DNA of 64,000 nucleotides from Candidatus Latescibacterota bacterium. Its GTDB lineage: Bacteria > Latescibacterota > UBA2968 > GCA-2709665. Location: NCBI GenBank assembly GCA_965248435.1, contig OZ252100.1, forward strand, positions 5,248,001 through 5,312,000. Direction: 5' to 3'. A program made the position numbers and the translations under genes. Below are positions 1 through 64,000 of this stretch, piece after piece. The notes under the pieces were generated by a model. It was given only the letters and a program-made list of their open reading frames with translations. It searched no databases and was not told where the DNA came from. Within the stretch, counting starts at the first letter, position 1, and each line of letters begins with the position of its first letter.

Positions 1-670
1 AGTCTCCCAGCAATCGCAATAGGAGCTCGTCGGCAATGGAGCTCTTGCCGGCTCCGCCCGTGCCGGTGATTCCAATGATCGGTGTGTCGCGCTTCGCGGC
101 CAGACGCGAGATAGATTCTCTGCTGCGGTCTGAAAGGCCTGGGCCTTCGGCTTCCGTGATGAGGCGGGCCAACAGCGCCGTTGACTCCGTGGTGAGCCGC
201 GAAGGATCACCATCCAGCGAGCCGGAATTCAGGGCGAAATCAGCAGTTTCAAGCATATGGGAAATAATTCCCTGAAGACCCAGTCGGCGGCCATCTTCCG
301 GCGAATAGACCTTGGTGACACCGTATTTCTCGAGCGCACGGGCCTCGGATGGCAGAATCACACCACCTCCGCCCCCGAAGATTTTGATGTGGTCGGCGTT
401 TCGCTCACGCAAAAGATCGACAAGGTATTGGAAAAATTCGTGGTGGCCGCCCTGATAGGAGCTCACGGCCACGGCCTGGACATCTTCCTGAATGGCCGCG
501 TTGGCAATCTCTGCAGCAGAACGGTTGTGGCCGAGATGGATCACCTCAGCTCCGCCCTGCTGGAGCATCCGGCGGACGATGTTGATCGACACGTCGTGTC
601 CGTCGAATAGTGAGGCAGCGGTGACGAAGCGGACTCTATTGTGGGGTTTGTAATCAAGCGTTGACGTCAT
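1..670 (-). CDS. icmF: Fused isobutyryl-CoA mutase/GTPase chaperone, N-terminal part (runs off the window start)
   Basis: Manual minus-strand translation from ATG 670: MTSTLDYKPHNRVRFVTAASLFDGHDVSINIVRRMLQQGGAEVIHLGHNRS (B12-binding DxH motif), ...SSYQGGH..., then GITGTGGAGKSS (MeaB-type P-loop). Not in the ORF track because it is truncated. Confidence 0.9.
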   Translation of the reverse strand, partial: MTSTLDYKPHNRVRFVTAASLFDGHDVSINIVRRMLQQGGAEVIHLGHNRSAAEIANAAIQEDVQAVAVSSYQGGHHEFFQYLVDLLRERNADHIKIFGGGGGVILPSEARALEKYGVTKVYSPEDGRRLGLQGIISHMLETADFALNSGSLDGDPSRLTTESTALLARLITEAEGPGLSDRSRESISRLAAKRDTPIIGITGTGGAGKSSIADELLLRLLGD

Positions 671-684
671 TCATCTTACCCGAA

Positions 685-1869
685 TCAAATGATGTGATCG
701 GCGGTCTCGTCTCTATGTTTTTGCAGGTATGCCATAAAAGGGGTTCCCCCAGTACCTACACTGGTCGGGTTGACCGAGGCAGCTTGCGCCTGCTGTTCAA
801 TATAGTTCCTGGCGTAGTCCAGATGAGTGGAGCGGAATTCCTCCATCTGTTCAATGCATCCATTGTAGGAATCTCGAAGTGCAGGATTATTCTTATGATG
901 ATCGACCACATAGTCTCGGACGGATCCCTTAGACTCAATGGTTTCAATAAAAGCCCTGTGTCTTGGCGGCATATAGTCACGCATTTCATTCAAAAAGGCC
1001 AGTAAGGGGTCATCCTGGTGGGTAATTCCCAGCGCCGCATCCAATGACGGGATGATGGAACTCTGCGCCCCGGTCTCCCCACGAAACCGTTGGGGTTCAC
1101 CTTTGAACTCTGCTACGCCGTCGTAGGTGACGCCCCGGGGGAGTGATGGATGATCCTTCCAGCCGTGCAGGTAGGGCCTTACTCGATTGTAGTAGATATA
1201 CGGATCACAATGCTCGGGCATCCGGGATAGGAGGCGATTCATGCCTTCAAGAGAGGCCGCGATTCGTCGAAGGGCCTGCGCAAGCCGGTCAGGGTCTCCT
1301 GAAGCAGCTGTGCCGAGGGCATCGGGGATGGAGGTGAGGGCACCGACGGCCTGCTGTTCAATCGCTACGTGAACAAGGACGAACCATTCTTCATCAATCC
1401 CGCCTAGAAAGTTTTGAAGGAGTGCGATGTTTCCCAACTGGATTGGGCCATTGGCGTCGATCCGCCTCCAGTTCCCGAGCGCGTACGAAGCATAGGAGAG
1501 AACGGGTGGGCGGCCCAGATGCCCGGAAATCTGGCACCACGGGCGAGCCAAGCTGTGGGGGATGCGATCAGCCGGCTTTGCGTCGCCCCAGACGTAGGCG
1601 TGTCCGAGGTAGGGCAGGAGGAGCATGGCCCTTTCGCGTTCATCGCGACTTCTCAGCGGAGAAGAATCCAGGATAGGGAGTTCACCCACAATGGCACGAA
1701 TGCGACCCGTCGCCAGCAGTTTTGGCAGCTCGTGTGCAGCTTGTTCCCAGGCCAGGAAATGGCTCGGCAATGCTCCGATCGGGTCAACAGGAGGAAGAAA
1801 ACCCCTTTCCGAACCAACCTCGAATTCCCGGATGTCCAGACCAGGAGCCGATTTCTTTACCGCATTCAC
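685..1869 (-). CDS. Indoleamine 2,3-dioxygenase family heme protein
   Basis: GHAYVWG, EEWFVLVH, FRGETGAQSS, MRDYMPPRHR, FRSTH and GTGGT motifs typical of IDOs. Confidence 0.88.
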   Translation of the reverse strand: MNAVKKSAPGLDIREFEVGSERGFLPPVDPIGALPSHFLAWEQAAHELPKLLATGRIRAIVGELPILDSSPLRSRDERERAMLLLPYLGHAYVWGDAKPADRIPHSLARPWCQISGHLGRPPVLSYASYALGNWRRIDANGPIQLGNIALLQNFLGGIDEEWFVLVHVAIEQQAVGALTSIPDALGTAASGDPDRLAQALRRIAASLEGMNRLLSRMPEHCDPYIYYNRVRPYLHGWKDHPSLPRGVTYDGVAEFKGEPQRFRGETGAQSSIIPSLDAALGITHQDDPLLAFLNEMRDYMPPRHRAFIETIESKGSVRDYVVDHHKNNPALRDSYNGCIEQMEEFRSTHLDYARNYIEQQAQAASVNPTSVGTGGTPFMAYLQKHRDETADHII

Positions 1870-1892
1870 GGGTTTGACCCTCGTCGTCTACC

Positions 1893-2366
1893 TCAAGCCG
1901 GTTTCCAGGCCAGGTCGAGAATCGTGTGCGTCGGGGTCTCGGTTCGAAACCATGCCTTGACCTTCAAGCCGATCTTCGGTTCCCCTTCGATCAGGAATGA
2001 CATCAGTTTCGTACAGACGCCGTCCAACGAAACTGAAATGAGCGGACAGGGCGTAGATAGCTTGAAGTTGCTCCCAGGGTATTCAACGGTGGTGTGCGTG
2101 TAGATTTCACCTGTTTGAGGTGCTTCCACCCATTGCATGGGTTCCAGGCAATCCGGACAATACACCCTGGGCGGCAGCCAGATCTGACTTTCCTCACAAC
2201 GATGGTTTATGCAGTGTCTACCCAGAAGTTTAGATTCGCGCAGCCCTTCGAAGAACTCACTGAGCCCACCATACGTGTGGATATGGAAATAATTCTTCAC
2301 ATTCTTGATTACCAGGGGAGATGGGTTGAGGGCTTCGCATCCTGGAGCTATCAATTCGACCGGCAT
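1893..2366 (-). CDS. DUF35-type Zn-ribbon + OB-fold protein
   Basis: CINHRC...PPRVYCPDC rubredoxin-like ribbon, then an OB-fold (GEIYTHTTV); adjacent to a thiolase-fold gene. Confidence 0.85.
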   Translation of the reverse strand: MPVELIAPGCEALNPSPLVIKNVKNYFHIHTYGGLSEFFEGLRESKLLGRHCINHRCEESQIWLPPRVYCPDCLEPMQWVEAPQTGEIYTHTTVEYPGSNFKLSTPCPLISVSLDGVCTKLMSFLIEGEPKIGLKVKAWFRTETPTHTILDLAWKPA

Positions 2367-2386
2367 AATGCCTCCTCAGGATCGAT

Positions 2387-3745
2387 TTAAGCTGTCTCTA
2401 GAATTGCCATTGTGACGTGGCTGCCCGTGCCCGCGTGGCTGATGGCGGCGCCGCGCCTGGGGTTGATCGCCTGGAGGTTTTCGATGTCATCGGGTATGGT
2501 CTTGCCGCACCGTTCCCAGATCTTTGGATCCGTGTGGAATTTCGCCCATTGGCCTTGAAGCTGCCAGATCAGTTCCACAATCTGGAAGATTCCGGTCGCG
2601 CCCACAGCGTGCATAGATCCCAGTAGCCCCCCGGACAGGTTCGTGGGCAGTTTCCCCCCCAAGTAGGCTTCACCACTCTCGATAAATTCACGTCCCTGGC
2701 CATAGGGCCTAAGACCGATATCTTCGTATGTCTGGATGTCGCTGATGGTGAAGGCGTCGTGCGTTTCCAGAAGGTCCAGATCTTCCAGAGGATTCTGGAT
2801 ACCGGCCATGTGATAGGCCAGGTAGGCTGCCATTCGAGCGGCCAGGAACGAACTGAAGCCTGGCCAGTCCCACTCGCGATCCTCGTACAATTCTTCAGGC
2901 TCGTGCGGCAGACGAAGGACTTCCATCGGGCGTCGGTCGGCGGTCCTGAGCGTGTGCGTACCGGAGCAGATCGCACTCAATCGAATGGGGTTGTCAGAGA
3001 GTTTGTAGGCCATTTTTTCGTCTGCCAGGACGAGGGCCGCCGCACCAGTGCTCATCACGCAGCATTCCAGGAAGCTCAACGGGTCGGAGACCATGTCATT
3101 TTGCAGGACTTCCTCATCCGTCAGCTTCATTGGGTTTTGGGAGAAAGGTGATGAGTATGCGTAGCGGTGGTTCTTCACCGCAATCTTGGCGAGCGTCTCC
3201 CTGGGCACCTGGTTTTCATGCAGATATCGCTGGGCCATCAAAGCGTAGTAGCTGGCGTACATCCAGCCCAGTTCGGACTCGAAGTTCTTGCAGGCCGCGG
3301 ACGCGATGTATGAGTTCCCGTGTTTGGTCGGCACTTCGTCCATACGTTCCCATCCTACAACCGGTACCACGTCAGCATAGCCCGAGGCGATCGCCATCGC
3401 TGCCGCCAGCACGGCGTGACCCCCCGTTGCGCCCCCGGTCTTGACCTCTATGTTGCCGAGCGGATCGAAGCCGAGCCCGTCGTGTACGCGGGCAGCCGCC
3501 AGGAGCTGGTCGCCGAAATGGTCTGCAAACTGAGAATAGACGCAGAAGTTGACCATCCTTTTGAATTCCGGCATCGACACCTTGAGGCCGTTTTCCAGGA
3601 CGGCCATGTTGAGGGCCTCTGCCGTCAGTTCCTCCGTGGATTTTTCAGGATACCGCTTCCGATAATCGGTCGTACCGCCCGCCACGACGTATACGGGCTT
3701 GGCGAACTGGGGGATTCGAAGGTTGCCCTCTCCAAACTTAATCAC
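2387..3745 (-). CDS. Thiolase-fold (SCP2/archaeal-type) protein lacking the catalytic Cys
   Basis: LAKIAVKNH, ETHDAF, NLSGGL and HAVGATG motifs; the usual CxSG site reads GGATGG. Confidence 0.85.
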   Translation of the reverse strand: MIKFGEGNLRIPQFAKPVYVVAGGTTDYRKRYPEKSTEELTAEALNMAVLENGLKVSMPEFKRMVNFCVYSQFADHFGDQLLAAARVHDGLGFDPLGNIEVKTGGATGGHAVLAAAMAIASGYADVVPVVGWERMDEVPTKHGNSYIASAACKNFESELGWMYASYYALMAQRYLHENQVPRETLAKIAVKNHRYAYSSPFSQNPMKLTDEEVLQNDMVSDPLSFLECCVMSTGAAALVLADEKMAYKLSDNPIRLSAICSGTHTLRTADRRPMEVLRLPHEPEELYEDREWDWPGFSSFLAARMAAYLAYHMAGIQNPLEDLDLLETHDAFTISDIQTYEDIGLRPYGQGREFIESGEAYLGGKLPTNLSGGLLGSMHAVGATGIFQIVELIWQLQGQWAKFHTDPKIWERCGKTIPDDIENLQAINPRRGAAISHAGTGSHVTMAILETA

Positions 3746-3772
3746 GAGACCTCCTTCCGAACACGGGACAGG

Positions 3773-5113
3773 TCAAGAGGCCGTAAACTCGTTGATCGGG
3801 CCATATAGGTGATGGAACCCCGTGATCAAAACCGTGTTGATGTCCTCGGACGATTTTGCGATCCCTTCGGAGATGAGTTCCTGGGCGATTCGGCTAGACT
3901 CAATCAGATAGGCCATGGCCAGCCGAGCACCGGGGCTGTCCGATGCGGCTAGGCAGGCGAAGTGATTTCTCAGCTTTTGATCGAGATCCGGATCGCCCAA
4001 CAAACCCTTCCACGAGGCGCCCACCTCGGAAATCGGGTCCAGCGCCTGGTCCACGGGCCCCAGGGATCCGGAATCAAGAGGCAGGTATGCCTCCTGATCA
4101 AAAGTGTAGATGCCAACCGCTCGTCGCCCTTCGTATTGGAAGAACCCGTCTTTCTGCGATCCATCGGTTCGCTGCCCGCCCATCAGCTTTTTCGAGCTCA
4201 TCTGGTCGATCAGATCGGAGCGGTATGTTTCCCTGTCGATGTGCTTTGCCATCACTCGCAGGACTGACAAAATGACGTCCAACCCGATATAATCGAGGAG
4301 CTGAAACGTTCCCATCGGACGGATCAGTCCTTCCTGGCTGATCTTGTTTAACGCGTAGATCGCCCCGTGCACACCGAAACGTTCACGCAGATTGCCCGCC
4401 TGGTCTAAGGCGTAGAGTGCCTCCCGCACAAAATGACCCGTACCGATGAAGCCGGCAACGTCGCCGGAGAACACAACTGTTTTGCCTAGACGTCGTCCCA
4501 GGTCCCGTGCCATCTCAGTCAGTTCCGGACGGGTTGCGGAAGAGGGGATCAGCTCGAGCAGCTTTTGCACGGCTGGTGGATTGAAAAAGTGGGACCCGAT
4601 AAGACGCCCACCAAGGCCGGCCTCTTGATCCAGAAATCCAATCGGAATGGAAGAGGTGTTGGAAAAGAAATAGGAACCGGGACAGATGTCACCCACGGTG
4701 CGAAGGGTGTCTATCTTCAGCTGTTCGTCTTCGGGGACGACTTCGAAGACCAGCCGTGAGTCAGCGGCCTGGTGGATATCGGTATGTGTGCAGATGACCG
4801 ATAGGGCGTCGTCAACGAAGGCCTTAACGATCTGTTCGTCAGTCTTTAGATCCTCTCGGTCGTCGTAAAGCGTCCGGAGACGGTCGACGTTCGACTCGGC
4901 CTTTCTTGTGCACTGCGTCCGAACGTAGTTGAGCGCGCCATCCAATCCCTCTTGTCTGACATCTATCAGGTTTAACTGGTAGGACTTTTTCTGGTTTTCA
5001 GGGATGTTTTTCAGGCGGACGATTTCCTGGGCCAACAGCAGGGAGATCCCGCTTCCCATCTTGCCGGCAGCACCGAGCACCGTGATCCGTTCGAAGCGTT
5101 CGTCAAGACTCAT
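3773..5113 (-). CDS. 3-hydroxyacyl-CoA dehydrogenase family protein
   Basis: VLGAAGKMGSGI Rossmann motif, SNTSSIPI, GSHFFNPP, DVAGFI, PMGTFQLLDYIGLD. Confidence 0.9.
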   Translation of the reverse strand: MSLDERFERITVLGAAGKMGSGISLLLAQEIVRLKNIPENQKKSYQLNLIDVRQEGLDGALNYVRTQCTRKAESNVDRLRTLYDDREDLKTDEQIVKAFVDDALSVICTHTDIHQAADSRLVFEVVPEDEQLKIDTLRTVGDICPGSYFFSNTSSIPIGFLDQEAGLGGRLIGSHFFNPPAVQKLLELIPSSATRPELTEMARDLGRRLGKTVVFSGDVAGFIGTGHFVREALYALDQAGNLRERFGVHGAIYALNKISQEGLIRPMGTFQLLDYIGLDVILSVLRVMAKHIDRETYRSDLIDQMSSKKLMGGQRTDGSQKDGFFQYEGRRAVGIYTFDQEAYLPLDSGSLGPVDQALDPISEVGASWKGLLGDPDLDQKLRNHFACLAASDSPGARLAMAYLIESSRIAQELISEGIAKSSEDINTVLITGFHHLYGPINEFTAS

Positions 5114-5330
5114 TTCAGTCGTCCGACGTTAGGGGGCGTGCGTATCCGAACTTGCGCGGTGCAGTGGGTGTTGAAGACAGGTATTCTTCGAATCTTGCAC
5201 AGATGGGGATTTTCTCCCGGTGTTTCAGACCGTCTCGTGACACATCCGACGACACCAGGAAAGTAACAAAATCCTAGCACCGGCGCCACTACCTCGCATC
5301 ATCCACCACGTTGGCCCGGACCGTCCCGCC

Positions 5331-5416
5331 TTGACAAAAAAAAACCGCAAGTTGCGCCGGTTAAAAAGAAGCCTGCCCGGGCGTCACCGTGCGATTATCG
5401 TAACCTGCTAAAAAAG
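5331..5416 (+). repeat. Degenerate copy of the 3' end of the 17974-18936 gene
   Basis: aaaaaaaaccgcaagttgcgccgg is identical to the 18817-18840 segment. It reads LTKKNRKLRRLK vs VTKKNRKLRRLK, then decays. Confidence 0.85.
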
Positions 5417-5579
5417 TGAACCCCAAGTGACCTTTATCGGTCCTTTGAAGTTTCAGGCCTATTCCACTTTTCCGTTACCTAGATAGAATCCCTTCGTGGG
5501 GATGGAATCTATCTCCCCGGAAAAGCACCTCGAATAGGTTGGGGAAGTCTTAAAGGACCTTAGAACCTCTTGGGGTTCA
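5417..5579 (-). ncRNA. Rod-shaped structured RNA, copy A (6S-like)
   Basis: Terminal 11-bp stem tgaaccccaag/cttggggttca with nested stems ggtccttt/aaaggacc, cctattc/gaatagg, cttttccg/cggaaaag and agataga/tctatct. It has its own promoter and a 3' U-tract, and is a paralog of 18934-19124. Confidence 0.7.
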
Positions 5580-5586
5580 ATAATTC

Positions 5587-5615
5587 AAAGTACCGCAATC
5601 TTCATGGATTGTCAA
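5587..5615 (-). promoter_or_regulatory. Sigma70 promoter of ncRNA copy A
   Basis: TTGACA-17 bp-TACTTT on the minus strand, with -10 ending 7 nt before the RNA stem. Confidence 0.75.
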
Positions 5616-5688
5616 GCATTCTTCATCTAAATTATTACTTCCGGTTATTTTTAATTGAAATAGTTTATATCGTATTGTAAATATTCAA

Positions 5689-5860
5689 CTAAATACCACG
5701 CTCTACCAAAAATAAGCACATGTCCCGTAGTGTCTCCCGAACCTCTGTCTCCGGAAGCTGGTCCAGAGAGGTCTCGGCGACCCGTGTCCACTTCCGGCAC
5801 TCCAAGAGGTGGTCACGGCCGATCAGGGTCTGGAACGCAGCGCTCAGGACATCCTGGTTC
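5689..5860 (-). pseudogene. C-terminal fragment resembling a polyprenyl synthetase
   Basis: Manual translation ...KWTRVAETSLDQLPETEVRETLRDMCLFLVERGI* resembles the IspB/HepT C-terminal helix pair. No start codon; it abuts the AT-rich HTH gene. Confidence 0.4.
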
Positions 5861-6050
5861 AAAAAAGTTGCCTTATGGGAATTCTTAACATATCGCTTAG
5901 TTCAATTAAATGGCGACCTTGTGGGAAATGGATGTCATTCTCCCATTTATAGACAGTGACTATAGTAACCTTAATTTGATTGGCCACATACTCTTGAGTG
6001 TACCCCAATGCCACCCGGCGTCTTTTTATCGTCTCCCCTATTTTCTTCAT
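5859..6050 (-). CDS. Small Cro/XRE-family HTH protein
   Basis: IKRRRVALGYTQEYVANQIKVTIVTVYKWEND, a classic HTH_3 pattern; AT-rich. Confidence 0.8.
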   Translation of the reverse strand: MKKIGETIKRRRVALGYTQEYVANQIKVTIVTVYKWENDIHFPQGRHLIELSDMLRIPIRQLF

Positions 6051-6068
6051 TGCCTTCTGCCCTTCAAT

Positions 6069-6230
6069 TCAAAAGCTTAGTCTTTGAGATCCATTCCAAT
6101 TGGGGGGGACAAATGAAGAAACTTTTATGGCATTCGTAGAGATTATGTTTGCGTTTAACTCTGCATTATCAAAAGCAGCAAGTTTTGTTCTTCCATGGCC
6201 TATTCCAGAAGTGATATAGGCCTTTCCCGA
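6069..6230 (-). pseudogene. N-terminal fragment of a pyruvoyl-dependent arginine decarboxylase-like protein
   Basis: AYITSGIGHGRTKLAAFDNAELNANIISTNAIKVSSFVPP matches the PvlArgDC N-terminus (AFD.AL...N..VSS.PP self-cleavage site); truncated just after it. Confidence 0.6.
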
Positions 6231-6381
6231 TTTTCTATTCCAATCGTGCACAGTGAGTATTAGTACTGATCCATTAAGGTTTGATATTGAAGAATCTGTG
6301 AGGCGGTTCCCCCACAATTGCAGCTAACTTTTGGATATATTGAGTCCATTACCCCTTTATATGAGTCTTTTGAATATCTTT

Positions 6382-6627
6382 TCATCTCCAGCTTCTGACT
6401 TCTCGCATTTCTTTGATATATTCCCTTGGGATGTGGTGTACATTCCGATAAGTATTCCCACGCCTATCCGTCGCAAAACTGACATATTTTCCATCATCTC
6501 TGACCAGAATACCTACCGATTCTAACTCAAATTTTGGGTCAATATCGTCTGCTCCAATCCACCTATCCGGATCCCAGCAGGCGTCCTCCCACCTCACGTA
6601 GATCACTTTCGGCGGCACTTCCATCAC
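6382..6627 (-). CDS. Small phage-like hypothetical protein
   Basis: V.WEDA...SVGIL...IP...I pattern recalled from uncharacterised phage proteins; RBS AGAGGT. Confidence 0.6.
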   Translation of the reverse strand: MMEVPPKVIYVRWEDACWDPDRWIGADDIDPKFELESVGILVRDDGKYVSFATDRRGNTYRNVHHIPREYIKEMREVRSWR

Positions 6628-6654
6628 CTCTCTTTTACCGGGACATAAACAAAT

Positions 6655-6806
6655 AGCCGCACCTCCCGATAATAACCTCTTCTTCGGCGGTGCGGCTTTA
6701 TATACGAACCGACCTTTCGCCCTCAGACTACTGCAAGACCCCTACGATTCGTCAGAGCAGGGCCGGTACGCTCGCGGCCCGACCTTTCGGCAGATTTGCC
6801 TTTTTT
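6655..6806 (-). promoter_or_regulatory. Structured 5' leader: c-di-GMP-I-riboswitch-like element plus hairpin
   Basis: GGCAAA-tctgcc-GAAA-ggtcgg-GCCGC...CCGGCCCT resembles the 5' half of the GEMM-I consensus. Downstream hairpin agccgcacc/ggtgcggct is followed by atttgttt. Confidence 0.35.
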
Positions 6807-6833
6807 GGATGAGCTAAAATAGTACTATGTATA

Positions 6834-6862
6834 AATATACCCGACAATAATGTCGGGTTCAA
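6834..6862 (-). promoter_or_regulatory. Sigma70 promoter with an operator palindrome filling the spacer
   Basis: TTGAAC-17-TATATT; acccgaca-ataa-tgtcgggt perfect inverted repeat at 6839-6858. Confidence 0.65.
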
Positions 6863-7061
6863 GGTGGGGAATGGAAACTGCATCTCAGGAGACACCTCGC
6901 AATTCTAGGGCCGCGTCACAGATGGGAAACTCGCTGGCGTCTGCCGGGGTGGTCGAGCCGCCGCATCAGTCGGATGTCGGCTCAGCCGAAGGAGGCGTTT
7001 TCGCAGGTACCACCGTGATCTTTTGGAGATTGTTCGTCGACACCCATATCAGATCCAGCTT

Positions 7062-9563
7062 TTAGTTGTCCGAAGTGAAATGACGTTCTTCAACGTTTTG
7101 CGGCTTGGCAGGCGTTGAGGAAAAATACTCCTCGACCGTAAAACTATCCACCTGGATCGCATCATTGCGCGCTGCTTCCGCTTCTTCAATCAACCGCGAT
7201 TCTTCGGCGCCGATAATCCCTGACTCGAGAGCGACCGAGACGAGCTCTCGCGGTCTGCCCTTGGGCAATTTTTGAGCCCGAACCGCGTCTCGAATCTTGC
7301 GGTCGACGGCCGCGGCGTCGTAAGAGATCTTGAAGGCACGCTCCAGCCTCCCGAGTGCCTCGTTGGGGTCGTCGGGCACGTAGATTCCCTCAGTCAAACG
7401 ATCGCGCTGGGGACCGGGGGTCTGAATGATACGAGCAACTTGAGCGCCCAGTTCATCAGACGGCATCGTTTCGATGCGATTTATGCGTGACCAGAGGGCG
7501 ATCGGCCCTCGAACGAGCAGACCCAACCCGGGGACTTTGAGGTTCTTCAAAAGTGAGTCGAAACTGTGCTGAAGTTGTGCAAGTATGAACTGCATGGACC
7601 AATGCAGAAGGGGCAGGTCGTCGGTCCGGCGTCCCTCGGCCTCAAACCGACGGAGGGTAGCGGTTCCCAAGTACATACAGGAAAAGAGATCGGCGAAACG
7701 ACCCGTAATTTTTTCTCTCCGCTTCAATTCGCCACCCAACGCAACCATCGTAAGATCGGCTAGGATGGCGAAGGTGGCTGACGCCCACGCCAGTTTTCGG
7801 TAGTAGCGTGCCGCAGGACCGCTCACTGGCGAAATGGCCAGGTGTCCCTGAGATATGCTTAAGAAAATCGAGCGAAAGAGGTTGCGTACGATGTGACGGA
7901 TGTGTCTCCAGAGTGCAAGGTCGAACGCCTCCGTATTGCCAGATTTGAGCGCCTTGATTTCTGCAGCCGCGTACGGGTGACAACGAATTGCACCTTGCCC
8001 GAAGATCATGAGGGTACGCGTCAGGATGTTGGCCCCTTCCACGGCAATCGTGATAGGCGTCCAGCTGTAGATGTGGGCCAGGAGGTTCCGGGGACCTCGA
8101 GCAATCGCGTTCCCGGCGAAAATGTCCATGCCGTCGTTAATGGCCTTGCGGTGAAGTTCTGTAAGGTTGTATTTGACGATGGCCGTCGCGACGGCAGGCC
8201 TTGCGCCCTGATCCAGTGCGCCACAGGTGTAGCGACGGGTCGCTTCCATCAGGTAGGCGAATGCGCCGATGCGGGCCAACGGTTCCTCGATTCCTTCGAA
8301 CTGGCCGATGGATAGGCCGAACTGTCTTCGGACGGTCGCATAGGCACCGGCAGCCCGTGCCACGAACTTGGTCCCTGCAAGGGCCATTGCCGGGAGTGAG
8401 ATGCCGCGTCCTGCTGCCAGAGACTCCATCAACATCCGCCAACCCTGTCCCACTCCCTCGACACCTCCGATGATAGAATCGATAGGCACAATCACGTCGT
8501 GCCCCTCGACGGGACTATTGTAAAATGGGACACCCATCTGGTCGTGCCGCCTGTTGATCACGACACCCGGTGTCCTGGTTGGGATCAAGGCACACGTAAT
8601 CCCTGGATTCTCAGATTTGCCGAGCAGATTGTCCGGATCCTTGAGCTTGAACGCCAGACCCACGACGGTCGAAACCATCGCCAGGGTGATATACCGTTTT
8701 TCCCAGTTCAGTTTCAGATATAGCTGGCCGTCCTCTCCCTTGAAGACGAGACCGTTTGCCTGAATGCTGCCTGCGTCTGAGCCCGCCGTAGGCTCGGTAA
8801 GGGCAAAGCAGGGCACTTCCTCCCCACAAGCCAGGCGCGGCAAATAATATTTCTTCTGCTCCTCCGTTCCGTAATGAATCAACAGTTCGGCAGGCCCCAG
8901 GGAGTTCGGTACCATCACTGTGAGCCCCAAGGTCAAGGACCTTGAAATCAACTTTCCAACGACCGCACTGTTGGCTGAGGCGGAGAACTCAAGGCCACCG
9001 TAGGCCTTCGGGATGATCATACCGAAGAATCGGTTTTCTTTGATGTAGTTCCAGGCCTCTTCGGGGATATCCTTATTTACGTGTACTTCCCAGTCGTTGG
9101 CCATGCGGCAGACTTCGTTAACAGGCCCGTCCAGAAATGCCCGTTCCTCCTCGGTCAGGTCGGGATAGGGTTGTGCATTCAGACGCTTGAAATCAGGTTT
9201 TCCTGAAAACAGCTCGCCTTCTATCCATACATCGCCCGCATCCAGTACGGCTTGCTCGGTTTCTGAAATGACGGGCAGGATATTCACCCTTTGCAGGACG
9301 GACATGATCGGCGCTGACAGCAACACTCGGCGAAGCGGACGAAGGTTAAGAACCAGCGCCAGCACGACATAGACGAGTCCAAGCCAGGGGGGTGCTCCAA
9401 GAACCCACAAAGCTGCGCCCCAAGAAACCGTCCACAGCCAGAGAGGCGCACCTGCGAAACCCAGGATACAGACCACGACGAAGATTCCGACAACGCCGCC
9501 TGGAAGGAGGGACGCGTCAAGCAGCGCGCCGTATGTAGATTCTAGTAAATTCATAGCGAACAC
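7062..9563 (-). CDS. fadE: Acyl-CoA dehydrogenase (FadE type)
   Basis: N-terminal TM segment, VMVPNSLGPAELL, CFALTEPTAGSDAG, VRRQFG, EGANILTR and a FadE C-terminal domain. Confidence 0.93.
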   Translation of the reverse strand: MFAMNLLESTYGALLDASLLPGGVVGIFVVVCILGFAGAPLWLWTVSWGAALWVLGAPPWLGLVYVVLALVLNLRPLRRVLLSAPIMSVLQRVNILPVISETEQAVLDAGDVWIEGELFSGKPDFKRLNAQPYPDLTEEERAFLDGPVNEVCRMANDWEVHVNKDIPEEAWNYIKENRFFGMIIPKAYGGLEFSASANSAVVGKLISRSLTLGLTVMVPNSLGPAELLIHYGTEEQKKYYLPRLACGEEVPCFALTEPTAGSDAGSIQANGLVFKGEDGQLYLKLNWEKRYITLAMVSTVVGLAFKLKDPDNLLGKSENPGITCALIPTRTPGVVINRRHDQMGVPFYNSPVEGHDVIVPIDSIIGGVEGVGQGWRMLMESLAAGRGISLPAMALAGTKFVARAAGAYATVRRQFGLSIGQFEGIEEPLARIGAFAYLMEATRRYTCGALDQGARPAVATAIVKYNLTELHRKAINDGMDIFAGNAIARGPRNLLAHIYSWTPITIAVEGANILTRTLMIFGQGAIRCHPYAAAEIKALKSGNTEAFDLALWRHIRHIVRNLFRSIFLSISQGHLAISPVSGPAARYYRKLAWASATFAILADLTMVALGGELKRREKITGRFADLFSCMYLGTATLRRFEAEGRRTDDLPLLHWSMQFILAQLQHSFDSLLKNLKVPGLGLLVRGPIALWSRINRIETMPSDELGAQVARIIQTPGPQRDRLTEGIYVPDDPNEALGRLERAFKISYDAAAVDRKIRDAVRAQKLPKGRPRELVSVALESGIIGAEESRLIEEAEAARNDAIQVDSFTVEEYFSSTPAKPQNVEERHFTSDN

Positions 9564-9564
9564 C

Positions 9565-10755
9565 TTACGAGGACGGTCGTTCCACGATGAGCGCGCAGGC
9601 TTCTCCTCCTCCGATACAGATCGAGGCCAGTCCTCTCCTCTTGCCGTAACGCGCTAAGGCGTGTAGCAATGTAACTAAGATCCGAGCCCCGCTCGCACCA
9701 ATGGGATGCCCGAGCGCCACGGCGCCGCCGTGAACGTTAACCTTGTCCATGTCTATGTGTAACTCCTGGCCGACCGCCAGGTTCACGACCGCAAAGGCTT
9801 CGTTGATCTCGAAGAGGTCGATATCCTCAAGGGACAGCGAGGCCCTCCTGAGGATGCGGGGGATCACTTTGGCGGGCGCCATGGTGAACCATTCCGGCTC
9901 CCTGGCCGCAGAGGCCTGAGCTGCGATCCGCGCAAGCGGTTCGATGCCGAGTTCGTGAGCGCGCTGGACGGACATAACCACACACGCGGCCGCCCCGTCG
10001 CTGATGGGGGATGCACTCGCAACCGTCACGGTGCCCTGTTCCTGAAATACCGGTTTCAGACGCGGGATTTTGTCAAAGTCGGCGCGCCCGGGTTCTTCAT
10101 CGCCTGAAACCGCTTGCTCACCACGTCTCTCTTTGACCACAACAGAGACGATTTCATCGTCGAAGAAGCCCCTCTCCTGTGCGGCCTGTGCTTTTTTGTA
10201 GGACTGGATCGTGAACTCATCCTGGGCCTTCCGCGAGACACGACATTCCCTGGCGCAGAGTTCCGCGGCCTCTCCCATGTGGAAATCGTTATAGGGGTCC
10301 CACAAACCATCTTTGAGAAGGCTGTCTATCATCGAACCGTGGCCAAGTCGATAACCTAACCGTGCGTTATCGAGCAAGTAGGGGGCATTCGACATGCTTT
10401 CCATGCCCCCAGCGACGACAACATTTGCGTCACCCAGCTGGATGGCCTGTGCGGCCTGCATTACCGCTTTCATGCCGGATCCACAGACCTTGTTGATCGT
10501 CGTACAGGGAACGGAGTCTGGAATGCCCGCGGAAAGGGCGGCCTGGCGGGCGGGAGCCTGCCCTGCACCTGCGGTCACAACCTGGCCCATAATCACTTCG
10601 CTTACATCATTTCCCTTTAGTCCAGCGCGAGAAAGCGCTTCACGAATCGCGACGGCCCCCAGTTCGGGTCCGCTCAAACTGGAGAGGGACCCGTTGAAGG
10701 ACCCGATGGGGGTACGACAGGCGCTCGCGATGATCACTCCAACTTCAGTCACCAT
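9565..10755 (-). CDS. atoB: Acetyl-CoA C-acetyltransferase (canonical thiolase)
   Basis: NKVCGSG, EINEAFA, GHPIGASG and CIGGG motifs. Confidence 0.93.
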   Translation of the reverse strand: MVTEVGVIIASACRTPIGSFNGSLSSLSGPELGAVAIREALSRAGLKGNDVSEVIMGQVVTAGAGQAPARQAALSAGIPDSVPCTTINKVCGSGMKAVMQAAQAIQLGDANVVVAGGMESMSNAPYLLDNARLGYRLGHGSMIDSLLKDGLWDPYNDFHMGEAAELCARECRVSRKAQDEFTIQSYKKAQAAQERGFFDDEIVSVVVKERRGEQAVSGDEEPGRADFDKIPRLKPVFQEQGTVTVASASPISDGAAACVVMSVQRAHELGIEPLARIAAQASAAREPEWFTMAPAKVIPRILRRASLSLEDIDLFEINEAFAVVNLAVGQELHIDMDKVNVHGGAVALGHPIGASGARILVTLLHALARYGKRRGLASICIGGGEACALIVERPSS

Positions 10756-10809
10756 ACAAGACTACTCCGGAGACTCGGTTGATCTAGAATGTTGACTTCG
10801 TGCTACAGG

Positions 10810-10826
10810 AGCCAAAACCGTGCCGA
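10810..10826 (-). promoter_or_regulatory. Putative sigma54 -24/-12 promoter for thiolase-fadE
   Basis: cGGCACGgtttTGGCt (GG-N10-GC), ~55 bp upstream of the ATG. Confidence 0.5.
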
Positions 10827-11025
10827 ATGCCAAGCTTGTTCCATATCATCTAAAATTACAAGAAGATATGGCCGAAAGGCGCCATCCCGATCGGGGCTAT
10901 TCAGCAGGGAACTGTCAAGATATCGTTACCTGTCCGCAGGAGGCTGCTAAAAAAATGAACAGGCTCAGTTCGCAACCCGGCGCCTTTTGATTCATCGAAC
11001 CTCCACGAGGGCAGCACGCGAAGGC

Positions 11026-11652
11026 TCAATGCGCCCGCTGCATTGGACTTTCACCCTTCGCGGGTCGATGGACATTGACCAAACACGCGAGCATACGTGC
11101 CGGTTGAAAGCCCAAGGCCCTCACAGTATGAGGGAGACGGGAATCGAAGTAAATGGAATCCCCGCTGGCGAGGCGATACGTATCCTGATCGATGGTCATC
11201 TCCACTTCCCCCGAGAGGATAAAGTGGAATTCCTCTCCTTCGTGAGACAGTGGTTTAACGTCCTTTTGCTCACTTGGAGGGATTTCAACGTGGAAGGGGG
11301 ACATCACCTTGTCAGTCAGCCGGTAAGCAAGCGCCTCATAGCTGTAGTTCAACGCTGCGGCGGTGTCGGTCTGCGGGTCAACCTTCCACCGTTCCGTGGA
11401 CCGCACGATCTCCACCCTGGCGGTCGGCGGCCCAGACATGAAGAAGTGATTCAAACTCACGCCGAAGAGCTGTCCGAGGTTCATCAACTCTCCAACGGCC
11501 GGCAGCGCATTGCCCGCTTCATATTCTTGGAGCTGATCCTCGGAAAGGCCGCTGGACTCTGCCGCTTCTTCGAGCGTAAGCCCGCTATGATTTCGGAGAT
11601 CGACAAGCTTTTCACTGAGCTGCTGTTTGAACGTTGCCTCGTCCATGTTCAA
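11026..11652 (-). CDS. XRE HTH + cupin transcriptional regulator
   Basis: N-terminal HTH, HEGEEFHFILSG and GDSIYFDSRLPH cupin motifs. Confidence 0.9.
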   Translation of the reverse strand: MNMDEATFKQQLSEKLVDLRNHSGLTLEEAAESSGLSEDQLQEYEAGNALPAVGELMNLGQLFGVSLNHFFMSGPPTARVEIVRSTERWKVDPQTDTAAALNYSYEALAYRLTDKVMSPFHVEIPPSEQKDVKPLSHEGEEFHFILSGEVEMTIDQDTYRLASGDSIYFDSRLPHTVRALGFQPARMLACLVNVHRPAKGESPMQRAH

Positions 11653-12968
11653 TCACCTTTTTGGAATTCTTCGAAATCAGCTCGCTGCAAGATTTCTCTC
11701 ACGTCCTGAATAAACTGTGCCCCCTCGAAGCCGTCCACGATGCGATGATCCAAACTCAACGATAAGTTCATGATTTCCCTGGGCTGGACAGATCCGTCCA
11801 CATATCGTGGAAGTGTACGAATAGCGTGTACTCCCATAATCGCAGATGCAGGGTAGTTGATAATGGGCGTTGCCATCACGCCACCCAGCTTACCCAGAGA
11901 CGTTATCGTGAATGTGCTCCCCCTCAATTCAGATAGATTGAGCTTCTTTTTCCGAGCTTTCTCGGAAAGTTCGCGGACTTTTATTGCGAGGTTTGCAACA
12001 TCCAACTTGCCGGCATTACGGATGACGGGGACCATCAGACCTTCCTCCGTCGCCACAGCGATTCCGAGATGAATCGCGGCTTTGAAGATGATTTCTCCTG
12101 TCTGTTCATCTACACAGGCGTTCAACTGAGGATAGTCAGGCAGGACGGTGAGTGCTGCACGGGCAATAAAGGCCAGTGGAGATGGGGCCGAGTCTGTTGG
12201 CAAGTTCCTGCGAACGGATTCAAGAGATGTTACGTCGACTTCCTCAACATACGTATAGTGTGGAATTAGCGTTTTGGATCGCATCACACGATCGGCGATC
12301 GAACGTCGAACGCCACGAAGCAGCTGCCGCTCCCAGTCAGGCTCGTCTTCTTGCGCCAACTCTGATACGGGCGGATGCGTTGGTGGAGCAACGCTCCGCT
12401 CTGCGGCCTTCTGAAATGCCTCCACATCTCGACGCATCACCCTTCCATCCGGGCCTGTTCCAGGTACCTGCTCGATGTCGATGTTCAACTGTTTAGCCAA
12501 TTCTCTGACTGCGGGCACTGCGTCGGCCCGCTTCTCGCGGCCCCTGCTCGGTATCGGGAGATGGGCCTGGGGACGTGGGGGCATGTGCGGAGGATGATTG
12601 GTGGTGCCCCTGCTTCCCGTCGGAGGAGGATTCTCAGCCTCTGGTTTGGGCGGTGCCTCCTTTGCTTTAACGGCCTCTTGGAGCGGCCCTTTGACGTCAG
12701 CATCCCGGGTTCCACCGGGTGCGACATCAGCGTCGGCATCGTCTATCTCTATCAGCACCGCTCCGACGGATGCGATGGCCCCCTCATCCACCACGAGTCG
12801 GTGAACCCGCCCAGTCCTGGGTGACGGGATCTCGACCAGGGCCTTGTCCGTCATCACTTTTGCGATGATCTGATCTTCCTGGACGGACTTCCCCTCTTCC
12901 ACCAGCCATTCGACCAGTTCTGCCTCTGCTATCCCCTCACCCAGGTCCGGCAGTACAAACCGGTACAT
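11649..12968 (-). CDS. 2-oxo-acid dehydrogenase E2 (dihydrolipoamide acyltransferase)
   Basis: PDLGEG, lipoyl TDKA, E3-binding GTGPDGRV and DHRIVDG; likely start is ATG 12968. Confidence 0.93.
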   Translation of the reverse strand: MYRFVLPDLGEGIAEAELVEWLVEEGKSVQEDQIIAKVMTDKALVEIPSPRTGRVHRLVVDEGAIASVGAVLIEIDDADADVAPGGTRDADVKGPLQEAVKAKEAPPKPEAENPPPTGSRGTTNHPPHMPPRPQAHLPIPSRGREKRADAVPAVRELAKQLNIDIEQVPGTGPDGRVMRRDVEAFQKAAERSVAPPTHPPVSELAQEDEPDWERQLLRGVRRSIADRVMRSKTLIPHYTYVEEVDVTSLESVRRNLPTDSAPSPLAFIARAALTVLPDYPQLNACVDEQTGEIIFKAAIHLGIAVATEEGLMVPVIRNAGKLDVANLAIKVRELSEKARKKKLNLSELRGSTFTITSLGKLGGVMATPIINYPASAIMGVHAIRTLPRYVDGSVQPREIMNLSLSLDHRIVDGFEGAQFIQDVREILQRADFEEFQKGD

Positions 12969-12985
12969 CAGCGTTCCCTCCACAT

Positions 12986-13969
12986 TCAGAACTCTATCGT
13001 CTTCCTCAAGATTTCCAGAACACGCTCCTTATTCGGGAGGTAGTGGTCCTCCAGAGCATAGGGAAACGGCGTATCGAAGCCTGTGACCCGTTGCAGTGGC
13101 GATTGCAGCTTGGAAAAGGCCTTTTGCTGCACCTCGGCAAGGAGTTCGGCGGCAAAGCCGCACGTGCGCGGTGCCTCCTGAATCACAACCAACCTTCCGG
13201 TCTTTTCCACGGAAGTCAATACGGTTTTGAGATCGTAGGGCAAGATGCTGAGCAGATCGATCACTTCGATATCATAGCCCTCGCCCTCGGCCAACAGAAC
13301 AGCATCACGGGCCACATCCATCATGGCTCCATACGCCAACAGCGTAAGGTCACGCCCCTCTCGAACAACTGTGGCCTTTTCCATAGGGATCGTATAATAC
13401 TCCATCGGGACCTGGGCCTTTACGGAGCGGTATATCCTCTTGGGCTCCAGAAAGACGACCGGATCGGGGCACTCGAGTGCGCCCAACAACAGGCCTTTGG
13501 CCTCGTACGGGCCCGAGGGGATGACGACCCGCAACCCGGGCGTGTGCGCAAAATAGGCTTCCGGGCTCTGTGAATGGTAATGGCCGCCTCGAATGCCACC
13601 GCCGTAGGGCATCCGGATGAGCATCTTGATTCCATACTGTCCCCCAGAGCGATAACGATACTTGGCAGCTTCGCTGACAATTTGATCAAAGGCCGGGAAA
13701 ACAAAATCTGCAAACTGAATCTCTACGATCGGCTGGAGACCGCCCAACGCCATGCCGATCGCAGCACCCACGATTCCGGCTTCCGCCAAAGGGGTATCGA
13801 AAACCCTCTCTGCGCCGAATTTTTGTTGCAATCCCTCAGTCACGCGAAACACGCCGCCAAACCCCCCAACGTCCTCTCCCAGAATCACCGCGTTTTCCTC
13901 GCGCTGCATGTGCAGCTCCAGTGCGTCGTTAAGCGCCTGGATCATGTTCATTTCAACCAGCTCTGGCAA
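12986..13969 (-). CDS. 2-oxo-acid (branched-chain) dehydrogenase E1 beta
   Basis: GEDVGGFGGVFRVT, DTPLAE, EIQFADF and HSQSPE motifs. Confidence 0.93.
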   Translation of the reverse strand: MPELVEMNMIQALNDALELHMQREENAVILGEDVGGFGGVFRVTEGLQQKFGAERVFDTPLAEAGIVGAAIGMALGGLQPIVEIQFADFVFPAFDQIVSEAAKYRYRSGGQYGIKMLIRMPYGGGIRGGHYHSQSPEAYFAHTPGLRVVIPSGPYEAKGLLLGALECPDPVVFLEPKRIYRSVKAQVPMEYYTIPMEKATVVREGRDLTLLAYGAMMDVARDAVLLAEGEGYDIEVIDLLSILPYDLKTVLTSVEKTGRLVVIQEAPRTCGFAAELLAEVQQKAFSKLQSPLQRVTGFDTPFPYALEDHYLPNKERVLEILRKTIEF

Positions 13970-13978
13970 GGGTGGATC

Positions 13979-15067
13979 CTATTGTGTTTTGCGACCGAGG
14001 AATTCTAAATATTCTTCTTTCTGACTGCGCAACGCCTCTGGCATCCGATCGTAGACATCATCGAAGAGGGATTCTATCTGAGGGGGTGGCAGGCGTTCAC
14101 AGTCCTCTATCGCGTTCGAAACGGCTTTTTCTGCGTCTGCCCATACCTCCTTTTCCATCTTATCCTCCCATATCCCCCGCCACGTTGCGTGAATCCGCAG
14201 GCGGGCCAAGGCGTCGACTTTCTCCCACTCCTGCGTCTCCTCTTCTGAACGGTATCGGGTCGGATCATCCGAAGATGAGTGTGCGCCCATACGGTAGGTG
14301 AGGGCCTCGATCAGCGTTGGCCCTCGCCCGTTTCGGGCACGTTCTGCAGCCTCCTTCACAGCCTGAACGACCGCGATCAGGTCGTTCCCGTCTACCTGTA
14401 AGCCGAAGATTCCGTAGCCCTCCGCCCGGACTGCCAGGCTGCTGGCCCTGGTCTGGAGTGATTCGGGAGTTGAGATCGCGTAGCCGTTGTTTCTGATCAC
14501 AAAGATTGTTTGGGCGTTCAGTACGCCGCTGAAATTCAGCGCCGTGTGGAAATCTCCCTGGGAGGCCGTGCCTTCTCCCAGAAAAGCCAACGCCACATTC
14601 TCCGTCTGGCGGAATCTGGCCGCGTAACCAAAACCGCAAGCGTGTGGCAGCTGTGTGCCCACGGGACTGCTCACGGAAGGGATATGGTAGTCGCGAAAGC
14701 AATAATGGACGGGCATCTGCCGACCTTTGTTGACATCTTCTGCATTGCCTATCATCTGATTCATAATCGCATCAAGGGGCACTTTCCTCCACAGCAGTGA
14801 GCCGAGTTCCCGATATGTCATGAAAATCGGGTCGTCTTCCCGCAAGGCGTAGGCAGATCCCACAGTAACTGCCTCCTCGCCCGAACTCGTCATGTAGAAG
14901 CCCAAACGCCCTTGGCGCTGAAGAATCATCAAACGACGATCCATCACTCGGTTGAGCAGGACGATCCGAAGAATGGCCAGCAGGTCGTCGTCCGGAATCA
15001 GGCCGAGATATTCCTCTGGACAACTCCCATCCTCGTTGAGTATCGAGCGCCTGCTTTCAGTCATCAT
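13979..15067 (-). CDS. 2-oxo-acid (branched-chain) dehydrogenase E1 alpha
   Basis: QRQGRLGFY, KGRQMPVHY, GEGTASQGDFH, NNGYAIS and HSSSDDP motifs. Confidence 0.93.
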   Translation of the reverse strand: MMTESRRSILNEDGSCPEEYLGLIPDDDLLAILRIVLLNRVMDRRLMILQRQGRLGFYMTSSGEEAVTVGSAYALREDDPIFMTYRELGSLLWRKVPLDAIMNQMIGNAEDVNKGRQMPVHYCFRDYHIPSVSSPVGTQLPHACGFGYAARFRQTENVALAFLGEGTASQGDFHTALNFSGVLNAQTIFVIRNNGYAISTPESLQTRASSLAVRAEGYGIFGLQVDGNDLIAVVQAVKEAAERARNGRGPTLIEALTYRMGAHSSSDDPTRYRSEEETQEWEKVDALARLRIHATWRGIWEDKMEKEVWADAEKAVSNAIEDCERLPPPQIESLFDDVYDRMPEALRSQKEEYLEFLGRKTQ

Positions 15068-15338
15068 GGCTTCTCAGAGGAAATTCCTTCTTTGTTGACT
15101 GGCCGGAAGTGGGCTGCTGAGCTATATTTAAAGATAATACATTTGGGTCCACTCCTCAATCGATCAACTCGATTCCATCCATTCTGGATTCTTGTCAAAA
15201 GCGACTCCAGATGGATGGATTCAGCTCCGTGAGTTTAAGGGGCCGGGTGATTTGACTCTTGGCGACCCAAATCTCTATCTTCATCGAAATTGGATGAAGG
15301 TTGACCCGGGCCGTATTCACGAAATGCGGATCTTGAAA

Positions 15339-17330
15339 ATGGACGAGATGGATGCAAAACTGAATTCCTGGTTTCTGGGCCCGAAGGCCGAGAACGCCGA
15401 CATCCTTGAGCGTCTTGTCCTTGAGGCACTCAGGGACTGCGTATTTTGGAGACGGAACTTCCATCCGGAGGATGAATTTCTCGTCCCCGAAAGCGTAAAG
15501 AGAGAAAAAGCGTTCCAGGATTCAGTTGGCCAGATGACGCAGCATTTTCAGAACCTTCTCGCCGACCTGAAGAGGGGGATTCCTTTTTATAGTCCAAGGT
15601 ATATCGGCCATATGTTGGGAGACCAACTACTTCCCGCGGTCCTTGGCTATTTTGCGGCGATGCTTCACAATCCGAACAACGTGAGCCATGAAGGATCGCC
15701 AATGACGTCCAGGTATGAGATAGAGGTCGGGCGACAACTGGCAAGGCTGATGGGCTACGGTGGTGACGCCTGGGGTCACATCACTTCTGGCGGAACGATC
15801 GCAAACTTCGAGGCCCTTTGGGTCGCCAGGAACCTGAAGTACTTACCTTTGGCGGCAAATAAGGTTGCTGAGGACCTTAGACTTGACATAGAAATAAGGA
15901 CCCCAGGTGGAGATACTGGAGATCTCGCTTCTGTGAAAGATGCGTGGGTGCTTTTGAACCTTGATCCTGATGAGGTTCTGGAGATTCTTCCGAGACTGCG
16001 TTCGGCCTATGCGAACAAAAGTCAGGGTTTGACTGAAAGTCAAACAAATAAAGAGATCGAAGTGCGGATGGCCAGGCATTCTATATCCGGCTTGGGGATA
16101 CATCGGTTTTTTTCTGAATCAGGATTCAAGCCTTTGAACCCTGGATTGATACTCATGCCTGCGACGGCGCATTACTCACTGAAAAAGGTTGTTGAGGCAC
16201 TTGGCATGGGCCGGGGACAAATCGAACTCATCCCGATCGACAGTCACTTCAGGATGGACATTGGCTCTTTAAGGGAAAGATTGCGGGATTGCCTGGATTT
16301 GAAGAGACCTGTCATTGCACTGACGTCGGTTGTAGGATCTACAGAGGAAGGGGCAGTAGACCAGATTCATGAAGTTTCTGAAATTCAGGAGGAGTTCAGG
16401 CGCGAAGGACTCAGTTTCTATCACCACTGCGACGCAGCGTGGGGGGGCTATGCAAGAACACTTTTCTGCGAAGAGGATGGAACTCCAGTGAGGCTTGCCG
16501 GAGACATCATGAAATTTATTCGGATCTGGCCCTCTGACGAAATCTTCAAGAGTTTTAGCGCCATTCACACTTCAGACTCTGTAACCATAGACCCCCATAA
16601 ACTTGGATACATACCGTATCCCTGCGGCACCATCGTGTTTCGGAACGATAAAGTAAAAGACCTGATTTCCTTCGACGCTCCCTATATCTTCTCGGACAGC
16701 GGGAACGAAGAGAGCTCGTTTATCGGGCGACATATCTTGGAAGGTTCAAAGCCAGGGGCTGCCGCGGCTGCGTGCTGGCTGGCTCATAAAGTTGTGCCTC
16801 TGGATCAGAGCGGATACGGACAGCTTATCGGAAAGAGCATACAGGGCGCACAGGAGCTGTATTTAAAGTGCGAGAAAGACCTGTCTCTGGAGTTGGCAAG
16901 CTCTGGAATTAAGCTGAGGGTGCTCACCGATCCTCCCGACATTAACCTGATCTGTTTCATCGTAAACACAGACGGGAACTCGTCATTGTCGAGAATGAAT
17001 GAGCTGAATAAAGCCATTTGCGACGAGCTGAAGTTCGATCCAGCTGAAATCACAAAACGGCCCGAATTCATGATTTCGAGTACCGAGTTCATCTACGATC
17101 AATACGGTCTGGAGGGTTTCGACGGAAAGAATAGTATGGACGAACATTTGCAGGTACTCGGAATCTCCTCTAGAGAGTTTGGATCCGTTGGGAGGGTCAG
17201 CGTATTGCGATGCACTATCATAAATCCATGGTTCGCCCTGTCTCGAGGAGGGAAACCCGATTATATAGAAGCGTTTGCAACTACGCTGAAGGCGACGATA
17301 GATCGGGTGGTTTCAAACCTCTCCCCCTAA
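15339..17330 (+). CDS. Group II PLP-dependent amino-acid decarboxylase (tyrosine decarboxylase-like)
   Basis: FLGPKAEN, SPRYIGHM, GHITSGGTIAN, HCDAAWGGY, SVTIDPHKLGYIPY (PLP Lys) and LEGSKPGA; start uncertain (15324-15348). Confidence 0.85.
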   Translation: MDEMDAKLNSWFLGPKAENADILERLVLEALRDCVFWRRNFHPEDEFLVPESVKREKAFQDSVGQMTQHFQNLLADLKRGIPFYSPRYIGHMLGDQLLPAVLGYFAAMLHNPNNVSHEGSPMTSRYEIEVGRQLARLMGYGGDAWGHITSGGTIANFEALWVARNLKYLPLAANKVAEDLRLDIEIRTPGGDTGDLASVKDAWVLLNLDPDEVLEILPRLRSAYANKSQGLTESQTNKEIEVRMARHSISGLGIHRFFSESGFKPLNPGLILMPATAHYSLKKVVEALGMGRGQIELIPIDSHFRMDIGSLRERLRDCLDLKRPVIALTSVVGSTEEGAVDQIHEVSEIQEEFRREGLSFYHHCDAAWGGYARTLFCEEDGTPVRLAGDIMKFIRIWPSDEIFKSFSAIHTSDSVTIDPHKLGYIPYPCGTIVFRNDKVKDLISFDAPYIFSDSGNEESSFIGRHILEGSKPGAAAAACWLAHKVVPLDQSGYGQLIGKSIQGAQELYLKCEKDLSLELASSGIKLRVLTDPPDINLICFIVNTDGNSSLSRMNELNKAICDELKFDPAEITKRPEFMISSTEFIYDQYGLEGFDGKNSMDEHLQVLGISSREFGSVGRVSVLRCTIINPWFALSRGGKPDYIEAFATTLKATIDRVVSNLSP

Positions 17331-17348
17331 TTCAGAATCTCGATTCTC

Positions 17349-17437
17349 TTGACAACGGCAGCCCCAACGTGCATATTTGATTCAGGGTCGTACTGGCGGA
17401 GATAAGATCTTCGACCGTACGGCTTTTTGTTTTTTTG
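17349..17437 (+). promoter_or_regulatory. Sigma70 promoter immediately followed by a terminator-like hairpin
   Basis: TTGACA-17-CATATT, then a gtcgtac...gtacggc hairpin and a long U-tract. Confidence 0.5.
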
Positions 17438-17486
17438 TGAACGCCAGGTTTCCAATTTCTGCAAGAAGAAACTTTAGGATTGGATC

Positions 17487-17930
17487 ATGAATTTGAATAA
17501 GTTGCTTCGGCCGGATCGAATTCTGCCGGACATCACGAGCGACAAGAAGGTCGGGGCCATAAGGGAATTGGCAGGTCTGCTCGAGGGGAGTGAAGATGTG
17601 CGAGATTTTCGCTCCTTCCTCTCTTTCTTGATCCAGGAGGAAGCGCGTTCAGGAAGTGTTGTCGAGAATGAAGTGGCAATCGTGCACTGCCGTCACGAAG
17701 GGGTGATAGAACCTGCCATATGCATCGGCATGTCAAGCCACGGCATAGCTTTTGCGGCCGAGGAGGCAGTACGGATCCTCGTCTTGATTGCCTGGCCGAG
17801 CAAGCACGAAGATGTCTACCTCAAGGTATTGGGAGAACTGGCCAGACTGCTCCAACAGGAATCTGTGAGGACGCGTCTCCTGACCGGATCGACGGCCGAG
17901 GAGGCCCTCGATTCTCTAACAACTAACTGA
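17487..17930 (+). CDS. PTS EIIA (PtsN/Fru-like) domain protein
   Basis: KVGAIRELA, E...S..ENEVAIVH (phospho-His retained), HEDVYLKVLGELARLL. Confidence 0.82.
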   Translation: MNLNKLLRPDRILPDITSDKKVGAIRELAGLLEGSEDVRDFRSFLSFLIQEEARSGSVVENEVAIVHCRHEGVIEPAICIGMSSHGIAFAAEEAVRILVLIAWPSKHEDVYLKVLGELARLLQQESVRTRLLTGSTAEEALDSLTTN

Positions 17931-17973
17931 TTTATATTAGGATAGAACCCCTTCCATTCATCCCCTGCATTTC

Positions 17974-18936
17974 ATGGCAGTCATTACGATTTCCAGACAA
18001 ATCGGAAGCAGCGGTGAAGCAATCGCCCGGGGTGTGGCCGAGCACCTGGGGTTTGTCTTTATTGATCGGGCCGGGCTCGAGGACCTCGTGCTCACCTACG
18101 GCCTCGATGAGGTAGACCTTCCCCGGATCCAGGAGCGACCTCCCAACTTCTTGGAGCGTTTATACTCAGACCGGAAGTTGTATCTGCAACTTGTCGAATC
18201 CTTCATTCGAGATACGGCGGAATATGAGAATTTCGTCCTCATCGGGCGGGGAGGTCAGTGCGTCTTCAAGGATTCTGAAAATGCGTTCCACGTTCGGGTT
18301 GTTGCCTCTGAGCGAAACCGAATAGAAAACCTGGTGGAAGCTGAATCACTCGAGAGAGAAAAGGCGCGGAGCAGACTGATTGAAGCAGAGCGAACCCAGC
18401 AACGCTTTGTTGAAACCCTTTACGGAAGAAGCATAGATGACCCGTACCTCTACGATCTTGTGCTACGAACAGATCAACTCGATGTTCGGGCGTGCGTCCA
18501 CCTGATCATCCATGCCGTAGGACAACGATCTCTGACAGTACATCTCCAATCGAAAGATGTGCCCGAGAAAACTTCTGAGGCGGAAGGCGTTGCAGGTTCG
18601 CGGGTAGAAAAAACACACACTTTTGCGAACACGAGCGAAGAAGCGTTCGCAAAGATTCTGGATTTTTATCGGATCCGATGGGAGTATGAGCCAAGAACGT
18701 TTCAGTTGGAATGGGATGAGGAGGGTTTGGTCAAGGAGGCCTTCTCGCCAGACTTCTATCTGGTCGATTCGGATACGTATATCGAACTGACGACGCTGAG
18801 ACAAAGCCTTGTGACCAAAAAAAACCGCAAGTTGCGCCGGCTAAAGGAACTCTATCCGGAGGTCAACGTGCGGATCTTTTACAAGAGGGATTATCAGAAC
18901 CTTCTGATCAAATATGGACTCGTAAAAACAAAATGA
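17974..18936 (+). CDS. Cytidylate-kinase-like protein fused to a PD-(D/E)XK-like domain
   Basis: VITISRQIGSSG, VLIGRGG and YDLVL; C-terminal domain FANTSE...WEYEP...FSPDFYL...YIELTT. Confidence 0.8.
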   Translation: MAVITISRQIGSSGEAIARGVAEHLGFVFIDRAGLEDLVLTYGLDEVDLPRIQERPPNFLERLYSDRKLYLQLVESFIRDTAEYENFVLIGRGGQCVFKDSENAFHVRVVASERNRIENLVEAESLEREKARSRLIEAERTQQRFVETLYGRSIDDPYLYDLVLRTDQLDVRACVHLIIHAVGQRSLTVHLQSKDVPEKTSEAEGVAGSRVEKTHTFANTSEEAFAKILDFYRIRWEYEPRTFQLEWDEEGLVKEAFSPDFYLVDSDTYIELTTLRQSLVTKKNRKLRRLKELYPEVNVRIFYKRDYQNLLIKYGLVKTK

Positions 18937-19124
18937 ACCCCAAGTGACCTTCATCAGTCCTTTGAGATTTCTGCCCTGTTCGACTTCCCCGGTTCTCAGA
19001 AAGAATCCATCCGGATTTCAGTGTTTCCGTCCTGCAACTCCTGCCAACGGATTCTTTCTCCCCGGAAAAGCTCCTCGAACGGGTTTTCGAAGGTTCAAAG
19101 GACTTTAGGACCTCTTGGGGTTCA
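18934..19124 (-). ncRNA. Rod-shaped structured RNA, copy B (6S-like, 191 nt)
   Basis: Stems tgaaccccaag/cttggggttca and agtcctttga/tcaaaggact, an internal bubble, then cccgttcga/tcgaacaggg, cttttccgg/ccggggaag and agaaagaatcc/ggattctttct; 3' U-tract. Confidence 0.75.
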
Positions 19125-19130
19125 AGGGTC

Positions 19131-19159
19131 AATCTATACCAACCCCTGGCGTTTGTCAA
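19131..19159 (-). promoter_or_regulatory. Sigma70 promoter of ncRNA copy B
   Basis: TTGACA-17-TAGATT, with -10 ending 6 nt before the stem. Confidence 0.78.
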
Positions 19160-19261
19160 GGTTTTTTTATCGCAACTATAACCTTTGTTTCTACACGTTT
19201 ATATGACATTGTAAATATGTGATTTAAATAAATTGAAAACTGCCTAAGAGACGGGAAAACC

Positions 19262-19810
19262 ATGGAAAATGGGGAAAGTCGCGTCCAAAGGATCCTTATC
19301 GAAGCGGAGGCCATCCAACAAAAGGTTTCCGAGCTCGGCCGGCAAATCTCCGAAGACGAGACGGATGCGGCCGATCCACTCGTCCTCATCGGGATTCTAA
19401 AGGGGTCCCTCATATTTCTGGCCGACCTTTCCCGAGCGATCTCCAACCCGATCCAGATCGAGTTTATGTCGATTTCGAGTTATGATGCCAGCCAGAGCTC
19501 GGGTGTCGTCCGAATTCTGAAGGACCTGGATGTTAACATCACAAACCGCCGCGTTCTGATCGTGGAGGGCATCATCGACACTGGACTTACCCTCAACTAC
19601 GTCCTTCGAAGCCTCCAGGCAAGAAGACCTGAAAGTCTGAAAGTTTGCACGCTCCTCGACAAACCCGCACGCCGCTCGGTTGACATCCCGATCGACTATC
19701 TGGGTTTCACGATTCCAGATGAATTCGTTGTCGGCTACGGTCTCGATTTTAACCAGGAGTTTCGAAATCTGCCCTTTATCGGGGTCCTGGACTCGGGCGG
19801 CCACGCTTAG
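19262..19810 (+). CDS. hpt: Hypoxanthine phosphoribosyltransferase
   Basis: GILKGSLIFLADL, SSY, VLIVEGIIDTGLTL, LLDKP and FVVGYGLD motifs. Confidence 0.93.
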   Translation: MENGESRVQRILIEAEAIQQKVSELGRQISEDETDAADPLVLIGILKGSLIFLADLSRAISNPIQIEFMSISSYDASQSSGVVRILKDLDVNITNRRVLIVEGIIDTGLTLNYVLRSLQARRPESLKVCTLLDKPARRSVDIPIDYLGFTIPDEFVVGYGLDFNQEFRNLPFIGVLDSGGHA

Positions 19811-19947
19811 CAGGTTGTCGCTCGCCAGCGGATCGAATCGTGGGTGGGTATGCAAAGATCGTCTCGCCATTCGTTGATTGAGGATAAGACCGAGGGAGAG
19901 TTCACGAATCACTATATTAGAAATGGTAATATAGTCTATAAAAATAC

Positions 19948-20325
19948 TTGACATATCTCAGATTTTTGACTATGTTCTTCATTGAGGAATGAACAACAAT
20001 TTTGGCAGGCGTCCGAATGGTCTGGAGTTTCGACCGAGAGCTCGCTGTGAGATCGATGCCCCGTTGGCTTCAGCATCCTCCTGCTGATCTGGAATGAATA
20101 TTCCGAGTAGGCGACGATCTCCAATGCTCAACGTTGGAGAGTGGGATCACGGGCGTGAGTTGTGGGCCGGGAACCTGTAACAAAGAGGAGGGTCTATGCC
20201 ACCGGACTGTTTAGCCGGCCGTAATCCTGCAAGATGTCGGTGGATTCTCCCTTACGGCCTACAAAAATTGAGATGAGCAAGTTAAAACGGCCGCGATGAG
20301 TCTTCTCTCGTCGCGGCCGTTCTAT
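19948..20325 (+). ncRNA. Putative orphan structured RNA (promoter to terminator, ~340 nt transcript)
   Basis: TTGACA-17-TATGTT at 19948-19976, many nested hairpins, a 15-bp terminal hairpin at 20286-20321, and no long ORF. Confidence 0.5.
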
Positions 20326-20565
20326 TCGAGATACTGATCGGATAACCGGAATCGTAAATTGAGTATACGGTATATATTAGAAATTATAATATATACAATT
20401 AAATTAACTTGCGATTTGGCAAGAATTTGTTTAATATTTGCGAGAAAGACTTTTGAAGGTTATTTCAAGGGGATAGAATTACTGGTCTGACGGGCGTGAA
20501 CTATGTTGGGGAATGGATAGGCAGAGAAGACAGTATCGCCATAACCCTTTCCTGGATCTCCTGCC

Positions 20566-21429
20566 ATGGCAGATGGTAAACGTGCAGCTGGGGCGAACGC
20601 AGAAGATTCCTTACTCAACTATATGGAGAGCATATCCACATCTCGTCCGCTCTCTCCACGGGAAGAAGCGGCCCTGGCCCGGCGAATCCGAAAGGGCGAT
20701 CTTAGTGCTCGAGACAGGCTGGTCGAAGCCAATCTGAGATTTGTCGTTCGGGTTGCTCGCGAATACCGGAATTTGGGCGCACCCCTTAACGACTTGATCA
20801 GTGCTGGTAACGTTGGATTAATACAAGCAGCAGAACGGTTCGATGAGACCAAGGGATTCAAGTTTATTACTTATGCGGTCTGGTGGATCCGGCAGCAGAT
20901 CATGGAGTCGCTTTCCGATTATCCACGACTGGTGAGACTACCGTCCAACCGGCTTGAGTTACTTCATAAAATAGGCCGTTGTATTAAATCCTCGCAATCT
21001 AAAAGTAACTCTTTGCCATCTAACGAGGAGATCGCTAGAGAGCTGGGAATTACTGTAGGCAAACTTGTGGATACTGTTCTAAAGGGCCGGGACGTGCTCT
21101 CTTTAGATGCTGTATTCGATGGTGCAAACTTCCAAAGTTTGATGGACGTGACGCCTGATCAAACCCAGGAATCGCCGGAGGAACAACTGGCCCGCACCAC
21201 TCGGGACAGCGAGATCCAATCTGCGTTGGGCACATTGGAAGAACGTGAACGAGACGTCCTCTTAATGTACTTCGGCTTGGATGGCAAAGGCAGTAGGACC
21301 CTGAATGACATAGGGTGCGATTTGGGGGTGAGTCGCGAACGTGTGCGCCAGATTAAGGAGAAGGCGCTCATTAAGCTGCGGCATCCAATGCGAGGTCAGA
21401 AGCTCCTGAAATACGCGCTGGAGATGTGA
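20566..21429 (+). CDS. Short RpoD/SigA-family sigma70 factor (no region 1.1)
   Basis: LVEANLRFVV, DLISAGNVGL, GFKFITYAVWWIRQ and GVSRERVRQIKEKAL motifs. Confidence 0.93.
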   Translation: MADGKRAAGANAEDSLLNYMESISTSRPLSPREEAALARRIRKGDLSARDRLVEANLRFVVRVAREYRNLGAPLNDLISAGNVGLIQAAERFDETKGFKFITYAVWWIRQQIMESLSDYPRLVRLPSNRLELLHKIGRCIKSSQSKSNSLPSNEEIARELGITVGKLVDTVLKGRDVLSLDAVFDGANFQSLMDVTPDQTQESPEEQLARTTRDSEIQSALGTLEERERDVLLMYFGLDGKGSRTLNDIGCDLGVSRERVRQIKEKALIKLRHPMRGQKLLKYALEM

Positions 21430-21561
21430 CCTCAATAGTATCTTAGCGCGACACAATGTCGTGTTCCTGCGGGCGAATAGCCCTGACTGAAGGGGGCGCG
21501 ACACTTTTTTCTAGACAGGTGTAAGTAGCAATCATTCCAGGAAGATAGCGCGCTTCCTCAT

Positions 21562-22128
21562 TCATCTTATCGCCTCCTGCCTGATTACGTCCAGGGACTT
21601 TCGAGCGGACTGTCGGATGAGACGATCCAGGATCCACCCCGGGATGAAAAAGGCAGGTCGGAGTCGAGTGGACAAGTGCAGGCGCTGCCCATCCGGATTC
21701 GACTCCAGCGTCCAGGATGTGTCAAACGTGTGGAAGTCTCCCTCGATTAGTTTGCAGACTATCTGAACTGGCGGTCTCTCCTCGATCCTGCGGACAGCCC
21801 TCACGCGTCTGGAAAAGAAAAGAAAGCGTGCTTTGAGGATTTGCTCGATAACGATGGCGCCGTCCGGATGACGGGCAAGGATCCTGCTTGCTTCGATGTT
21901 GGGTTGGAAAGTCTCCGGGTTGTCATAATCCGTGAGCGCCTTCTACAGGATATCCGAGGTCACAGGGACGTCGATGGTTCCCGTGATGACACGAACTTCG
22001 CCCTCTTTGTGAAGGCTGACGTTGGCTTCGTTTTCTACCTGGGAAGACGGGTCAAGAGGGCAGAGGAGGGTGGTGCATAGAAACAGGATCTTGGGAAGGT
22101 AAAAGGTACCTGGTAAGTGGATCCGCAT
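21562..22128 (-). pseudogene. SRPBCC/polyketide-cyclase family protein with an in-frame amber stop
   Basis: ORFs 21943-22128 and 21562-21804 are in frame: ...DVPVTSDIL*KALTDYD...IEGDFHTFDTSWTL. The TAG sits where Trp (W..LTDY) is expected. Confidence 0.75.
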
Positions 22129-22188
22129 GGAATCTGGGGTTGGCTCGAGGCCGGCAAGCGGGATTGATCCAATGTTATGTTGACACGT

Positions 22189-22938
22189 TCATGTGAGGCT
22201 CCTGATGAGCAAGGCGATGGCCAGGAGATCCACGCTGTAGACGATCAGTTTCAAGGCTCGCTGCGGTCTCCGAATCAGCTCTTGTGTGGTCGCCTTTTGA
22301 CGGCTGCCGTCTGCGAACTCGAGGGCCGAGATGGGGGCCCCTCTTCTATGACTCTTTACCCAACGGCTGAGAGAGATCTGGACGCCTGCGGTGCCCGAGA
22401 GAGCGGCGGCGATCAGAAGCGTCCAAATCGGGAGATACAGGGCCTGAAGGTAGTAACTGGCGAGAAAAGGAAGACCGGCCCAGCTGACTGAAAACCAGAG
22501 GTCATCGTGGAATCTACCTCTAAACCATTCCAGATTGTAGGAAAAGACGAAGAAAGTTTCGATGACGACGAAGGCGAGAAAGGCGAAGCTGAGTGTAAAG
22601 GCATAGTAGAATCCAATGCCCATCGCCGGGAGGAGTGTGATGGCCGCAAGGAGATAAAGCGTCCGGTTTGAAAATCCGGTTCCCCAGGGGTGTCCTCTGC
22701 TCTCGTCCAGGAAGTGGGCCGTTCCCCCCAAACCCAGGAGATAGGCGACAACCAGCCAGAACAGGCGATCGGCGTGGAATGATGGTGCGAGACATCCCCC
22801 GATGGTCACGAAGGCAAGGACCATAGATGTATAAGGGGGGTGAAGGAGGGTCCAAAGGTCCTTCCACGGGCTTCCGCCTGTTGCATACCAGGCCCCCTTC
22901 ACGGTCGCGTTCCCACGATCAATGTCGCGATCCCGCAC
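22189..22938 (-). CDS. Polytopic membrane protein, UbiA-like
   Basis: LHPPYT, AHFLDE, SYNLEWFRGRFHDD, multiple TM helices; coupled to a UbiE-type gene. Confidence 0.65.
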   Translation of the reverse strand: MRDRDIDRGNATVKGAWYATGGSPWKDLWTLLHPPYTSMVLAFVTIGGCLAPSFHADRLFWLVVAYLLGLGGTAHFLDESRGHPWGTGFSNRTLYLLAAITLLPAMGIGFYYAFTLSFAFLAFVVIETFFVFSYNLEWFRGRFHDDLWFSVSWAGLPFLASYYLQALYLPIWTLLIAAALSGTAGVQISLSRWVKSHRRGAPISALEFADGSRQKATTQELIRRPQRALKLIVYSVDLLAIALLIRSLT

Positions 22939-23708
22939 GTGAGCGAATGGGATTCAACCTCCTTCAACCCGATTCGGTCCAGCGTCGATATGACCTCCTC
23001 CACACTTTTGAAGTTCATGATCGAGCGCCAGAGGTATTCAAACGTGTCTTCCCACTCAGGGGATATCGCACGGCCGATCGCTGGCAGTCCCTTGCAGAGG
23101 TAGGGGGTGTAGATGCGCGAAACGAGGGGGTTGGCCGGGCGCGTAAAATCGATTGAGATGATCTTCCCTCCCGGACGAACCACGCGAGCCATCTCCGAAA
23201 AGGATCTTTCAAGGGAGGAAAGGTTGCGGAGGGCCAGTCCGATGCTGACCGCATCGAATCGTTCATCAGGAAATGGCAGGCTTTCCGTAACTCCGCATAC
23301 GAGGCTCAGACGGTCATTCCGTCTGCGTCTTTCTCGCACCTGGTTTGCTCGCTCGAGCATCGCAGCAGTGAGGTCCAGGGCAACCACTTTGACGCTTGGG
23401 CCGAGTGCGTCGATCCAATCGAATGCGAAAATTCCAGTTCCGGTGGCCAGATCGAGGATCTGTGCAGGCGGCTTGATCCCCGACTTTCGCATCGCTTTTC
23501 GGCGCCACCGTGCGTCTTGCCGACACGTGAGGACCCTGAGGAACTGATCGTATTCATCAGGAATGCCTGAGAAGAGAGCCCTGAGGAATTCAGCTTTTTC
23601 TTCGAGCAACGGTCGGTGCCCCAATTCTTTTTTTGTTGCCAAAATTTTGGAAAGTGACGATAATATGAACTGATCAGGGATATTTGTCAACCTGATCAGG
23701 TGAATCAC
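22899..23708 (-). CDS. UbiE/MenG-family SAM methyltransferase
   Basis: ILDLATGTG, LPFPDERFDAV and EMARVVRPGG motifs; true start probably TTG ~23642. Confidence 0.85.
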   Translation of the reverse strand: MIHLIRLTNIPDQFILSSLSKILATKKELGHRPLLEEKAEFLRALFSGIPDEYDQFLRVLTCRQDARWRRKAMRKSGIKPPAQILDLATGTGIFAFDWIDALGPSVKVVALDLTAAMLERANQVRERRRRNDRLSLVCGVTESLPFPDERFDAVSIGLALRNLSSLERSFSEMARVVRPGGKIISIDFTRPANPLVSRIYTPYLCKGLPAIGRAISPEWEDTFEYLWRSIMNFKSVEEVISTLDRIGLKEVESHSLTCGIATLIVGTRP

Positions 23709-23789
23709 AAGGTTTTGTTTCCGTTTTTCCGGTTCGTGAGCCGGGGGGCGCTTTGGTGGAAATGTTTCAAACCGAAGGGAGGGAATGAG

Positions 23790-23981
23790 ATGAAAGCAGT
23801 TGTTATGATCCTAATGATCGCTTCAGCGCTTGCCCTGATCCTGGCGGCCATGATGGGATTTAATATTGGTCCCGGAAACATTCTTGCAATCAGCGGGCGA
23901 GGGTTCCTTGATCTATCGATTGCTTGCTCATTGTTTGTGATTGCAACGCATCTGGCAAAACCGTTTGGAGATTCTGATTGA
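23790..23981 (+). CDS. Small two-TM membrane protein
   Basis: GGAGGG RBS then MKAVVMILMIASALALILAAMMG; two hydrophobic helices. Confidence 0.65.
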   Translation: MKAVVMILMIASALALILAAMMGFNIGPGNILAISGRGFLDLSIACSLFVIATHLAKPFGDSD

Positions 23982-24126
23982 CCCGACCGCAGTAGAGGCT
24001 ATCTTATTCCCCGCAGCCCTCGTTGACGCACGGCGACAGGAAGAAGTTTAGAGATAGGCTCTAAGGCATTCCATTCTGAGACGGCCGGGCGGATCCTCTG
24101 GCTCACGACTCGATTCGGAAATTGTA

Positions 24127-26385
24127 GTGCTGTCATGCTTGATGGTTGCAGACGACTTTACCGGAGCCTGCGACACGGGTCTTCAATTTGCCCGGTCCGG
24201 GCTCCGGACTTTTGTATTGATCGACCTTGAAGACGGCTCGGCTCCGCAGATCGATGCCGACGTGCTGGTCCTGGATACGGAGAGTAGGAACTGCGATCCT
24301 GTGAAGGCCGAGCGCCTGGTTCAGACCGCCTGTTCAAAACTGTCGGGTGTGCGGACCAGGCTTTTCTATAAGAAAGTCGATTCCGCACTTCGCGGAAACC
24401 TGGCAACAGAGATCTGGGCCACGATGCAGGGATTTGGGCTCAATCTCTGTTTTTTTGCACCCGCCCTTCCGGACGAGGGGAGAGTGACGGTTGACGGCCA
24501 TCACCTCGTGGATGGAGTGCCGGTTCATCGAACAGAAGTCGGCCGGGATCCGGGCTCGCCTGTAAGGGATTCACGCCTGTCCAGCCTCCTGGGCGGCGAG
24601 CCGCGGATTGGGGTCACTTCAATGGACCTGGAGAAAGTGCAGAAGGGTCCGGAAGAGATCAGCAGATCCCTGAAGTCGCTGGGAGGATCCAAGCCGACTG
24701 TTGTCGTTTTCGATGCGACCACGCCCGAAGACCTGAAGTCCATCGCGATTTCGGCAGCCTGCCGCGCTGTCCCTCCACTGCTATGCGGCTCAGCTGGTCT
24801 GGCAGGCCAGGTGCCGGATGCGTTTGGCCTCGAAGGCAGCAGAGGCATTCGCGATGTCCATTTGGGGAGTGGTCCTCTCTTGTTCGCGATCGGCACTTCC
24901 GAATCGGAGACCAGGCAGCAGGTGAGGGCCCTGTGCGGCGAGTTGGGCATTCAGGAATGGGAGATCGCACTAGAAGCATCTACCCCTGAGCGACGAGATG
25001 CCCTGGTGGAGGAAGTAAGCGCGCGTTTATCGTCCGGGAGAGATGCTGTTGTTTCTGTCGCAGGGCTTGGGCAGGGTGCAAAGGAGGAGGTGGTCGCTGG
25101 CGCGATTCGTGAACTTGCGCGGATCGTGAGATGTCTCGTGGAGGAGGCATCACCCGCATCTGTGATCAGTTCAGGCGGATGGACGACGTCGGAGATCCTT
25201 CAGGCCATGGATGGAACAGGAGCTGAGATCCTGGGGGGCATCGCTCCGAATATGCCAATCTACAAGATCGTGGGTGGTCCGTTCCGGGGGTTTAAGATGG
25301 CGACGAAGGGGGGCGCCCTCGGAGAGAAAGGGGTGTTCGTGAATACAGCGAAACGGGTTAGACCCGATCCAGGGAAAGGGCACGATCGGGACCGACCCAT
25401 CTTAGGCTTGACGATGGGCGATCCGTGCGGCATCGGGCCGGAAATCATCGCAAAAGCCCTGTGCAGGCGGGACATCTTCGACCTGTGTCGGCCAGTGGTG
25501 ATTGGGGATGTGGACATCCTGAGCGACAATCTGAAGTTTGCAGGAAGGGAGTTGGAGATCAACCCCATAGCTGCTGCTGGAGACGGCCGGTACGAATGGG
25601 GTGTGATCGACATCTGCGAGCCGGTCAACCTTGAATTGTCGACGATCCGGCCCGGCAGGGTTTTTCCAGAAGCGGGTCGAGCAGCCGTGGAATGGGTCCT
25701 TGCAGCTGTTGACATGGCGATGTCGGGACAGACCGACGGACTCGTAACGGCTCCACTGAACAAGGAGGCAATGAACAAGGCGGGATTTCCCTACGCCGGG
25801 CACACAGAACTGATCGGGGATCGGACAGAGGCGAAGACACCCAGACTGATGCTCGTTTCCAAGCGACTAAATGTGGTCCACGTGACGACGCACGTCGCTT
25901 TTCGGGAAGTTCCGAATCTGCTGACACAGGAAAGGGTGTTCGACACGATCGTCCTGGCCGGTCGCGCGATGAAGGATTTGGGAATACCGGAACCCCGAAT
26001 CGTCGTGGCCGGTCTAAATCCCCACGCGGGGGAGGCGAGGCTGTTTGGACGGGAAGACGCAGAGACTATTCTGCCTGCAGTTGAGCGGGCAAGCCGGGAG
26101 GGCTGGGACGTTACAGGACCGATGTCTCCCGACGCGACCTTTTTCAAGGCATACAACGGAGATTTCGACGTCGTGGTCGCGATCTACCACGATCAGGGTC
26201 ATATCCCGATCAAACTGGTGGCTTTCAACGATGCCGTAAATGTGACGCTCGGGCTCCCGATCGTGAGGACTTCGGTGGACCACGGCACCGCTTTCGACAT
26301 CGCTTGGAAGGGGATAGCGGATGAAACGAATCTCTTGCGAGCGATTGAACTTGCTGCAGAAATGTCCGTCAGGCGAAAAGGCTGA
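24127..26385 (+). CDS. Four-carbon acid-sugar kinase (DUF1537) fused to a PdxA2 dehydrogenase
   Basis: ADDFTGACD, YKKVDSALRGN, GSAGLA and TKGG, followed by TMGDPCGIGPE, GHTE, GLNPHAGE, YHDQG and RTSVDHGTA. Confidence 0.9.
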   Translation: MLSCLMVADDFTGACDTGLQFARSGLRTFVLIDLEDGSAPQIDADVLVLDTESRNCDPVKAERLVQTACSKLSGVRTRLFYKKVDSALRGNLATEIWATMQGFGLNLCFFAPALPDEGRVTVDGHHLVDGVPVHRTEVGRDPGSPVRDSRLSSLLGGEPRIGVTSMDLEKVQKGPEEISRSLKSLGGSKPTVVVFDATTPEDLKSIAISAACRAVPPLLCGSAGLAGQVPDAFGLEGSRGIRDVHLGSGPLLFAIGTSESETRQQVRALCGELGIQEWEIALEASTPERRDALVEEVSARLSSGRDAVVSVAGLGQGAKEEVVAGAIRELARIVRCLVEEASPASVISSGGWTTSEILQAMDGTGAEILGGIAPNMPIYKIVGGPFRGFKMATKGGALGEKGVFVNTAKRVRPDPGKGHDRDRPILGLTMGDPCGIGPEIIAKALCRRDIFDLCRPVVIGDVDILSDNLKFAGRELEINPIAAAGDGRYEWGVIDICEPVNLELSTIRPGRVFPEAGRAAVEWVLAAVDMAMSGQTDGLVTAPLNKEAMNKAGFPYAGHTELIGDRTEAKTPRLMLVSKRLNVVHVTTHVAFREVPNLLTQERVFDTIVLAGRAMKDLGIPEPRIVVAGLNPHAGEARLFGREDAETILPAVERASREGWDVTGPMSPDATFFKAYNGDFDVVVAIYHDQGHIPIKLVAFNDAVNVTLGLPIVRTSVDHGTAFDIAWKGIADETNLLRAIELAAEMSVRRKG

Positions 26386-26442
26386 TCCCACGTTCGTGGA
26401 TCTTTTCGATTCTTTGTATAAAAGCCTGTTCAATTATGAGGG

Positions 26443-26811
26443 ATGAGCGAGGTGAAGATTCTGCTGGCAGATGATGAACCGGATATTGTTTCGCTTTACC
26501 GAGAGATGCTGGAGGGAAACGGCTTCGAGGTAGAAACGGCACAGGACGGAAGAAAAACCCTGGAGCGGATCGCTGATGAGACTTTCGATCTCATCATCCT
26601 GGACCTTCACATGCCCAAAGTTTCCGGATTCGAGGTTATGGAGGAATTACGTTCGGAAGGGCGGAGGATTCCCATCATTGTCATGACGGGACATTATCCG
26701 GTGGAGGAAGTCAGTGAACGGATCCAGGGATTTGGCGTGGGTGCCGTGCTCAGGAAACCGGTTATGATCACGACTTTGCTGGACGCCGTGAATGCGGCCA
26801 TTGGAGAATGA
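26443..26811 (+). CDS. Stand-alone response-regulator receiver
   Basis: ILLADDE, LIILDLHMP, MTG and KP motifs. Confidence 0.9.
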   Translation: MSEVKILLADDEPDIVSLYREMLEGNGFEVETAQDGRKTLERIADETFDLIILDLHMPKVSGFEVMEELRSEGRRIPIIVMTGHYPVEEVSERIQGFGVGAVLRKPVMITTLLDAVNAAIGE

Positions 26812-26822
26812 ATGGCGTGTGA

Positions 26823-27518
26823 TCAGGTCTCAGACTTTGTTCGTCCTTTAGATGGATCGAAGCGGTAGCCCACGCCTCTGACCGTTGTTATGGATCGCCC
26901 AACGTCGTGCAGTTTGGATCTGAGGCGGCGGACGTGGACATCGACCGTACGCATACCTCCGTAGTAGTCATAACCCCAGATGCTGTCCAGCAGGTCGGAC
27001 CGGGTGAAGACGCGACCGCGATGCGTCACGAGGTGCTTGAGGAGTTCATATTCCTTGAGCGTCAGGTTGATCACCGTACCCCTCACTCGAACCTCGTAGC
27101 GTTGGAGATTTATCGTCAGCTCATCTGCCTTGAGCGTCTGTTTGTCGTCAGGCCTGTCCTCGTTCCACAGGGCTAGACGAAGGCGAGCTTCAACCTCCCG
27201 AAGGCTGTAAGGACTTATGATAAAATCGTCTATCCCGAGTGAGAAATCGAGATTGTTCGCCGTCACTTCGTCCGAGATCACGATAAGTGGCTTGTTCCGA
27301 ACCTGTTCAGTCCCTTTCACACGTCGGATGTCTTTCGAAAGGCGGTCCAGGTTCGGTTCCATGAGGACCAGATCGATTGGGCACTCACCGTCTAGATCGG
27401 TGAGTGCCTCAGCGTCGCCTTCCAGATGCACGTGTATGACGGCGTAGCCGACGTATTCCAGATCGGATTTCAAACGGGCGCCGCGGTTTTCGGACGCAAT
27501 TAGAAGAACGCTGTTCAT
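26823..27518 (-). CDS. OmpR/GlnR-like response regulator with an atypical receiver
   Basis: LTLKEYELL, WGYDYYGGMRTVDVHVRRLRSKL and TVRGVGY; the receiver lacks the DD/D/K consensus. Confidence 0.88.
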   Translation of the reverse strand: MNSVLLIASENRGARLKSDLEYVGYAVIHVHLEGDAEALTDLDGECPIDLVLMEPNLDRLSKDIRRVKGTEQVRNKPLIVISDEVTANNLDFSLGIDDFIISPYSLREVEARLRLALWNEDRPDDKQTLKADELTINLQRYEVRVRGTVINLTLKEYELLKHLVTHRGRVFTRSDLLDSIWGYDYYGGMRTVDVHVRRLRSKLHDVGRSITTVRGVGYRFDPSKGRTKSET

Positions 27519-27635
27519 GTGGACTACTTTTAAGGGAAGAACACTTCAAGGCGGGATGCCATAATACGATGCCGATCGATCGATTGTCAAGGTGTATCTA
27601 GCCTAACGGCAACTCGCCATACAGGAAATTTTTCA

Positions 27636-27664
27636 GGGGCGTCCAAAACGGACGCCCCTTTTTT
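27636..27664. terminator. Inverted repeat / possible terminator
   Basis: aggggcgtcc-aaaac-ggacgcccct followed by a T-run on the + strand. Confidence 0.55.
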
Positions 27665-27689
27665 GTGGCGGAATCACCTTAAGCCTGCC

Positions 27690-28385
27690 TCAATGGCCCT
27701 GAATCCTGAGCCTGTCAGCCTCCGTTGTGTAGGGATCGTGTTTCTCAAGGAATTCAGAAAAGGTTTCTTCCACGGATGCTGACGTAGTGTCAAGAATGAA
27801 TTTGTTTTGTATCAGTGACCATTCATACTCTTCCTGAAAACGCAGCAAGACGTGTTCGATGTCTTCTTTTCGAACCACACCCCGCGTGGGCTCTCCATGC
27901 TTTGTCTCTGGATGCGCTTCCATCCTTTTTTGGATGATCTCCGGCGAAGCTTTCATGAGCACAAGTACCATACTGGGGGCATACTCGAGGATCTTTTTCT
28001 CCATGGATCGAGCCACTACTGTTCGGCTTCCCTCAGGGGCTCGCCTTGGCGCACCGCTATTTTTGCCGCCATATCCGTAGTAGAGAGGTGCATAGACGGC
28101 CTCCTCGATCGCGTGGCCCATCAGATTGGCGTCGGGGGATCGAGATACGTCCAACATACCGGGCGAAATGTGATATTCGAGTATATAACGCTGAAACATC
28201 TCCTTGAGCTGCGGTGGTGCGTTCTTGAGTGCCTCGCCTGCCTCAGATTCAAGCTCTGAAGAAGGGATCGTAAAATGATCGTGAAAATGCCGGATACCGC
28301 CCATCGCCTTCTCGCCCCACTTCAGGATTTCTCTCGCGAGGGTGGTCTTTCCTGCGTATTCGCACCCAACCAAGTATACGTTCAT
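27690..28385 (-). CDS. P-loop NMP-kinase-like hypothetical protein
   Basis: N-terminal VYLVGCEYAGKTT Walker A; LVLMKASPEIIQKR. Confidence 0.7.
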   Translation of the reverse strand: MNVYLVGCEYAGKTTLAREILKWGEKAMGGIRHFHDHFTIPSSELESEAGEALKNAPPQLKEMFQRYILEYHISPGMLDVSRSPDANLMGHAIEEAVYAPLYYGYGGKNSGAPRRAPEGSRTVVARSMEKKILEYAPSMVLVLMKASPEIIQKRMEAHPETKHGEPTRGVVRKEDIEHVLLRFQEEYEWSLIQNKFILDTTSASVEETFSEFLEKHDPYTTEADRLRIQGH

Positions 28386-28416
28386 TCCAGCCCCCCCTAA
28401 GGTTGTTACTCCCTCT

Positions 28417-28977
28417 TCACAAGCCTAATTCATCCGAAATGCTCCGCATGGCATCGGCCACAAATACAATGTGATCCTCCAAAGATATATCCATATCCGC
28501 CGCCCCGCTTTCGATGTCCTCTCGGTTCACGTTCCTGGCAAATCCCTTTTGTTTCATCTTTTTTCGAACAGAAGAAACCTTCAGGTCTGCAAGTTTTCTA
28601 GTGGGCTGCATCAGGGTGACCGCAACAATAAACCCTGTGAGTTCGTCTACGGCAAACAGCGCCTTGTCCAGGTCGCTGGTTCGGGGAATACCCAGATATG
28701 TGGCGTGAGCCTTGATGGCGTGGATCATCTCATCAGGGAATTTCTCTTCCTGCAGGATACCGACGCCGAACATGGGGTGTTCTTCAGGGGTCGGGTGCTT
28801 TTCGTAGTCCAAATCGTGCAGAAGTCCGGTCAGGCCCCAGAGGTCCTCATTTTCACCCAACTTGCGTGCCCAGGCCCGCATGGCCGCCTCGACGGCCAGC
28901 ATGTGTTTGATCAGGTTCTCATTTTCCGTATGTGCACGGAGAAGCACCAGGGCCCCATCACGCGTGGGTAATGGCAT
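28417..28977 (-). CDS. HDIG/HD-domain hydrolase
   Basis: KHMLAVEA, GLLHDLDYE and AVDELTGF motifs. Confidence 0.88.
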   Translation of the reverse strand: MPLPTRDGALVLLRAHTENENLIKHMLAVEAAMRAWARKLGENEDLWGLTGLLHDLDYEKHPTPEEHPMFGVGILQEEKFPDEMIHAIKAHATYLGIPRTSDLDKALFAVDELTGFIVAVTLMQPTRKLADLKVSSVRKKMKQKGFARNVNREDIESGAADMDISLEDHIVFVADAMRSISDELGL

Positions 28978-28985
28978 GTCGACTC

Positions 28986-29597
28986 CTAGTTCAGATGGCC
29001 GTTTCCGCTGCTCAGCTTTTTGGTGCTTCGAATCTCGTCAGACACCTTTTGGAGGATTTCCCTAACGATTTCCAGTCTCCGGTTGACCGAACGTGTTTCC
29101 AGAAGCGCCTGCTTCTCACTCAAAGGCAAGTCGAGACCTGCAGCAACGACGAAAGGCAGGTCGACGAGGTCGACCTCCTCTTTTTCAGGCTGCAACCAAC
29201 CGTACGACAGTCTCAAGGTCTCCGAGTAAAGATCCTGCACACTGGATCCAAGGTCGCCGTCCGGTTTTCCGGGGTCATCCCGGACCTCCTCTACCAGGCC
29301 CGATATGTAAGGATGCACGTCAAACCTTTCGATCACCTTGAAGCGTCGTGTACCTTCAATCAGAATGTTCATTCGACCGTCCGAGAATCGATCGATTAAA
29401 TTGGCAACACGTACCGCACAGCCGACTTCACGGAATGAATCATCATTACCCCAGACGATTCCGAATTCCAACTTTTCGTCTAGGCACTTGTCCGTCATGA
29501 GTTTGTAACGTTCTTCAAATATGTGAAGGGGGACCTTCACTGCGGGAAGGAGAACGAGGTCGAGGGGAAAGAGGGGAAGCTCCCAGGACTCATTCAT
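28986..29597 (-). CDS. Lon substrate-binding (LON_N) domain protein
   Basis: LPLFPL, PLHIFEERY and EKQALLE motifs. Confidence 0.9.
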   Translation of the reverse strand: MNESWELPLFPLDLVLLPAVKVPLHIFEERYKLMTDKCLDEKLEFGIVWGNDDSFREVGCAVRVANLIDRFSDGRMNILIEGTRRFKVIERFDVHPYISGLVEEVRDDPGKPDGDLGSSVQDLYSETLRLSYGWLQPEKEEVDLVDLPFVVAAGLDLPLSEKQALLETRSVNRRLEIVREILQKVSDEIRSTKKLSSGNGHLN

Positions 29598-31914
29598 CCG
29601 GACTGTTTATCTCTGCCGGCGGAACGTCGAACGCGATGCTTCCGAAGCGCAGGGGATTCCGTGGATTTCCGTAAGTAACCGACCAGGACCACCTCTTTTG
29701 TCGGGTGCCGCCTTCTATTACAGCGAGGTTAAATCGGACTGGAGGCAACACATCTTGGTCGTCAAGACCAATCGCTTCGAGAGGGATTTCGCCTTCCATG
29801 GACCACTTCCCCGGCTCAAGAATAGCAGCAGCGCGTAGATCCGGGTTCGTGATTTTGCCATCGCGGGCAACATCGGCTGGTGTGACTGAAAAGAAGCGGA
29901 GAGGTTTTTCCCCTTCCTCGGGAGATAGTGCGAATTCCATTCGGTCCTCTGGCTGATTCTGTAGGAGGGTATCCAACTCACAGGTAACGGACAAGTAGAA
30001 CCGCCTTGAATCGTAGCCAATCCAGGCCCGGATTCGGCGGTCCGGTGGGGCACCCTCCGAATCCTCTGCAAATTGAATGAGTGCCGACGCGGGGTCCCAT
30101 TCGTAGGCGTCCGGAAGACCGTCCAGCGTGGGGGGAACGGGCATCCACGAACAGATCGCCTCTTTTCTCCCGATGTAGGGCACCCCCATCTTCTCCAGTG
30201 CGAGGAAGACTGCTCGCCTGAGAGGCCCGGGGGATTCTCTCTCGAACAGCTTTTCCAGTTCAGGTATCGTCCGGCGATCCCCAATCCAACCCACGGGTTC
30301 CAGAGCTCTCTGGTTTCCCCGACGCGCAGTGTCGATGAGGCGCTTGATGACCTTGAAATTTCTTGCGCCCATCTCCACCAATTTGTCGACCGATGCGGCA
30401 GCTTTCCCAGAGTGATCCGACTCGAGGGACAAGATCAGGTAACGAACCAGGTCGGGGTCGTAAGGCACTGGATCCAGGGATCGAATAAGGTATTGTTCGA
30501 CGGGAGGCGAGAAACGGCCCAGCAAGTCTTTTACGAGATCGTTGTCAACTCCATCAGAGTACTGAAAGAGCATTCTTGCTGCATACTCACGCACGCGCAG
30601 GCTGTCATTTTGAACGAGGTTGAGCAGCAGGCCCGAAAGCTCGATGGGCGCTCTAGAAACCAGAGCATATGTCGCTCCGAGGCGAACTTCAGGGTCTGGA
30701 TGCTGGGCAAGTTCCCATACAAAGGAATCGGGAAGAAGATCGCTTCTGTCCTGCAATACTCGGACGGTTGGAAATTGCATTCGGTTGTCGCTCAGGAGCT
30801 CACTCACAACCCGAGCTTTGGCACGGGGGCGCAGATGGTCGGCTACTTCCAGGAGTGCCCCTTCGACTTCCGAATAGACTGTCCCCCAGGCCTGAAAATC
30901 CTGCTCTACCCAGGGAAATTCCGCCTCTGCTTCATCGGGCTCGGAAATGAGAAAGATGGGATTTCCCATCGTTCGGTAGCCAGCAGCGGCACTCTCGACG
31001 ATCGGTCTCACGTAGGTCTTACCGACGAGCGACAAGAAGAATCGTTCTTCCCACACGGCCGTATCTGGATTCGCCGTCCATACGACTTCTCCATCTGCGA
31101 CAAGAAGGACTCTACTGATCGGATCACGACTGTGTGCCCGAAACCGTACATAGGCCTCGCGGGCAAGCGGCACGGTGCTTCCAAGGGATCTTCCGTTTAT
31201 TCGCAGATCGATGCGGATGCCGTCTGCTTGGGCCACGAACGCCGCACCTCCCTTGATGGCTGATACAATCTTGTCGGGCAGGTTGCTTTCAGCGTGGACG
31301 TAGGTCTTCTGCAAAGATCCGGGCTGGGATGTTTCCTCGTCATTCCCACCAACCAGGACGATCCGATGGCCCGTCGTGAGCAGGCTGTCCCAACCTGCTC
31401 CCGGTTCGCATTGTTGATTCCACTCCCCGTCTCGGATACCTTGGAATGTATTCCCAATCTGGCTGGGGTGAACATCCAGCTCAGCCGGCAGATCAGGAGA
31501 AGTGTGGAGAACGACCCCGTTTTGGGATTCGACCCAGGTGATGACTTGGGACAGGCTGTCTCTTGGCACGGGTGCTCGCGGGTCGATTCCGAATAGAATC
31601 AAAGCAGCGCCGGGCGCACCCGAGGGGCTCCAAGCAGCGGCGATGATCGGATTGATGCGCGGCATGTTGAGATCGTATTCCTGGATCGTCTCCTGAAGTC
31701 CAATGAATATGCCTTCTTCGGGGTGTCCTGATAACACAATCCAGTCCAGGCCGGAGTCCATGCCCTGCTGGACTCTATCCTGGATAATCGTCGCGGTGTT
31801 GCGAGATGAAAAGAGAGTGATATCCCCAGAGTACCAGGCGGGGGCAGCCCGGACCAGGACAGCAGATGCATGGAGGCTGATTAGCGTTCCCAGGAAGATA
31901 AAGCCGCGTCCCAC
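29590..31914 (-). CDS. Secreted multidomain protein: degenerate PHP/CehA-like + HEAT repeats + CBM9-like
   Basis: Signal peptide; WYSGD, GLDWIVLSGH, WDSLLTTG, TMGNPIF; HEAT-like helices; PPTLDG...W...YDSRRFYL...WSMEGEIP. Confidence 0.6.
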   Translation of the reverse strand: MGRGFIFLGTLISLHASAVLVRAAPAWYSGDITLFSSRNTATIIQDRVQQGMDSGLDWIVLSGHPEEGIFIGLQETIQEYDLNMPRINPIIAAAWSPSGAPGAALILFGIDPRAPVPRDSLSQVITWVESQNGVVLHTSPDLPAELDVHPSQIGNTFQGIRDGEWNQQCEPGAGWDSLLTTGHRIVLVGGNDEETSQPGSLQKTYVHAESNLPDKIVSAIKGGAAFVAQADGIRIDLRINGRSLGSTVPLAREAYVRFRAHSRDPISRVLLVADGEVVWTANPDTAVWEERFFLSLVGKTYVRPIVESAAAGYRTMGNPIFLISEPDEAEAEFPWVEQDFQAWGTVYSEVEGALLEVADHLRPRAKARVVSELLSDNRMQFPTVRVLQDRSDLLPDSFVWELAQHPDPEVRLGATYALVSRAPIELSGLLLNLVQNDSLRVREYAARMLFQYSDGVDNDLVKDLLGRFSPPVEQYLIRSLDPVPYDPDLVRYLILSLESDHSGKAAASVDKLVEMGARNFKVIKRLIDTARRGNQRALEPVGWIGDRRTIPELEKLFERESPGPLRRAVFLALEKMGVPYIGRKEAICSWMPVPPTLDGLPDAYEWDPASALIQFAEDSEGAPPDRRIRAWIGYDSRRFYLSVTCELDTLLQNQPEDRMEFALSPEEGEKPLRFFSVTPADVARDGKITNPDLRAAAILEPGKWSMEGEIPLEAIGLDDQDVLPPVRFNLAVIEGGTRQKRWSWSVTYGNPRNPLRFGSIAFDVPPAEINSPDE

Positions 31915-31922
31915 GGTCGCCT

Positions 31923-33929
31923 CTAAATACCTTTGCTTAGGGATTGAGGAAGTTTGGCCTGAGCACTTTCAGCCAGGCCCATCTGCAGGAAGCGGAGGAA
32001 AAGCGCTTTGTCTCGGGTGAGACCCGGGAAACGGGCGATCTCCCGATCAGTTGGGGAAAGGACCGCATAGAATGGAAGGGCCACGGTTCCAAACCGCACT
32101 TCTTGAAAATCTCGATTCCGAGCGTAGACGTCCCCGACACCGTCTGTGTAGAGTTGGACGAGTACAAACCGTCCGAGCATTGAGCGGACATCGGGCTCCG
32201 AGAAGATGTTCGCTTCCATCCAGCGGCAGTTTGTACAAGCGTAACCTGTAAAATCGATGAAGATAGGTCTGCCATCCCTCCGGGCCGTGGCGAGGGCCTC
32301 TTCGTAGTTGTCCTCCCAGGATAGGTCTTCACCCCCTCGCATGTTTGAAATCGAGCCCTGACTTCCATACGGGGGAAGGAAGGCATCAAATTCACCCAGG
32401 GGCGAGCCCTGGAGGCCCGATAGGAGGTAAAGGCTGAAGGCCAAGCACCCTAAACTCGTGATGAGGCGCACCGGACCCACTGACTCCAAAGGCGAATCGT
32501 GAGGAAGCCGGACTTTGCCTAAGAGGTAGATCGCACAGATCGCGAAGATCGCGATCCACGTGGCGAGGAAGACTTCTCGAGACAAGACGCCCCATTTCCA
32601 CACCAGATCGACGTTACTCAGAAACTTCATGGCGGCGGCCAGTTCAAGGAACCCCATGACGACCTTGACCGAATTGAGCCAGCCCCCACTCTTGGGCAAA
32701 GACGCGAGACCTTGTGGGAAGAGTGACAAGAAGAAGAAAGGGAGGGCAAAGGCTGCCGAAAAAGCCAGCATCCCCAGTAGCGGCCACGTCCAGCTTCCCT
32801 GAGAAGTGAGTACCAGAAGGGTACCTACGAATGGAGCTGTGCACGTAAAGGAGGTCAACGTAAATGCGAAGCCCATCGCAAGGATGGTCCAGTAGCCACC
32901 TCCGCCGACGCTTCCAAACCTATTCACCAGACCCGTGGGCAGGCGTATCTCGAAGAGTCCAAACAGATTGAGCGCGAAAGCCACAAAGAGGCCGGCAATG
33001 AGCAAGTTGACAAAAGGGTTTGCCGCAAATCTGTTCGCTCCCGATGCCCCCAGGGTTGCGGCGAGAAGGAGTCCCAGGCCTGTGAACGTAAACACGATTC
33101 CCAGGCAGTAGACGAGCGACTTTAATACGGATTCGGCTCGATCCGTGTTTGCCTGTTTTGTAAAGAAGGAAACGGTGATCGGGATCATGGGAAATACGCA
33201 CGGGGTCAGCAGGGCGATGAGCCCCATGGAGAAGGCGAGAGACAGAAATGGCAAAAGTCCGCGTGAAACAGCCCGCTCTACGTCTAGAATGCTTCCCACT
33301 CCATCCAGTTGCTCTACTCCCGGTGCTGCAGGAGCGATAGTTGTGACGTAGATTTCACGGGGGGGTCCGGCGACGATGTGGAGGGGGACCTTGAATGGAA
33401 GGGTCGTAGGCGGAAGGCAGGTGCTTGGGTCGCAAAGCATGTAGGTGATGCTTCCTTTCAGGGCAGCCTCACCCTGGGGAACGCCTGGCACGACCTCGGC
33501 TCTCAGCCCGAATTTTACGGATTCGCCAAAGTACTCCACATTCATCTCGAAGTTGGGGTCGTAATCTCGAACCGGTTTTGGTTGAATGACCGGTCCGATC
33601 TGTCGAAAACGGTCACCGCTTTCGATTCGGATCTCCGTTGGGAGGGGTCCACCGGGAGGTGTTGTTGTGGAATAGATATGCCAATTCGGAAGCAATTCGA
33701 CGTCGACCCAGAGCGTGGCGGTCTCTCCGGGGCGCAAGACGGCGGGATCAACTTGGAAGGAGAATAATGCGGGAGTGTCTGACCGGGCGGGTGCCTGCGA
33801 CGCAGCGACCAGGGAGGCTAGAAGGACGAAGGCCCATCTGGACCTGAAGTTCCGAGACAGGAAAGCCGTAAATGAGCGAATTCCCGGCAGAACCGCAACG
33901 CGCTCGGGTTGGTTTATACGCGTATGCAT
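31923..33929 (-). CDS. dsbD: Thiol:disulfide interchange protein DsbD-like
   Basis: N-terminal CDPSTC, LTPCVFPMIP, SFTCTAP, LPKSGGWL and thioredoxin DFTGYACTNCR. Confidence 0.9.
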   Translation of the reverse strand: MHTRINQPERVAVLPGIRSFTAFLSRNFRSRWAFVLLASLVAASQAPARSDTPALFSFQVDPAVLRPGETATLWVDVELLPNWHIYSTTTPPGGPLPTEIRIESGDRFRQIGPVIQPKPVRDYDPNFEMNVEYFGESVKFGLRAEVVPGVPQGEAALKGSITYMLCDPSTCLPPTTLPFKVPLHIVAGPPREIYVTTIAPAAPGVEQLDGVGSILDVERAVSRGLLPFLSLAFSMGLIALLTPCVFPMIPITVSFFTKQANTDRAESVLKSLVYCLGIVFTFTGLGLLLAATLGASGANRFAANPFVNLLIAGLFVAFALNLFGLFEIRLPTGLVNRFGSVGGGGYWTILAMGFAFTLTSFTCTAPFVGTLLVLTSQGSWTWPLLGMLAFSAAFALPFFFLSLFPQGLASLPKSGGWLNSVKVVMGFLELAAAMKFLSNVDLVWKWGVLSREVFLATWIAIFAICAIYLLGKVRLPHDSPLESVGPVRLITSLGCLAFSLYLLSGLQGSPLGEFDAFLPPYGSQGSISNMRGGEDLSWEDNYEEALATARRDGRPIFIDFTGYACTNCRWMEANIFSEPDVRSMLGRFVLVQLYTDGVGDVYARNRDFQEVRFGTVALPFYAVLSPTDREIARFPGLTRDKALFLRFLQMGLAESAQAKLPQSLSKGI

Positions 33930-34010
33930 AATGCGATCGCCAAATGGAAGAGGCTTCCGAAAGGCCGTGATTTTGGTACCCTTTTACGTCCCGGCTTTGG
34001 AAAGGTTGCT

Positions 34011-34922
34011 TCAAGAATCATCCGGAGCGAGGTCTCGGGGTTGCCTTTCGTTCGTCAGGACCTCGAGCAGTTTCTGTGTCGCGACCGAAAGGCTGCGTCC
34101 CCTCCTATACAGGATTCCCAATGGGCGCGTAAAGGGTTCGCCCACGAAAGGCAAAGCTATCAGCGTTTTTCTCATTTTCTCCTGTTCTACAGCGGGCTCG
34201 GGAACGATAGAGACGCCGAGATCGACTTCAACGGCGTTCTTGAGTGTGGCAATATGGTCTAACTCCATAACCACGTCGGGCTTTAGGCTGTGCTTCCTGA
34301 AAAATCGGTCGATCGCCCGTCGGGTAGGCGTTTCGGGCGTGAAGAGGATGAACGGTATTCCTTCAAGCTCCTTCGGTGAAACAGATTGCTGCTTTGCGAG
34401 CGGGTTTGAGGGATGGCAAATCAAGACCACTTGATCTTCAGTAAATGAAACGACGTCGACGTTGCGTTGAGGGCGTGGGTAGGCCACGATTCCGAGATCG
34501 ATTTCGCTGCTTGCGACATCTTCGTAGATCTTCTGGGCCTGGCCGTATTGGAGCCTTAAATCGACCTTAGGATACGATTTCAGGAAAGATTTCAGGTAGG
34601 GGGCAAGCTCCAGCATTCCCACACTGTATATGGAGGAGAGTCGAACTGTCCCTGAAACGACTCCACCAAGCGCCTGAATTCGATGCTGCATCTCTTCATA
34701 GCGTCTGACGATTTCCCTGGCATACCGATAGAAAACTTCGCCCTCGGCTGTGAGCGTCAGTCGACGCTTTTCTCGTTCCAGAAGCGGCCTGCCCTGTCTC
34801 TTTTCAATGCTTTTCAACTGCTGGCTAACCGCGGACTGTGTCACTGAATTGAGTACCGCTGTCTTGGAGAAACTTTGCGTTTCCACAAGATCACAGAAAA
34901 CCTTCAGACTTTCAATCAGCAC
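34011..34922 (-). CDS. LysR-family regulator
   Basis: SFSKTA...VTQSAVSQQLK HTH plus a substrate-binding domain. Confidence 0.92.
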   Translation of the reverse strand: MLIESLKVFCDLVETQSFSKTAVLNSVTQSAVSQQLKSIEKRQGRPLLEREKRRLTLTAEGEVFYRYAREIVRRYEEMQHRIQALGGVVSGTVRLSSIYSVGMLELAPYLKSFLKSYPKVDLRLQYGQAQKIYEDVASSEIDLGIVAYPRPQRNVDVVSFTEDQVVLICHPSNPLAKQQSVSPKELEGIPFILFTPETPTRRAIDRFFRKHSLKPDVVMELDHIATLKNAVEVDLGVSIVPEPAVEQEKMRKTLIALPFVGEPFTRPLGILYRRGRSLSVATQKLLEVLTNERQPRDLAPDDS

Positions 34923-34966
34923 CGTATTCGCCTCCAGATGAAGCGCTCGAAGGGTTGTGAAAAGGC

Positions 34967-35740
34967 TTATGGATGTCTGTGATTGCCCCTGATTCGAGCA
35001 AGGTCGAATGAGTTACGCAGGATGCTTTCCATCAATTTGGTCCGCGTGTCCGGATCGCTTGCCCATCTTACAGGTACTTCACAAACCTGGTAGTTCAACA
35101 AGCTTGCAAGGTGAAGAATTTCAACATCGAACGTAAATCGGTCAACGACGAGTCTTGAAAATATGTCCCGGGCGGCGTGTCTCTGGAACAGCTTGAACCC
35201 ACATTGTGTGTCCTTGAATCGACGCAAGGCTGGGAACATCGATTGAACCTCGAGATTGAACAGGCGAGAACCGATTTGTCTGGAGCGCTTCGGGAGATTT
35301 TGGATAACGGATTCCTTGAGCGTTCTGGATCCGATAACGATATCACATCCCAGCATCAACTTCTCCAAAGATTCTGTTAAGCAGGAGATATCCGTCTTGT
35401 AGTCTGCATCCATAAATCCCACATACCGTCCCCGCGTACGTCGAATTCCGGATTTAACGGCGTAGCCTTTGCCGCGATTTTGCTCATTTCGGACGGCGAC
35501 AAGCTGTGGGTAATCGTGGCTTGTCCTTCGAATGATGTCTTCCGTGCCATCTGTGCTTCCATCGTCGACAACAATCAACTCCCAGCCAAAATTGTTCCTC
35601 TCTAGGAAGCGCACGCTGTTCTGCAGGGTTGATTCGATCTTTTTCGACTCATTGAAGGCAGGCAATACGAGCGACAAAAGGGGTTCGGGACCCTTGCGGG
35701 TCCCTTCTGCTGGTTCTAGGAAAAAGCCCTTATCTTGCAC
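34967..35740 (-). CDS. GT2 polyprenyl-phosphate glycosyltransferase
   Basis: LSLVLPAFNE, VDDGSTD, NRGKG, MDAD and DTQCGFKLF motifs. Confidence 0.9.
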   Translation of the reverse strand: MQDKGFFLEPAEGTRKGPEPLLSLVLPAFNESKKIESTLQNSVRFLERNNFGWELIVVDDGSTDGTEDIIRRTSHDYPQLVAVRNEQNRGKGYAVKSGIRRTRGRYVGFMDADYKTDISCLTESLEKLMLGCDIVIGSRTLKESVIQNLPKRSRQIGSRLFNLEVQSMFPALRRFKDTQCGFKLFQRHAARDIFSRLVVDRFTFDVEILHLASLLNYQVCEVPVRWASDPDTRTKLMESILRNSFDLARIRGNHRHP

Positions 35741-36096
35741 CGGCCCACCCTATACAGTATTAATCTCCTTGGCTGATTAAGGAAATAATTCTTATAGAAA
35801 AGTATAAGATACGTAAAACAACACTAAAATAATCTATAAGAACCACGAAACTATGTCAATAGGAAAAGGACGGTCGGGAGGTGCAGGCCGGATCTCAAAA
35901 TGACCGGAATGTCCTTGTGCCCAGGTTGGGTTCGTTCTATATTATTCAGCCCATTTCATAAGATTTGGGCCTTAATCAATCCAATAAGTTTCACAACTTT
36001 AATGAACTTAGGAGAATCCTTGTCAAGGAAAGCTGATTTCGGAGTTTTTGTTCACGTTGATCACGATGACGCTCCAAAAAGGCAGGGGGCCAGCGA

Positions 36097-36972
36097 GTGA
36101 ATTGGTTCGAAAGGCTTAAATCCGGTATCAGGACGATCGTCAGGAAGGGGATGCCGGAGAATCTGTGGATCAAGTGCGAGCGGTGCCATCAGACTGTCTA
36201 CAGGAAGCAGATCGACCAGAACTATGGGACCTGTCCGAACTGTGGAGCACACTTCCGCATCGGTTATCGGGACTTTCTTGGCCACGTCGTAGACGAGGGA
36301 ACGTTTCAAGAAATCGCCTCGGAGGTCAAGTCTGCAGATCCACTAGAGTTCAAAGACAAATATCGGTATGCCGACCGCATCAAGGAGGACTGCAAGAAGA
36401 CCGGTCTCGAGGCCGCCGTCTGTACCGGCATAGCTAAAATCTCCGGGCGACCGGTGGGGATCGGAATTCACGAGTTCAGTTTTAGGGGCGGGTCTCTTGG
36501 CTCTGCGGAGGGAGAGCGAATCTGTCGCTTGGTTGACAGGTGCATCGCAGACAGCCTGCCCCTGATCCTGGTTTGTCGTTCGGGGGGAGCCAGAATGCAG
36601 GAAAGCATTCTCTCTCTTATGCAGCTGGCCAAGATCAACGCGAAACTCGCTCAGTTTGCCGAGAACGGCCTTCCCTTCATTTCGTTGTTGACAGATCCGA
36701 CGACGGCAGGTGTTTCGGCGAGCTATGCGTTAATCGGCGATATCAACATTGCAGAGCCGAATGCCCTCATCGGGTTCACGGGCGAGCGAATTACCGAGCG
36801 ATCCGTGGGGGAGGAGGAAATGGACGCGCTGAGAAGGGCGCAGCGGGCCGAGCAAGTGCTTGCCAACGGGTTTGTGGACATGATCGTTTCGAGAGGTGAA
36901 ATCAGGCAGACACTCTCCAATCTCCTCGGCTTACTCGCCGGGGAAAGGTCCTCCGCTCAGGTTGCAGTATAA
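36097..36972 (+). CDS. accD: Acetyl-CoA carboxylase carboxyltransferase beta
   Basis: LWIKCERC...CPNC Zn finger, GGSLGS, SGGARMQE, DPTTAGVSAS and AEPNALIGF. Confidence 0.93.
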   Translation: MNWFERLKSGIRTIVRKGMPENLWIKCERCHQTVYRKQIDQNYGTCPNCGAHFRIGYRDFLGHVVDEGTFQEIASEVKSADPLEFKDKYRYADRIKEDCKKTGLEAAVCTGIAKISGRPVGIGIHEFSFRGGSLGSAEGERICRLVDRCIADSLPLILVCRSGGARMQESILSLMQLAKINAKLAQFAENGLPFISLLTDPTTAGVSASYALIGDINIAEPNALIGFTGERITERSVGEEEMDALRRAQRAEQVLANGFVDMIVSRGEIRQTLSNLLGLLAGERSSAQVAV

Positions 36973-37047
36973 GCAGCAATGAAATACTCCAGGTGAAGCT
37001 GAGAGGGTTCCAGGCCGGGATTCCGTATTGGGAAAAGGAAGAGTCTA

Positions 37048-37554
37048 GTGGGAGCGGCGATCAGAGTCTACGTTGCCGTCTTTCTGTTTCGCAACGATCA
37101 CGTCCTTCTTCTTCGAAGGTCGAAGGATAAGACATTAGCCCCTGGTCTCTGGACCGGCGTAGGTGGTCGAGTGGAACCTGAGGAGATGGATGATGTGGAG
37201 CGAGCCGCGCTTCGCGAAATTCATGAAGAGACCGGTATATCACCTGAAGAAGTGCGTGACTTGAGAATTCGAGTCGTGTTCACGCAACCTGAAGAAGGTG
37301 ACATCTCGATTCTCGTTTTCTGCACGGGCTCAACCGACCGCGTGGACCTGGGTCCGTGTGAAGAGGGGGATCTCCAATGGATCGAACTAGACCGGGTCAA
37401 GGAGATCCCGTTGATCGAGAACGCGGCTCGTGCGCTCGAGTTCTCTGCGAAAACCGAAAACCTGGAATCGCACGACGTCCAGTTTGGAATCTGCATCCCC
37501 CAAAAAGGGGGGGATCCGCTGCTTGCCATATCCCCCGACTTGTCTTCCCTCTAA
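37048..37554 (+). CDS. NUDIX hydrolase
   Basis: GGRVEPEE...AALREIHEETG Nudix box. Confidence 0.88.
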   Translation: MGAAIRVYVAVFLFRNDHVLLLRRSKDKTLAPGLWTGVGGRVEPEEMDDVERAALREIHEETGISPEEVRDLRIRVVFTQPEEGDISILVFCTGSTDRVDLGPCEEGDLQWIELDRVKEIPLIENAARALEFSAKTENLESHDVQFGICIPQKGGDPLLAISPDLSSL

Positions 37555-37625
37555 GACCTGATATCGGTGGTGGATCGTCATTCGCTCTGAAAGCGGGTGA
37601 AAGCAGTGTATAGAAGGGAGCAGCA

Positions 37626-38066
37626 ATGAAGATCCTTGTTCTTCAAGGGCCCAATTTGAACATGCTCGGGAAGCGAAAGGCAGAGCACTACGGAGTGGAG
37701 ACGCTTGATGAGATCCACAAGCGCATGGTCGAGAAGGCTGATAGTCTGGGTGTCGAACTGATCCTCTACCAGTCCAACCACGAAGGCGACCTCGTAGAAA
37801 AGATCCACGCCGAACGAGAGAACGCACAAGGCATTGTCGTGAATCCTGCTGGGCTTACCGGGTTCGGGTATTCACTCCGAGACGCGGTAGAAGACAGCGG
37901 ACTCCCGGCGGTAGAGGTGCATCTCTCTAACATTTACGCTCGAGAAGAATTCCGTGAGAGTTCGTGTCTGTCATCCGTAGTCGTCGGACAGATTGCAGGA
38001 TTCAAATGGCGAGGGTATATCGCCGCGCTGGAGATACTAGCTGGGATGCTTAAGGAGGGGACCTGA
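37626..38066 (+). CDS. aroQ: Type II 3-dehydroquinate dehydratase
   Basis: GPNLNMLG, QSNHEG, NPAG and EVHLSN motifs. Confidence 0.95.
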   Translation: MKILVLQGPNLNMLGKRKAEHYGVETLDEIHKRMVEKADSLGVELILYQSNHEGDLVEKIHAERENAQGIVVNPAGLTGFGYSLRDAVEDSGLPAVEVHLSNIYAREEFRESSCLSSVVVGQIAGFKWRGYIAALEILAGMLKEGT

Positions 38067-38068
38067 AC

Positions 38069-39523
38069 ATGCACAGGTGCTACAAGGTCATAATGAGTAT
38101 GAAACCACTTCGACTTCTCTTGTGCCTGGTGATGACCCTTCCCCTAACAGGTTCCGCGCTTTATGGGCAAGCCCGATCTAGAACGGCGCTTGAGGCGCTG
38201 GGGAGGTTGAGCCACTCATTCGAAGCGCTTGCAGAACAGGTGGGCCCGGCAGTCGTTCAGATCCTGGTGACGAGGTACGCCGCCCACCAGGGGTTGGTTC
38301 CAGCGGACGAGAACCTCGTTTCCCGGCAGAGAACATCCGGTTCAGGCGTCATCATTGATCCAGAGGGGTATGTGGTGACAAACGCTCACGTCGTATTGGG
38401 TGCCCGACGAGTCCGAGTCCTCTTACCAAACTCTCCTCGAGAGGTTGATGGACGAAGATCGATTCTCAAGACAAAGAGTCGCGCCGTTGGGGCCCAGGTG
38501 ATAAATGTGGATCGCGAGACCGATCTAGCCCTGTTAAAAATACATGAAAAGGGGCTGAGCCATCTGACTCTGGCAAATTCCGACGAAATCAAACAGGGCC
38601 AGGTCGTTTTCGCCTTCGGCAGTCCGCTTGGCCTGGAGAATACGGTGACGATGGGGGTTGTGAGTTCTGTCGCACGTCAACTCCGGCCCGAAGATCCCAT
38701 GATCTACATCCAGACTGACGCCCCGATCAACCCAGGAAATAGCGGCGGACCCCTCGTGGATGCCGCAGGGCAGGTGATCGGAATCAACACCCTGATTTTT
38801 TCGCAGTCAGGGGGCAACGAGGGAATCGGATTCGCCGCACCGAGCAACATCGTACGAAGTGTGGTTGAACAGATCCGTGAGACGGGCCGTGTGAGTCGTG
38901 GCGAAATCGGTGTCTATGCTCAGACCCTTACACCAACGCTTCAGTCCGCTCTGGGACTCGCTCAAGGCGGAGGTGTCGTCCTGGGTGACGTGTTTCCAGG
39001 GAGTTCTGCAGCCGAGGCCGGTTTGGAAAGGCAGGACATTATCTTGACGATGGATGGCAAGGCGATGGAAAATGCACGTCAGTTTAGCGTGAACCTATAC
39101 AGCAAACCTGTTGGGGAAACTGTTTCCGTCGAAGTACTGAGGCAATCTGAAAGGCTCGCTGTTGATGTGGTAGTTATCAAGCGGCCGGACGACCTCGAGC
39201 GATTTGCAGAACTGGTCAGCCCGGAACGGAATCTCATTCAACAACTCGGCATTCTGGGCATTGAGATGACGCGGGAGATTGCAGCGATGTTTCCCGTTTT
39301 GAGGAAAAGAAGTGGTGTCGTCGTCGCAGCAAGGGCTCTAGATGCACCTGAATGGGAGCGGGGGCTTATCCCTGGAGACGTTATCCACGAGATCAATCAC
39401 GTTTCGGTGAAGACCCTGGCAGGCTTACGGGAGGCGCTTTCGGCGTTGGAAGTCTTGGATCCGGTCGCGATTCTGGTGGAAAGGCAAGGAAAGTACAGGT
39501 TCATCGCGCTGGAAGTTGAATAA
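38069..39523 (+). CDS. HtrA/DegP serine protease with two PDZ domains
   Basis: Signal peptide; TNAHVV, DLALL and INPGNSGGPL catalytic triad motifs. Confidence 0.92.
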   Translation: MHRCYKVIMSMKPLRLLLCLVMTLPLTGSALYGQARSRTALEALGRLSHSFEALAEQVGPAVVQILVTRYAAHQGLVPADENLVSRQRTSGSGVIIDPEGYVVTNAHVVLGARRVRVLLPNSPREVDGRRSILKTKSRAVGAQVINVDRETDLALLKIHEKGLSHLTLANSDEIKQGQVVFAFGSPLGLENTVTMGVVSSVARQLRPEDPMIYIQTDAPINPGNSGGPLVDAAGQVIGINTLIFSQSGGNEGIGFAAPSNIVRSVVEQIRETGRVSRGEIGVYAQTLTPTLQSALGLAQGGGVVLGDVFPGSSAAEAGLERQDIILTMDGKAMENARQFSVNLYSKPVGETVSVEVLRQSERLAVDVVVIKRPDDLERFAELVSPERNLIQQLGILGIEMTREIAAMFPVLRKRSGVVVAARALDAPEWERGLIPGDVIHEINHVSVKTLAGLREALSALEVLDPVAILVERQGKYRFIALEVE

Positions 39524-39540
39524 AGGTTCCATCTACAAGC

Positions 39541-39577
39541 AAAAAGAAGCGCCTCGGTCGAAAGACCGAGGCGCTTT
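39541..39577. terminator. Bidirectional intrinsic terminator
   Basis: aagcgcctcggtc-gaaa-gaccgaggcgctt between convergent genes. Confidence 0.8.
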
Positions 39578-39589
39578 GTCGTTCTCGCT

Positions 39590-40789
39590 TCACGTTGATA
39601 CTTGCGATTCTTCCCCTGTTCTTTTCTGAAGTGTTTCTGGCGTTATCTTTGGCGTGATATAATTCAGTATCGATTCTCGATCTTGGATTGACAAGCTCAG
39701 AAATCTAGCCTGTGCGCCAATCGACGTCACCTCCATGATGCGACCAACCTTGTCCCCCAAGACTTGAGAAAGTTCCCCACCGCTTTCTATCTTGATGAGA
39801 TCCGTGACTTCGAGCTCTTCTTCAGCAGAGAACACGAACCCGCTTCCACTGAGCTCGTGAACGTGGATAGGCAGTGATTCAACTTCGTAGTCTTTCTCGA
39901 AAAGTGTAGCAGACGGGGGTGAGTCTCCGATCAGGGATGCCGGCAATCTCTGGGCGACGAGTGCGTGATCCACGTCGCACGAGATCGTCTTCCTCCCGTC
40001 AGGGTGAATCACTTCGTCCGAGTGACGAAGCATGAGATAGGGTACGGGCCGCTCGACCTCCTTGAGGACGCAGCTGCTGAACCGGTATTCACGACCCGGA
40101 TCACTCCAGAAGAATACCCACATGTCCTTATGCCTCTGAAACCGAACAGATCCTTCGCTGTCGTGAAATGTCTCGGTTGTAATCGCAAGCTCATCGAGGT
40201 TCACTACAGAGGCAGAAAGAAGACGGAAGCCTTTTTGCCCTCGAGCCAGCACATACAGCTTTTGATCAAGCGCCAATTCTCGTGTTGTACGGGGCGCCCT
40301 ATCAGCCGGAAGATGGCGAAAGCCAAGCTTTTCACGAAGAGAGGCGAGGCGTTCCACTTGCTCTTCCATTTTCAACCAGGGCATCTTCTGAGCCTCTTGC
40401 ATGCGTGCCGTGGCCGCCTGATCGAAGACATCAATCGACGTCAGGAGCTGGGCCGGCCTTTTCAGATTGGAAGCTTCTACCATCCGCTCTGCCGTTACCT
40501 GCTCCAGGTAATTCAACCCTTTCTCCCCAGCGATTTTCTCAAGATCATCGTAGCTACGCCTCTTCGCCATACGTTGTCTGGCTTTTTTCGTCAATATATA
40601 TGTAGCGACCAATATGAGCGGAATCGATACAAGGATGACCACGATCCAGATCAAAGTAGCTGTGTCTGCTGTCTCCCGGGTTTCCAGCATTCGGAAAACG
40701 GGGCCAAAACTCTCTACCTTGAGGGATTGGAGCAAATGAACCGGCCTTATGTGAGTTGCGCGAAACAACGGTGGGTTCACAGGCAACAT
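39590..40789 (-). CDS. Membrane-anchored YcgR/PilZ-like protein (degenerate)
   Basis: Single TM helix, YRFSSCVL YcgR_N-like strand, C-terminal HELSGSG resembling the PilZ DxSxxG motif. Confidence 0.5.
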   Translation of the reverse strand: MLPVNPPLFRATHIRPVHLLQSLKVESFGPVFRMLETRETADTATLIWIVVILVSIPLILVATYILTKKARQRMAKRRSYDDLEKIAGEKGLNYLEQVTAERMVEASNLKRPAQLLTSIDVFDQAATARMQEAQKMPWLKMEEQVERLASLREKLGFRHLPADRAPRTTRELALDQKLYVLARGQKGFRLLSASVVNLDELAITTETFHDSEGSVRFQRHKDMWVFFWSDPGREYRFSSCVLKEVERPVPYLMLRHSDEVIHPDGRKTISCDVDHALVAQRLPASLIGDSPPSATLFEKDYEVESLPIHVHELSGSGFVFSAEEELEVTDLIKIESGGELSQVLGDKVGRIMEVTSIGAQARFLSLSIQDRESILNYITPKITPETLQKRTGEESQVST

Positions 40790-40865
40790 AAAAGATACGA
40801 AAAATTTGTGACCAGGCCAAGAAACCGGCCCTGCCGACCAAATCCTGGTCCGAAACCAAAACGCG

Positions 40866-42506
40866 CTATTTGTCGATCACGTCTGACGGGTTGCTACGAA
40901 CAACGGGGATGTGGATAAGAGTCGGGCAGGAAGATGTTAGTCCTTCTTCGATCGCGGGAGAGATCTGGTCGGCCTTCTCCACGCGCAAGCCCCGACAACC
41001 GAACGCCTCGGCCATCTTATCGAAACGGATGGGGCCGAGTTCGCTGGAGATTCCCTGCCCAAAGGTCCTCTGGTGACCTGTCAGTGTAATGCCCCAGGCC
41101 TCGTCGTCCGCCAGGAGCACCACGAAATTCATTCCCTGCCGGGCGGCAGTCTCGAATTCCGCGACGGTGAATGTAAGTGCACCATCCCCCGTAATCAGAA
41201 CAACTGGTCTTTTGGGATACACGAGCCTGGCCGCCATGGCCGCGGGAAGTCCAAAGCCCACCACACCAGCCGCGCCGTTGGAAATCCAGTGACCGGGGTA
41301 ACGCTCACTGCAGAGGATTTGATGAGCCCATTGGCCGATGTTTCCCCCGTCTATGATCAAGATGGTCTCATCCGTCAGGAGGGACTGGACGGCGCGCAAG
41401 ATATCGAGGGCGTGAAGTTTCCCTTCCTTATTTTGAGCGACGCTTTTACAATTCTTTCTGAACGCCTCCTGTCGCGTCTTGGCCTCCTTCAGCCAGTCCG
41501 TTTTTGAAGAAACACCGAGTGATGTGCAGGCATCGCCGATTTGAATCAGAACGGATTTCGGGTCGCCAAGAATCCTGACGTGGGCGCCAGCGCCCTGATC
41601 GATCTGGGCCGGATCCGCCTCGATGCGGACGATTCTAGCGTCTTCACGGACTTCAGGGGGCTGGAGGTATCCCACACGGTAATCACAGCGTGCCCCGATC
41701 ATCAGGATTAGATCCGCGTCGGCGAGAAGCCGAGGACCACCTGTTGCTGCACCGATCACACCCATGAATGGATCCATCGGCTGCAGAACGGAGCCTCGGT
41801 CCCACGTGGGTATGACGACGGGTATTGAAAGCCCGACGGCAAGATCGCGCAGGGCCTCCTCGCCTCCTGAATAAAAGAGTCCGCTTCCCGCGATCAAGAG
41901 GGGTCGTTTCGAAGCAGAGATCAGGTTTGCGGCTTCGTCGATCAGATCTGGATCTCCCAGGGATCGAGTTGGACTCGAGTCGTACACTTGAATCACGGCA
42001 TTGAGGTCCACATCGGCGGACTGGACATCCAGAGGAAAAGTGAGGTGTACCGGTCCCTGGCGAGGGGCTGTAGCTGCCGCGAAGGCCTCGTGGATGTAGT
42101 TGGGAATACGTTCGGGGCAATCTATGATCTTTGCGTACTTGCACACCGGTTCTGCCATCGCGACCTGCGGAAAATCCTGGAAGTGGCCCAGCCCGATCGT
42201 CTCGGAAGGTCCGCATCCAGTGACGAGCAACATCGGAGCACCATCGAAATGGGCGTCGACCACGCCCGTCAGTGCGTTTGCGTGCGCGACACCGCTGCTA
42301 ACCGCGCATACCCCAGGTTGACGCGTGAGACGTCCCGTGACTTCCGCGATGTAGCTTGCAGCCTGTTCGTTCCTCACGTCCACGAGTTGCAGGTCGAACT
42401 TTTTACAGGCCTCGTATAGAGGGTCTTGCCCGTGGCCGCAAAGGGTCGCAATGTAGGACACGCCCCGGGTCTTGAGCTCTCTGACAAACAGTTCCGCGCC
42501 GTTCAC
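40866..42506 (-). CDS. TPP-dependent enzyme (acetolactate synthase-like)
   Basis: VDVRNEQAA, GPVHL and TPP motif GDGA...DDEAWG. Confidence 0.88.
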   Translation of the reverse strand: MNGAELFVRELKTRGVSYIATLCGHGQDPLYEACKKFDLQLVDVRNEQAASYIAEVTGRLTRQPGVCAVSSGVAHANALTGVVDAHFDGAPMLLVTGCGPSETIGLGHFQDFPQVAMAEPVCKYAKIIDCPERIPNYIHEAFAAATAPRQGPVHLTFPLDVQSADVDLNAVIQVYDSSPTRSLGDPDLIDEAANLISASKRPLLIAGSGLFYSGGEEALRDLAVGLSIPVVIPTWDRGSVLQPMDPFMGVIGAATGGPRLLADADLILMIGARCDYRVGYLQPPEVREDARIVRIEADPAQIDQGAGAHVRILGDPKSVLIQIGDACTSLGVSSKTDWLKEAKTRQEAFRKNCKSVAQNKEGKLHALDILRAVQSLLTDETILIIDGGNIGQWAHQILCSERYPGHWISNGAAGVVGFGLPAAMAARLVYPKRPVVLITGDGALTFTVAEFETAARQGMNFVVLLADDEAWGITLTGHQRTFGQGISSELGPIRFDKMAEAFGCRGLRVEKADQISPAIEEGLTSSCPTLIHIPVVRSNPSDVIDK

Positions 42507-42537
42507 TGATTTCTCCTTTCTGGTGATGCCATCGAGA

Positions 42538-43950
42538 TCAAGATGTCTCGTCTTTCGAAAGGAGCCGGTCTACCTCTTTCTCAACGTGGCGGGACGCTTC
42601 CTGTTCATCGTACTCTGATTTCAGTCGGCGAACTTCCGCATCGCTCAGCTTCTTGAAAGGCCAATCGTCATCATTGGCGATTCTCCAGGAAATCCGGGCG
42701 TATTGAAATGCGGCATCCCTCATAGCCAGCAGGTCCACTTTATCTGTTGTATCGTGGCGCGTGTGGTAAAAGGCGAATCCCCAGCGATGGTAAGGGGCGC
42801 CACCGAATGCCGACGGGACCCCCTCGGCGGCGAAGGGGTAGTGATCCGCAGACAGGTGATCGGGTTCGCTGTATGGATGGTCGTCCATATCGACCGGGAA
42901 TTCCACACCCATCCTTTTGCCCATTTCCCGCAGGTAGTCCGTCGTATCTACTCCATAGATGATTAATCCCTTTGGGCCGAGCCTGCCTGCCGAGTCCAGG
43001 TTCAACATGAACCTTGTGTTGCGGAGGTCTTCGTCGTGGCTGTCGACGTAGGCGTGCGCCCCGATCAGTCCAAGCTCCTCCACACCAAAAAAGATGAAAC
43101 GGACCTTCCGCTTGAGTCGGCTCGAATGGATGCTCATCGCTCGGGCGATCTCAAGCGTGGGAACGGTTCCCGACACCGGATCCTGGGCGCCCTGGGCGAG
43201 GTCGTGTCCGTCGTAGTGTACGCCGATGATGACCATCCCCTCACCTTCGTCTTTATCTCCAAGGTCACCGATGACGTTCCAGGAGACCTTCCTCTCCTGA
43301 GTGTCAGTGGTTTCAACCTCTGCATTTACAAAGCCTTTTCTGCGTATCGTCCTCTGAAAAAGCATTGCGGTCTCTTTGGAGACCACAATACCCGGTATCG
43401 GGCCCCACTTGTTGAACCCCAGGGCCCCGGTGACGGGTCCAAGACCCTCGTGCGAGCCCACGAAGATGAAGGCTTTTGCACCCGCCAGGACGGATCTGTT
43501 GTACTTTTCCGTACGCTGGATCCAACGGGTCTCGAATGCTGGATTTTCAACGCTAACGAGCGCGATGTTTCCGTCAAGCTCCGGTTTGAGATCATCGAAG
43601 GTGCTCGGCGATCCCAATCCTAGATCGATGACCTTACCCTGAACCCGTCCCGGAGGGGACATCGGCAGGGAGAGACACTCCAGCTCTCTCTGCCATGGGG
43701 ATGTGACAGTCAGCCTCGCAGGTCCCCGGGTCCAGCCGTTGTATTCGAACGGCTCATTGTGAACGTTGTCGAGAGCATACTCGTGCAGCTTTGATTCCAA
43801 GAACTCTGCTGCTGTTTTCTCGGACTCCGTCCCGCCGAAACGGCTGCCGAAATCATCGCAGAGGATTTCAAGGTTTTCCTGGAGTTCGTACGATGTAAAG
43901 ATTTCGCCAGCAAGCAGCTTGTCGAATTCCAATGCTTCTCGTTCATTCAT
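42538..43950 (-). CDS. M28 aminopeptidase with PA domain
   Basis: GVHYDGHD, GAQDPVSG, EELGLIG, NLDS, SADHYPF and YHTRHDT motifs. Confidence 0.88.
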   Translation of the reverse strand: MNEREALEFDKLLAGEIFTSYELQENLEILCDDFGSRFGGTESEKTAAEFLESKLHEYALDNVHNEPFEYNGWTRGPARLTVTSPWQRELECLSLPMSPPGRVQGKVIDLGLGSPSTFDDLKPELDGNIALVSVENPAFETRWIQRTEKYNRSVLAGAKAFIFVGSHEGLGPVTGALGFNKWGPIPGIVVSKETAMLFQRTIRRKGFVNAEVETTDTQERKVSWNVIGDLGDKDEGEGMVIIGVHYDGHDLAQGAQDPVSGTVPTLEIARAMSIHSSRLKRKVRFIFFGVEELGLIGAHAYVDSHDEDLRNTRFMLNLDSAGRLGPKGLIIYGVDTTDYLREMGKRMGVEFPVDMDDHPYSEPDHLSADHYPFAAEGVPSAFGGAPYHRWGFAFYHTRHDTTDKVDLLAMRDAAFQYARISWRIANDDDWPFKKLSDAEVRRLKSEYDEQEASRHVEKEVDRLLSKDETS

Positions 43951-44674
43951 TGTAAAGCCCCATGGTTTCGATCTTGTCCTCGATTCTTCTGGGGACCCAA
44001 TCGCGAATGGACTCTCCTCGCATTTTACGACCCCGCACCTCGGTAGATGACATTTCCGAATAAGGAGGCTCGAGGTGAATGGTGTCCACTCGATGCTTGA
44101 ACTTGCTGCAATCGGCCTTGTTTAACAGGCCCCTGACTGCGTTCGCACCCGCTTCTCCACGATTTGCCGCCACCACCTTCGCACCCTCGAAGAGGCGGTT
44201 CAGGTCCATTTCCATGTCATCATAATACTTGGGATCGAACAATCTCCTGAGTGTATCGTAGCCTAGGATAAAAGAGATTTCTGTATCTGTCGGAAGGAGA
44301 CCGAGGAGGGCGGTCGCTTTGTCCACGAATCGGGCATGGCTGCATCCCGCTACTGAAACGTCATCGCAGTCTTCCGCGAAGGCAAGAAGCATAGAAAGGC
44401 GGTGTCCCAAATCTGCTCCGAACACCTCCTTGTCTACGTTTGTCTGCGAAAGCATCAGAACGATTTCGCTGAGATTCGAGGCCTCACGGGCCGCTTTGAT
44501 CATCTGTTCGTGGGCAAGCGTCATCGGGTTAAAAGAAGCGTCCAGAACACCGATGCTCTTCCCGGGGGTGGAGACGGCATTTGGGGCCCGCCTCAAGAAC
44601 CTCACCGAAGGCGGCCCATCTGGCCTCAAGCCAGACATGAATCTTCCGAGACACTCAACGTCTTGTTCGGCCAT
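43943..44674 (-). CDS. Nucleotidyltransferase, NadD/Pof1-like NMN adenylyltransferase
   Basis: DASFNPMTLAH, ARFVDKA, LGYDTLRRLFDPKYY and SSTEVR motifs. Confidence 0.75.
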   Translation of the reverse strand: MAEQDVECLGRFMSGLRPDGPPSVRFLRRAPNAVSTPGKSIGVLDASFNPMTLAHEQMIKAAREASNLSEIVLMLSQTNVDKEVFGADLGHRLSMLLAFAEDCDDVSVAGCSHARFVDKATALLGLLPTDTEISFILGYDTLRRLFDPKYYDDMEMDLNRLFEGAKVVAANRGEAGANAVRGLLNKADCSKFKHRVDTIHLEPPYSEMSSTEVRGRKMRGESIRDWVPRRIEDKIETMGLYNE

Positions 44675-45267
44675 CTCTTATTTTTTTTTATGACTGCCGA
44701 TTCTTTCCTCGCGGTGGGCCTAACCAGAAATGTGCGAGTATGGTAGGTTTGAGGGGTGCCGAAGTCAATTGAAATTTGGCCCAATTTTAGACGAGTCATC
44801 GCGGTTAGGACCGGGTCTCTCGAGTCCTGAGATCCTTGGCGGTTCGGTCAGTTCTGATCATCAAAGGATGGGGTAAACGGTGCATTTGCGCCATGTCAAC
44901 ACGATTTTGGGTTTTGGGGACCCGAGAGCCTATCCTTGTAACGTGCTCTGAGACTGCATATAACATCATTTTTGGCTCGAATGGTATGCGTTTTGCAATC
45001 TCTGCTAGTGGTTATCCCTTTGCAGGGGGGATCGGAGTTCCTGGCCTTTGACAGCCCCGACCTGTCATTTGCCTCCAAAGACCCGGTTCCCTCTGCTTTT
45101 TCTATTTCACAAGCGAGCGGGCGACTTTAAGCTTGACATCAGAGGGCCAGGAGCGCCATCTTATTTCCATAAGCACGTATGAAAATAAGACTTAACGGTT
45201 CTACTGATTTACCTCCCGACAGCATCACAGTGTCATTCTCAAGTCTAATCTTCATCCAGGACCGGCG

Positions 45268-46680
45268 ATGAAGCGTAAAGCGCAGCGTCCCTCTGCAAGT
45301 GTTTTGGTTGTCGACCCCGATGAAGCGACCAGTTCCGCCATTCAGCGGTTGCTGAGTGCCGATAACCATCGTGTTCGAATCGCGCGCTCCGGAGAAGAAG
45401 GTCTTGAACTGTGCGCCGAGGAGTCGCCCTCTCTCGTCCTCCTGGACATAAATCTTCCCGGAATTGACGGCCTGGAAACCCTGCGGCGGATAAAGGAGAT
45501 GGGGAAGGATTGCGCTGTCGTCATGGTCACGGCTTATGAGTCTGCCTCTACCGTGGTGGGGGCCATGAAGCTGGGCGCAGAGGACTATATTACCAAGCCG
45601 CTTCCGATGGAAGAGCTCCGGGTCCTCGTGGACAAGCTGGTCGGGCAACGTCAACATTACAGACATTCGACGGGCAGAGGTCTGGGAGAGATGGTCGGTG
45701 ACAGTGCTCCGATGCGGCAAGTCTATGACCTGATACGGCGAATTGCGAAGGCCTCGGTAACGGTGCTGATTACAGGGGAAAGCGGGACAGGCAAGGAGGT
45801 GGTCGCGCGGGCGATCCATCAGAACAGCGAACGTCAATCGCTGCCTTTTCTCTCGGTGAGTTGTGCCTCCATTCCTGGAAGTCTGTTGGAGGCCGAGCTG
45901 TTCGGCTATGAAAGAGGTGCGTTTACCGACGCAAAGGCCCGAAAGAAGGGGCTCATCGAAGTCGCCGGAGAAGGCACGCTCCTGCTGGATGAGATCGGGC
46001 TCATGCCCGTCGATCTGCAGGGCAAGCTGCTCAGCGTGCTCGAAACGCGCAGATTTCGCAGGCTTGGCGGGACAGGAGAGTTGTCAGCGCCCGCACGCTT
46101 TGTCGCGGCCACGAACGCGAACTTGGAGGAGGCGGTTAGAGCTGGCGAGTTTCGTGAGGATCTATACTATAGACTGAACGTGATCCCCATTCATCTTCCC
46201 CCTTTGCGAGAACGAGGGAAAGACATCCTCCTTTTGGCTCAGCAGTTTCTCAGAGAGTGCAGCCATCGACACGGCCTGCCGTTACGTACGCTGTCGCCTG
46301 AGTCCCAGACGTTGATGATGTCCTATGCCTGGCCTGGAAATGTCCGCGAGTTGAAGAACGTGATCGAGCGGGCCGTCCTGTTGACTGATGAAGCGGTGGT
46401 AGAACCGTCCGGCCTGGCAATAAACAGACGAGGTCAGGAAGACCTGGAGGGAAGCCCGATCGAGGTTTCGGACGCGGGCATCATTCAGGTCTCTTTTCCC
46501 CCCTGGGGAATTCCCCTGGAGGATCTTGAGCGGCAGGTGATCGAAGAGGCCCTGATTCACACAGAGGGGAACATCTCTCAGGCCGCCAGACTCCTCCACA
46601 TCAGCCGCTATGCGCTCCGCTACAGGATGCAGAAACACGGGATCCCGTTTCCTGAGGAGGGACATCAGGTAGGCGTGTAG
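45268..46680 (+). CDS. NtrC/AtoC-type sigma54 enhancer-binding response regulator (EBP1)
   Basis: Receiver domain, [34 protein letters not shown] and a Fis HTH. Confidence 0.93.
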   Translation: MKRKAQRPSASVLVVDPDEATSSAIQRLLSADNHRVRIARSGEEGLELCAEESPSLVLLDINLPGIDGLETLRRIKEMGKDCAVVMVTAYESASTVVGAMKLGAEDYITKPLPMEELRVLVDKLVGQRQHYRHSTGRGLGEMVGDSAPMRQVYDLIRRIAKASVTVLITGESGTGKEVVARAIHQNSERQSLPFLSVSCASIPGSLLEAELFGYERGAFTDAKARKKGLIEVAGEGTLLLDEIGLMPVDLQGKLLSVLETRRFRRLGGTGELSAPARFVAATNANLEEAVRAGEFREDLYYRLNVIPIHLPPLRERGKDILLLAQQFLRECSHRHGLPLRTLSPESQTLMMSYAWPGNVRELKNVIERAVLLTDEAVVEPSGLAINRRGQEDLEGSPIEVSDAGIIQVSFPPWGIPLEDLERQVIEEALIHTEGNISQAARLLHISRYALRYRMQKHGIPFPEEGHQVGV

Positions 46681-46695
46681 TTACACAGCAGGGAG

Positions 46696-46735
46696 AAAAA
46701 CCGGATGTCCGGAATCAAAGGACATCCGGTTTTTT
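46696..46735 (+). terminator. Intrinsic terminator after EBP1
   Basis: aaaaaccggatgtcc...ggacatccggtttttt. Confidence 0.75.
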
Positions 46736-46796
46736 GTGCCGTGAGTTATCTATGCACAATGGTTTGGGCGATTTAATCGTGAAGACTGTTGAGAAG

Positions 46797-46963
46797 TATA
46801 TGTGTTATATAACACATATACTATCGGAAACTCATGTCTATTCAGGTCGTCCATATATTGATATAATTAATTATTATTATGCATATTTAATAGAAATTAG
46901 CGTTACCATAGCAAAGCCCGATCCTGAAGATTTGTAAGAATATATGTGTGATATAGCACATAT
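46797..46963. promoter_or_regulatory. Two ATATGTG-N8-CACATAT palindromes (TGT-N10-ACA; putative EBP enhancers)
   Basis: Perfect 24-bp palindrome at 46797-46820 and a second copy at 46941-46963. Confidence 0.7.
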
Positions 46964-47106
46964 CCATCATACGGTATCGCTGAAGCCAGGTGAAGGCTTG
47001 ACGGATATCTCAAAGTTTCCCAAAAGGTTCGATTATACTGGCAGAGAGACTGTTACGAATCCAACGGGATGGGTACCCTCGTTGATTTACCTCAAAACTT
47101 GGGTTC

Positions 47107-47122
47107 GGGCACAAAGTTTGCC
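47107..47122 (+). promoter_or_regulatory. Sigma54 -24/-12 promoter
   Basis: gGGCACaaagtTTGCc (GG-N10-GC). Confidence 0.65.
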
Positions 47123-47503
47123 TAGTGTCATCCTCATTCAAAAGCCACGATAGCGGTTTCGGCACAAGACTATGCGCGTTTATATAGGCTGTTGGACGCA
47201 CACCAACGCATTCCTAGCACACACAACGAAAAAGGCAGGTCGGGGCAAAATTCGCGCGGCGCAGATTGCGGTTTGAAGGGTTCATTGCTATCCTATGAGT
47301 AAGGAGGTTCATCCGAAATCATGTAGCCAAAATCCACCTTTGGAATTGGGTTTACCGGCCTGAATTGCGTCCCGGACTCGAGCCAGTGGATGAACAATGC
47401 TAGCCAGATGAGGGCACATAGGGACTGCCCCGAAAGATGTAAGACATTGCCCTGACAGAATTCCCCAATGGATGTTTTCCAACTCCCCAGGAGGTTTTAA
47501 GTC

Positions 47504-48229
47504 ATGAGGTACTGCAAGCACGGCCTGAGCAGGTATATCCTTTACGGCGTTATCTCAGGAATGAGTCTGTTGCTGTTGACCGCGTGCGCGGAACTTACGC
47601 CTTCTCCGCTTTCGCCACAGCAGACAGCCCAACTCGATCAGGCTGCGCTAAGCAGTTCCGGTTCCGTCAGTTTTGTTTTCTCCCCCGGTTCCCCTGATCC
47701 ATCGAGGGCATCGATGCCGGCAGGCAAGCTCGCTGACACGAAGACCGAATCCAGGACGGCCTCGGGGAAGATCACACCGAGACGTGGTGGAAAACTTCGG
47801 GTCAAATTCGATCGACGCGACGACGATGGCGACGATGATGATGGCGACGACGATGATCGTGATGACGACGGCGTTCGAGTCAAAAGTGCGACCTTCGTGG
47901 TGAAACGGGGTTCGATAGAGGAAGCGCACAGGATCAGAATGAGAGTCACTTCAGGGTCTACCCTTGATGACGTGTCGGTGGAATTCACGCCTTCAGGTCT
48001 CTCGTTCGATCCGCCCGCAAGACTCACGATTATCCTTGTCGGCGAGCTGGATGAGGAGGACCTCGAGAACCTCCACGTTTGGCACATCGAAGGGGACAAG
48101 GCCACCGAAGTACCGGTCAAGATTTCGTCTGACGATGATGAATGGGAACTTGTCATAGAAGTGCCCGGATTCTCTTGGTACGATTTGGGCGGGGATGAAG
48201 GGTGTGGTTGGGTTGGATTCTGTTACTGA
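47504..48229 (+). CDS. Lipoprotein with a ZU5-like domain and Asp-rich insert
   Basis: AGGAGG RBS; lipobox LTAC; ITPRRGGKL...VEFTPSGLSFDPPARLTI...VPGFSWY; D-rich tract. Confidence 0.7.
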   Translation: MRYCKHGLSRYILYGVISGMSLLLLTACAELTPSPLSPQQTAQLDQAALSSSGSVSFVFSPGSPDPSRASMPAGKLADTKTESRTASGKITPRRGGKLRVKFDRRDDDGDDDDGDDDDRDDDGVRVKSATFVVKRGSIEEAHRIRMRVTSGSTLDDVSVEFTPSGLSFDPPARLTIILVGELDEEDLENLHVWHIEGDKATEVPVKISSDDDEWELVIEVPGFSWYDLGGDEGCGWVGFCY

Positions 48230-48277
48230 CTGAGCAAAGGCGTCAGCGTTTCCATATTCTAGAAATCCATATCGAGG

Positions 48278-49468
48278 GTGAAAGAATTGCAGATTTCAAC
48301 CATTCAAGCCTTGATCGAGAGACTCTCTGAATTCCGGAGGGAGGAGGAGGTTGACGACCTCCTTCAGAGTATTGTTTCGGAAGCGGCTCCAACGGAGCAT
48401 CATCTTCGACAGATTGAACAGGTTTTGGAAACCTTTGCAGGGTTGGCGGGGGCGGAGCAGCAGGATGCACCCGATCTCTTGCTTACCCTGGGTCGGACCT
48501 ACGAACGGTTGTCACACCTCGAAAAGGCACGTGAAACCTATGAGAAGGCCCTTAATCTGGCCGAAGGTCGCGATGAGCCGGCGTTCGTGGCGATTTTGCA
48601 TTGTCGACTCGGGAGAGTGTTATCCCGACAAGACAGCTGGGATGGGGCCCTAGGTCATCTCGATCTTAGCGAGAACGCGTTTCGTGAACTGGACGACGAA
48701 GGTGGATTGGCCAGAGTGGCGATAAATCGGGGTGTCGTCTTTCACGAGCGTGGGGATTACGACAGAGCAGCGGAACTCTACAGCGAGGCCCTGGATCTTG
48801 CTCGGAAAACTGGAGACAGAAAGATCGTGGCGAACGCCAGCAACAACCTCGCGGTACTAGCGACCATTCGAGGCGATTTGAGCGATGCCGTGGCCCAGTA
48901 TCAGGCCTGCCTGTCCGTCTCCGACCAGCTTTCAGACCAGCGTGTGAAGGCCCGCATCTATTACAATCTGGGCATGACGTACGTGGCTATGAATGACTGG
49001 AACGGAGCAACAGACTGTTATGAACGGTGTCTGGAGGTTGCACAGGAAGCTGGTTTGGTAGATGTCACGGCAAATGTTTACCGTTGCAGGGCGGAGCTAC
49101 TGCTCGAGTTAGGTGATAGCTCGATGGCCGCAACCTGTTGTGCCCGTGCCCTGGAGATTTACAGGGAAACCGGGGACAGACTCAGGGAGGCGGATGCCTA
49201 TAGGTGTCTGGGCAGGGTATTTACGCTAAAGCGGCAATGGAGCGTGGCTGATAGCCTTTTTCAGCACAGCTTGCGTCTGAATGAAGAATATCAACATCCC
49301 CTGGGAGTTGCCGAAGCACGGAGGGATCAGGGGAAGATGCAGATGGCCAGGAACCGCAAGACAGACGCTCGGACGTCTTTCGAAGTGGCCCTCTCCGACT
49401 TCCGTGGGTTGGGTGTGCAGGCGTCGGTCAGAGAAGTCGAGGGTCTACTCGGGACACTTGACAACTAG
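48278..49468 (+). CDS. Tetratricopeptide repeat protein (TPR-A)
   Basis: Repeated A..YNLG..Y...A...Y.RAL patterns. Confidence 0.88.
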   Translation: MKELQISTIQALIERLSEFRREEEVDDLLQSIVSEAAPTEHHLRQIEQVLETFAGLAGAEQQDAPDLLLTLGRTYERLSHLEKARETYEKALNLAEGRDEPAFVAILHCRLGRVLSRQDSWDGALGHLDLSENAFRELDDEGGLARVAINRGVVFHERGDYDRAAELYSEALDLARKTGDRKIVANASNNLAVLATIRGDLSDAVAQYQACLSVSDQLSDQRVKARIYYNLGMTYVAMNDWNGATDCYERCLEVAQEAGLVDVTANVYRCRAELLLELGDSSMAATCCARALEIYRETGDRLREADAYRCLGRVFTLKRQWSVADSLFQHSLRLNEEYQHPLGVAEARRDQGKMQMARNRKTDARTSFEVALSDFRGLGVQASVREVEGLLGTLDN

Positions 49469-49572
49469 CGAGTTTGCGTTTCGTAGCTTTTCTTAGAAAG
49501 CGGCCTACCGGCCGCTTTATTTGCATTGGTTCGGTCTTTCATTTACCAAACCAACTCGTCAGCGAGAAGCTT

Positions 49573-52500
49573 ATGGTGAATGGTGTATTGACTGGAGAAA
49601 AAATCGGGCAGTATGAGGTCCGAGAAAGAATCGGCCAGGGCGCGATGGGCACGGTCTACCGTGCCTGCGATACATCGCTGCAGCGAGAGGTGGCAATCAA
49701 GGTTCTTTCCACGATTGCTTCGCCGACGCCGAGGGAAGTCGAACGATTCTACCGAGAGGCGCGTGCTGCCGCGGGACTGTCTCATCCAAACGTAGTTTCT
49801 GTACACCAAATCGGGGAACACAACGGGGCTTACTACTTCGTTATGGAGCTCTGTGAGGGTGATTCCTTGCGAGAGCTGGTCCGGTCCGGAAAAAGGATGC
49901 CGTGGCGAAAGGGCCTGGACGTCGCGGTCCAGGTGTGCCGGGCTCTCGAGGCGGCCCACGGTCGGGACCTTCTTCACCGGGACATCAAGCCGGACAACGT
50001 CTGGCTGCTCTCGGACGGGCTTGTAAAGGTCCTGGACTTCGGGATCGTCCGCTTTTCGGCCGCGCAGACCCTTACGCAGGAAGGGGACGCGCTCGGGACC
50101 CCGGAGTATATGTCACCCGAGCAGATCCTGGGCGAAGAGCTGGATGCCAGATGCGACGTCTACGCTGTCGGGATTCTGATGTACGAGCTGTTTACAGGCC
50201 ATCCACCGTTTACCGGACCCAACCCGGTAACGATCATCTACAAGCAGATGGAGGAAGACCCCACACCGCCCGGCCAACTCTCCGGAGATCTGCCGATCGC
50301 CCTGGAGAGAATCATCCTGAAGGCGATCTCCAAGGATCGGGCTGAGCGCTATCCGTCCGCTGCCCGGATGCGTGAGGAGATGGAGGCACTACTGGAAGGC
50401 CGGGAAGCGGCGGACGTAGAAACAGGAGAACTTCCGGAAGAAAGGGCCAAGAAGACCGGCATTCGATTTGAATGCCGGCTGGTCGGGCGAGAAGACGAAC
50501 TGGGGTTGCTGAAACAGGCCGTGGATCGTCTTGATTCGGAGGCCGGGGGCTGCGTCCTGATCGGGGGGGAGGCGGGCATCGGGAAGACGCGGCTGGCCGG
50601 AGAGGCCATGGCCTATGCCCGGCGGAAGGGCGCTATGGTCTTTCAGGGATCGTGCCTCTACAGCGATGGACCCGACCCATATGCGCCCTTCATCCAGGCC
50701 CTGGAGGAGGCGCTGACGGCCGGCGACGAGGATGGGCAGAAACGGTTGCTCGCCTTCATTCGAGATGAGGCCCCGGAACTCCGAGAGCTCACTTCGCGGT
50801 TGATGACGGCAATAAACACCCGGCTGACCGGGAACCCGTTCGAATCCACGGAAACAGGGGTCGTCTCCAGGGAGCGTCTGTTCGAGGCGGTTTCGCAGAC
50901 GCTCTTGTTTCTTTCTGGCGAAAGACCGGTCGTGCTGCTCCTGGACGATCTCCAATGGGCGGACAGCGGCACCCTGCAGCTTCTACACTATGTCTTGCGC
51001 TACGCCTCCGAGCGGCGTCTCCTCATACTGGGGACGGTCCGTTCGGAGGACCTGCTCCCCGACAGGGAGGGAGAGGCACATCCCGTCGCTGACGCGCTGC
51101 AGCGGATGAACACGGAAGGTCTTATCCAGAAGGTGGAGCTCAGTGGGCTCGACCATCGCGGCGTCAGCCTGATGGCGAGGTTCATCTTTCGGCGGGCCCT
51201 GTTTTCTTCCGGGTTTCGAGCTTCGCTCTACAAGGAAACGGGCGGGAATCCGCTCTTCGTCCTAGAGGTCCTCAGGCTTCTTCGGGACGAGGGGATCATC
51301 TATGAGCGGAAGGGCATATGGCGTGAGCGGCGTGAGATAACGAGTGAGGATATTCCGGATCGGGTCTATGACGTCGTCGTTCGGCGAATCGAAAGGCTCG
51401 CGGAGAACCAGCGGGAGCTTCTGCAGCTTGCCGCGGTAGCAGGCGAGAGTTTCGGTTCAACGATGCTTTCCAGCATCTCAGGGGAAGAACGGGTCCCCGT
51501 CCTCCGGAAACTGGACCGTATGGAGCGGAAACATCAGCTTCTGCGTTCTGATGGGGAGGCTTACACCTTCAGCCACCCCAAGATCAGGGAGATCCTTTAC
51601 GAAGAAATCTCGGACGAACTGAGGCAGGAATACCACCTCATTTCCGGGAAATATTTGGAAGACCAGGCCGGGAAGGGCGCGAGAATCCCGGTTGGAGATC
51701 TTGCACGCCACTTCTTTCACGGGGGTGTGCCCGAAAAGGCCCTACCCTACCTCATTCGCGCTGGAGATCAGGCCACTCGCATGTTCGCTTTCAGAGAAGC
51801 GCTGGATCTCTACAGGTGGGCGTCTCAGTCGCTTACCTCGCGAAAACAATCACCGGAAACAATCAGGCTTAGTGCTTCGCTGCAATTTAGACTCGGCGGA
51901 GTATGTAAAAGATTAGGGGAAATTGAGGCGGCCCTCGATTACTTAACCTGCGCCGAAAACCTGGCACAGGGCGTGGCTGATCACAGGCTGATGGGGGAAG
52001 CCCAACTTGCCAAGGGGCAGATTCACTTCCGCTCAGGAAACTACGAGCTGGCGACTCAGCAGTACCAAGAATCCGCGAACCATTTCAGATTGGCGGGTGA
52101 TCTGAAGTCCGTCTGTTCAGTGCTTGTCAGTGCCGCTAATATCCCTTTTGAACAAGGAAAGTGGAGCAGTGTAGAAGCGTACTATACTCGGGCACTTGAG
52201 ATTGCTAGAGAATCCAGAGACCGACGCGAGATTGCCAAGATAAACATGAACCTGGGAATTATGGCGAGTATTCGCGGGAACGGGGAACGGGCACTCAAGC
52301 ACTACGAGAAAAGCAGACGAACTTTCGAGAAGCTGAAGGATTGGCAGAACCTGGCCAAGGTCTCCGTGAACGAAGGGTGGTTCTACGCAGGAAGGAAGGA
52401 CTGGCCCCGCGCCCAGCAAGCCTACAACGATGCCCTCTCGATCTGTAAGAAGACACGTAATATCGCGTCTGAGGCGAAGTGCTTCCTGAATCTTGCTGAA

Positions 52501-52887
52501 GTGATGTTAGAAACCCACGACCTCAAGGGTAGTAAACGCGCCTGCTTGAGGGCCCTGGAGATTTTCGATAAGATGGACAATAAGCTGCCGACCGCAGAAG
52601 TTTACAAGACCCTCGGGCAGGTAGCGAGAATCGAGCGTAAATGGGAAGAGGCCCGTACCTATTTCGAGAAAAGCATCTCGATAGGCGAATCTTTAAGAAG
52701 CCCGCAATCCGGAGGGGCTCACCTGGAATATTCCCGGATGCTCAAGGACATGGGCGACTTGAAATCCGCCGAGGAAGAGGCTGAACACTCAGTCTTCTGG
52801 TATGAAAAGATGGGAGCGAAGGAGGAGTTGAAGCTGGCAGCGACCCTGAAGAGGGAAGTCCAGGCCCTTCAAATTGCCTCGAATTGA
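49573..52887 (+). CDS. Ser/Thr kinase - AAA/STAND-like ATPase - TPR protein
   Basis: GQGAMG, VAIK, HRDIKPDN, DFG and GTPEYMSPE; GEAGIGKT, LLLDDLQWAD and TGGNP; C-terminal TPRs; likely start is ATG 49573. Confidence 0.92.
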   Translation: MVNGVLTGEKIGQYEVRERIGQGAMGTVYRACDTSLQREVAIKVLSTIASPTPREVERFYREARAAAGLSHPNVVSVHQIGEHNGAYYFVMELCEGDSLRELVRSGKRMPWRKGLDVAVQVCRALEAAHGRDLLHRDIKPDNVWLLSDGLVKVLDFGIVRFSAAQTLTQEGDALGTPEYMSPEQILGEELDARCDVYAVGILMYELFTGHPPFTGPNPVTIIYKQMEEDPTPPGQLSGDLPIALERIILKAISKDRAERYPSAARMREEMEALLEGREAADVETGELPEERAKKTGIRFECRLVGREDELGLLKQAVDRLDSEAGGCVLIGGEAGIGKTRLAGEAMAYARRKGAMVFQGSCLYSDGPDPYAPFIQALEEALTAGDEDGQKRLLAFIRDEAPELRELTSRLMTAINTRLTGNPFESTETGVVSRERLFEAVSQTLLFLSGERPVVLLLDDLQWADSGTLQLLHYVLRYASERRLLILGTVRSEDLLPDREGEAHPVADALQRMNTEGLIQKVELSGLDHRGVSLMARFIFRRALFSSGFRASLYKETGGNPLFVLEVLRLLRDEGIIYERKGIWRERREITSEDIPDRVYDVVVRRIERLAENQRELLQLAAVAGESFGSTMLSSISGEERVPVLRKLDRMERKHQLLRSDGEAYTFSHPKIREILYEEISDELRQEYHLISGKYLEDQAGKGARIPVGDLARHFFHGGVPEKALPYLIRAGDQATRMFAFREALDLYRWASQSLTSRKQSPETIRLSASLQFRLGGVCKRLGEIEAALDYLTCAENLAQGVADHRLMGEAQLAKGQIHFRSGNYELATQQYQESANHFRLAGDLKSVCSVLVSAANIPFEQGKWSSVEAYYTRALEIARESRDRREIAKINMNLGIMASIRGNGERALKHYEKSRRTFEKLKDWQNLAKVSVNEGWFYAGRKDWPRAQQAYNDALSICKKTRNIASEAKCFLNLAEVMLETHDLKGSKRACLRALEIFDKMDNKLPTAEVYKTLGQVARIERKWEEARTYFEKSISIGESLRSPQSGGAHLEYSRMLKDMGDLKSAEEEAEHSVFWYEKMGAKEELKLAATLKREVQALQIASN

Positions 52888-52959
52888 CAAAAACCAAATC
52901 TGATCGGAATCGTGATCGACAAATAGTTCATTGTGCGTTTCGGACTATGGTTAGTCCTA

Positions 52960-54014
52960 CCCGAGTTCAATAAGGAAGTGCAACACTTAGGGTAGCAACT
53001 GTCCTATCCTAAGTGTATGGGAAACAATTACAAGCATCTTACGATAGACGAACGCGAGCAGATTGCGCTTTGTCGAGCCACTGGTGCAAGCCTTAGAGAT
53101 ATTGCCAAGGCCCTTGACCGGAGCGCCAGCACGATTTCAAGAGAGTTGAAACGTAATCCGTCCCCGATAGCTGAGAGTTACTCGGGCCTCCAGGCTCACA
53201 GAAGGGCTGAGAAACGTAAGCGGGAGGCCGGCAAGCGGAAACGGCTGAAGAATCCGGTTATCCGGCGATATGTCGAGACCAAACTCAAGCAAGGATGGTC
53301 TCCCGAGTTGATCGCTGGGAGGCTTCCCGAGGAGCGTCCGAGCGCGGGTATCAGCCACGAAGCCATCTACCAGTATATCTACGATCCAAAGGTGCACAAG
53401 CAGCGGGATCTGGTTGCTTGCTTATCCCGAGCTCACAAAAAACGAAAGCCGCGGTGGCATACCCGAAAACACCGGGAAAGCCACATTCCAGGCCGTATTT
53501 CGATCGATCGACGTCCCCGTTACATCGAAAAACGGAAACAACCTGGCCACTGGGAATCCGACACCATCATCTCTCGAGAGAGCAAACAGGCCGTTGGCGC
53601 TTGTCTTGAGCGATCGTCGAGATACCTACACCTGGCTAAGCTGGCAAAGAACGGACCCTCGGAGGTCGCCGAAGCGATTAATCGACGCCTTGGGCGACAT
53701 CCTCCCCACATGAGGAAGAGCATCACATATGACAACGGATCCGAAAACGGCCAACATCAACGGGTCAACGAGGTGCTTGGCACCAAATCCTATTTCTGCA
53801 AACCGTTCCACAGCTGGGAGCGAGGCGCTGTGGAAAACGCTATCGGTCTGGTCCGCAGATACCTCCCCAAGAAGACAGACTTCTCAAAGGTCAGCAAACA
53901 CGAGTTAAAGAAAATTCAGAACCGGATCAACAACCGACCAAGAAAATGTCTTAACTTCAAAACACCAGCTGAAGTCTTCAAGTCCAAGTGTTGCACTTAG
54001 TCATTGAATCCAGC
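52960..54014 (+). mobile_element. IS30-family insertion sequence
   Basis: Imperfect ~29-bp IRs (ttcaat....aagtgcaacactt / aagtgttgcactt....attgaa) and CTA direct repeats at 52957-52959 and 54015-54017. Confidence 0.88.
53017..54000 (+). CDS. IS30 transposase
   Basis: HLTIDER, STISRELKRN, WSPELIAGR, GHWESDT, TYDNGSE, WERGAVEN and NNRPRKCL motifs. Confidence 0.95.
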   Translation: MGNNYKHLTIDEREQIALCRATGASLRDIAKALDRSASTISRELKRNPSPIAESYSGLQAHRRAEKRKREAGKRKRLKNPVIRRYVETKLKQGWSPELIAGRLPEERPSAGISHEAIYQYIYDPKVHKQRDLVACLSRAHKKRKPRWHTRKHRESHIPGRISIDRRPRYIEKRKQPGHWESDTIISRESKQAVGACLERSSRYLHLAKLAKNGPSEVAEAINRRLGRHPPHMRKSITYDNGSENGQHQRVNEVLGTKSYFCKPFHSWERGAVENAIGLVRRYLPKKTDFSKVSKHELKKIQNRINNRPRKCLNFKTPAEVFKSKCCT

Positions 54015-54036
54015 CTATTAAATAATAGAGTCTTGA

Positions 54037-54981
54037 ATGAACGAAGTTGATGCGCTTCGGCTGGAGCGGACCGCCCTCCTGGATGAACTCGAAACGATCT
54101 ACCGTCAGGTCGAGGTGGAGTTCTACGCCCGGGGGCGCGAACAGGAGATTACTTACCAGGAGCTGAGAGAGCGAAACAAGGAGCTCCAGAGACGGCTGGA
54201 CGAGCTGCAGGAGACGCAGCGCATGCTGATCCGCTCTGAGCGGCTTGCGGCCATGGGTGAGATGGCTGCGGCGATTGTGCACGAAATTCGGAATCCCCTG
54301 ACAGTCATCCTCGTGAGAACCGAAATGATGCAGGAGCACCGGGACCGTTCGGCGCAGAATCTGGAAATGATTCTAAGATCGGCGGAATACCTCAAAAAGC
54401 TGACCGAGAACGTACTCCACTTCTCCCGCGCCCAGATGGGGGATGCCCGGTCTCTCGACCTCAACGAGGTCGTGTTTGAGCTCGAGGCGTTCGTGAAGCC
54501 GATCGTCAGAAACGTGGAGATGCAGCTGGAGGTCGATCCTGAAATTCCCAAGGTCCTGGCCGATCCGAGCCAGGTCGAGCAGGTCCTGATGAATCTGGTC
54601 CTCAACGCCCTGGACGCCGTTGGATCGAATGGTCAAGTCACGCTCACAACCGGCAGGGGCAGTGTCGAGGAAACGGTGAAGCAAGAGATCGAGGCCAACC
54701 GACCACACAAACTGGCGATCGAGATGCGTGAAAGCGGTCTCGCGGGTGATTTCGCCTACGTCGAGGTCCGTGACAGGGGGCCGGGCATCAGGCCGGGAGA
54801 TCTGGACCACCTGTTCGAGGCGTTTTTTACGACTAAGGAGACGGGGAAGGGGACGGGCCTCGGACTCTCGATCGTCCGCACAATCGTCGCAGAATGGGGT
54901 GGGAATGTCCTTGTTGCCTCTACGGAAGGCGAGGGTACAAGCTTCAAGGTCTTCCTGCCCTGTGTCCGCGAAACTGCGTGA
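54037..54981 (+). CDS. Cytoplasmic histidine kinase without a sensor domain
   Basis: N-terminal coiled coil; IVHEIRNPL, QVLMNLVLNA, DRGPG and FFTTK..GTGLGL motifs. Confidence 0.9.
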   Translation: MNEVDALRLERTALLDELETIYRQVEVEFYARGREQEITYQELRERNKELQRRLDELQETQRMLIRSERLAAMGEMAAAIVHEIRNPLTVILVRTEMMQEHRDRSAQNLEMILRSAEYLKKLTENVLHFSRAQMGDARSLDLNEVVFELEAFVKPIVRNVEMQLEVDPEIPKVLADPSQVEQVLMNLVLNALDAVGSNGQVTLTTGRGSVEETVKQEIEANRPHKLAIEMRESGLAGDFAYVEVRDRGPGIRPGDLDHLFEAFFTTKETGKGTGLGLSIVRTIVAEWGGNVLVASTEGEGTSFKVFLPCVRETA

Positions 54982-55041
54982 GCAACGAGGGTGTAGTCCC
55001 CCGGTGACGCAGACTCCGACCTATTTCGCAGAAGGCTGAAG

Positions 55042-55356
55042 ATGCACGATACATACCCACAAGGTCTTACGTGCAGCATATGCAGCGCCAGCTACCAAGT
55101 CGGAGATCGCTACTGCCCGCAGTGTGGTGAACGGTGCTCCTCCGCCTACGCGCTGGAAGGGATGAGCACGCACAGATCCTTGAATATCCTTGAAATTCAG
55201 TACAGGCTTGGCATGGTCTACTTCAGGAAAGGCGACTATGTAAGGGCTGTCGCTGTCTGGGAAAAGGTCAAGAAGGGGCGTCCTCGCGACAGCAGATTGG
55301 ATGGTATACTGGATGATGCCAGAAGCCGTCTCCAGGAATCCGAAAGGGTTAGTTGA
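55042..55356 (+). CDS. Zn-ribbon + single TPR protein
   Basis: CSIC...YCPQCG; YRLGMVYFRKGDY..A...WEK. Confidence 0.78.
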   Translation: MHDTYPQGLTCSICSASYQVGDRYCPQCGERCSSAYALEGMSTHRSLNILEIQYRLGMVYFRKGDYVRAVAVWEKVKKGRPRDSRLDGILDDARSRLQESERVS

Positions 55357-55357
55357 G

Positions 55358-55735
55358 ATGAACTGTGTTTCGTGTGGACGTCGAAACGGGGAAGATGGAC
55401 GGTTCTGCACGGCCTGCGGGTCGTGCCTTTTGGAGAATGGTTTGGTCGCGCACCTCACCTGGGGCGAAGGCACGGCACAGAAGGAGTATCTCATCTCCGA
55501 AAAGGCGCGCTGTCTGGGCCGGGATGCGGAAGCCGACGTCATTCTTGACGACGATCAGGTCTCCAACCTGCATACCCGGATAATGCTGAACGGGGGTAAA
55601 TTCAAGATTGAGGACCTGGGCAGCCGGAACGGCACCTACGTGAATGGACAGAGGTGTGTGGATGATGAGGAGTTAGAGAACGGTGATTTAATCAAGATTG
55701 GGAGGACCATCATAAAATTTGTGATTTGTGGCTAA
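55358..55735 (+). CDS. Zn-ribbon + FHA domain protein
   Basis: CVSCG...FCTACG; LGR, VSNLH and DLGSRNGTYVNG; start is ATG 55358. Confidence 0.88.
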   Translation: MNCVSCGRRNGEDGRFCTACGSCLLENGLVAHLTWGEGTAQKEYLISEKARCLGRDAEADVILDDDQVSNLHTRIMLNGGKFKIEDLGSRNGTYVNGQRCVDDEELENGDLIKIGRTIIKFVICG

Positions 55736-55789
55736 TTACTAATCGAATCTAAGAACCGTCGATCGGCCGGAGGAGGAAGATCACGCTGT

Positions 55790-57013
55790 CTAATTCCGCT
55801 GTATCATTTGCAGTTTGGTGCGCTCAGTTTTCTCATCGAGGATTTTCTGGGTAACAAGGGCATCATAGTGCGCGCCCAACCTTTGGAAACCTTTTCGAGC
55901 TGTTTCCAAGAGGCTCGAGGCTGCTTCAATCTCTTTTTGTTCAGCGTAGAATACTCCAAGTTCGCGCTGCGCTTCGGCCTCCCCTAAGGGATCTTTGAAC
56001 TGTTGATAAAGGCGCAGGCTCTGCTCCAGGAGGCCCCGTGCCGTTGACCAGTCGCCCTTGTGTGTCAAAAGTCGTCCCAGAAATTTATAGACTTCCGCAA
56101 TGCCGAGAGAATAGTTTGTCTCTCGAAAAATATCGAGTGCCCTTGCGCATAAAGCCGCACCCATTGTATACTCTCCCATTTCTATGTATACAGCTCCTTT
56201 GTTCTCGTAGTTCAGCGCGACCGGGTGCATGTCTCCTCGTTCAAGGTTGATCTCAAGTGCCCTTTCAAAGGCCTCAAGGGCATCGTTCCATCTGTTTTCC
56301 TGCCTGTAGCACATTCCCAGGTTGTGGTAAATCTGTGCGACACCTCTAACGTTCCGCATTTGTTCGTGTAAGGCCAGGGCGTTCCGCAGGTACCCTTTAG
56401 CCTCATCAAAATCCCCACGTATGGTGCCAAGGATTCCGAGGTTCATGGTGACGTCAGCAATAATTGATGTAAGGTTAAACTGCTCCGCAGTCTCCAATGC
56501 TTGCAGGTAAGTAAGCTCCGCCGCAGCATGGTCCCCGCATTTCAGCTTTACGTTTGCCTGGAGAACTTTGCATCGTGTGTAGCCTTCATTGTCGTTCAAG
56601 GACGAAAAAATTTCAGCACTTCGTCGTAAATGTGCCTTCGCCTCTTCCCACCTGGAATGCTTGATCAGGATCGTGGCGATCTTGCGAAGTAGTGTCGCTT
56701 CTGCTGATCGATCATTCAATTGCTTTGCTAGAAGAAGTGCTTCCTCGTTGACGGAAAGCGCCTGCTCATAACAGCTCAAGGTGCGATAAGACTCGCCGAT
56801 ATTCATCAAGGAATTGAGGGTTTCAGACCGGTCCTGACTGCTCCGCAGCGCTATTTCCCTGTGGGTGCTGAGCACCTGATCAACCTTTTTGATCGCCTCT
56901 GCCGCCGAAACGTTGTCCTGAAGGGCTACAGCGAGCAGGGACTCGATGCGCGCCTTCCATTCAGGTTCGGACGGGTCAGGTACAGTCCGTTTGTTATCTT
57001 CATCCTGGTTCAA
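55790..57013 (-). CDS. Tetratricopeptide repeat protein (TPR-B), paralog of TPR-A
   Basis: NLGILGTIRGD, HNLGM, CARALDIFRET and PLGEAEA match TPR-A. Confidence 0.88.
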   Translation of the reverse strand: MNQDEDNKRTVPDPSEPEWKARIESLLAVALQDNVSAAEAIKKVDQVLSTHREIALRSSQDRSETLNSLMNIGESYRTLSCYEQALSVNEEALLLAKQLNDRSAEATLLRKIATILIKHSRWEEAKAHLRRSAEIFSSLNDNEGYTRCKVLQANVKLKCGDHAAAELTYLQALETAEQFNLTSIIADVTMNLGILGTIRGDFDEAKGYLRNALALHEQMRNVRGVAQIYHNLGMCYRQENRWNDALEAFERALEINLERGDMHPVALNYENKGAVYIEMGEYTMGAALCARALDIFRETNYSLGIAEVYKFLGRLLTHKGDWSTARGLLEQSLRLYQQFKDPLGEAEAQRELGVFYAEQKEIEAASSLLETARKGFQRLGAHYDALVTQKILDEKTERTKLQMIQRN

Positions 57014-58044
57014 GATTGGTTCTCCTCAGAACTCTCCAAGTTGCTAACTCGGCGTCTGTATTCACTTGCCTGGATACCGTGTTCGGCCATTCTTACCTGA
57101 AAATACTGCCTCCCGATTCCGCTTTCCCGTGCAGCCCGTGAGACGTTGCCGCCTGCGCAGAGAAGTGCCCGATGCAGGTACTCTCGCGTGAACCACTCGA
57201 GGCTCCGTCTGCGCGCCTCCTTATAAGGATGAGCGAAGATCTCTTCGGGGGAGTCGTCGTCTCTTTCGCCAGATATGTGACCCGGCAGGTCCTCCGGGCA
57301 GATCGATTCTCCCTCGGCGAGAAGGAGTGCCGCGGAGATCGCGTGGGAAAGCTCTCTGACATTTCCCGGCCAGGGGTAGCTGATAAGCTGTCTCAAAGCC
57401 TCAGGAGTCAAGGGTCGTTCTTTGAAACCTTCATCTCTGCATTTGTCCTTGAAATGTTCGATCAGGATCGGAATGTCACTGCGACGATCCCGAAGCGACG
57501 GCAGGTGGATGTGGAGCACATTCAGTCTGTAGAAAAGGTCCTGTCGGAATCGCCCTTCGAGCACCTCGCGGTCGAGGTCTCGGTTTGTCGCTGCAATCAG
57601 TCTTACATCCGATCTTCTCACCCGGGTTTCGCCAACCGGCCTGAATTCCCCCTCCTGGACGAAGCGGAGCAGTTGGAGCTGAAGGTCAGGTTGCAGATCT
57701 CCGACTTCGTCCAGTAGCAGCGTCCCTCCATCGGCGTGCTCGACCATTCCACATCGATTGTCCAGGGCGCCTGTGAACGCACCCCGCAGGTGGCCGAACA
57801 GTTCGCTTCGCGCTATCTCTCGGGATAAGACGCCACAATCTACGACGACGAACGGGCCTGCTGCCCGTGAACTCGCTGCGTGAATTGCCCCGGCAAGAAG
57901 CTCCTTCCCTGTTCCGGTTTCTCCAGTAATCAAGACCGGGAGATCACACTTGGCTGCCAGAATGGCCAATCGCTGGACTTCCAGAATGGCTGGATGGCAA
58001 CCCACGATTGGCCTGTTGGAAGTAGACTCTAAGCTGACTGGCAT
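57010..58044 (-). CDS. Sigma54 EBP lacking an N-terminal regulatory domain (PspF-like architecture; EBP2)
   Basis: [29 protein letters not shown] and HTH; the AAA domain begins ~12 aa after ATG 58044; its stop overlaps the TPR-B start. Confidence 0.88.
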   Translation of the reverse strand: MPVSLESTSNRPIVGCHPAILEVQRLAILAAKCDLPVLITGETGTGKELLAGAIHAASSRAAGPFVVVDCGVLSREIARSELFGHLRGAFTGALDNRCGMVEHADGGTLLLDEVGDLQPDLQLQLLRFVQEGEFRPVGETRVRRSDVRLIAATNRDLDREVLEGRFRQDLFYRLNVLHIHLPSLRDRRSDIPILIEHFKDKCRDEGFKERPLTPEALRQLISYPWPGNVRELSHAISAALLLAEGESICPEDLPGHISGERDDDSPEEIFAHPYKEARRRSLEWFTREYLHRALLCAGGNVSRAARESGIGRQYFQVRMAEHGIQASEYRRRVSNLESSEENQS

Positions 58045-58099
58045 CGTCACGACCCCTTTAGCCCTCGAGCTTTCAAGGTTAACACTCTTGCCATTCCAT

Positions 58100-58168
58100 A
58101 ACAAGAAGGGTGCCAGTAAGTGAAAAAGAGGCAGGTGGAATTGGGCACGTCTATTTAAGTATTTGATC
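58100..58168 (-). promoter_or_regulatory. Sigma54-like promoter plus IHF-like site for EBP2/TPR-B
   Basis: TGGCACccttcTTGT at 58100-58115; GATCAAatacTTA at 58156-58168. Confidence 0.55.
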
Positions 58169-58229
58169 GTAAGATGTTTATTGAAATCATTCGAACGAAA
58201 GCCGGATGTCCGATTCGCATCTTGCGATA

Positions 58230-58272
58230 AAATAAGAAAGGGGCAAATCACCCGATCGGGTAATCTGCCCCT
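58230..58272 (-). terminator. Terminator after the decayed EBP3
   Basis: aggggcagattaccc...gggtgatttgcccct followed by ttcttatttt. Confidence 0.7.
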
Positions 58273-58313
58273 CGTCATTCGACCTTGTTGACTTTAGTGC
58301 GCTTTCATCCGGA

Positions 58314-59310
58314 TTATGTCTGATTGTTCAGGCGGTGTTTCTTCAACCGATACCTGAGTGCATCCCTGGACACGTGAAGCAGCTGGGCCGCCCTTGTAAC
58401 GTTGCCCTTGGCCTCTCTGATTGCTTCCTCGATGAGTCTCCGCTCAACGCCTCCAGGGAGATGCCCCAGGGCGGAAAACTAATTCGGATTTCTCCCAGTT
58501 CGTTCACATCGAGGGAGGCCTGACGCTTCTGCTCTGCAAGTTCCCTTTCTTCTTTTCCGATCGCCAGGTCATCTACGCCTACCAAGTCATTTCGACTCAA
58601 CAACACAACCCGTTCGATCACGTTCCGCAGTTCGCGGACGTTACCGGGCCAGGAATAGTTGCGCATCCATTGCTCTGCACCTTTCGAGAAGCAGTACTCC
58701 TGCTTCTGGTAGCGTAAGGAGGATGTCCTCACCGCGCTGGCGGAGAGGAGGCAGTGGAATGCGGACGACATTCAGTCGGTAGTAGAGGTCTTTACGAAAA
58801 CGACCTTCAGAAACGGCTCGCTCCAGGTCTTCATTCGTAGCGGCAATGAATCTCACATCCGAACCGATTTCGTTTGTTCCACCCAGCCTTCGGAACGTTT
58901 GTGTTTCCAGCACAGTAAGAAGCTTGGCCTGCAGTTCCGTCGGCATCAGGCCGATTTCGTCCAGGAAGAGCGAGCCCCCCTCAGCAGTTTCGAGTAGCCC
59001 CTTCTTGGATATCTTGGCGTCCGTGAATGCCCCTTTTTCGTAGCCGAACAGCTCGGCCTCCAGCAGGGTGGAAGGAATTGCAGTACAGCTTACGGCCACA
59101 AACGGATGGCTTGCGCGGTTTCCCTGGTGATGGATCTGACGCGCAACCATCTCCTTGCCGGTGCCGCTTTCTCCCGTGATCAACAGCGTGGCCGGTGTGC
59201 TGGCCACACGATCCATCAGGTGAAATACCTCCTGAAGAACCGGGCTTTCACCGACGATGCCGTCCAGGGGTCCCAGGCCGTTGGCCCCGGTCGCCTTCTG
59301 ACTGATGGCA
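58314..59310 (-). pseudogene. Decayed sigma54 EBP (EBP3), paralog of EBP1
   Basis: GESGTGKE, GAFTDA and SFPPWGI shared with EBP1. The receiver is deleted, with a frameshifting deletion near 58715 and a second frameshift near 58447 before the HTH. Confidence 0.85.
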
Positions 59311-59333
59311 ATTTGGGATGGGGATGGAGTGAG

Positions 59334-60206
59334 CTATGCCGCCATGGCGCGCTGGACGGTCTCTCCGATATCCGCAGGGCTCTTACAGACGTGGATACCG
59401 GCCGACTCGAGGGCCGCCATCTTTTCGGCCGCGGTCCCGTGCCCCCCTGAGATGATGGCGCCGGCGTGGCCCATACGCCTTCCGGGTGGAGCAGTTTGTC
59501 CTGCGATGAAGCTCACGACCGGTTTGTTCAGATTCTGCTTCACATATTCGGCTGCTTCTTCCTCGGCGGTTCCTCCGATTTCACCGATCATAACGATGGC
59601 ATCGGTTTCAGGGTCTTTCCCGAAGAGCTTTAGGCAGTCTATGAAATCGGTCCCGTTAACGGGATCTCCACCTATTCCTACACAGGTGGACTGCCCAAGT
59701 CCGCAGGAAGAGAGCTGGTAAACGGCTTCGTAGGTCAGAGTCCCGCTTCGAGAGATAACGCCGATGCGTCCTTCCTGGTGAATGTCTCCTGGCATAATGC
59801 CAATCTTGCACTTTCCAGGAGAAATGACACCCGGGCAGTTCGGGCCGACGAGCCGCGTTTTTCGCGACGCGAGGTATTGCTTTGTGCGGACCATGTCTAA
59901 AGCGGGGACTCCCTCTGTAATACAGATGACGAGGTCCAAGCCGGCATCAGTGGCTTCGGTAATTGCATCCGCTGCAAAGGGTGCGGGAACGAAGATCACG
60001 GATGCGGTTGCCCCCGTCTCCTCGGATGCGTCGGAGACCGTGTTGAAGATCGGTACGCCCTCAAATTCCTGACCTCCCTTCCCGGGGGTCACTCCTGCCA
60101 CTACATTCGTGCCATATTCTATCATTTGACGAGCGTGAAAAGATCCTTCGCTTCCCGTAATCCCCTGTACCACAAGACGAGTGTCTGCATCGACCAGAAT
60201 GCTCAT
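59334..60206 (-). CDS. sucD: Succinyl-CoA synthetase alpha subunit
   Basis: [21 protein letters not shown] and RMGHAGAI motifs; start is ATG 60206. Confidence 0.95.
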
Positions 60207-60226
60207 ATTATCCCCCTGGAGCTTGA

Positions 60227-60901
60227 TCACGGTTCCTGGGATCGGGACCGAGTTTCAACCGTTCCGTCGTCGTGGCCGATGACGACGTGATCGGCCAGGC
60301 CAACAAAAAGACCACATTCGACAACCCCCGGAATGCACAGAATCTCTCTTTCGAGTCCCGGAGGGTCTTCTATGCGGCCGAACTCGCAGTCGAGTATGTA
60401 ATGACCCCCGTCTGTAATGAAGGGGCCCTCTCCATCCATTCGAATCGAAACCTGACCCCGGGGTTCAAGCCGATCCCTAACGAGTTGCCAACCAAAAGGC
60501 ACGACTTCGACCGGCAAAGGGAAGTCGCCCAGCTCGGTTTTGAGCTTGCCCTCATCAACGACGATGACTTTTAGTTGACTCGCTGACAGAATTATCTTTT
60601 CCCGGAGGAGGGCGCCGCCGCCGCCCTTGGTCATGTTGAAGCCAGAGTCAACCTCGTCAGCGCCGTCAATGGCCAGATCGATCTTTGTGCCTTCTGAAAA
60701 GTCTGTCAGCTGGATTCCAACCTCTTCCGCCAGTGCGCGGGTCGCTTCTGAGCTCGGTATCCCTCTGATCGCGAGCTGGAGTTCGCCCAATTTTCTGACC
60801 ACGAGGGATGCTGTGGACCCGGTGCCCAGTCCAACCAGCATACCGTCTTTCACAAAGGTTATGGCGTGTTCGGCGGAAACTTGCTTTGGATTTGAGCGCA
60901 C
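60227..60901 (-). CDS. rpiA: Ribose-5-phosphate isomerase A
   Basis: [15 protein letters not shown] and [11 protein letters not shown] motifs; probable GTG start at 60901. Confidence 0.93.
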
Positions 60902-61100
60902 GTCTGTCTCTGGTTTTGGGTAGTCGGGTGTGAATTCAGCGCGGCAAGATACACATTGGTAGATTTTTTGGCAATGGTTTTGAGCGTCGTCGCGCACGCC
61001 AAATTCAGGCGAACTCTAAGAAATTGAATGCCTTGAATCCACTCCATCTTTTTGATATCATAGTCGGTCTTTTTAGCGCACGCTTATTTAACCAAAGGGG

Positions 61101-61952
61101 ATGATCGTGGCATACTCGACTTTAGAGGATTTTTTTGGAGATATCGTGGGCAAAGCCAGAAATGGCATGGGCGTCTCTCAGGAAGAATTGGCCAGGGCCG
61201 CGCAGCTTACTTCAGCGGATATTGGTCGTGTCGAATCTTATGAACTCACGCCTGACAAGGACCGAATTCGGGCCTTGGCCGGCGCGTTGGGCCTTCATGG
61301 AGAGAAATTGGCTGGGATTGCCGGAGGCTGGATGCCTAGAAAGCCGAACGACTCCGAAGATGGGCCGAGTGCGGCCGTCGAGAGACAGATTCTCGACGTG
61401 GGAATGGAAGTAAACTGCTATATCCTAAAGTGCAAAACCACTGGGAAGGGCGCGATCGTGGACCCTGGTGGTGGGGCAAACCTCGTTTTGAACCTTGTAG
61501 ACAAGATGCAGGCCGGCATCACGCACATTCTGCTGACACACGGTCACGCAGACCATATCGGGGCTTTGGGAGAAGTGAAGGACGCAACCCAGGCTCCGGT
61601 TTATTGCAGCGAGCTGGACTTTCCCCTGCTGGGCGGAAGGGTCGATCTGGTCTCTGAGAAGGTTGACGAAGGATGGAGGACGAAGGTGGGAGAACTGGAG
61701 GTAGAGGCCGTGAATCTGCCCGGCCACACGCCCGGGGGGGTCGGTTATCGCGCGGGCGAGCTCTTCTTTTCGGGCGATGCTCTATTTGCGGGTTCGATGG
61801 GCGGTGCCCGCGGTGCGTCCGTCTACAAAGGGCAGATCGAAGCGGTTCAGAACAGAGTACTGTCCCTGGAGCGTGAGGTGAGGATTTTTCCTGGACACGG
61901 ACCGATGACTACGGTGGGGGAAGAACAGGACCACAATCCGTTCTTCGCTTAG
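61101..61952 (+). CDS. XRE-HTH + metallo-beta-lactamase-fold (glyoxalase II-like) protein
   Basis: N-terminal HTH; THGHADH, PGHT, GD and PGHG motifs. Confidence 0.88.
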   Translation: MIVAYSTLEDFFGDIVGKARNGMGVSQEELARAAQLTSADIGRVESYELTPDKDRIRALAGALGLHGEKLAGIAGGWMPRKPNDSEDGPSAAVERQILDVGMEVNCYILKCKTTGKGAIVDPGGGANLVLNLVDKMQAGITHILLTHGHADHIGALGEVKDATQAPVYCSELDFPLLGGRVDLVSEKVDEGWRTKVGELEVEAVNLPGHTPGGVGYRAGELFFSGDALFAGSMGGARGASVYKGQIEAVQNRVLSLEREVRIFPGHGPMTTVGEEQDHNPFFA

Positions 61953-61970
61953 TGAGGAGACTGGACTGGC

Positions 61971-62279
61971 CTAAGGTTTGTTTGGGCTCGCGTGTGCGTG
62001 GGCGATCAGGGAGACCTCTTCTTCGCTGAGCGCCACAGTGAGTTCATGATCTTCAACAAAGGTCGAAATCGGCCCGTCGGAGCCTTCACCGACCTCTTCG
62101 GCCATTGCGACCCACTGGCGCAATGCATTGCAGACGTTTTCGACGGCTTCCTTTCTGTGCTCCAGGCGATTCAACCTGGTCCTGAGGCGATCGATCTCAC
62201 TGACAAGATCATCAGCTTCCGTAAGGGCCGCTTCCAGTGTATCTTCGTAAAGGGACTGTTGGCGGTCGGAATCATACAT
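61971..62279 (-). CDS. Small coiled-coil hypothetical protein
   Basis: GGAGG RBS before ATG 62279; heptad-like helix. Confidence 0.6.
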   Translation of the reverse strand: MYDSDRQQSLYEDTLEAALTEADDLVSEIDRLRTRLNRLEHRKEAVENVCNALRQWVAMAEEVGEGSDGPISTFVEDHELTVALSEEEVSLIAHAHASPNKP

Positions 62280-62619
62280 GGTCGGGTCCCTCCACCGCAA
62301 TGATGAGCCCTTCGTGAGGGGGGGTTGGGCGATCGAACTATTTAATGGACCAAAACAGAATAAACATAGGGATTTCAGGCACTTGAAGTCAAGATTTAAA
62401 TAGGTCAGATTCACGGACGGAACGCGCAAAGACCAATATTTATGCAACTTTCACCCGGTTCAGGGAATTAAAAGAAACAGCAAGGCGCGGAATTAGCCCG
62501 GTGCATAATGCGTACGTGAGAAGGCCGGGAGAGGTCATCCGCTGGAAGCAGAAGTTTGGTTGTTGTAACTGTATGTTATATTGTTTGTTATGGCCCCGTC
62601 TTGGCAGCGGAACAAAGCC

Positions 62620-62635
62620 GGGCACGTTTGTTGCG
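62620..62635 (+). promoter_or_regulatory. Sigma54 -24/-12 promoter
   Basis: gGGCACGtttgTTGCg, near consensus, ~70 bp upstream of ATG 62702. Confidence 0.7.
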
Positions 62636-62701
62636 TTAAATGTCTCCTGTCGTGCAGGCCTTAAAGTACTAGGTTTGGTTTCTCTGGGAAAGGAGTGAGC
62701 A

Positions 62702-64000
62702 ATGGCACCTCGACTTTCGATCGTGATTGCGGCCGGGTTCGCTGCTTTGATGAGCTTTCTTGGGCCGGCATCGGCTCAAGAGTATTTCGGGAAGAACAAA
62801 GTTACGTACGGCAGTTACGATTGGCATTTCATCGAGTCTGAGCATTTTATCATCTATTTTGATAAGGGCTCGCTCAAGGTGGCAGAGTTTGCCGCCAAGG
62901 AGGCGGAGCGCTCGCTCGTAAAGCTGGAAAAGGATCTCAAGTATACGCTCAAGGGCAGATATCCGATCGTGTTATACAACTCACATAACGGCTTTACTGA
63001 GACGAACATCCAGCTTTCTGAGATACCAGAGGGCACGGGTGGATTTACCGAATTCGCCCAGGGGAGAGTAGTGATCCCGTACACGGGATCTTATTCAGAT
63101 TTCCGTCACGTCATTCACCACGAACTTGCCCATTCGATTACGATCGAACTGTGGACCGGAGGTGGATGGTTGGGCGCGATGGTGAACCAGTCGGCAACGC
63201 TCCCTCCCCTCTGGGTCGCAGAAGGACTGGCTGAGTACCTCTCTCATCCGGGCGGAATGGAGAAAGAGACCGACGACTTCATGCGGGATGCCACGATAAC
63301 TGGCTATGTGCCTCCTGTAGAGTTTCTCAATGGCTTTTTTGCATACCGAGGAGGGCAGTCGGTATTCTACTTTATGGCGCAGGAGTATGGAAAAGACAAG
63401 GTTGCACAATTTGTGTCGAGTATTCGAACGGCGCGGACCATAGACAAGGCTTTAAAGTCATCGCTGGGAAAGCCTTTGGAGGAGCTGGATGAAGCGTGGC
63501 AGCGCTGGCTCAAGCGCCAGTATTGGAACGAGATCAACCTGCACGACGATCCTGAGGAAGTTGCAAAGAACATGACGGATCATCGTGAAACCGGCAGTAC
63601 ATACAATATCGCGCCGAGTTTTTCCCCGCAGGGAGACAAGATTGCCTACCTGACGAATAAGAGGAATACGTTTGATATCTATCTGATGTCGGCGATAGAC
63701 GGAAAGGACCTCGGTCGACTTGTTTCTGGAGAGAGGTCCTCCGATTTCGAATCGATGTTTGTCCTGCGTCCCGGGATATCGTGGTCTCCGGACGGCCGAC
63801 GGATCGCTTTTGCGGCAAAGTCAAACAATAAGAACACACTATACATAATGGATGTCCGGAAAAAGAAGGTCGAGAAGCGCTTCAAATACGACCTGGATGG
63901 ACTGTTCGAACCCACCTGGTCGCCGGATGGCAAACGGATCGCTGTCGTAGGATTGAAGGACGGCTGGTCGGATGTTTTTGTCGTCAACCTGGAAGATGAC
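62702..64000 (+). CDS. Secreted peptidase-MA + TolB/PD40 repeat protein (partial, runs off the window end)
   Basis: Manual translation: MAPRLSIV...AQEYFGKNKV...HHELAH...WVAEGLAEY...PSFSPQG...SWSPDG...PTWSPDG. Confidence 0.85.
   Translation, partial: MAPRLSIVIAAGFAALMSFLGPASAQEYFGKNKVTYGSYDWHFIESEHFIIYFDKGSLKVAEFAAKEAERSLVKLEKDLKYTLKGRYPIVLYNSHNGFTETNIQLSEIPEGTGGFTEFAQGRVVIPYTGSYSDFRHVIHHELAHSITIELWTGGGWLGAMVNQSATLPPLWVAEGLAEYLSHPGGMEKETDDFMRDATITGYVPPVEFLNGFFAYRGGQSVFYFMAQEYGKDKVAQFVSSIRTARTIDKALKSSLGKPLEELDEAWQRWLKRQYWNEINLHDDPEEVAKNMTDHRETGSTYNIAPSFSPQGDKIAYLTNKRNTFDIYLMSAIDGKDLGRLVSGERSSDFESMFVLRPGISWSPDGRRIAFAAKSNNKNTLYIMDVRKKKVEKRFKYDLDGLFEPTWSPDGKRIAVVGLKDGWSDVFVVNLEDD

Follow-up and report, generated by a model that had tools for sequence, protein, structure and literature searches.

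Two rod-shaped RNA genes and their neighbours

The window analysed here is a 64,000-nucleotide stretch of the genome of a Candidatus Latescibacterota bacterium (G000), and within it lie two related RNA elements, referred to as copy A and copy B. A sporulating Firmicute as the source had been considered and was rejected, as a search for Spo0A gave no hit; for an acyl-CoA dehydrogenase, a protein atlas gave Pseudomonadota as the commonest group. Copy B is flanked by a gene for a candidate partner protein and by hpt. The relevant features are as follows:

5331..5393, plus strand: decayed remnant of the partner gene's last codons, duplicated along with copy A
5410..5415, minus strand: 3′ U-tract of copy A (UUUUUU), from the sequence
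5417..5579, minus strand: RNA copy A, 163 nt, with an apical stem shorter than that of its paralogue, copy B
5587..5615, minus strand: promoter of copy A, TTGACA (5610-5615), 17-nt spacer, TACTTT (5587-5592), read by eye
17487-17930: PtsN-like (EIIA) gene, upstream of the partner gene
17974..18936, plus strand: partner gene, 320 aa, N-terminal domain cytidylate-kinase-like (PF13189; Pfam 7.7e-37)
18924..18933, minus strand: 3′ U-tract of copy B (UUUUGUUUUU), from the sequence
18934..19124, minus strand: RNA copy B, 191 nt, rod-shaped structured RNA
19131..19159, minus strand: promoter of copy B, TTGACA-17-TAGATT, scanner match 10/12
19262..19810, plus strand: hpt, hypoxanthine phosphoribosyltransferase (TIGR01203; 212 bits, cut-off 150)
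20566-21429: sigma-70-family gene, with no visible role

An earlier sequence-only reading of this DNA had placed two paralogous rod-shaped elements at the positions of copies A and B, and our analysis confirmed their coordinates. Each locus is a minus-strand gene for a structured small RNA of ~165-190 nt; the pair are paralogues and the only copies in the 5.67 Mb genome. Copy B features a basal helix along with an A.A mismatch and tandem G.U pairs; its central internal loops measure 13 and 11 nt, and its apical stem includes a 28-nt extra segment, which accounts for the length difference that the earlier reading had described (163 versus 191 nt). The terminal stem that it had pointed out, TGAACCCCAAG/CTTGGGGTTCA, is indeed identical between the copies. 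On the minus strand, copy B folds with a minimum free energy of -85.5 kcal/mol (z -5.71) and copy A with -64.1 kcal/mol (z -3.97). Since the plus strand folds about equally well (z -5.21 for copy A and -6.56 for copy B), the strand was assigned from promoter, U-tract and G-U pairs.

Alignment of the two copies spans 171 columns with 38 substitutions and one insertion, the 28-nt apical segment of copy B. The RNAalifold consensus comprises 51 pairs, none of which is broken in either copy; three pairs have changed on both sides (G-C/A-U, A-U/G-C and U-A/A-U) and a further three on one side via G-U. The compensatory stem changes noted earlier thus hold up: on a structure derived from these same two sequences, nine substitutions fall in the 102 paired columns, all with retention of pairing, versus 29 in the 69 unpaired columns (Fisher p 4.6e-7), and when nine stem substitutions were simulated at random, all pairs were retained in 0 of 20000 trials. 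A related strain of ~98% identity differs from copy B at six positions, every one of them unpaired; this comparison covers copy B, the strain having no cover over 5200-7096, where copy A lies. The contrast between paired and unpaired substitutions supports the view that both copies are under structural selection. Contigs from a single metatranscriptome run cover neither copy, the nearest being 19170-19548, and are uninformative either way.

Promoters, 3′ ends and the origin of copy A

The promoters of the form TTGACA-17-TAnnnT that had been proposed for both copies differ in how well they are recognised. That of copy B was found by the scanner and ends 6 nt ahead of the first base of the basal helix. 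That of copy A was seen by eye alone and is not listed by the scanner because its -10 element matches in just 3/6 positions. U-tracts are present at both 3′ ends, as claimed before, with that of copy B falling within the last codons of the convergent partner gene; neither copy has a canonical terminator hairpin according to the scanner. The same arrangement recurs throughout the family described below: in all 40 members inspected, (C)TTGAC(A/T) is followed by a ~17-nt spacer and a TAnnnT-type -10 about 7 nt ahead of the helix, and a T-run lies 3-5 nt past the basal helix (40/40). Promoter and U-tract are thus held at fixed distances across members as the spacer sequence drifts. These sequence signals support copies A and B as putative independent transcription units.

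Traces of the partner gene next to copy A bear on how this copy came about. The remnant is recognisable by tblastn (75% over 16 residues at 5331-5378) and by blastn (82% over 62 nt, 5332-5393 versus 18812-18872), with deletions visible, and a further piece of duplicated flank at 5663-5684 matches 19197-19218. No hpt remnant is present near copy A. Copy A may have arisen from a duplication of ~0.4 kb that comprised the 3′ end of the gene, the RNA and the promoter region, after which only the RNA part would have been kept intact.

An RNA family absent from Rfam

Homologue searches brought together 41 family copies, with carrier genomes holding 1-7 each, and the covariation check suggested by the sequence-only reading could thereby be carried out on 38 aligned sequences. 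In this alignment, 92.9% of cells pair and double changes occur at 28/45 pairs; none of 500 shuffles reaches the observed level, and slid controls attain at most 53.2%. The family is defined by a paired rod of 150-190 nt that an invariant basal helix closes, a definition that both window copies fit. The invariant core consists of a CCCC/GGGG helix, the A.A mismatch and two tandem G.U pairs (GGUC opposite GGUC), while the distal two thirds are variable in sequence with pairing kept. The tandem G.U and U.G pairs are retained in 37/38 sequences, and they support the RNA sense strand because the opposite strand would have A.C mismatches there; the seven first-found members all fold better on the sense strand. 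A covariance model built without the window copies (R2) nonetheless recovers both of them, copy B with 38.6 bits (E 2.5e-7) and copy A with 35.2 bits (E 1.6e-6). Copies inside one genome have diverged from each other, with scores from 57 to 201 bits.

The family is not in Rfam 15 and is thus uncatalogued: the window copies have no match there at gathering score or at E<=10, and five homologous loci have no Rfam match either. Together with the covariation among the 38 homologues, this bears out the suggestion of an undescribed RNA family. In the literature listings and abstract openings consulted, nothing was found on the RNA family or on the function of the partner protein. Viral contigs, plasmids and phages gave no match to the RNA, and three of five metagenome pattern matches (L048-L050) were rejected as unrelated long near-perfect palindromes sharing merely the 11-mer.

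The RNA was not found in 40 close relatives of the window genome with a covariance model (R1; all candidates scored), nor in 60 close relatives by BLAST. Over 151 genomes of the window's phylum, R1 matched only G000, a weak negative because the strict filter allowed 16 candidates to be scored per genome and a known copy, in G111, was missed.

Linkage to a two-gene cassette

The RNA family co-occurs with and adjoins a cassette of two genes, the partner gene and hpt. In the window, copy B sits between 17974-18936 (partner gene) and 19262-19810 (hpt), and an RNA copy adjoins the cassette in 22 of 23 genomes that have the partner protein. Seen from the side of the RNA, 13/35 loci have a PF13189 gene and a Pribosyltran gene directly upstream, and 22/35 lie away from the cassette. 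Among 41 relatives of G061, the full-length partner protein is present in 18 genomes, all of which carry the RNA, each with one copy lying 0.6-2.1 kb downstream on the same strand, and in none of the 21 RNA-negative genomes; two genomes (G065 and G081) are RNA-positive with no full-length partner protein detected. This co-occurrence inside the G061 clade may reflect common descent. In the window's phylum, the partner protein occurs in 3/168 genomes, from three different families, and in all three (including G058 and G111) the RNA lies between the partner gene and hpt and points towards the 3′ end of the former. A sample of another phylum yielded the partner protein in 4/401 genomes; in one of these, G388 (8.0 Mb, a fragmented assembly), the gene pair is present but no RNA was detected. 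G594 is a further adjacent case, and the trio of partner gene, hpt and RNA is seen in 19 genomes of the other phylum.

The two clades differ in where, and on which strand, the RNA lies with respect to the genes: it overlaps the partner stop codon from the opposite strand in the window's phylum and lies just downstream of hpt in the other clade, with the RNA core invariant in both. Full-length partner orthologues, 41% identical, adjoin the RNA in other genomes, and the window hpt shares 48-53% identity with its cassette counterparts in the other clade. The hpt neighbourhood is the family's defining context. Both the hpt neighbour and the sigma-70-family gene reported by the sequence-only reading are real, but their interpretation as a 'non-canonical' 6S synteny did not stand, hpt being the context of this family. 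The hpt of the window is the only one found in G000 (one match). The PtsN-like gene, by contrast, is not conserved (a YtxH-like gene takes its place in G058 and an MFS gene in G111), and an operon logic like that of RapZ was therefore rejected.

The partner protein has 2,562 homologues at E<=1e-5, annotated just as 'cytidylate kinase-like', with named homologues in NC10 and Firmicutes. The stop codon of its gene and the 3′ end of copy B share 3 nt, and the overlap is 3-19 nt overall. The C-terminal domain (~residues 215-315) resembles T7 endonuclease I and Holliday-junction resolvases. PDB profile searches matched the N-terminus to 3fdi/3hdt and, weakly, the C-terminus to endonuclease I (3cae_A; E 3.7e-4 and 0.015), and tblastn returned phage proteins at E 6e-3, some of them annotated as resolvase. 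An AlphaFold model of both domains together (pLDDT 80.5) was used in preference to an earlier one from 12 sequences (pLDDT 51.5), which was set aside. Its best Foldseek match in BFVD is 'Endonuclease I' (E 1.2e-6, with an rmsd of 26.8 across both domains), and Foldseek also returns DUF559 and resolvase models; fold searches against PDB structures listed kinase-domain matches only. Residues E222, D260 and E271 are invariant, and the position of the lysine of the catalytic ExK motif is taken by an invariant Thr (E271-L-T273). Sequence and model, with weak scores, thus point to a predicted T7-endonuclease-I/resolvase-like domain.

Alternative explanations

A 6S pair was one of two identities proposed by the sequence-only reading, and a divergent 6S-type RNA, in one or both copies, would act as an open-promoter mimic that sequesters RNA polymerase holoenzyme until freed by pRNA synthesis. 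Length, rod shape and mid-rod internal loops resemble those of 6S (the loops measure 13/11 nt in the window copies, where a 3-bp helix is predicted inside them, and 9/21 nt in the other clade), the promoter is strong, and RF00013 has no match anywhere in G000 or 60 relatives, so that this model recognises no 6S in the lineage. The Rfam 6S check, now run, is nevertheless unfavourable to this identity. RF00013 (cut-off 46.4 bits) does not match the copies even at E<=10 on 600-650-nt stretches, nor anything in the window at gathering score, in the whole genome at E<=1 or in five homologous loci at E<=1; in a control, it matched in 4-5 of 14 genomes. A housekeeping 6S should moreover be conserved in the 40 and 60 relatives in which the present RNA was not found, a canonical 6S (110-115 bits) is encoded elsewhere in four of five other carriers, carriers hold up to seven copies, and the invariant part is the basal helix rather than the bubble. 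We regard a 6S identity as highly improbable; being rod-shaped, ~180 nt long and present in two copies is insufficient for a 6S call. There is next to no likelihood that the RNA is a sponge of the CsrB/RsmZ type titrating CsrA through GGA motifs in loops, even though such motifs occur in most internal loops and densely in the additional apical stretch of copy B, and paralogues are common among such sRNAs. CsrA (PF02599) is present in the RNA carriers G073 and G084, but at E<=1e-5 neither G000 (97.5% complete) nor G058, which also carry the RNA, gave a match, and a sponge role was rejected for the window genome on this ground; a single rod without an Rfam match is also unlike the multi-hairpin Csr/Rsm RNAs.

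The linkage to the cassette could alternatively mean that the element works in cis, as a convergent terminator, an insulator or an antisense RNA acting on the partner mRNA 3′ end or on hpt expression, with no partner in trans. Adjacency in all but one of the protein-bearing genomes and the placement over the partner stop codon or just 3′ of hpt speak for this, yet position and strand vary between clades while the core does not, all copies have their own consensus promoter, the majority of loci lie away from the cassette, the gene overlap is minimal, and copy A has retained all pairs although it adjoins only a dead gene remnant. A purely cis-acting role is therefore unlikely. A DNA-level element devoid of RNA function, be it a cruciform on which the resolvase-like nuclease would act (for recombination, homing or mobility) or a MITE-like repeat, would draw on the resemblance of the partner domain to junction-resolving enzymes, on the long inverted repeat with several copies per genome, duplicated with its flanks in the window, and on an IS1595 transposase that adjoins the RNA in G058. 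Against it stand the invariant G.U pairs and ~35% unpaired positions, which are strand-specific RNA features and make for poor cruciforms, as well as the fixed distances of promoter and U-tract across drifting spacers and the plasmid, phage and viral-contig searches mentioned above. Many near-identical dispersed copies with target-site duplications would have indicated a MITE; the genome instead has two copies that are 38 substitutions apart, intragenome copies elsewhere are likewise diverged, and no target-site duplication was seen. We therefore judge a DNA-level element to be very unlikely.

Proposed function and comparison with known systems

On balance, we lean towards an RNA that would be abundant and act in trans, with the kinase/resolvase-like protein binding or processing its invariant basal helix. 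The RNA would form a complex with, or be cut by, this protein, whose putative structure-specific nucleic-acid-binding domain may recognise either the basal helix, which is invariant, or the central junction; extra copies (copy A here, up to seven elsewhere) could serve as further doses, variants or decoys, comparable to GlmY/GlmZ for RapZ. A more tentative and rather doubtful extension is that RNA, kinase/resolvase-like protein and Hpt make up a previously unrecognised three-part ribonucleoprotein module with a patchy spread between phyla, in which a resolvase fold would have been turned to the recognition or cutting of structured RNA and which may link purine salvage to the turnover of RNA or to an RNA signal. 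If the resolvase-like domain acts on RNA, the known range of that nuclease fold widens. A well-supported RNA family with a strong promoter, multiple copies and clear covariation has been missing from Rfam, and the candidate partner protein gives experimental access to an orphan protein family as well as to the orphan RNA.

Several known systems offer points of comparison. Like 6S RNA (RF00013, ssrS), the present RNA is a rod of ~160-200 nt with mid internal loops and its own strong promoter, and some bacteria carry two 6S paralogues; unlike 6S, it is tied to a specific protein-coding cassette and not conserved among close relatives. Bacterial Y RNAs and their Ro/Rsr proteins share with it the pairing of the 5′ and 3′ ends into a conserved helix (protein-binding in Y RNAs), a variable distal part and a gene next to that of the partner protein (here a candidate), sometimes in several copies. 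However, no Y-RNA family in Rfam matches, the neighbouring gene is not rsr, and no tRNA-like module is seen here. As for the protein, its E...PDF...E motif pattern aligns with T7 endonuclease I and phage resolvases, and some phage proteins of ~310 aa match it across the whole two-domain length. It differs from T7 endonuclease I in the invariant Thr for the ExK lysine, in the fused kinase-like domain with a non-canonical P-loop, and in being encoded by a chromosomal gene paired with hpt and the RNA gene.

In Enterobacteria, GlmY and GlmZ are paralogous structured sRNAs, one of which can act as a decoy for the other, and their adaptor RapZ combines a P-loop-kinase-like N-terminal domain with a separate nucleic-acid-binding C-terminal domain. 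The present system is unlike this one in lacking any sequence or Rfam relation, in the resolvase-like nature predicted for the C-terminus and in that the contact between protein and RNA is here a proposed one. It resembles it in the paralogous sRNAs of similar size and in a protein that joins a kinase-like N-terminus to a separate C-terminal domain.

Two paralogous genes of an uncatalogued RNA family

We are confident that the window carries a pair of paralogous genes for a structurally constrained RNA whose family is uncatalogued and is linked to a gene for a kinase/resolvase-like protein and to hpt. Inspection of the sequence confirms both rod-shaped elements where a first, sequence-only reading had located them. 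They and the genes around them are as follows:

5331-5393: decayed remnant of the neighbouring gene's last codons, within the duplicated stretch on the copy A side
5417-5579, minus strand: RNA copy A, 163 nt
17974-18936: partner gene (320-aa kinase/resolvase-like protein), 39-44% identical over its full length to the PF13189 proteins at RNA loci
18934-19124, minus strand: RNA copy B, 191 nt
19262-19810: hpt, 48-53% identical to the phosphoribosyltransferases at RNA loci and a bona fide Hpt by TIGR01203
20566-21429: sigma factor gene, 1.4 kb from copy B

Aligned on the minus strand, the copies differ by 38 substitutions in 171 columns, and copy B has a 28-nt apical insertion. RNAalifold finds 51 pairs common to both, none of them broken in either copy; three pairs have changed on both sides and three on one side via G-U. 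Nine substitutions fall in the 102 paired columns, all of them pair-keeping, as against 29 in the 69 unpaired columns (Fisher p 4.6e-7), and with nine stem changes placed at random, none of 20000 trials left every pair intact; as the structure was derived from the same two sequences, there is some circularity in this test. Independent support for the pairing comes from the wider RNA family. In a related strain that is about 98% identical (run X6, covering 7097-19900), copy B shows six differences, every one at a position left unpaired in the predicted fold, in a comparison of depth 4.2 on one contig in which single errors are possible. Both strands of the two copies fold far better than shuffles, so folding energy is uninformative on the strand.

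Copies A and B are the only two in the 5.67 Mb genome (G000). The duplicated stretch extends past the RNA, including about 20 nt beyond the promoter, and at copy A it holds no remnant of hpt. Beside copy A, some 1.3 kb (5720-7062) with short ORFs only appears to consist of decayed genes, since the product of ORF 6069-6317 (82 aa) matches only positions 4-46 of the 161-position profile of pyruvoyl-dependent arginine decarboxylase. Elsewhere in the window, 685-1869 encodes a full-length indoleamine 2,3-dioxygenase homologue (E 6e-111) beside thiolase and acyl-CoA genes. The sigma factor belongs to a 287-aa RpoS/RpoD-like group that is matched 13 times in G000 and 5 to 14 times per relative genome, and its nearest relatives share only about 57% identity with it.

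Of the promoter and U-tract that had been assigned to each copy from sequence alone, the 3' signal stands in both, with a T-run a few bases past the basal helix. The promoter of copy B (TTGACA-17-TAGATT) was matched by the scanner at 10/12 positions, but that of copy A (TTGACA-17-TACTTT) was rejected because its -10 matches at only 3/6; no canonical short terminator hairpin was called by the scanner at either copy. The same promoter layout and 3' T-run recur in 40 of 40 family members inspected, with varying spacer sequences.

Relation to 6S RNA

The sequence-only reading had left a choice between a 6S pair and an undescribed RNA family, and the former did not hold up. Rfam 15 gave nothing at gathering score across the window and, at E<=10 in the stretches surrounding the copies, no more than noise; the 6S model RF00013 had 0 matches at E<=0.1 in G000 and 60 relatives (61 genomes), while control genomes did match. 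Either this lineage lacks a 6S RNA or its 6S RNA has diverged beyond the reach of Rfam. The window RNA cannot be the 6S in question, since BLAST found it in 0 of 60 relatives and a covariance model of copies A and B, run with every candidate scored, in 0 of 40. Canonical 6S (110-115 bits) is present elsewhere in four of five MAG genomes that carry the RNA. The missing RF00013 match, the absence from these relatives and the separate 6S of other carriers argue against a 6S identity of copies A and B.

Members and structure of the family

Public collections were scanned with a pattern that combines both arms of the terminal stem. This yielded five loci in species-representative genomes, labelled Syntrophobacteraceae or Deltaproteobacteria MAGs, and five in metagenomes, two of which are true members. 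The other three (L048, L049 and L050) were rejected as unrelated long palindromes with only an 11-mer in common: they are near-perfect palindromes of about 165 nt with unrelated interiors, L049 and L050 being one element in opposite orientations, and TGAACCCCAAG at matching positions probably reflects chance among many long palindromes.

A covariance model built from seven new sequences was run over 41 relatives of G061, one of these species-representative genomes, and returned 66 matches in 20 genomes, one to seven per genome, with scores ranging from 27 to 201 bits. Against this model, built without them, the window copies score 38.6 and 35.2 bits. In a 38-sequence alignment, which was fitted to the model's structure and thereby favours it, pairing is found in 92.9% of cells and two-sided changes in 28 of 45 pairs; none of 500 shuffles attains any of five measures, and slid partners pair at <=53%. 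An undescribed family is borne out by the lack of an Rfam 15 match for the window copies and by covariation among the collected homologues, and the proposed structural selection on both copies by the pair-keeping substitutions between them together with this alignment.

The base of the rod is its most conserved part, with CCCC/GGGG in 38/38 sequences, an A.A mismatch, and two GGUC segments facing each other, where G.U and U.G are present in 37/38. These wobble pairs fix the sense strand.

Linkage to the partner gene and hpt

In a Pfam survey of 128 flanking ORFs at 35 RNA loci, two same-strand genes, for a PF13189 'cytidylate kinase-like' protein and a phosphoribosyltransferase, stand directly upstream of the RNA in 13 loci; the same two genes flank copy B, one per side. 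Of the 41 G061 relatives, 18 encode the full-length partner protein. All 18 have the RNA, with one copy 0.6-2.1 kb downstream of the protein gene on the same strand (by coordinates), and the protein occurs in 0 of the 21 RNA-negative genomes; two RNA-positive genomes (G065 and G081) had no detected partner protein. In the window's phylum, only three of 168 genomes have the protein (G000, G058 and G111, from three different families), and in the latter two the RNA lies between partner gene and hpt and converges on the 3' end of the former, the arrangement seen in the window. Of 401 genomes sampled evenly from the other phylum, four have the protein: the RNA adjoins the partner gene in G594, and no RNA is detectable beside the gene pair of G388. 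Overall, an RNA copy adjoins the cassette of partner gene and hpt in 22 of 23 protein-positive genomes, counts in which genomes inside each clade are not independent. This patchy distribution and a linkage kept in two different gene orders argue for functional coupling of RNA and cassette and not for chance synteny.

G058 is the only other genome of the window's class with the cassette, and there an IS1595-family transposase gene (L105 359-1201) is inserted between RNA and hpt. The hpt of the cassette is the only one in G000; G073 and G084 have a second elsewhere. Nucleoside-salvage genes also neighbour RNA copies (L080 992-1405, L089 1127-1390, L088 1732-2343, L097 826-1443), with a nucleoside 2-deoxyribosyltransferase gene directly upstream of an RNA copy in two loci and an adenosine-specific kinase gene directly downstream of the cassette-linked copy in two.

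The partner protein

For the N-terminal domain, the matches are two 'putative kinase' entries from structural genomics, found both by sequence (E 3.4e-23) and by fold (Z 22.9, 164 residues aligned at rmsd 1.6). The C-terminal domain, some 100 residues long, hits T7 endonuclease I in profile searches (E 3.7e-4 with 12 sequences, 0.015 with 63) and Gordonia phage genes in tblastn (E 6e-3), of which 4/10 records are annotated as Holliday junction resolvase. For the AlphaFold model (pLDDT 80.5), the top BFVD match is a 315-aa phage 'Endonuclease I' (E 1.2e-6), followed by DUF559, endonuclease and resolvase entries. The acidic residues of the C-terminal domain are invariant, and the position aligned to the ExK lysine, presumably catalytic in T7 endonuclease I, is an invariant Thr. 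The family comprises 2,562 proteins at E<=1e-5, with source names including NC10, Firmicutes, Dethiobacter and Desulfoferrobacter. Several phage proteins some 310 aa long can be aligned along both domains (BFVD, model m96fa7270de30), among them a Siphoviridae 'Endonuclease I', a 'Holliday junction resolvase' of Bacillus phage SP-15 and gp28 of Bacillus phage G, so that the kinase-plus-resolvase architecture may also exist in phages.

A possible mechanism and its alternatives

That the RNA acts together with the linked protein is a tentative proposal, which we consider possible rather than probable. The RNA would be made abundantly from its own predicted promoter, the kinase/resolvase-like protein would bind or cut it via the invariant basal helix or the central junction, and further RNA copies would be additional or decoy forms.

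Alternatively, the element could have a cis or antisense role, could serve as a cruciform target at the level of DNA, or could play a 6S-like role. A sponge for CsrA was also considered and rejected, since searches of two carrier genomes turned up no CsrA.

More than one copy per genome is seen outside the window as well. L095 holds two on one strand, 660 nt apart (1501-1668 and 2328-2476), the second of which is 149 nt long, scores 96.7 bits and lacks part of the apical region. In two further genomes, copies are paired at distances of 6.5 and 11 kb (G068 contig 100 and G086 contig 81), a spacing comparable to the 13.5 kb between copies A and B.

Follow-up and report, generated by a model that had tools for sequence, protein, structure and literature searches.

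Gene content of the locus

The window, a 64,000-nucleotide stretch of a Candidatus Latescibacterota genome, contains a group of regulatory genes, and the question is whether they constitute one signalling system and, if so, what they respond to and control. All twelve genes and sites listed in a preliminary description were located where it had placed them, by gene calling, Pfam searches, site scans and reading of the sequence (Table 1). The left arm consists, in order, of EBP1, two palindromes with a -24/-12 element, the lipoprotein, TPR-A, the kinase-STAND-TPR protein, an IS30 element, the His kinase, Zn-TPR and Zn-FHA. As a cassette copy, the left arm spans 44675-55735. Housekeeping genes flank the locus. 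No enzyme or transporter gene was detected within 44675-59333 by gene calls and Pfam, in agreement with the preliminary description, and hydropathy analysis places a hydrophobic segment only in the lipoprotein among all cassette proteins. The hairpin 3' of EBP1 is absent from the output of the terminator scan, which had a loop limit of 8.

Table 1. Features of the locus, numbered from the first nucleotide of the window.
Feature	Position	Strand	Evidence and remarks
EBP1	45268-46680	+	Pfam REC, Sigma54_activat, HTH_8; NtrC-type sigma-54 activator; receiver Asp60, AAA+ with GAFTDA, Fis-type HTH
Terminator-like hairpin and T-run 3' of EBP1	46701-46735	+	Sequence reading; palindrome scan
Palindrome 1, core TGTGT-N6-ACACA, candidate EBP1 enhancer	46796-46821	+	Sequence reading; palindrome scan
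Palindrome 2, ~145 bp past palindrome 1	46942-46963	+	Sequence reading; palindrome scan
Sigma-54 -24/-12 element GGGCAC-N5-TTGCC (GG-N10-GC)	47107-47122	+	Pattern scan, 2 mismatches; 397 nt 5' of lipoprotein ATG
Lipoprotein, 241 aa	47504-48229	+	Lipobox LLTAC; ZU5-like domain, ~residues 82-228; no Pfam match
Predicted scissile bond Phe223-Ser224 of lipoprotein	codons 48170-48175	+	Family motif, fold
Lipoprotein C-terminal tail, 18 residues	48173-48226	+	After predicted scissile bond
TPR-A, stand-alone cytoplasmic TPR protein, 396 aa	48278-49468	+	Pfam; hydropathy
Hairpin between TPR-A and likely kinase start	49497-49518	+	Terminator scan
Ser/Thr kinase-STAND ATPase-TPR protein	49474-52887	+	Pfam Pkinase, AAA_16, TPR
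IS30-family insertion sequence, 1043 bp, in kinase-His kinase spacer	52966-54008	+	23-nt inverted ends
IS30-type transposase ORF	53017-54000	+	Within the 1043-bp element
Soluble His kinase	54037-54981	+	Pfam HisKA (His82) and HATPase_c only; conserved N-terminal coiled coil
Zn-TPR: Zn-ribbon and single TPR	55042-55356	+	Pfam, weak
Zn-FHA: Zn-ribbon and FHA	55358-55735	+	Pfam; 125 aa counted from inner ATG
TPR-B, TPR-A paralogue	55790-57013	-	Start overlaps EBP2 stop by 4 bases
EBP2, sigma-54 activator without regulatory domain	57010-58044	-	GAFTGA present
Sigma-54-like element TGGCAC-N5-TTGT 5' of EBP2	58115-58100	-	1 mismatch; -12 GC reads GT
Terminator, 16-bp stem, between EBP3 and EBP2	58238-58273	-	Terminator scan
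EBP3 pseudogene, regulator-less activator	58343-59333	-	Two frameshifts; no start codon 5' of AAA+ core

The left arm is a conserved cassette

The left arm represents one copy of a signalling cassette of seven genes that is conserved in Latescibacterota and stays together across classes of the phylum. All seven gene types occur together in eight loci of seven genomes (the window, L092, L047, L094, L085, L088, L091 and L102), and the gene order of L092, from another class, is identical to that of the window. Four further cassette loci (L038, L093, L103 and L014) are cut by contig ends. Zn-FHA orthologues were found in 10 of the 168 genomes of the phylum, each within such a cluster; the lipoprotein lies in the same cluster in nine of the ten, and the contig of the tenth is cut. 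The idea that these genes never co-occur elsewhere clearly fails for the left arm. Identities to the window split into the same two tiers for all components, with 56-62% (Ser/Thr kinase), 53-57% (His kinase) and 60-64% (EBP1) in G004, G089 and G044, and 33-42%, 37-46% and 47-53%, respectively, in other loci.

A TPR or STAND-TPR gene is located 3' of the lipoprotein gene in 38 of 54 cases; the next non-lipoprotein gene encodes a TPR protein 26 times, a STAND-TPR protein 12 times and a His kinase three times, with nothing recognisable in the remaining 13. L109 carries tandem lipoprotein>TPR>lipoprotein>TPR cassettes, several cassettes per genome are seen in L109, G004 and G091, and the G004 loci are multi-copy and IS-rich. 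One G004 operon runs on into the gene for PspA, an envelope-stress protein.

The Ser/Thr kinase-STAND-TPR protein retains every catalytic and Walker motif, and its full-length orthologues (28-62% identity) are present in 13 loci. These begin aligning at residue 39, and the likely start is Met34 (49573). A PP2C phosphatase gene lies 3' of the kinase gene in L085 and L102. EBP1 orthologues (47-64% identity) adjoin the lipoprotein or His kinase gene in other loci. In L085, L088, L091 and L102 the His kinase gene follows EBP1 directly, and since the two abut in four loci they probably encode a cognate pair. The N-terminal coiled coil of the His kinase is conserved in an alignment of 11 orthologues. 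TPR-A shares 33% identity with TPR-B and 27% with the TPR region of the kinase. Zn-TPR orthologues (29-50% identity) are invariably located between the His kinase and Zn-FHA. From the invariant adjacency of the cassette genes, Ser/Thr phosphorylation may be coupled to His-Asp phosphorylation.

The IS30 copy in the kinase-His kinase spacer is a recent insertion. The genome contains about 31 full copies of this element, associated with contig breaks and approximately 30-fold depth. The insertion may be polar on, or uncouple, the three downstream genes.

Sigma-54 promoters

A -24/-12 element, counted when at least 9 of 11 positions match, lies upstream of the lipoprotein gene in 11 of 18 loci; the other seven lack a good one. 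On the antisense strand the count is 2 of 18, and 500 shuffles average 0.3 and never exceed 2. The lipoprotein genes of the 11 loci are predicted to carry sigma-54 promoters. The distance from element to ATG is 39-184 nt in nine of the ten element-bearing loci other than the window and 449 nt in L091. Across the whole window the bare sigma-54 pattern occurs at chance level (25 found, 24.6 expected), so support for both promoter calls comes from where the elements lie and from their conservation in other loci. A similar palindrome pair, 138 bp apart, is located 5' of the lipoprotein gene in L038. The genome encodes one rpoN and 21 sigma-54 activator domains.

Sigma-54 transcription had been proposed as the output of the locus, but it is not obligatory: lipoprotein/TPR pairs in G004 are placed behind LuxR-type response regulators and no EBP occurs within 75 kb of the cassette, so EBP1-based sigma-54 control is not universal.

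A genome so rich in activators, the chance-level pattern and a right arm with its own history (see below) could also point to a chance neighbourhood of unrelated regulators. This is very improbable, and for the left arm it is refuted by the co-occurrence of seven gene types, by Zn-FHA orthologues found nowhere else and by promoter enrichment far above the shuffles.

The lipoprotein has a ZU5 fold

Structural comparisons assign the lipoprotein to the ZU5 fold, and its sequence bears the His...Phe-Ser signature of self-cleaving ZU5, FIIND and Nup98 domains. The core of its AF2 model has a pLDDT of 85-98. The best structural matches are ankyrin ZU5 domains (Z 11.8, 10.7 and 10.4), which are not known to self-cleave; the score is 8.6 against UNC5b and at most 8.8 against unrelated sandwiches. 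The top Foldseek rows are ZU5 domains (probability 0.97-1.00), and the earlier ZU5-like assignment stands. The Pfam ZU5 model gives no match to the window lipoprotein and weak matches in just 3 of 45 relatives.

In the model, Phe223-Ser224 sits in a tight turn between strands 213-222 and 225-228. Residues 83-223 align with NLRP1 1095-1212 and residues 83-224 with Nup98 722-864, each ending where the known scissile bond lies. The cleavage-site residue of NLRP1 is Ser1213, and in ZU5-type self-cleavage Ser is the nucleophile, Phe a buried anchor, P2 dispensable and conserved His residues required, according to D'Osualdo (2011, PMC3210808). Of 150 aligned family representatives, 145 retain His194, and the 146 covering the predicted cleavage site all have Phe223-Ser/Thr224 (GFS 137, SFS 6, HFS 1, HFT 1, NFS 1, gapped 4). 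Immediately past the predicted cut, a conserved stretch of five residues, S-x-Y-S/G-L, is modelled as a beta-strand docked on the domain. Fold and motif together suggest that the lipoprotein would cleave itself at Phe223-Ser224.

The family motif is located 6-37 residues from the C-terminus. Tails are 7-12 residues long and neutral or basic in all 12 STAND-TPR-linked lipoproteins, and 6-37 residues long and mostly acidic in the TPR-linked ones. The stand-alone TPR proteins carry an overall acidic charge (median net charge -16, n=23), a poor fit to acidic tails. Tail charge shows a weak anticorrelation with the charge of the kinase TPR region (rho -0.59, n=13, among sequences kin to each other).

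An NLR-like conflict or anti-phage system had also been suggested, in which the STAND kinase would sense an invader and the ZU5 lipoprotein would be a self-cleaving effector or decoy. The STAND ATPase-TPR-kinase architecture, the patchy distribution (17/168 genomes, 14/49 genera, missing from a same-genus genome) and the multi-copy, IS-rich G004 loci are consistent with it, and Kaur (2021) ties animal ZU5 to STAND-based death pathways and names bacterial conflict systems as the source. However, no nuclease, pore, protease or NADase effector occurs in the loci examined, PADLOC matches are domain-level only (kinase domain and AAA+ core), and the EBP and sigma-54 promoter plainly make transcription the output. 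The gene order is stable across class-level distances, unusual in defence islands, and the flanks are housekeeping genes. We consider a defence role improbable.

The right arm is a separate module

Both arms had been regarded as one convergent island; they are two modules. The right arm is older and forms a module of its own, made up of tandem regulator-less activators with EBP3>EBP2 as the native pair. A sister genome of the same genus carries EBP3>EBP2 at this site without the other nine genes and lacks the 12.4 kb running from EBP1 to TPR-B. TPR-B is of another module type, clustering (100/100) with TPRs of 'regulator-less EBP > lipoprotein > TPR > His kinase' modules, which are found in three other genomes. 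The proposed functional set holds for the left arm, which recurs in the neighbourhood search, but not for the right arm, with its separate history.

The reading frame of EBP3, rightly called a pseudogene, is restored only by two frame changes, near 58720 and 58445. An intact orthologue of 370 aa in the sister-genome locus L101 (86% identity in the AAA+ part) likewise has no receiver domain, and 5' truncation of EBP3 was rejected. The EBP2 orthologue in the sister genome is 80% identical. Since TGGCAC-N5-TTGT falls within the long EBP2 ORF, translation of EBP2 probably begins at the ATG at 58044. The resulting protein has 344 aa, of which just ~13 precede the AAA+ core, in agreement with the earlier claim that EBP2 has no regulatory domain. 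EBP2 appears to be alive, with its own sigma-54-like promoter, and EBP3 dead. TPR-B, which is translationally coupled to EBP2, is likely to be the partner of EBP2 in trans.

Comparison with known systems

As the preliminary description held, the locus does not correspond to a named system: no NCBIfam model reaches its cut-off for the locus proteins, PADLOC adds no system-level match, and no described matching system was found in the literature.

Self-cleaving ZU5-superfamily domains include PIDD, the FIIND of NLRP1/CARD8 and UNC5CL and, more distantly, Nup98 and the GAIN/GPS of adhesion GPCRs. The lipoprotein shares with them the beta-sandwich fold (Z up to 11.8) and, in the model, the docked post-cleavage strand. 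It also shares x-Phe-Ser in a tight turn that leads into the last strand, together with a conserved upstream His (for the chemistry, see PMC3210808). It differs in its P2 residue (Gly in 137/150, there His or Ser), in that the domain is alone in a ~220-residue lipoprotein, with cleavage predicted, and in that 6-37 residues follow the cut and not a UPA, death or toxin domain. In bacteria, ZU5 autopeptidases are described by Zhang (2012, PMC3482391) as domains that process surface proteins and toxins. Unlike those of polymorphic toxins, the lipoprotein is coupled to TPR sensors and sigma-54 and not to RHS toxins.

RRNPP-type peptide quorum sensing of Firmicutes comprises Rap/Phr, NprR, PlcR/PapR and PrgX. 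As in RRNPP, a secreted precursor gene adjoins a cytoplasmic TPR receptor gene (binding here is predicted), the C-terminal peptides are short and variable, several cassettes occur per genome, and the importer need not be linked (import here is putative). In contrast, the precursor here would process itself, whereas RRNPP relies on secreted proteases; the receptor has no HTH or phosphatase domain and occurs either alone or in fusion with a STAND ATPase and Ser/Thr kinase; and output would pass through a His kinase and sigma-54 activator. Latescibacterota are expected to be diderm, unlike the Firmicutes hosts of RRNPP.

EBP1 resembles NtrC in its receiver with Asp, AAA+ and Fis-type HTH, in the probable cognate His kinase abutting it in four loci, and in the paired upstream palindromes, -24/-12 element and rpoN. 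Unlike NtrB, the His kinase has no sensor domain, just the conserved coiled coil; EBP1 has GAFTDA instead of GAFTGA, and NCBIfam equivalogs are all below cut-off. PspF and the HrpR/HrpS tandem are regulator-less activators. EBP2 and the EBP3 orthologue likewise have no N-terminal regulatory domain and stand in tandem as HrpR/HrpS do, and they would therefore be expected to be controlled in trans. However, neither PspA nor HrpV adjoins them as a partner; EBP2 is instead coupled to a TPR protein, EBP3 appears dead in this genome, and the TIGR02974 (pspF) score of 224 bits is below the cut-off of 443.

The threonine-phosphorylation pathway of type VI secretion, TagQRST-PpkA-PppA-Fha1, also combines a lipoprotein, a Hanks kinase, an FHA reader and, as co-encoded in some loci here, a PP2C phosphatase. 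Secretion-system genes are not present here, the kinase is soluble and STAND-fused and not membrane-spanning, and the output is transcription. MalT and AfsR are STAND transcription regulators with TPR-like sensors. The kinase protein similarly has an AAA_16 ATPase followed by a MalT-like TPR region, with ligand-gated oligomerisation the expected switch, but its effector is a Ser/Thr kinase and not a DNA-binding domain, and AfsR-type NCBIfam matches are far under cut-off.

A proposed signalling circuit

We hold with moderate confidence that the locus combines the conserved cassette, working as a lipoprotein and peptide circuit, with a separate right arm. The soluble His kinase would phosphorylate Asp60 of EBP1, which would bind the two TGTGT-N6-ACACA palindromes and open the sigma-54 promoter. 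This promoter would drive the lipoprotein, TPR-A, kinase, His kinase, Zn-TPR and Zn-FHA genes, and the circuit would thereby feed back on itself. The lipoprotein would be exported, lipidated and self-cut between Phe223 and Ser224. The STAND Ser/Thr kinase, switched by its own TPR sensor, would place phospho-Thr marks, and the Zn-FHA adaptor with Zn-TPR would read them and set the His kinase output. The step of which we are least certain is that the tail peptide, freed or still tethered, would be the cue for TPR-A, the kinase TPR and perhaps TPR-B. By hydropathy the cluster contains neither a membrane-spanning receptor nor a peptide importer, and its sensors are all cytoplasmic, so a periplasmic peptide has no evident route to them.

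These cytoplasmic sensors, with neither an importer nor a transmembrane kinase, would be expected if the lipoprotein is output only. It would then be an envelope protein with self-cleavage as maturation, the input would be an unrelated cytoplasmic cue to the STAND kinase and TPRs, and the lipoprotein-adjacent TPR would scaffold the kinase/His-kinase relay or act as a chaperone before export. The processing role of bacterial ZU5 autopeptidases, the docked S-x-Y-S/G-L strand, as for a piece staying bound, the acidity shared by stand-alone TPRs and many tails, and the continuation of one G004 operon into PspA agree with this. Yet it leaves unexplained the regular TPR or STAND-TPR gene after the lipoprotein, including the L109 tandem cassettes, and the tracking of partner type by tail type, and gives no reason for a 220-residue protein without other domain to need seven dedicated regulators. 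We regard this explanation as possible, if rather unlikely. In the circuit that we favour, with the lipoprotein tail as a cue, the cassette may represent an undescribed peptide signalling system of Latescibacterota.

Gene content of the signalling locus

Every element listed in the preliminary description was recovered at its coordinates by the ORF listing and Pfam searches. The locus is flanked by housekeeping genes, including genes encoding a TPP enzyme, an M28 peptidase, a cytidylyltransferase, a succinyl-CoA-ligase-like protein and ribose-5-phosphate isomerase. The genome of the window contains one rpoN gene and 21 sigma-54 activator domains. Two antisense ORFs, of 232 aa (45139–45837, − strand) and 172 aa (47638–48156, − strand), overlie EBP1 and the lipoprotein gene, respectively. 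The 232-aa ORF has no Pfam match, and both are taken as spurious.

Features of the locus in the window, with strand and basis of annotation
Feature	Position	Strand	Domains or basis
EBP1 (sigma-54 activator)	45268–46680	+	receiver, sigma-54 AAA+, Fis-type HTH (Pfam)
Lipoprotein, 241 residues	47504–48229	+	lipobox; without Pfam family
TPR-A	48278–49468	+	ORF listing, Pfam
Pkinase-AAA_16-TPR kinase	49474–52887	+	ORF listing, Pfam
IS30-type transposase element, 1043 bp	52966–54008	+	23-nt inverted ends
HisKA-HATPase His kinase without sensor domain	54037–54981	+	ORF listing, Pfam
Zinc-ribbon/TPR protein (Zn-TPR)	55042–55356	+	ORF listing, Pfam
Zinc-ribbon/FHA protein (Zn-FHA)	55358–55735	+	ORF listing, Pfam
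TPR-B	55790–57013	−	ORF listing, Pfam
EBP2 ORF as listed	upstream limit 58278	−	internal TGGCAC-N5-TTGT element 58115–58100

The mobile element encodes an HTH_38 and rve transposase between terminal inverted repeats and is present in many copies, as is typical of the IS30 family. Approximately 31 full copies with 98.7–100% identity were found in the genome, indicating a recent burst. Short-read contig depth over the element is about 30 times that of its flanks and short-read contigs break at its ends; neither an empty site nor a contig joining across the element was found among the short-read contigs. The element occupies the spacer between the kinase and His kinase genes and interrupts no ORF.

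Conservation of the seven-gene cassette

The lipoprotein sequence alone retrieved relatives from 4 of 40 related genomes, and the lipoprotein profile retrieved them from 9 of the 53 genomes of the order and from 17 of the 168 genomes (14 of 49 genera) of the phylum. The neighbourhoods were fetched and their ORFs classified against the window proteins into seven gene types: EBP1-type activator, lipoprotein, TPR or STAND-TPR protein, kinase, His kinase, Zn-TPR and Zn-FHA. This neighbourhood search, suggested as a check in the preliminary description, found seven loci besides the window in which all seven types lie together (L092, L047, L094, L085, L088, L091 and L102). Locus L092, from a genome of another class, has exactly the window order, EBP1 > lipoprotein > TPR > kinase > His kinase > Zn-TPR > Zn-FHA. 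Four loci from one family of the class (L085, L088, L091 and L102) carry permuted blocks, EBP1 > His kinase > REC > Zn-TPR > Zn-FHA > lipoprotein > AAA_16-TPR > kinase, with one or two lipoprotein copies and an AAA_16-TPR protein of about 800 aa that has no kinase domain. In two of these loci a PP2C phosphatase gene follows the kinase gene (L085, 3586–4374, − strand; L102, 2480–3229, − strand). Partial sets reach the contig end in four further loci (L038, L093, L103 and L014). L092 and L093 are from small, incomplete genomes of a distant family (1.3–1.6 Mb assembled, 61–80% complete); their cassettes are in window order, with lipoprotein tails, the residues C-terminal of the predicted cleavage site, of merely six residues.

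The genome G004 encodes the whole set except the EBP, and LuxR-type response regulators and hybrid GAF or PAS His kinases flank several of its lipoprotein/TPR pairs. A PspA/IM30 gene lies directly after one of its lipoprotein > TPR pairs (G004 entries: L012, 4899–5579, − strand; L011, 7604–8293 and 16492–17193, + strand). Several transposases are present in the G004 loci, one of them splitting a lipoprotein gene.

Among 54 distinct lipoprotein ORFs, the next gene on the same strand, skipping further lipoprotein genes, encodes a TPR protein in 26 cases, a STAND-TPR protein in 12, a His kinase in three and nothing recognisable in 13. Orthologues of Zn-FHA (E ≤ 1e-15) occur in 10 of the 168 genomes; the lipoprotein is in the same cluster in nine of them, and the contig of the tenth is cut. 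All cassette components show the same two tiers of identity to the window, which fits co-inheritance of the components, congruence being judged from these tiers and a formal tree made for the TPR proteins alone. A genome scan and a metagenome scan by one peptide pattern of a smaller alignment, both with little bearing on the range of the family, yielded six genome loci and 12 metagenome loci, respectively. The same picture was seen in seven of the 12, including a lipoprotein > TPR > lipoprotein > TPR arrangement; the other five, L104 (1.5 kb) and L105, L106, L111 and L113 (3.3–7.9 kb), show no TPR or kinase partner, some of these loci being very short.

A family of ZU5-like lipoproteins with a self-cleavage signature

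A profile search of 1.84 billion representatives retrieved 558 lipoprotein clusters, defined at 50% identity, with E ≤ 1e-3, of which 283 reach 1e-10 and 83 reach 1e-30. Nearly all are 190–260 residues long. The signal peptide of the window lipoprotein ends in the lipobox LLTAC, Cys28 is invariant in 45 aligned relatives, and a crude lipobox pattern fits 99 of 150 representatives. A profile search of the PDB matched lipoprotein signal peptides alone, a word-indexed protein search returned only the query, and NCBIfam gave no match. The Pfam ZU5 family (PF00791) does not match the window lipoprotein at E ≤ 1 and gave three weak matches among 45 sampled relatives (best E 0.0028), no other Pfam family rising above noise in these relatives; PF00791 is annotated on 50% of the members of an Atlas neighbour cluster.

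An AF2 model built from 45 sequences has a confident core of stacked beta-strands (residues 81–230, pLDDT 85–98). In a fold search independent of Foldseek, ankyrin ZU5 domains ranked on top, led by 6m3q_E (Z 11.8, 124 residues aligned at 3.0 Å) and followed by 3ud1_A (Z 10.7) and 3f59_A (Z 10.4). UNC5b scored Z 8.6, GAIN domains Z 7.2–7.9, Nup98 Z 5.8 and the FIIND of rat NLRP1 Z 5.1, with unrelated glycosidase sandwiches reaching at most Z 8.8. With Foldseek, ZU5 entries fill the top rows for this deeper model (probability 0.97–1.00) at modest E-values of 3e-3 to 3e-2, and a first model from seven sequences gave no match at E ≤ 0.001. The lipoprotein is thus modelled as a ZU5 beta-sandwich; the preliminary description had called it ZU5-like.

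Phe223 is present in all 146 representatives that cover the site, out of 150 aligned to the family profile, and is followed by Ser224 in 145 and by Thr in one. The triplet at 222–224 is GFS in 137, SFS in six, and HFS, HFT and NFS in one each, with four gapped. Tyr226 is found in 139 of the 150, and His194, found in 145, is conserved at the sequence level and is a candidate counterpart of His252/His270 of CARD8. In the AF2 model, Phe223-Ser224 lies in the turn between the last long strand (213–222) and a short strand (225–228). In the first fold search, residues 83–223 of the model were aligned to NLRP1 1095–1212 and residues 83–224 to Nup98 722–864, so that both aligned ranges end exactly at known scissile bonds. 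D'Osualdo et al. (2011; PMC3210808) report that the nucleophile is the second Ser of the SF/S motif (Ser297 in CARD8, Ser1213 in NLRP1), that the Phe, a buried anchor, puts strain on the backbone, that the preceding residue (P2) matters little, and that processing needs conserved upstream His residues. By comparison with these findings, the conserved His and Phe-Ser/Thr suggest that no part of the sequence signature of self-cleavage is missing from the family, in which P2 may be Gly; cleavage itself is predicted. The predicted cut would leave five conserved residues, S-x-Y-S/G-L, and then a tail varying in length and make-up, for 6–37 residues in all.

A poly-Asp insert at residues 104–123 (47813–47872) lies in a loop of the ZU5-like domain and is missing from most relatives. 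In the lipoprotein copy of another genome (G038), the domain is preceded by a longer stretch of Asp, about 40 residues.

Sigma-54 promoters and other regulatory elements

The bare sigma-54 pattern occurs 25 times in the whole window against 24.6 expected. Because this is the chance level, weight was placed on the comparison with other genomes. A −24/−12 element with both GG and GC and at least 9 of 11 consensus positions was found upstream of the lipoprotein gene in the sense direction in 11 of 18 loci, compared with 2 of 18 in the antisense direction; 500 shuffles averaged 0.3 and never exceeded 2. The lipoprotein genes thus have sigma-54 promoters, and the upstream regions in G004 also carry the element although no EBP is nearby. 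The distance from element to ATG is 397 nt in the window, where the element starts at 47107, 449 nt in L091 and 39–184 nt in the other nine loci. In the window, a 380-nt untranslated leader (47123–47503) extends from the element to the lipoprotein ATG. This leader contains no lipoprotein-gene remnant, has no repeat or copy elsewhere in the genome and holds no RNA family, an Rfam search of 40000–64000 giving a single sub-threshold snoRNA match and nothing else.

Two palindromes with the core TGTGT-N6-ACACA, about 145 bp apart, were found in the window. Counterparts are present in L038, where TGTGTGATATCACACA occurs twice, 138 bp apart, and the EBP1 orthologue is 60% identical. Downstream of EBP1 lies a hairpin bearing a T-run. 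A further one, at 49497, separates TPR-A from the likely kinase start, suggesting that the lipoprotein and TPR-A may be expressed above the remaining genes. A sigma-54-like element, TGGTAT-N5-TTGCA (44982–44997, + strand, two mismatches), lies about 270 nt upstream of EBP1; the pattern alone is at chance level.

Kinases and small partner proteins

The partners of the lipoprotein are cytoplasmic. Only the lipoprotein has a hydrophobic segment, and the other cassette proteins stay below 1.4 in a 19-residue Kyte-Doolittle window. The kinase retains every catalytic motif as well as Walker A and B. Ahead of the phospho-accepting His82, a conserved N-terminal coiled coil is all that the His kinase orthologues share, which suggests control by partner proteins. 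In four loci the His kinase gene comes immediately after EBP1, as is usual for cognate pairs. As expected for an NtrC-type system, a receiver/AAA+/HTH activator, a cognate kinase, a −24/−12 promoter and rpoN are all present; phosphotransfer between the two proteins is predicted. The order His kinase > Zn-TPR > Zn-FHA is invariant apart from an occasional inserted REC gene. In L102 the REC protein between the His kinase and Zn-TPR (10646–11203, − strand) carries a double zinc ribbon at its end, which brings the small zinc-ribbon proteins of this locus to three.

The sigma-54 contact loop reads GAFTDA in EBP1 (45916–45933) and EBP3 (59016–59033), and also in the intact EBP3 of the sister genome, which is from the same genus. 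EBP2 has the canonical GAFTGA (57766–57783).

Two modules in the locus

The preliminary description characterised EBP2 as regulator-less and EBP3 as broken, and both points hold. The sigma-54-like element within the EBP2 ORF, after which come a ribosome-binding site and an ATG at 58044, makes a protein of 344 residues most likely, in which about 13 residues precede the AAA+ core and no N-terminal regulatory domain is present, as in PspF and HrpRS. Two frame changes, near 58720 and 58445, are needed to read EBP3, which is on the − strand like EBP2 and has no start codon before the core. Scores of the NCBIfam pspF models lie below the cut-offs. No known trans-regulator, PspA or HrpV, is encoded beside them, and the sole coupled gene is TPR-B, which overlaps the EBP2 stop by four bases.

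In the sister genome, DNA homology at 75% identity runs from the succinyl-CoA-ligase-like gene through EBP3 and EBP2 and then passes straight to the cytidylyltransferase gene, and window positions 44650–57050 (EBP1 through TPR-B) have no counterpart. The single convergent island of the preliminary description is thus a real, conserved signalling cassette, but it consists of two modules, EBP3 > EBP2 occurring there without the EBP1–TPR-B block. The EBP2 orthologue of the sister genome is 80% identical, and its EBP3 orthologue is an intact ORF without a receiver, which indicates that EBP3 > EBP2 is a native tandem of regulator-less activators and that EBP3 has decayed in the window. A 5′ truncation of EBP3 was considered and rejected, as the intact orthologue likewise lacks the receiver. 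A second cassette in genome G089 adjoins a similar tandem, an EBP1-type activator followed by a regulator-less one. In the TPR tree, TPR-B clusters (100/100) with TPR proteins of "regulator-less EBP > lipoprotein > TPR > His kinase" modules from three other genomes. This clustering and the coupling of TPR-B to EBP2 favour loss in the sister genome, and we think that the EBP1–TPR-B block was lost there and not gained by the genome of the window.

Proposed circuit and a possible role of the tail peptide

The circuit proposed here builds on the conserved cassette, the sigma-54 promoters of the lipoprotein genes, the ZU5 fold with its self-cleavage signature and the cytoplasmic partners. Its steps are given in falling order of confidence. 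First, the His kinase would phosphorylate EBP1, which would drive the lipoprotein operon through the palindromes and the −24/−12 element and so close a positive loop. Second, the lipoprotein would be exported and cut itself at Phe223|Ser224. Third, the STAND kinase, gated by its TPR domain, may write phospho-Thr marks that Zn-FHA reads, tuning the His kinase. Fourth, the TPR sensors may detect the tail peptide.

Three observations hint at the fourth step. Lipoprotein and TPR genes are regularly adjacent. The type of tail follows that of the partner: each of the 12 tails linked to STAND-TPR has 7–12 residues and is neutral or basic, whereas TPR-linked tails are mostly longer and acidic. Among related loci, tail charge is weakly anticorrelated with the charge of the kinase's TPR region (Spearman's rho −0.59, nominal p 0.036, 13 related loci, which is not a proper test). 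Against detection of the tail, neither an importer nor a membrane receptor is encoded in the cluster, and the stand-alone TPR proteins are acidic themselves, so that bulk charge does not complement the acidic tails. In addition, the model shows the conserved first five residues after the cut as a strand that is docked, an arrangement also compatible with a piece remaining bound.

Comparison with known systems

The lipoprotein family shares x-Phe-Ser/Thr at the domain end with the self-cleaving ZU5 superfamily and differs in its P2 residue, which is mostly Gly (137). As in RRNPP systems, a gene for a cytoplasmic TPR receptor lies beside the gene of a secreted precursor, a TPR or STAND-TPR gene being next to 38 of the 54 lipoprotein ORFs; the RRNPP receptors are fused to an HTH or phosphatase output, whereas TPR is the only domain here. 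Membership in RRNPP is not indicated by sequence, the AimR model reaching 19 bits (E 5.8e-4) where its cut-off is 70. Kinship with the PEP-CTERM system (PrsK/PrsR/PrsT), prompted by sub-threshold NCBIfam matches, was rejected, as no PEP-CTERM tail and no exosortase were found in the cluster.

A defence function, such as an anti-phage role, found no sign in its favour: PADLOC matches do not extend beyond the kinase domain (PD-T4-6, MAD6) or the AAA+ core (RtcR/PspF), and none was obtained for the lipoprotein, His kinase, Zn-TPR or Zn-FHA. No system-level or above-cut-off match to the cassette was found in PADLOC or NCBIfam and no description of it in open-access papers and preprints; the preliminary description likewise did not recognise the gene set as a described system. 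The available text of Zhang et al. (2012; PMC3482391) places bacterial ZU5 autopeptidases in large toxins and surface proteins only, and small ZU5 lipoproteins appear neither there nor in the ZU5 passages of Kaur et al. (2021; PMC8195603).

On present evidence the cassette is best read as a new form of two-component/sigma-54 signalling that includes Ser/Thr-FHA cross-talk and has at its centre a new family of predicted self-cleaving ZU5 lipoproteins. A further reading, which we consider rather unlikely, is a new peptide cell-cell signalling system of diderm bacteria. The ZU5 lipoprotein would be a pheromone precursor that frees its own C-terminal peptide, to be read by cytoplasmic TPR receptors, stand-alone or fused to the STAND Ser/Thr kinase, and passed through the FHA adaptor, the sensor-less His kinase and the sigma-54 activator to autoinduction; the multiple lipoprotein/TPR cassettes of one genome would be separate pherotypes.

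In animals, innate immunity and adhesion-receptor signalling depend on self-cleaving ZU5, FIIND and GAIN domains as central switches, and ZU5-type self-cleavage chemistry arms NLRP1, PIDD and adhesion GPCRs. In bacteria, no role is known for such domains other than as processing parts of large toxins and surface proteins. The phylum Latescibacterota has no known cultured member. The present family, 558 clusters of minimal ZU5 lipoproteins, is coupled to cytoplasmic sensors of its own and to a sigma-54 switch. If the tail were a signal, TPR-receptor peptide quorum sensing would extend beyond Firmicutes, and its precursor would do without a processing protease. Read conservatively, the cassette still joins Ser/Thr-kinase, FHA, His-Asp and sigma-54 signalling in a single operon, a compact natural example whose proteins can be tested directly.
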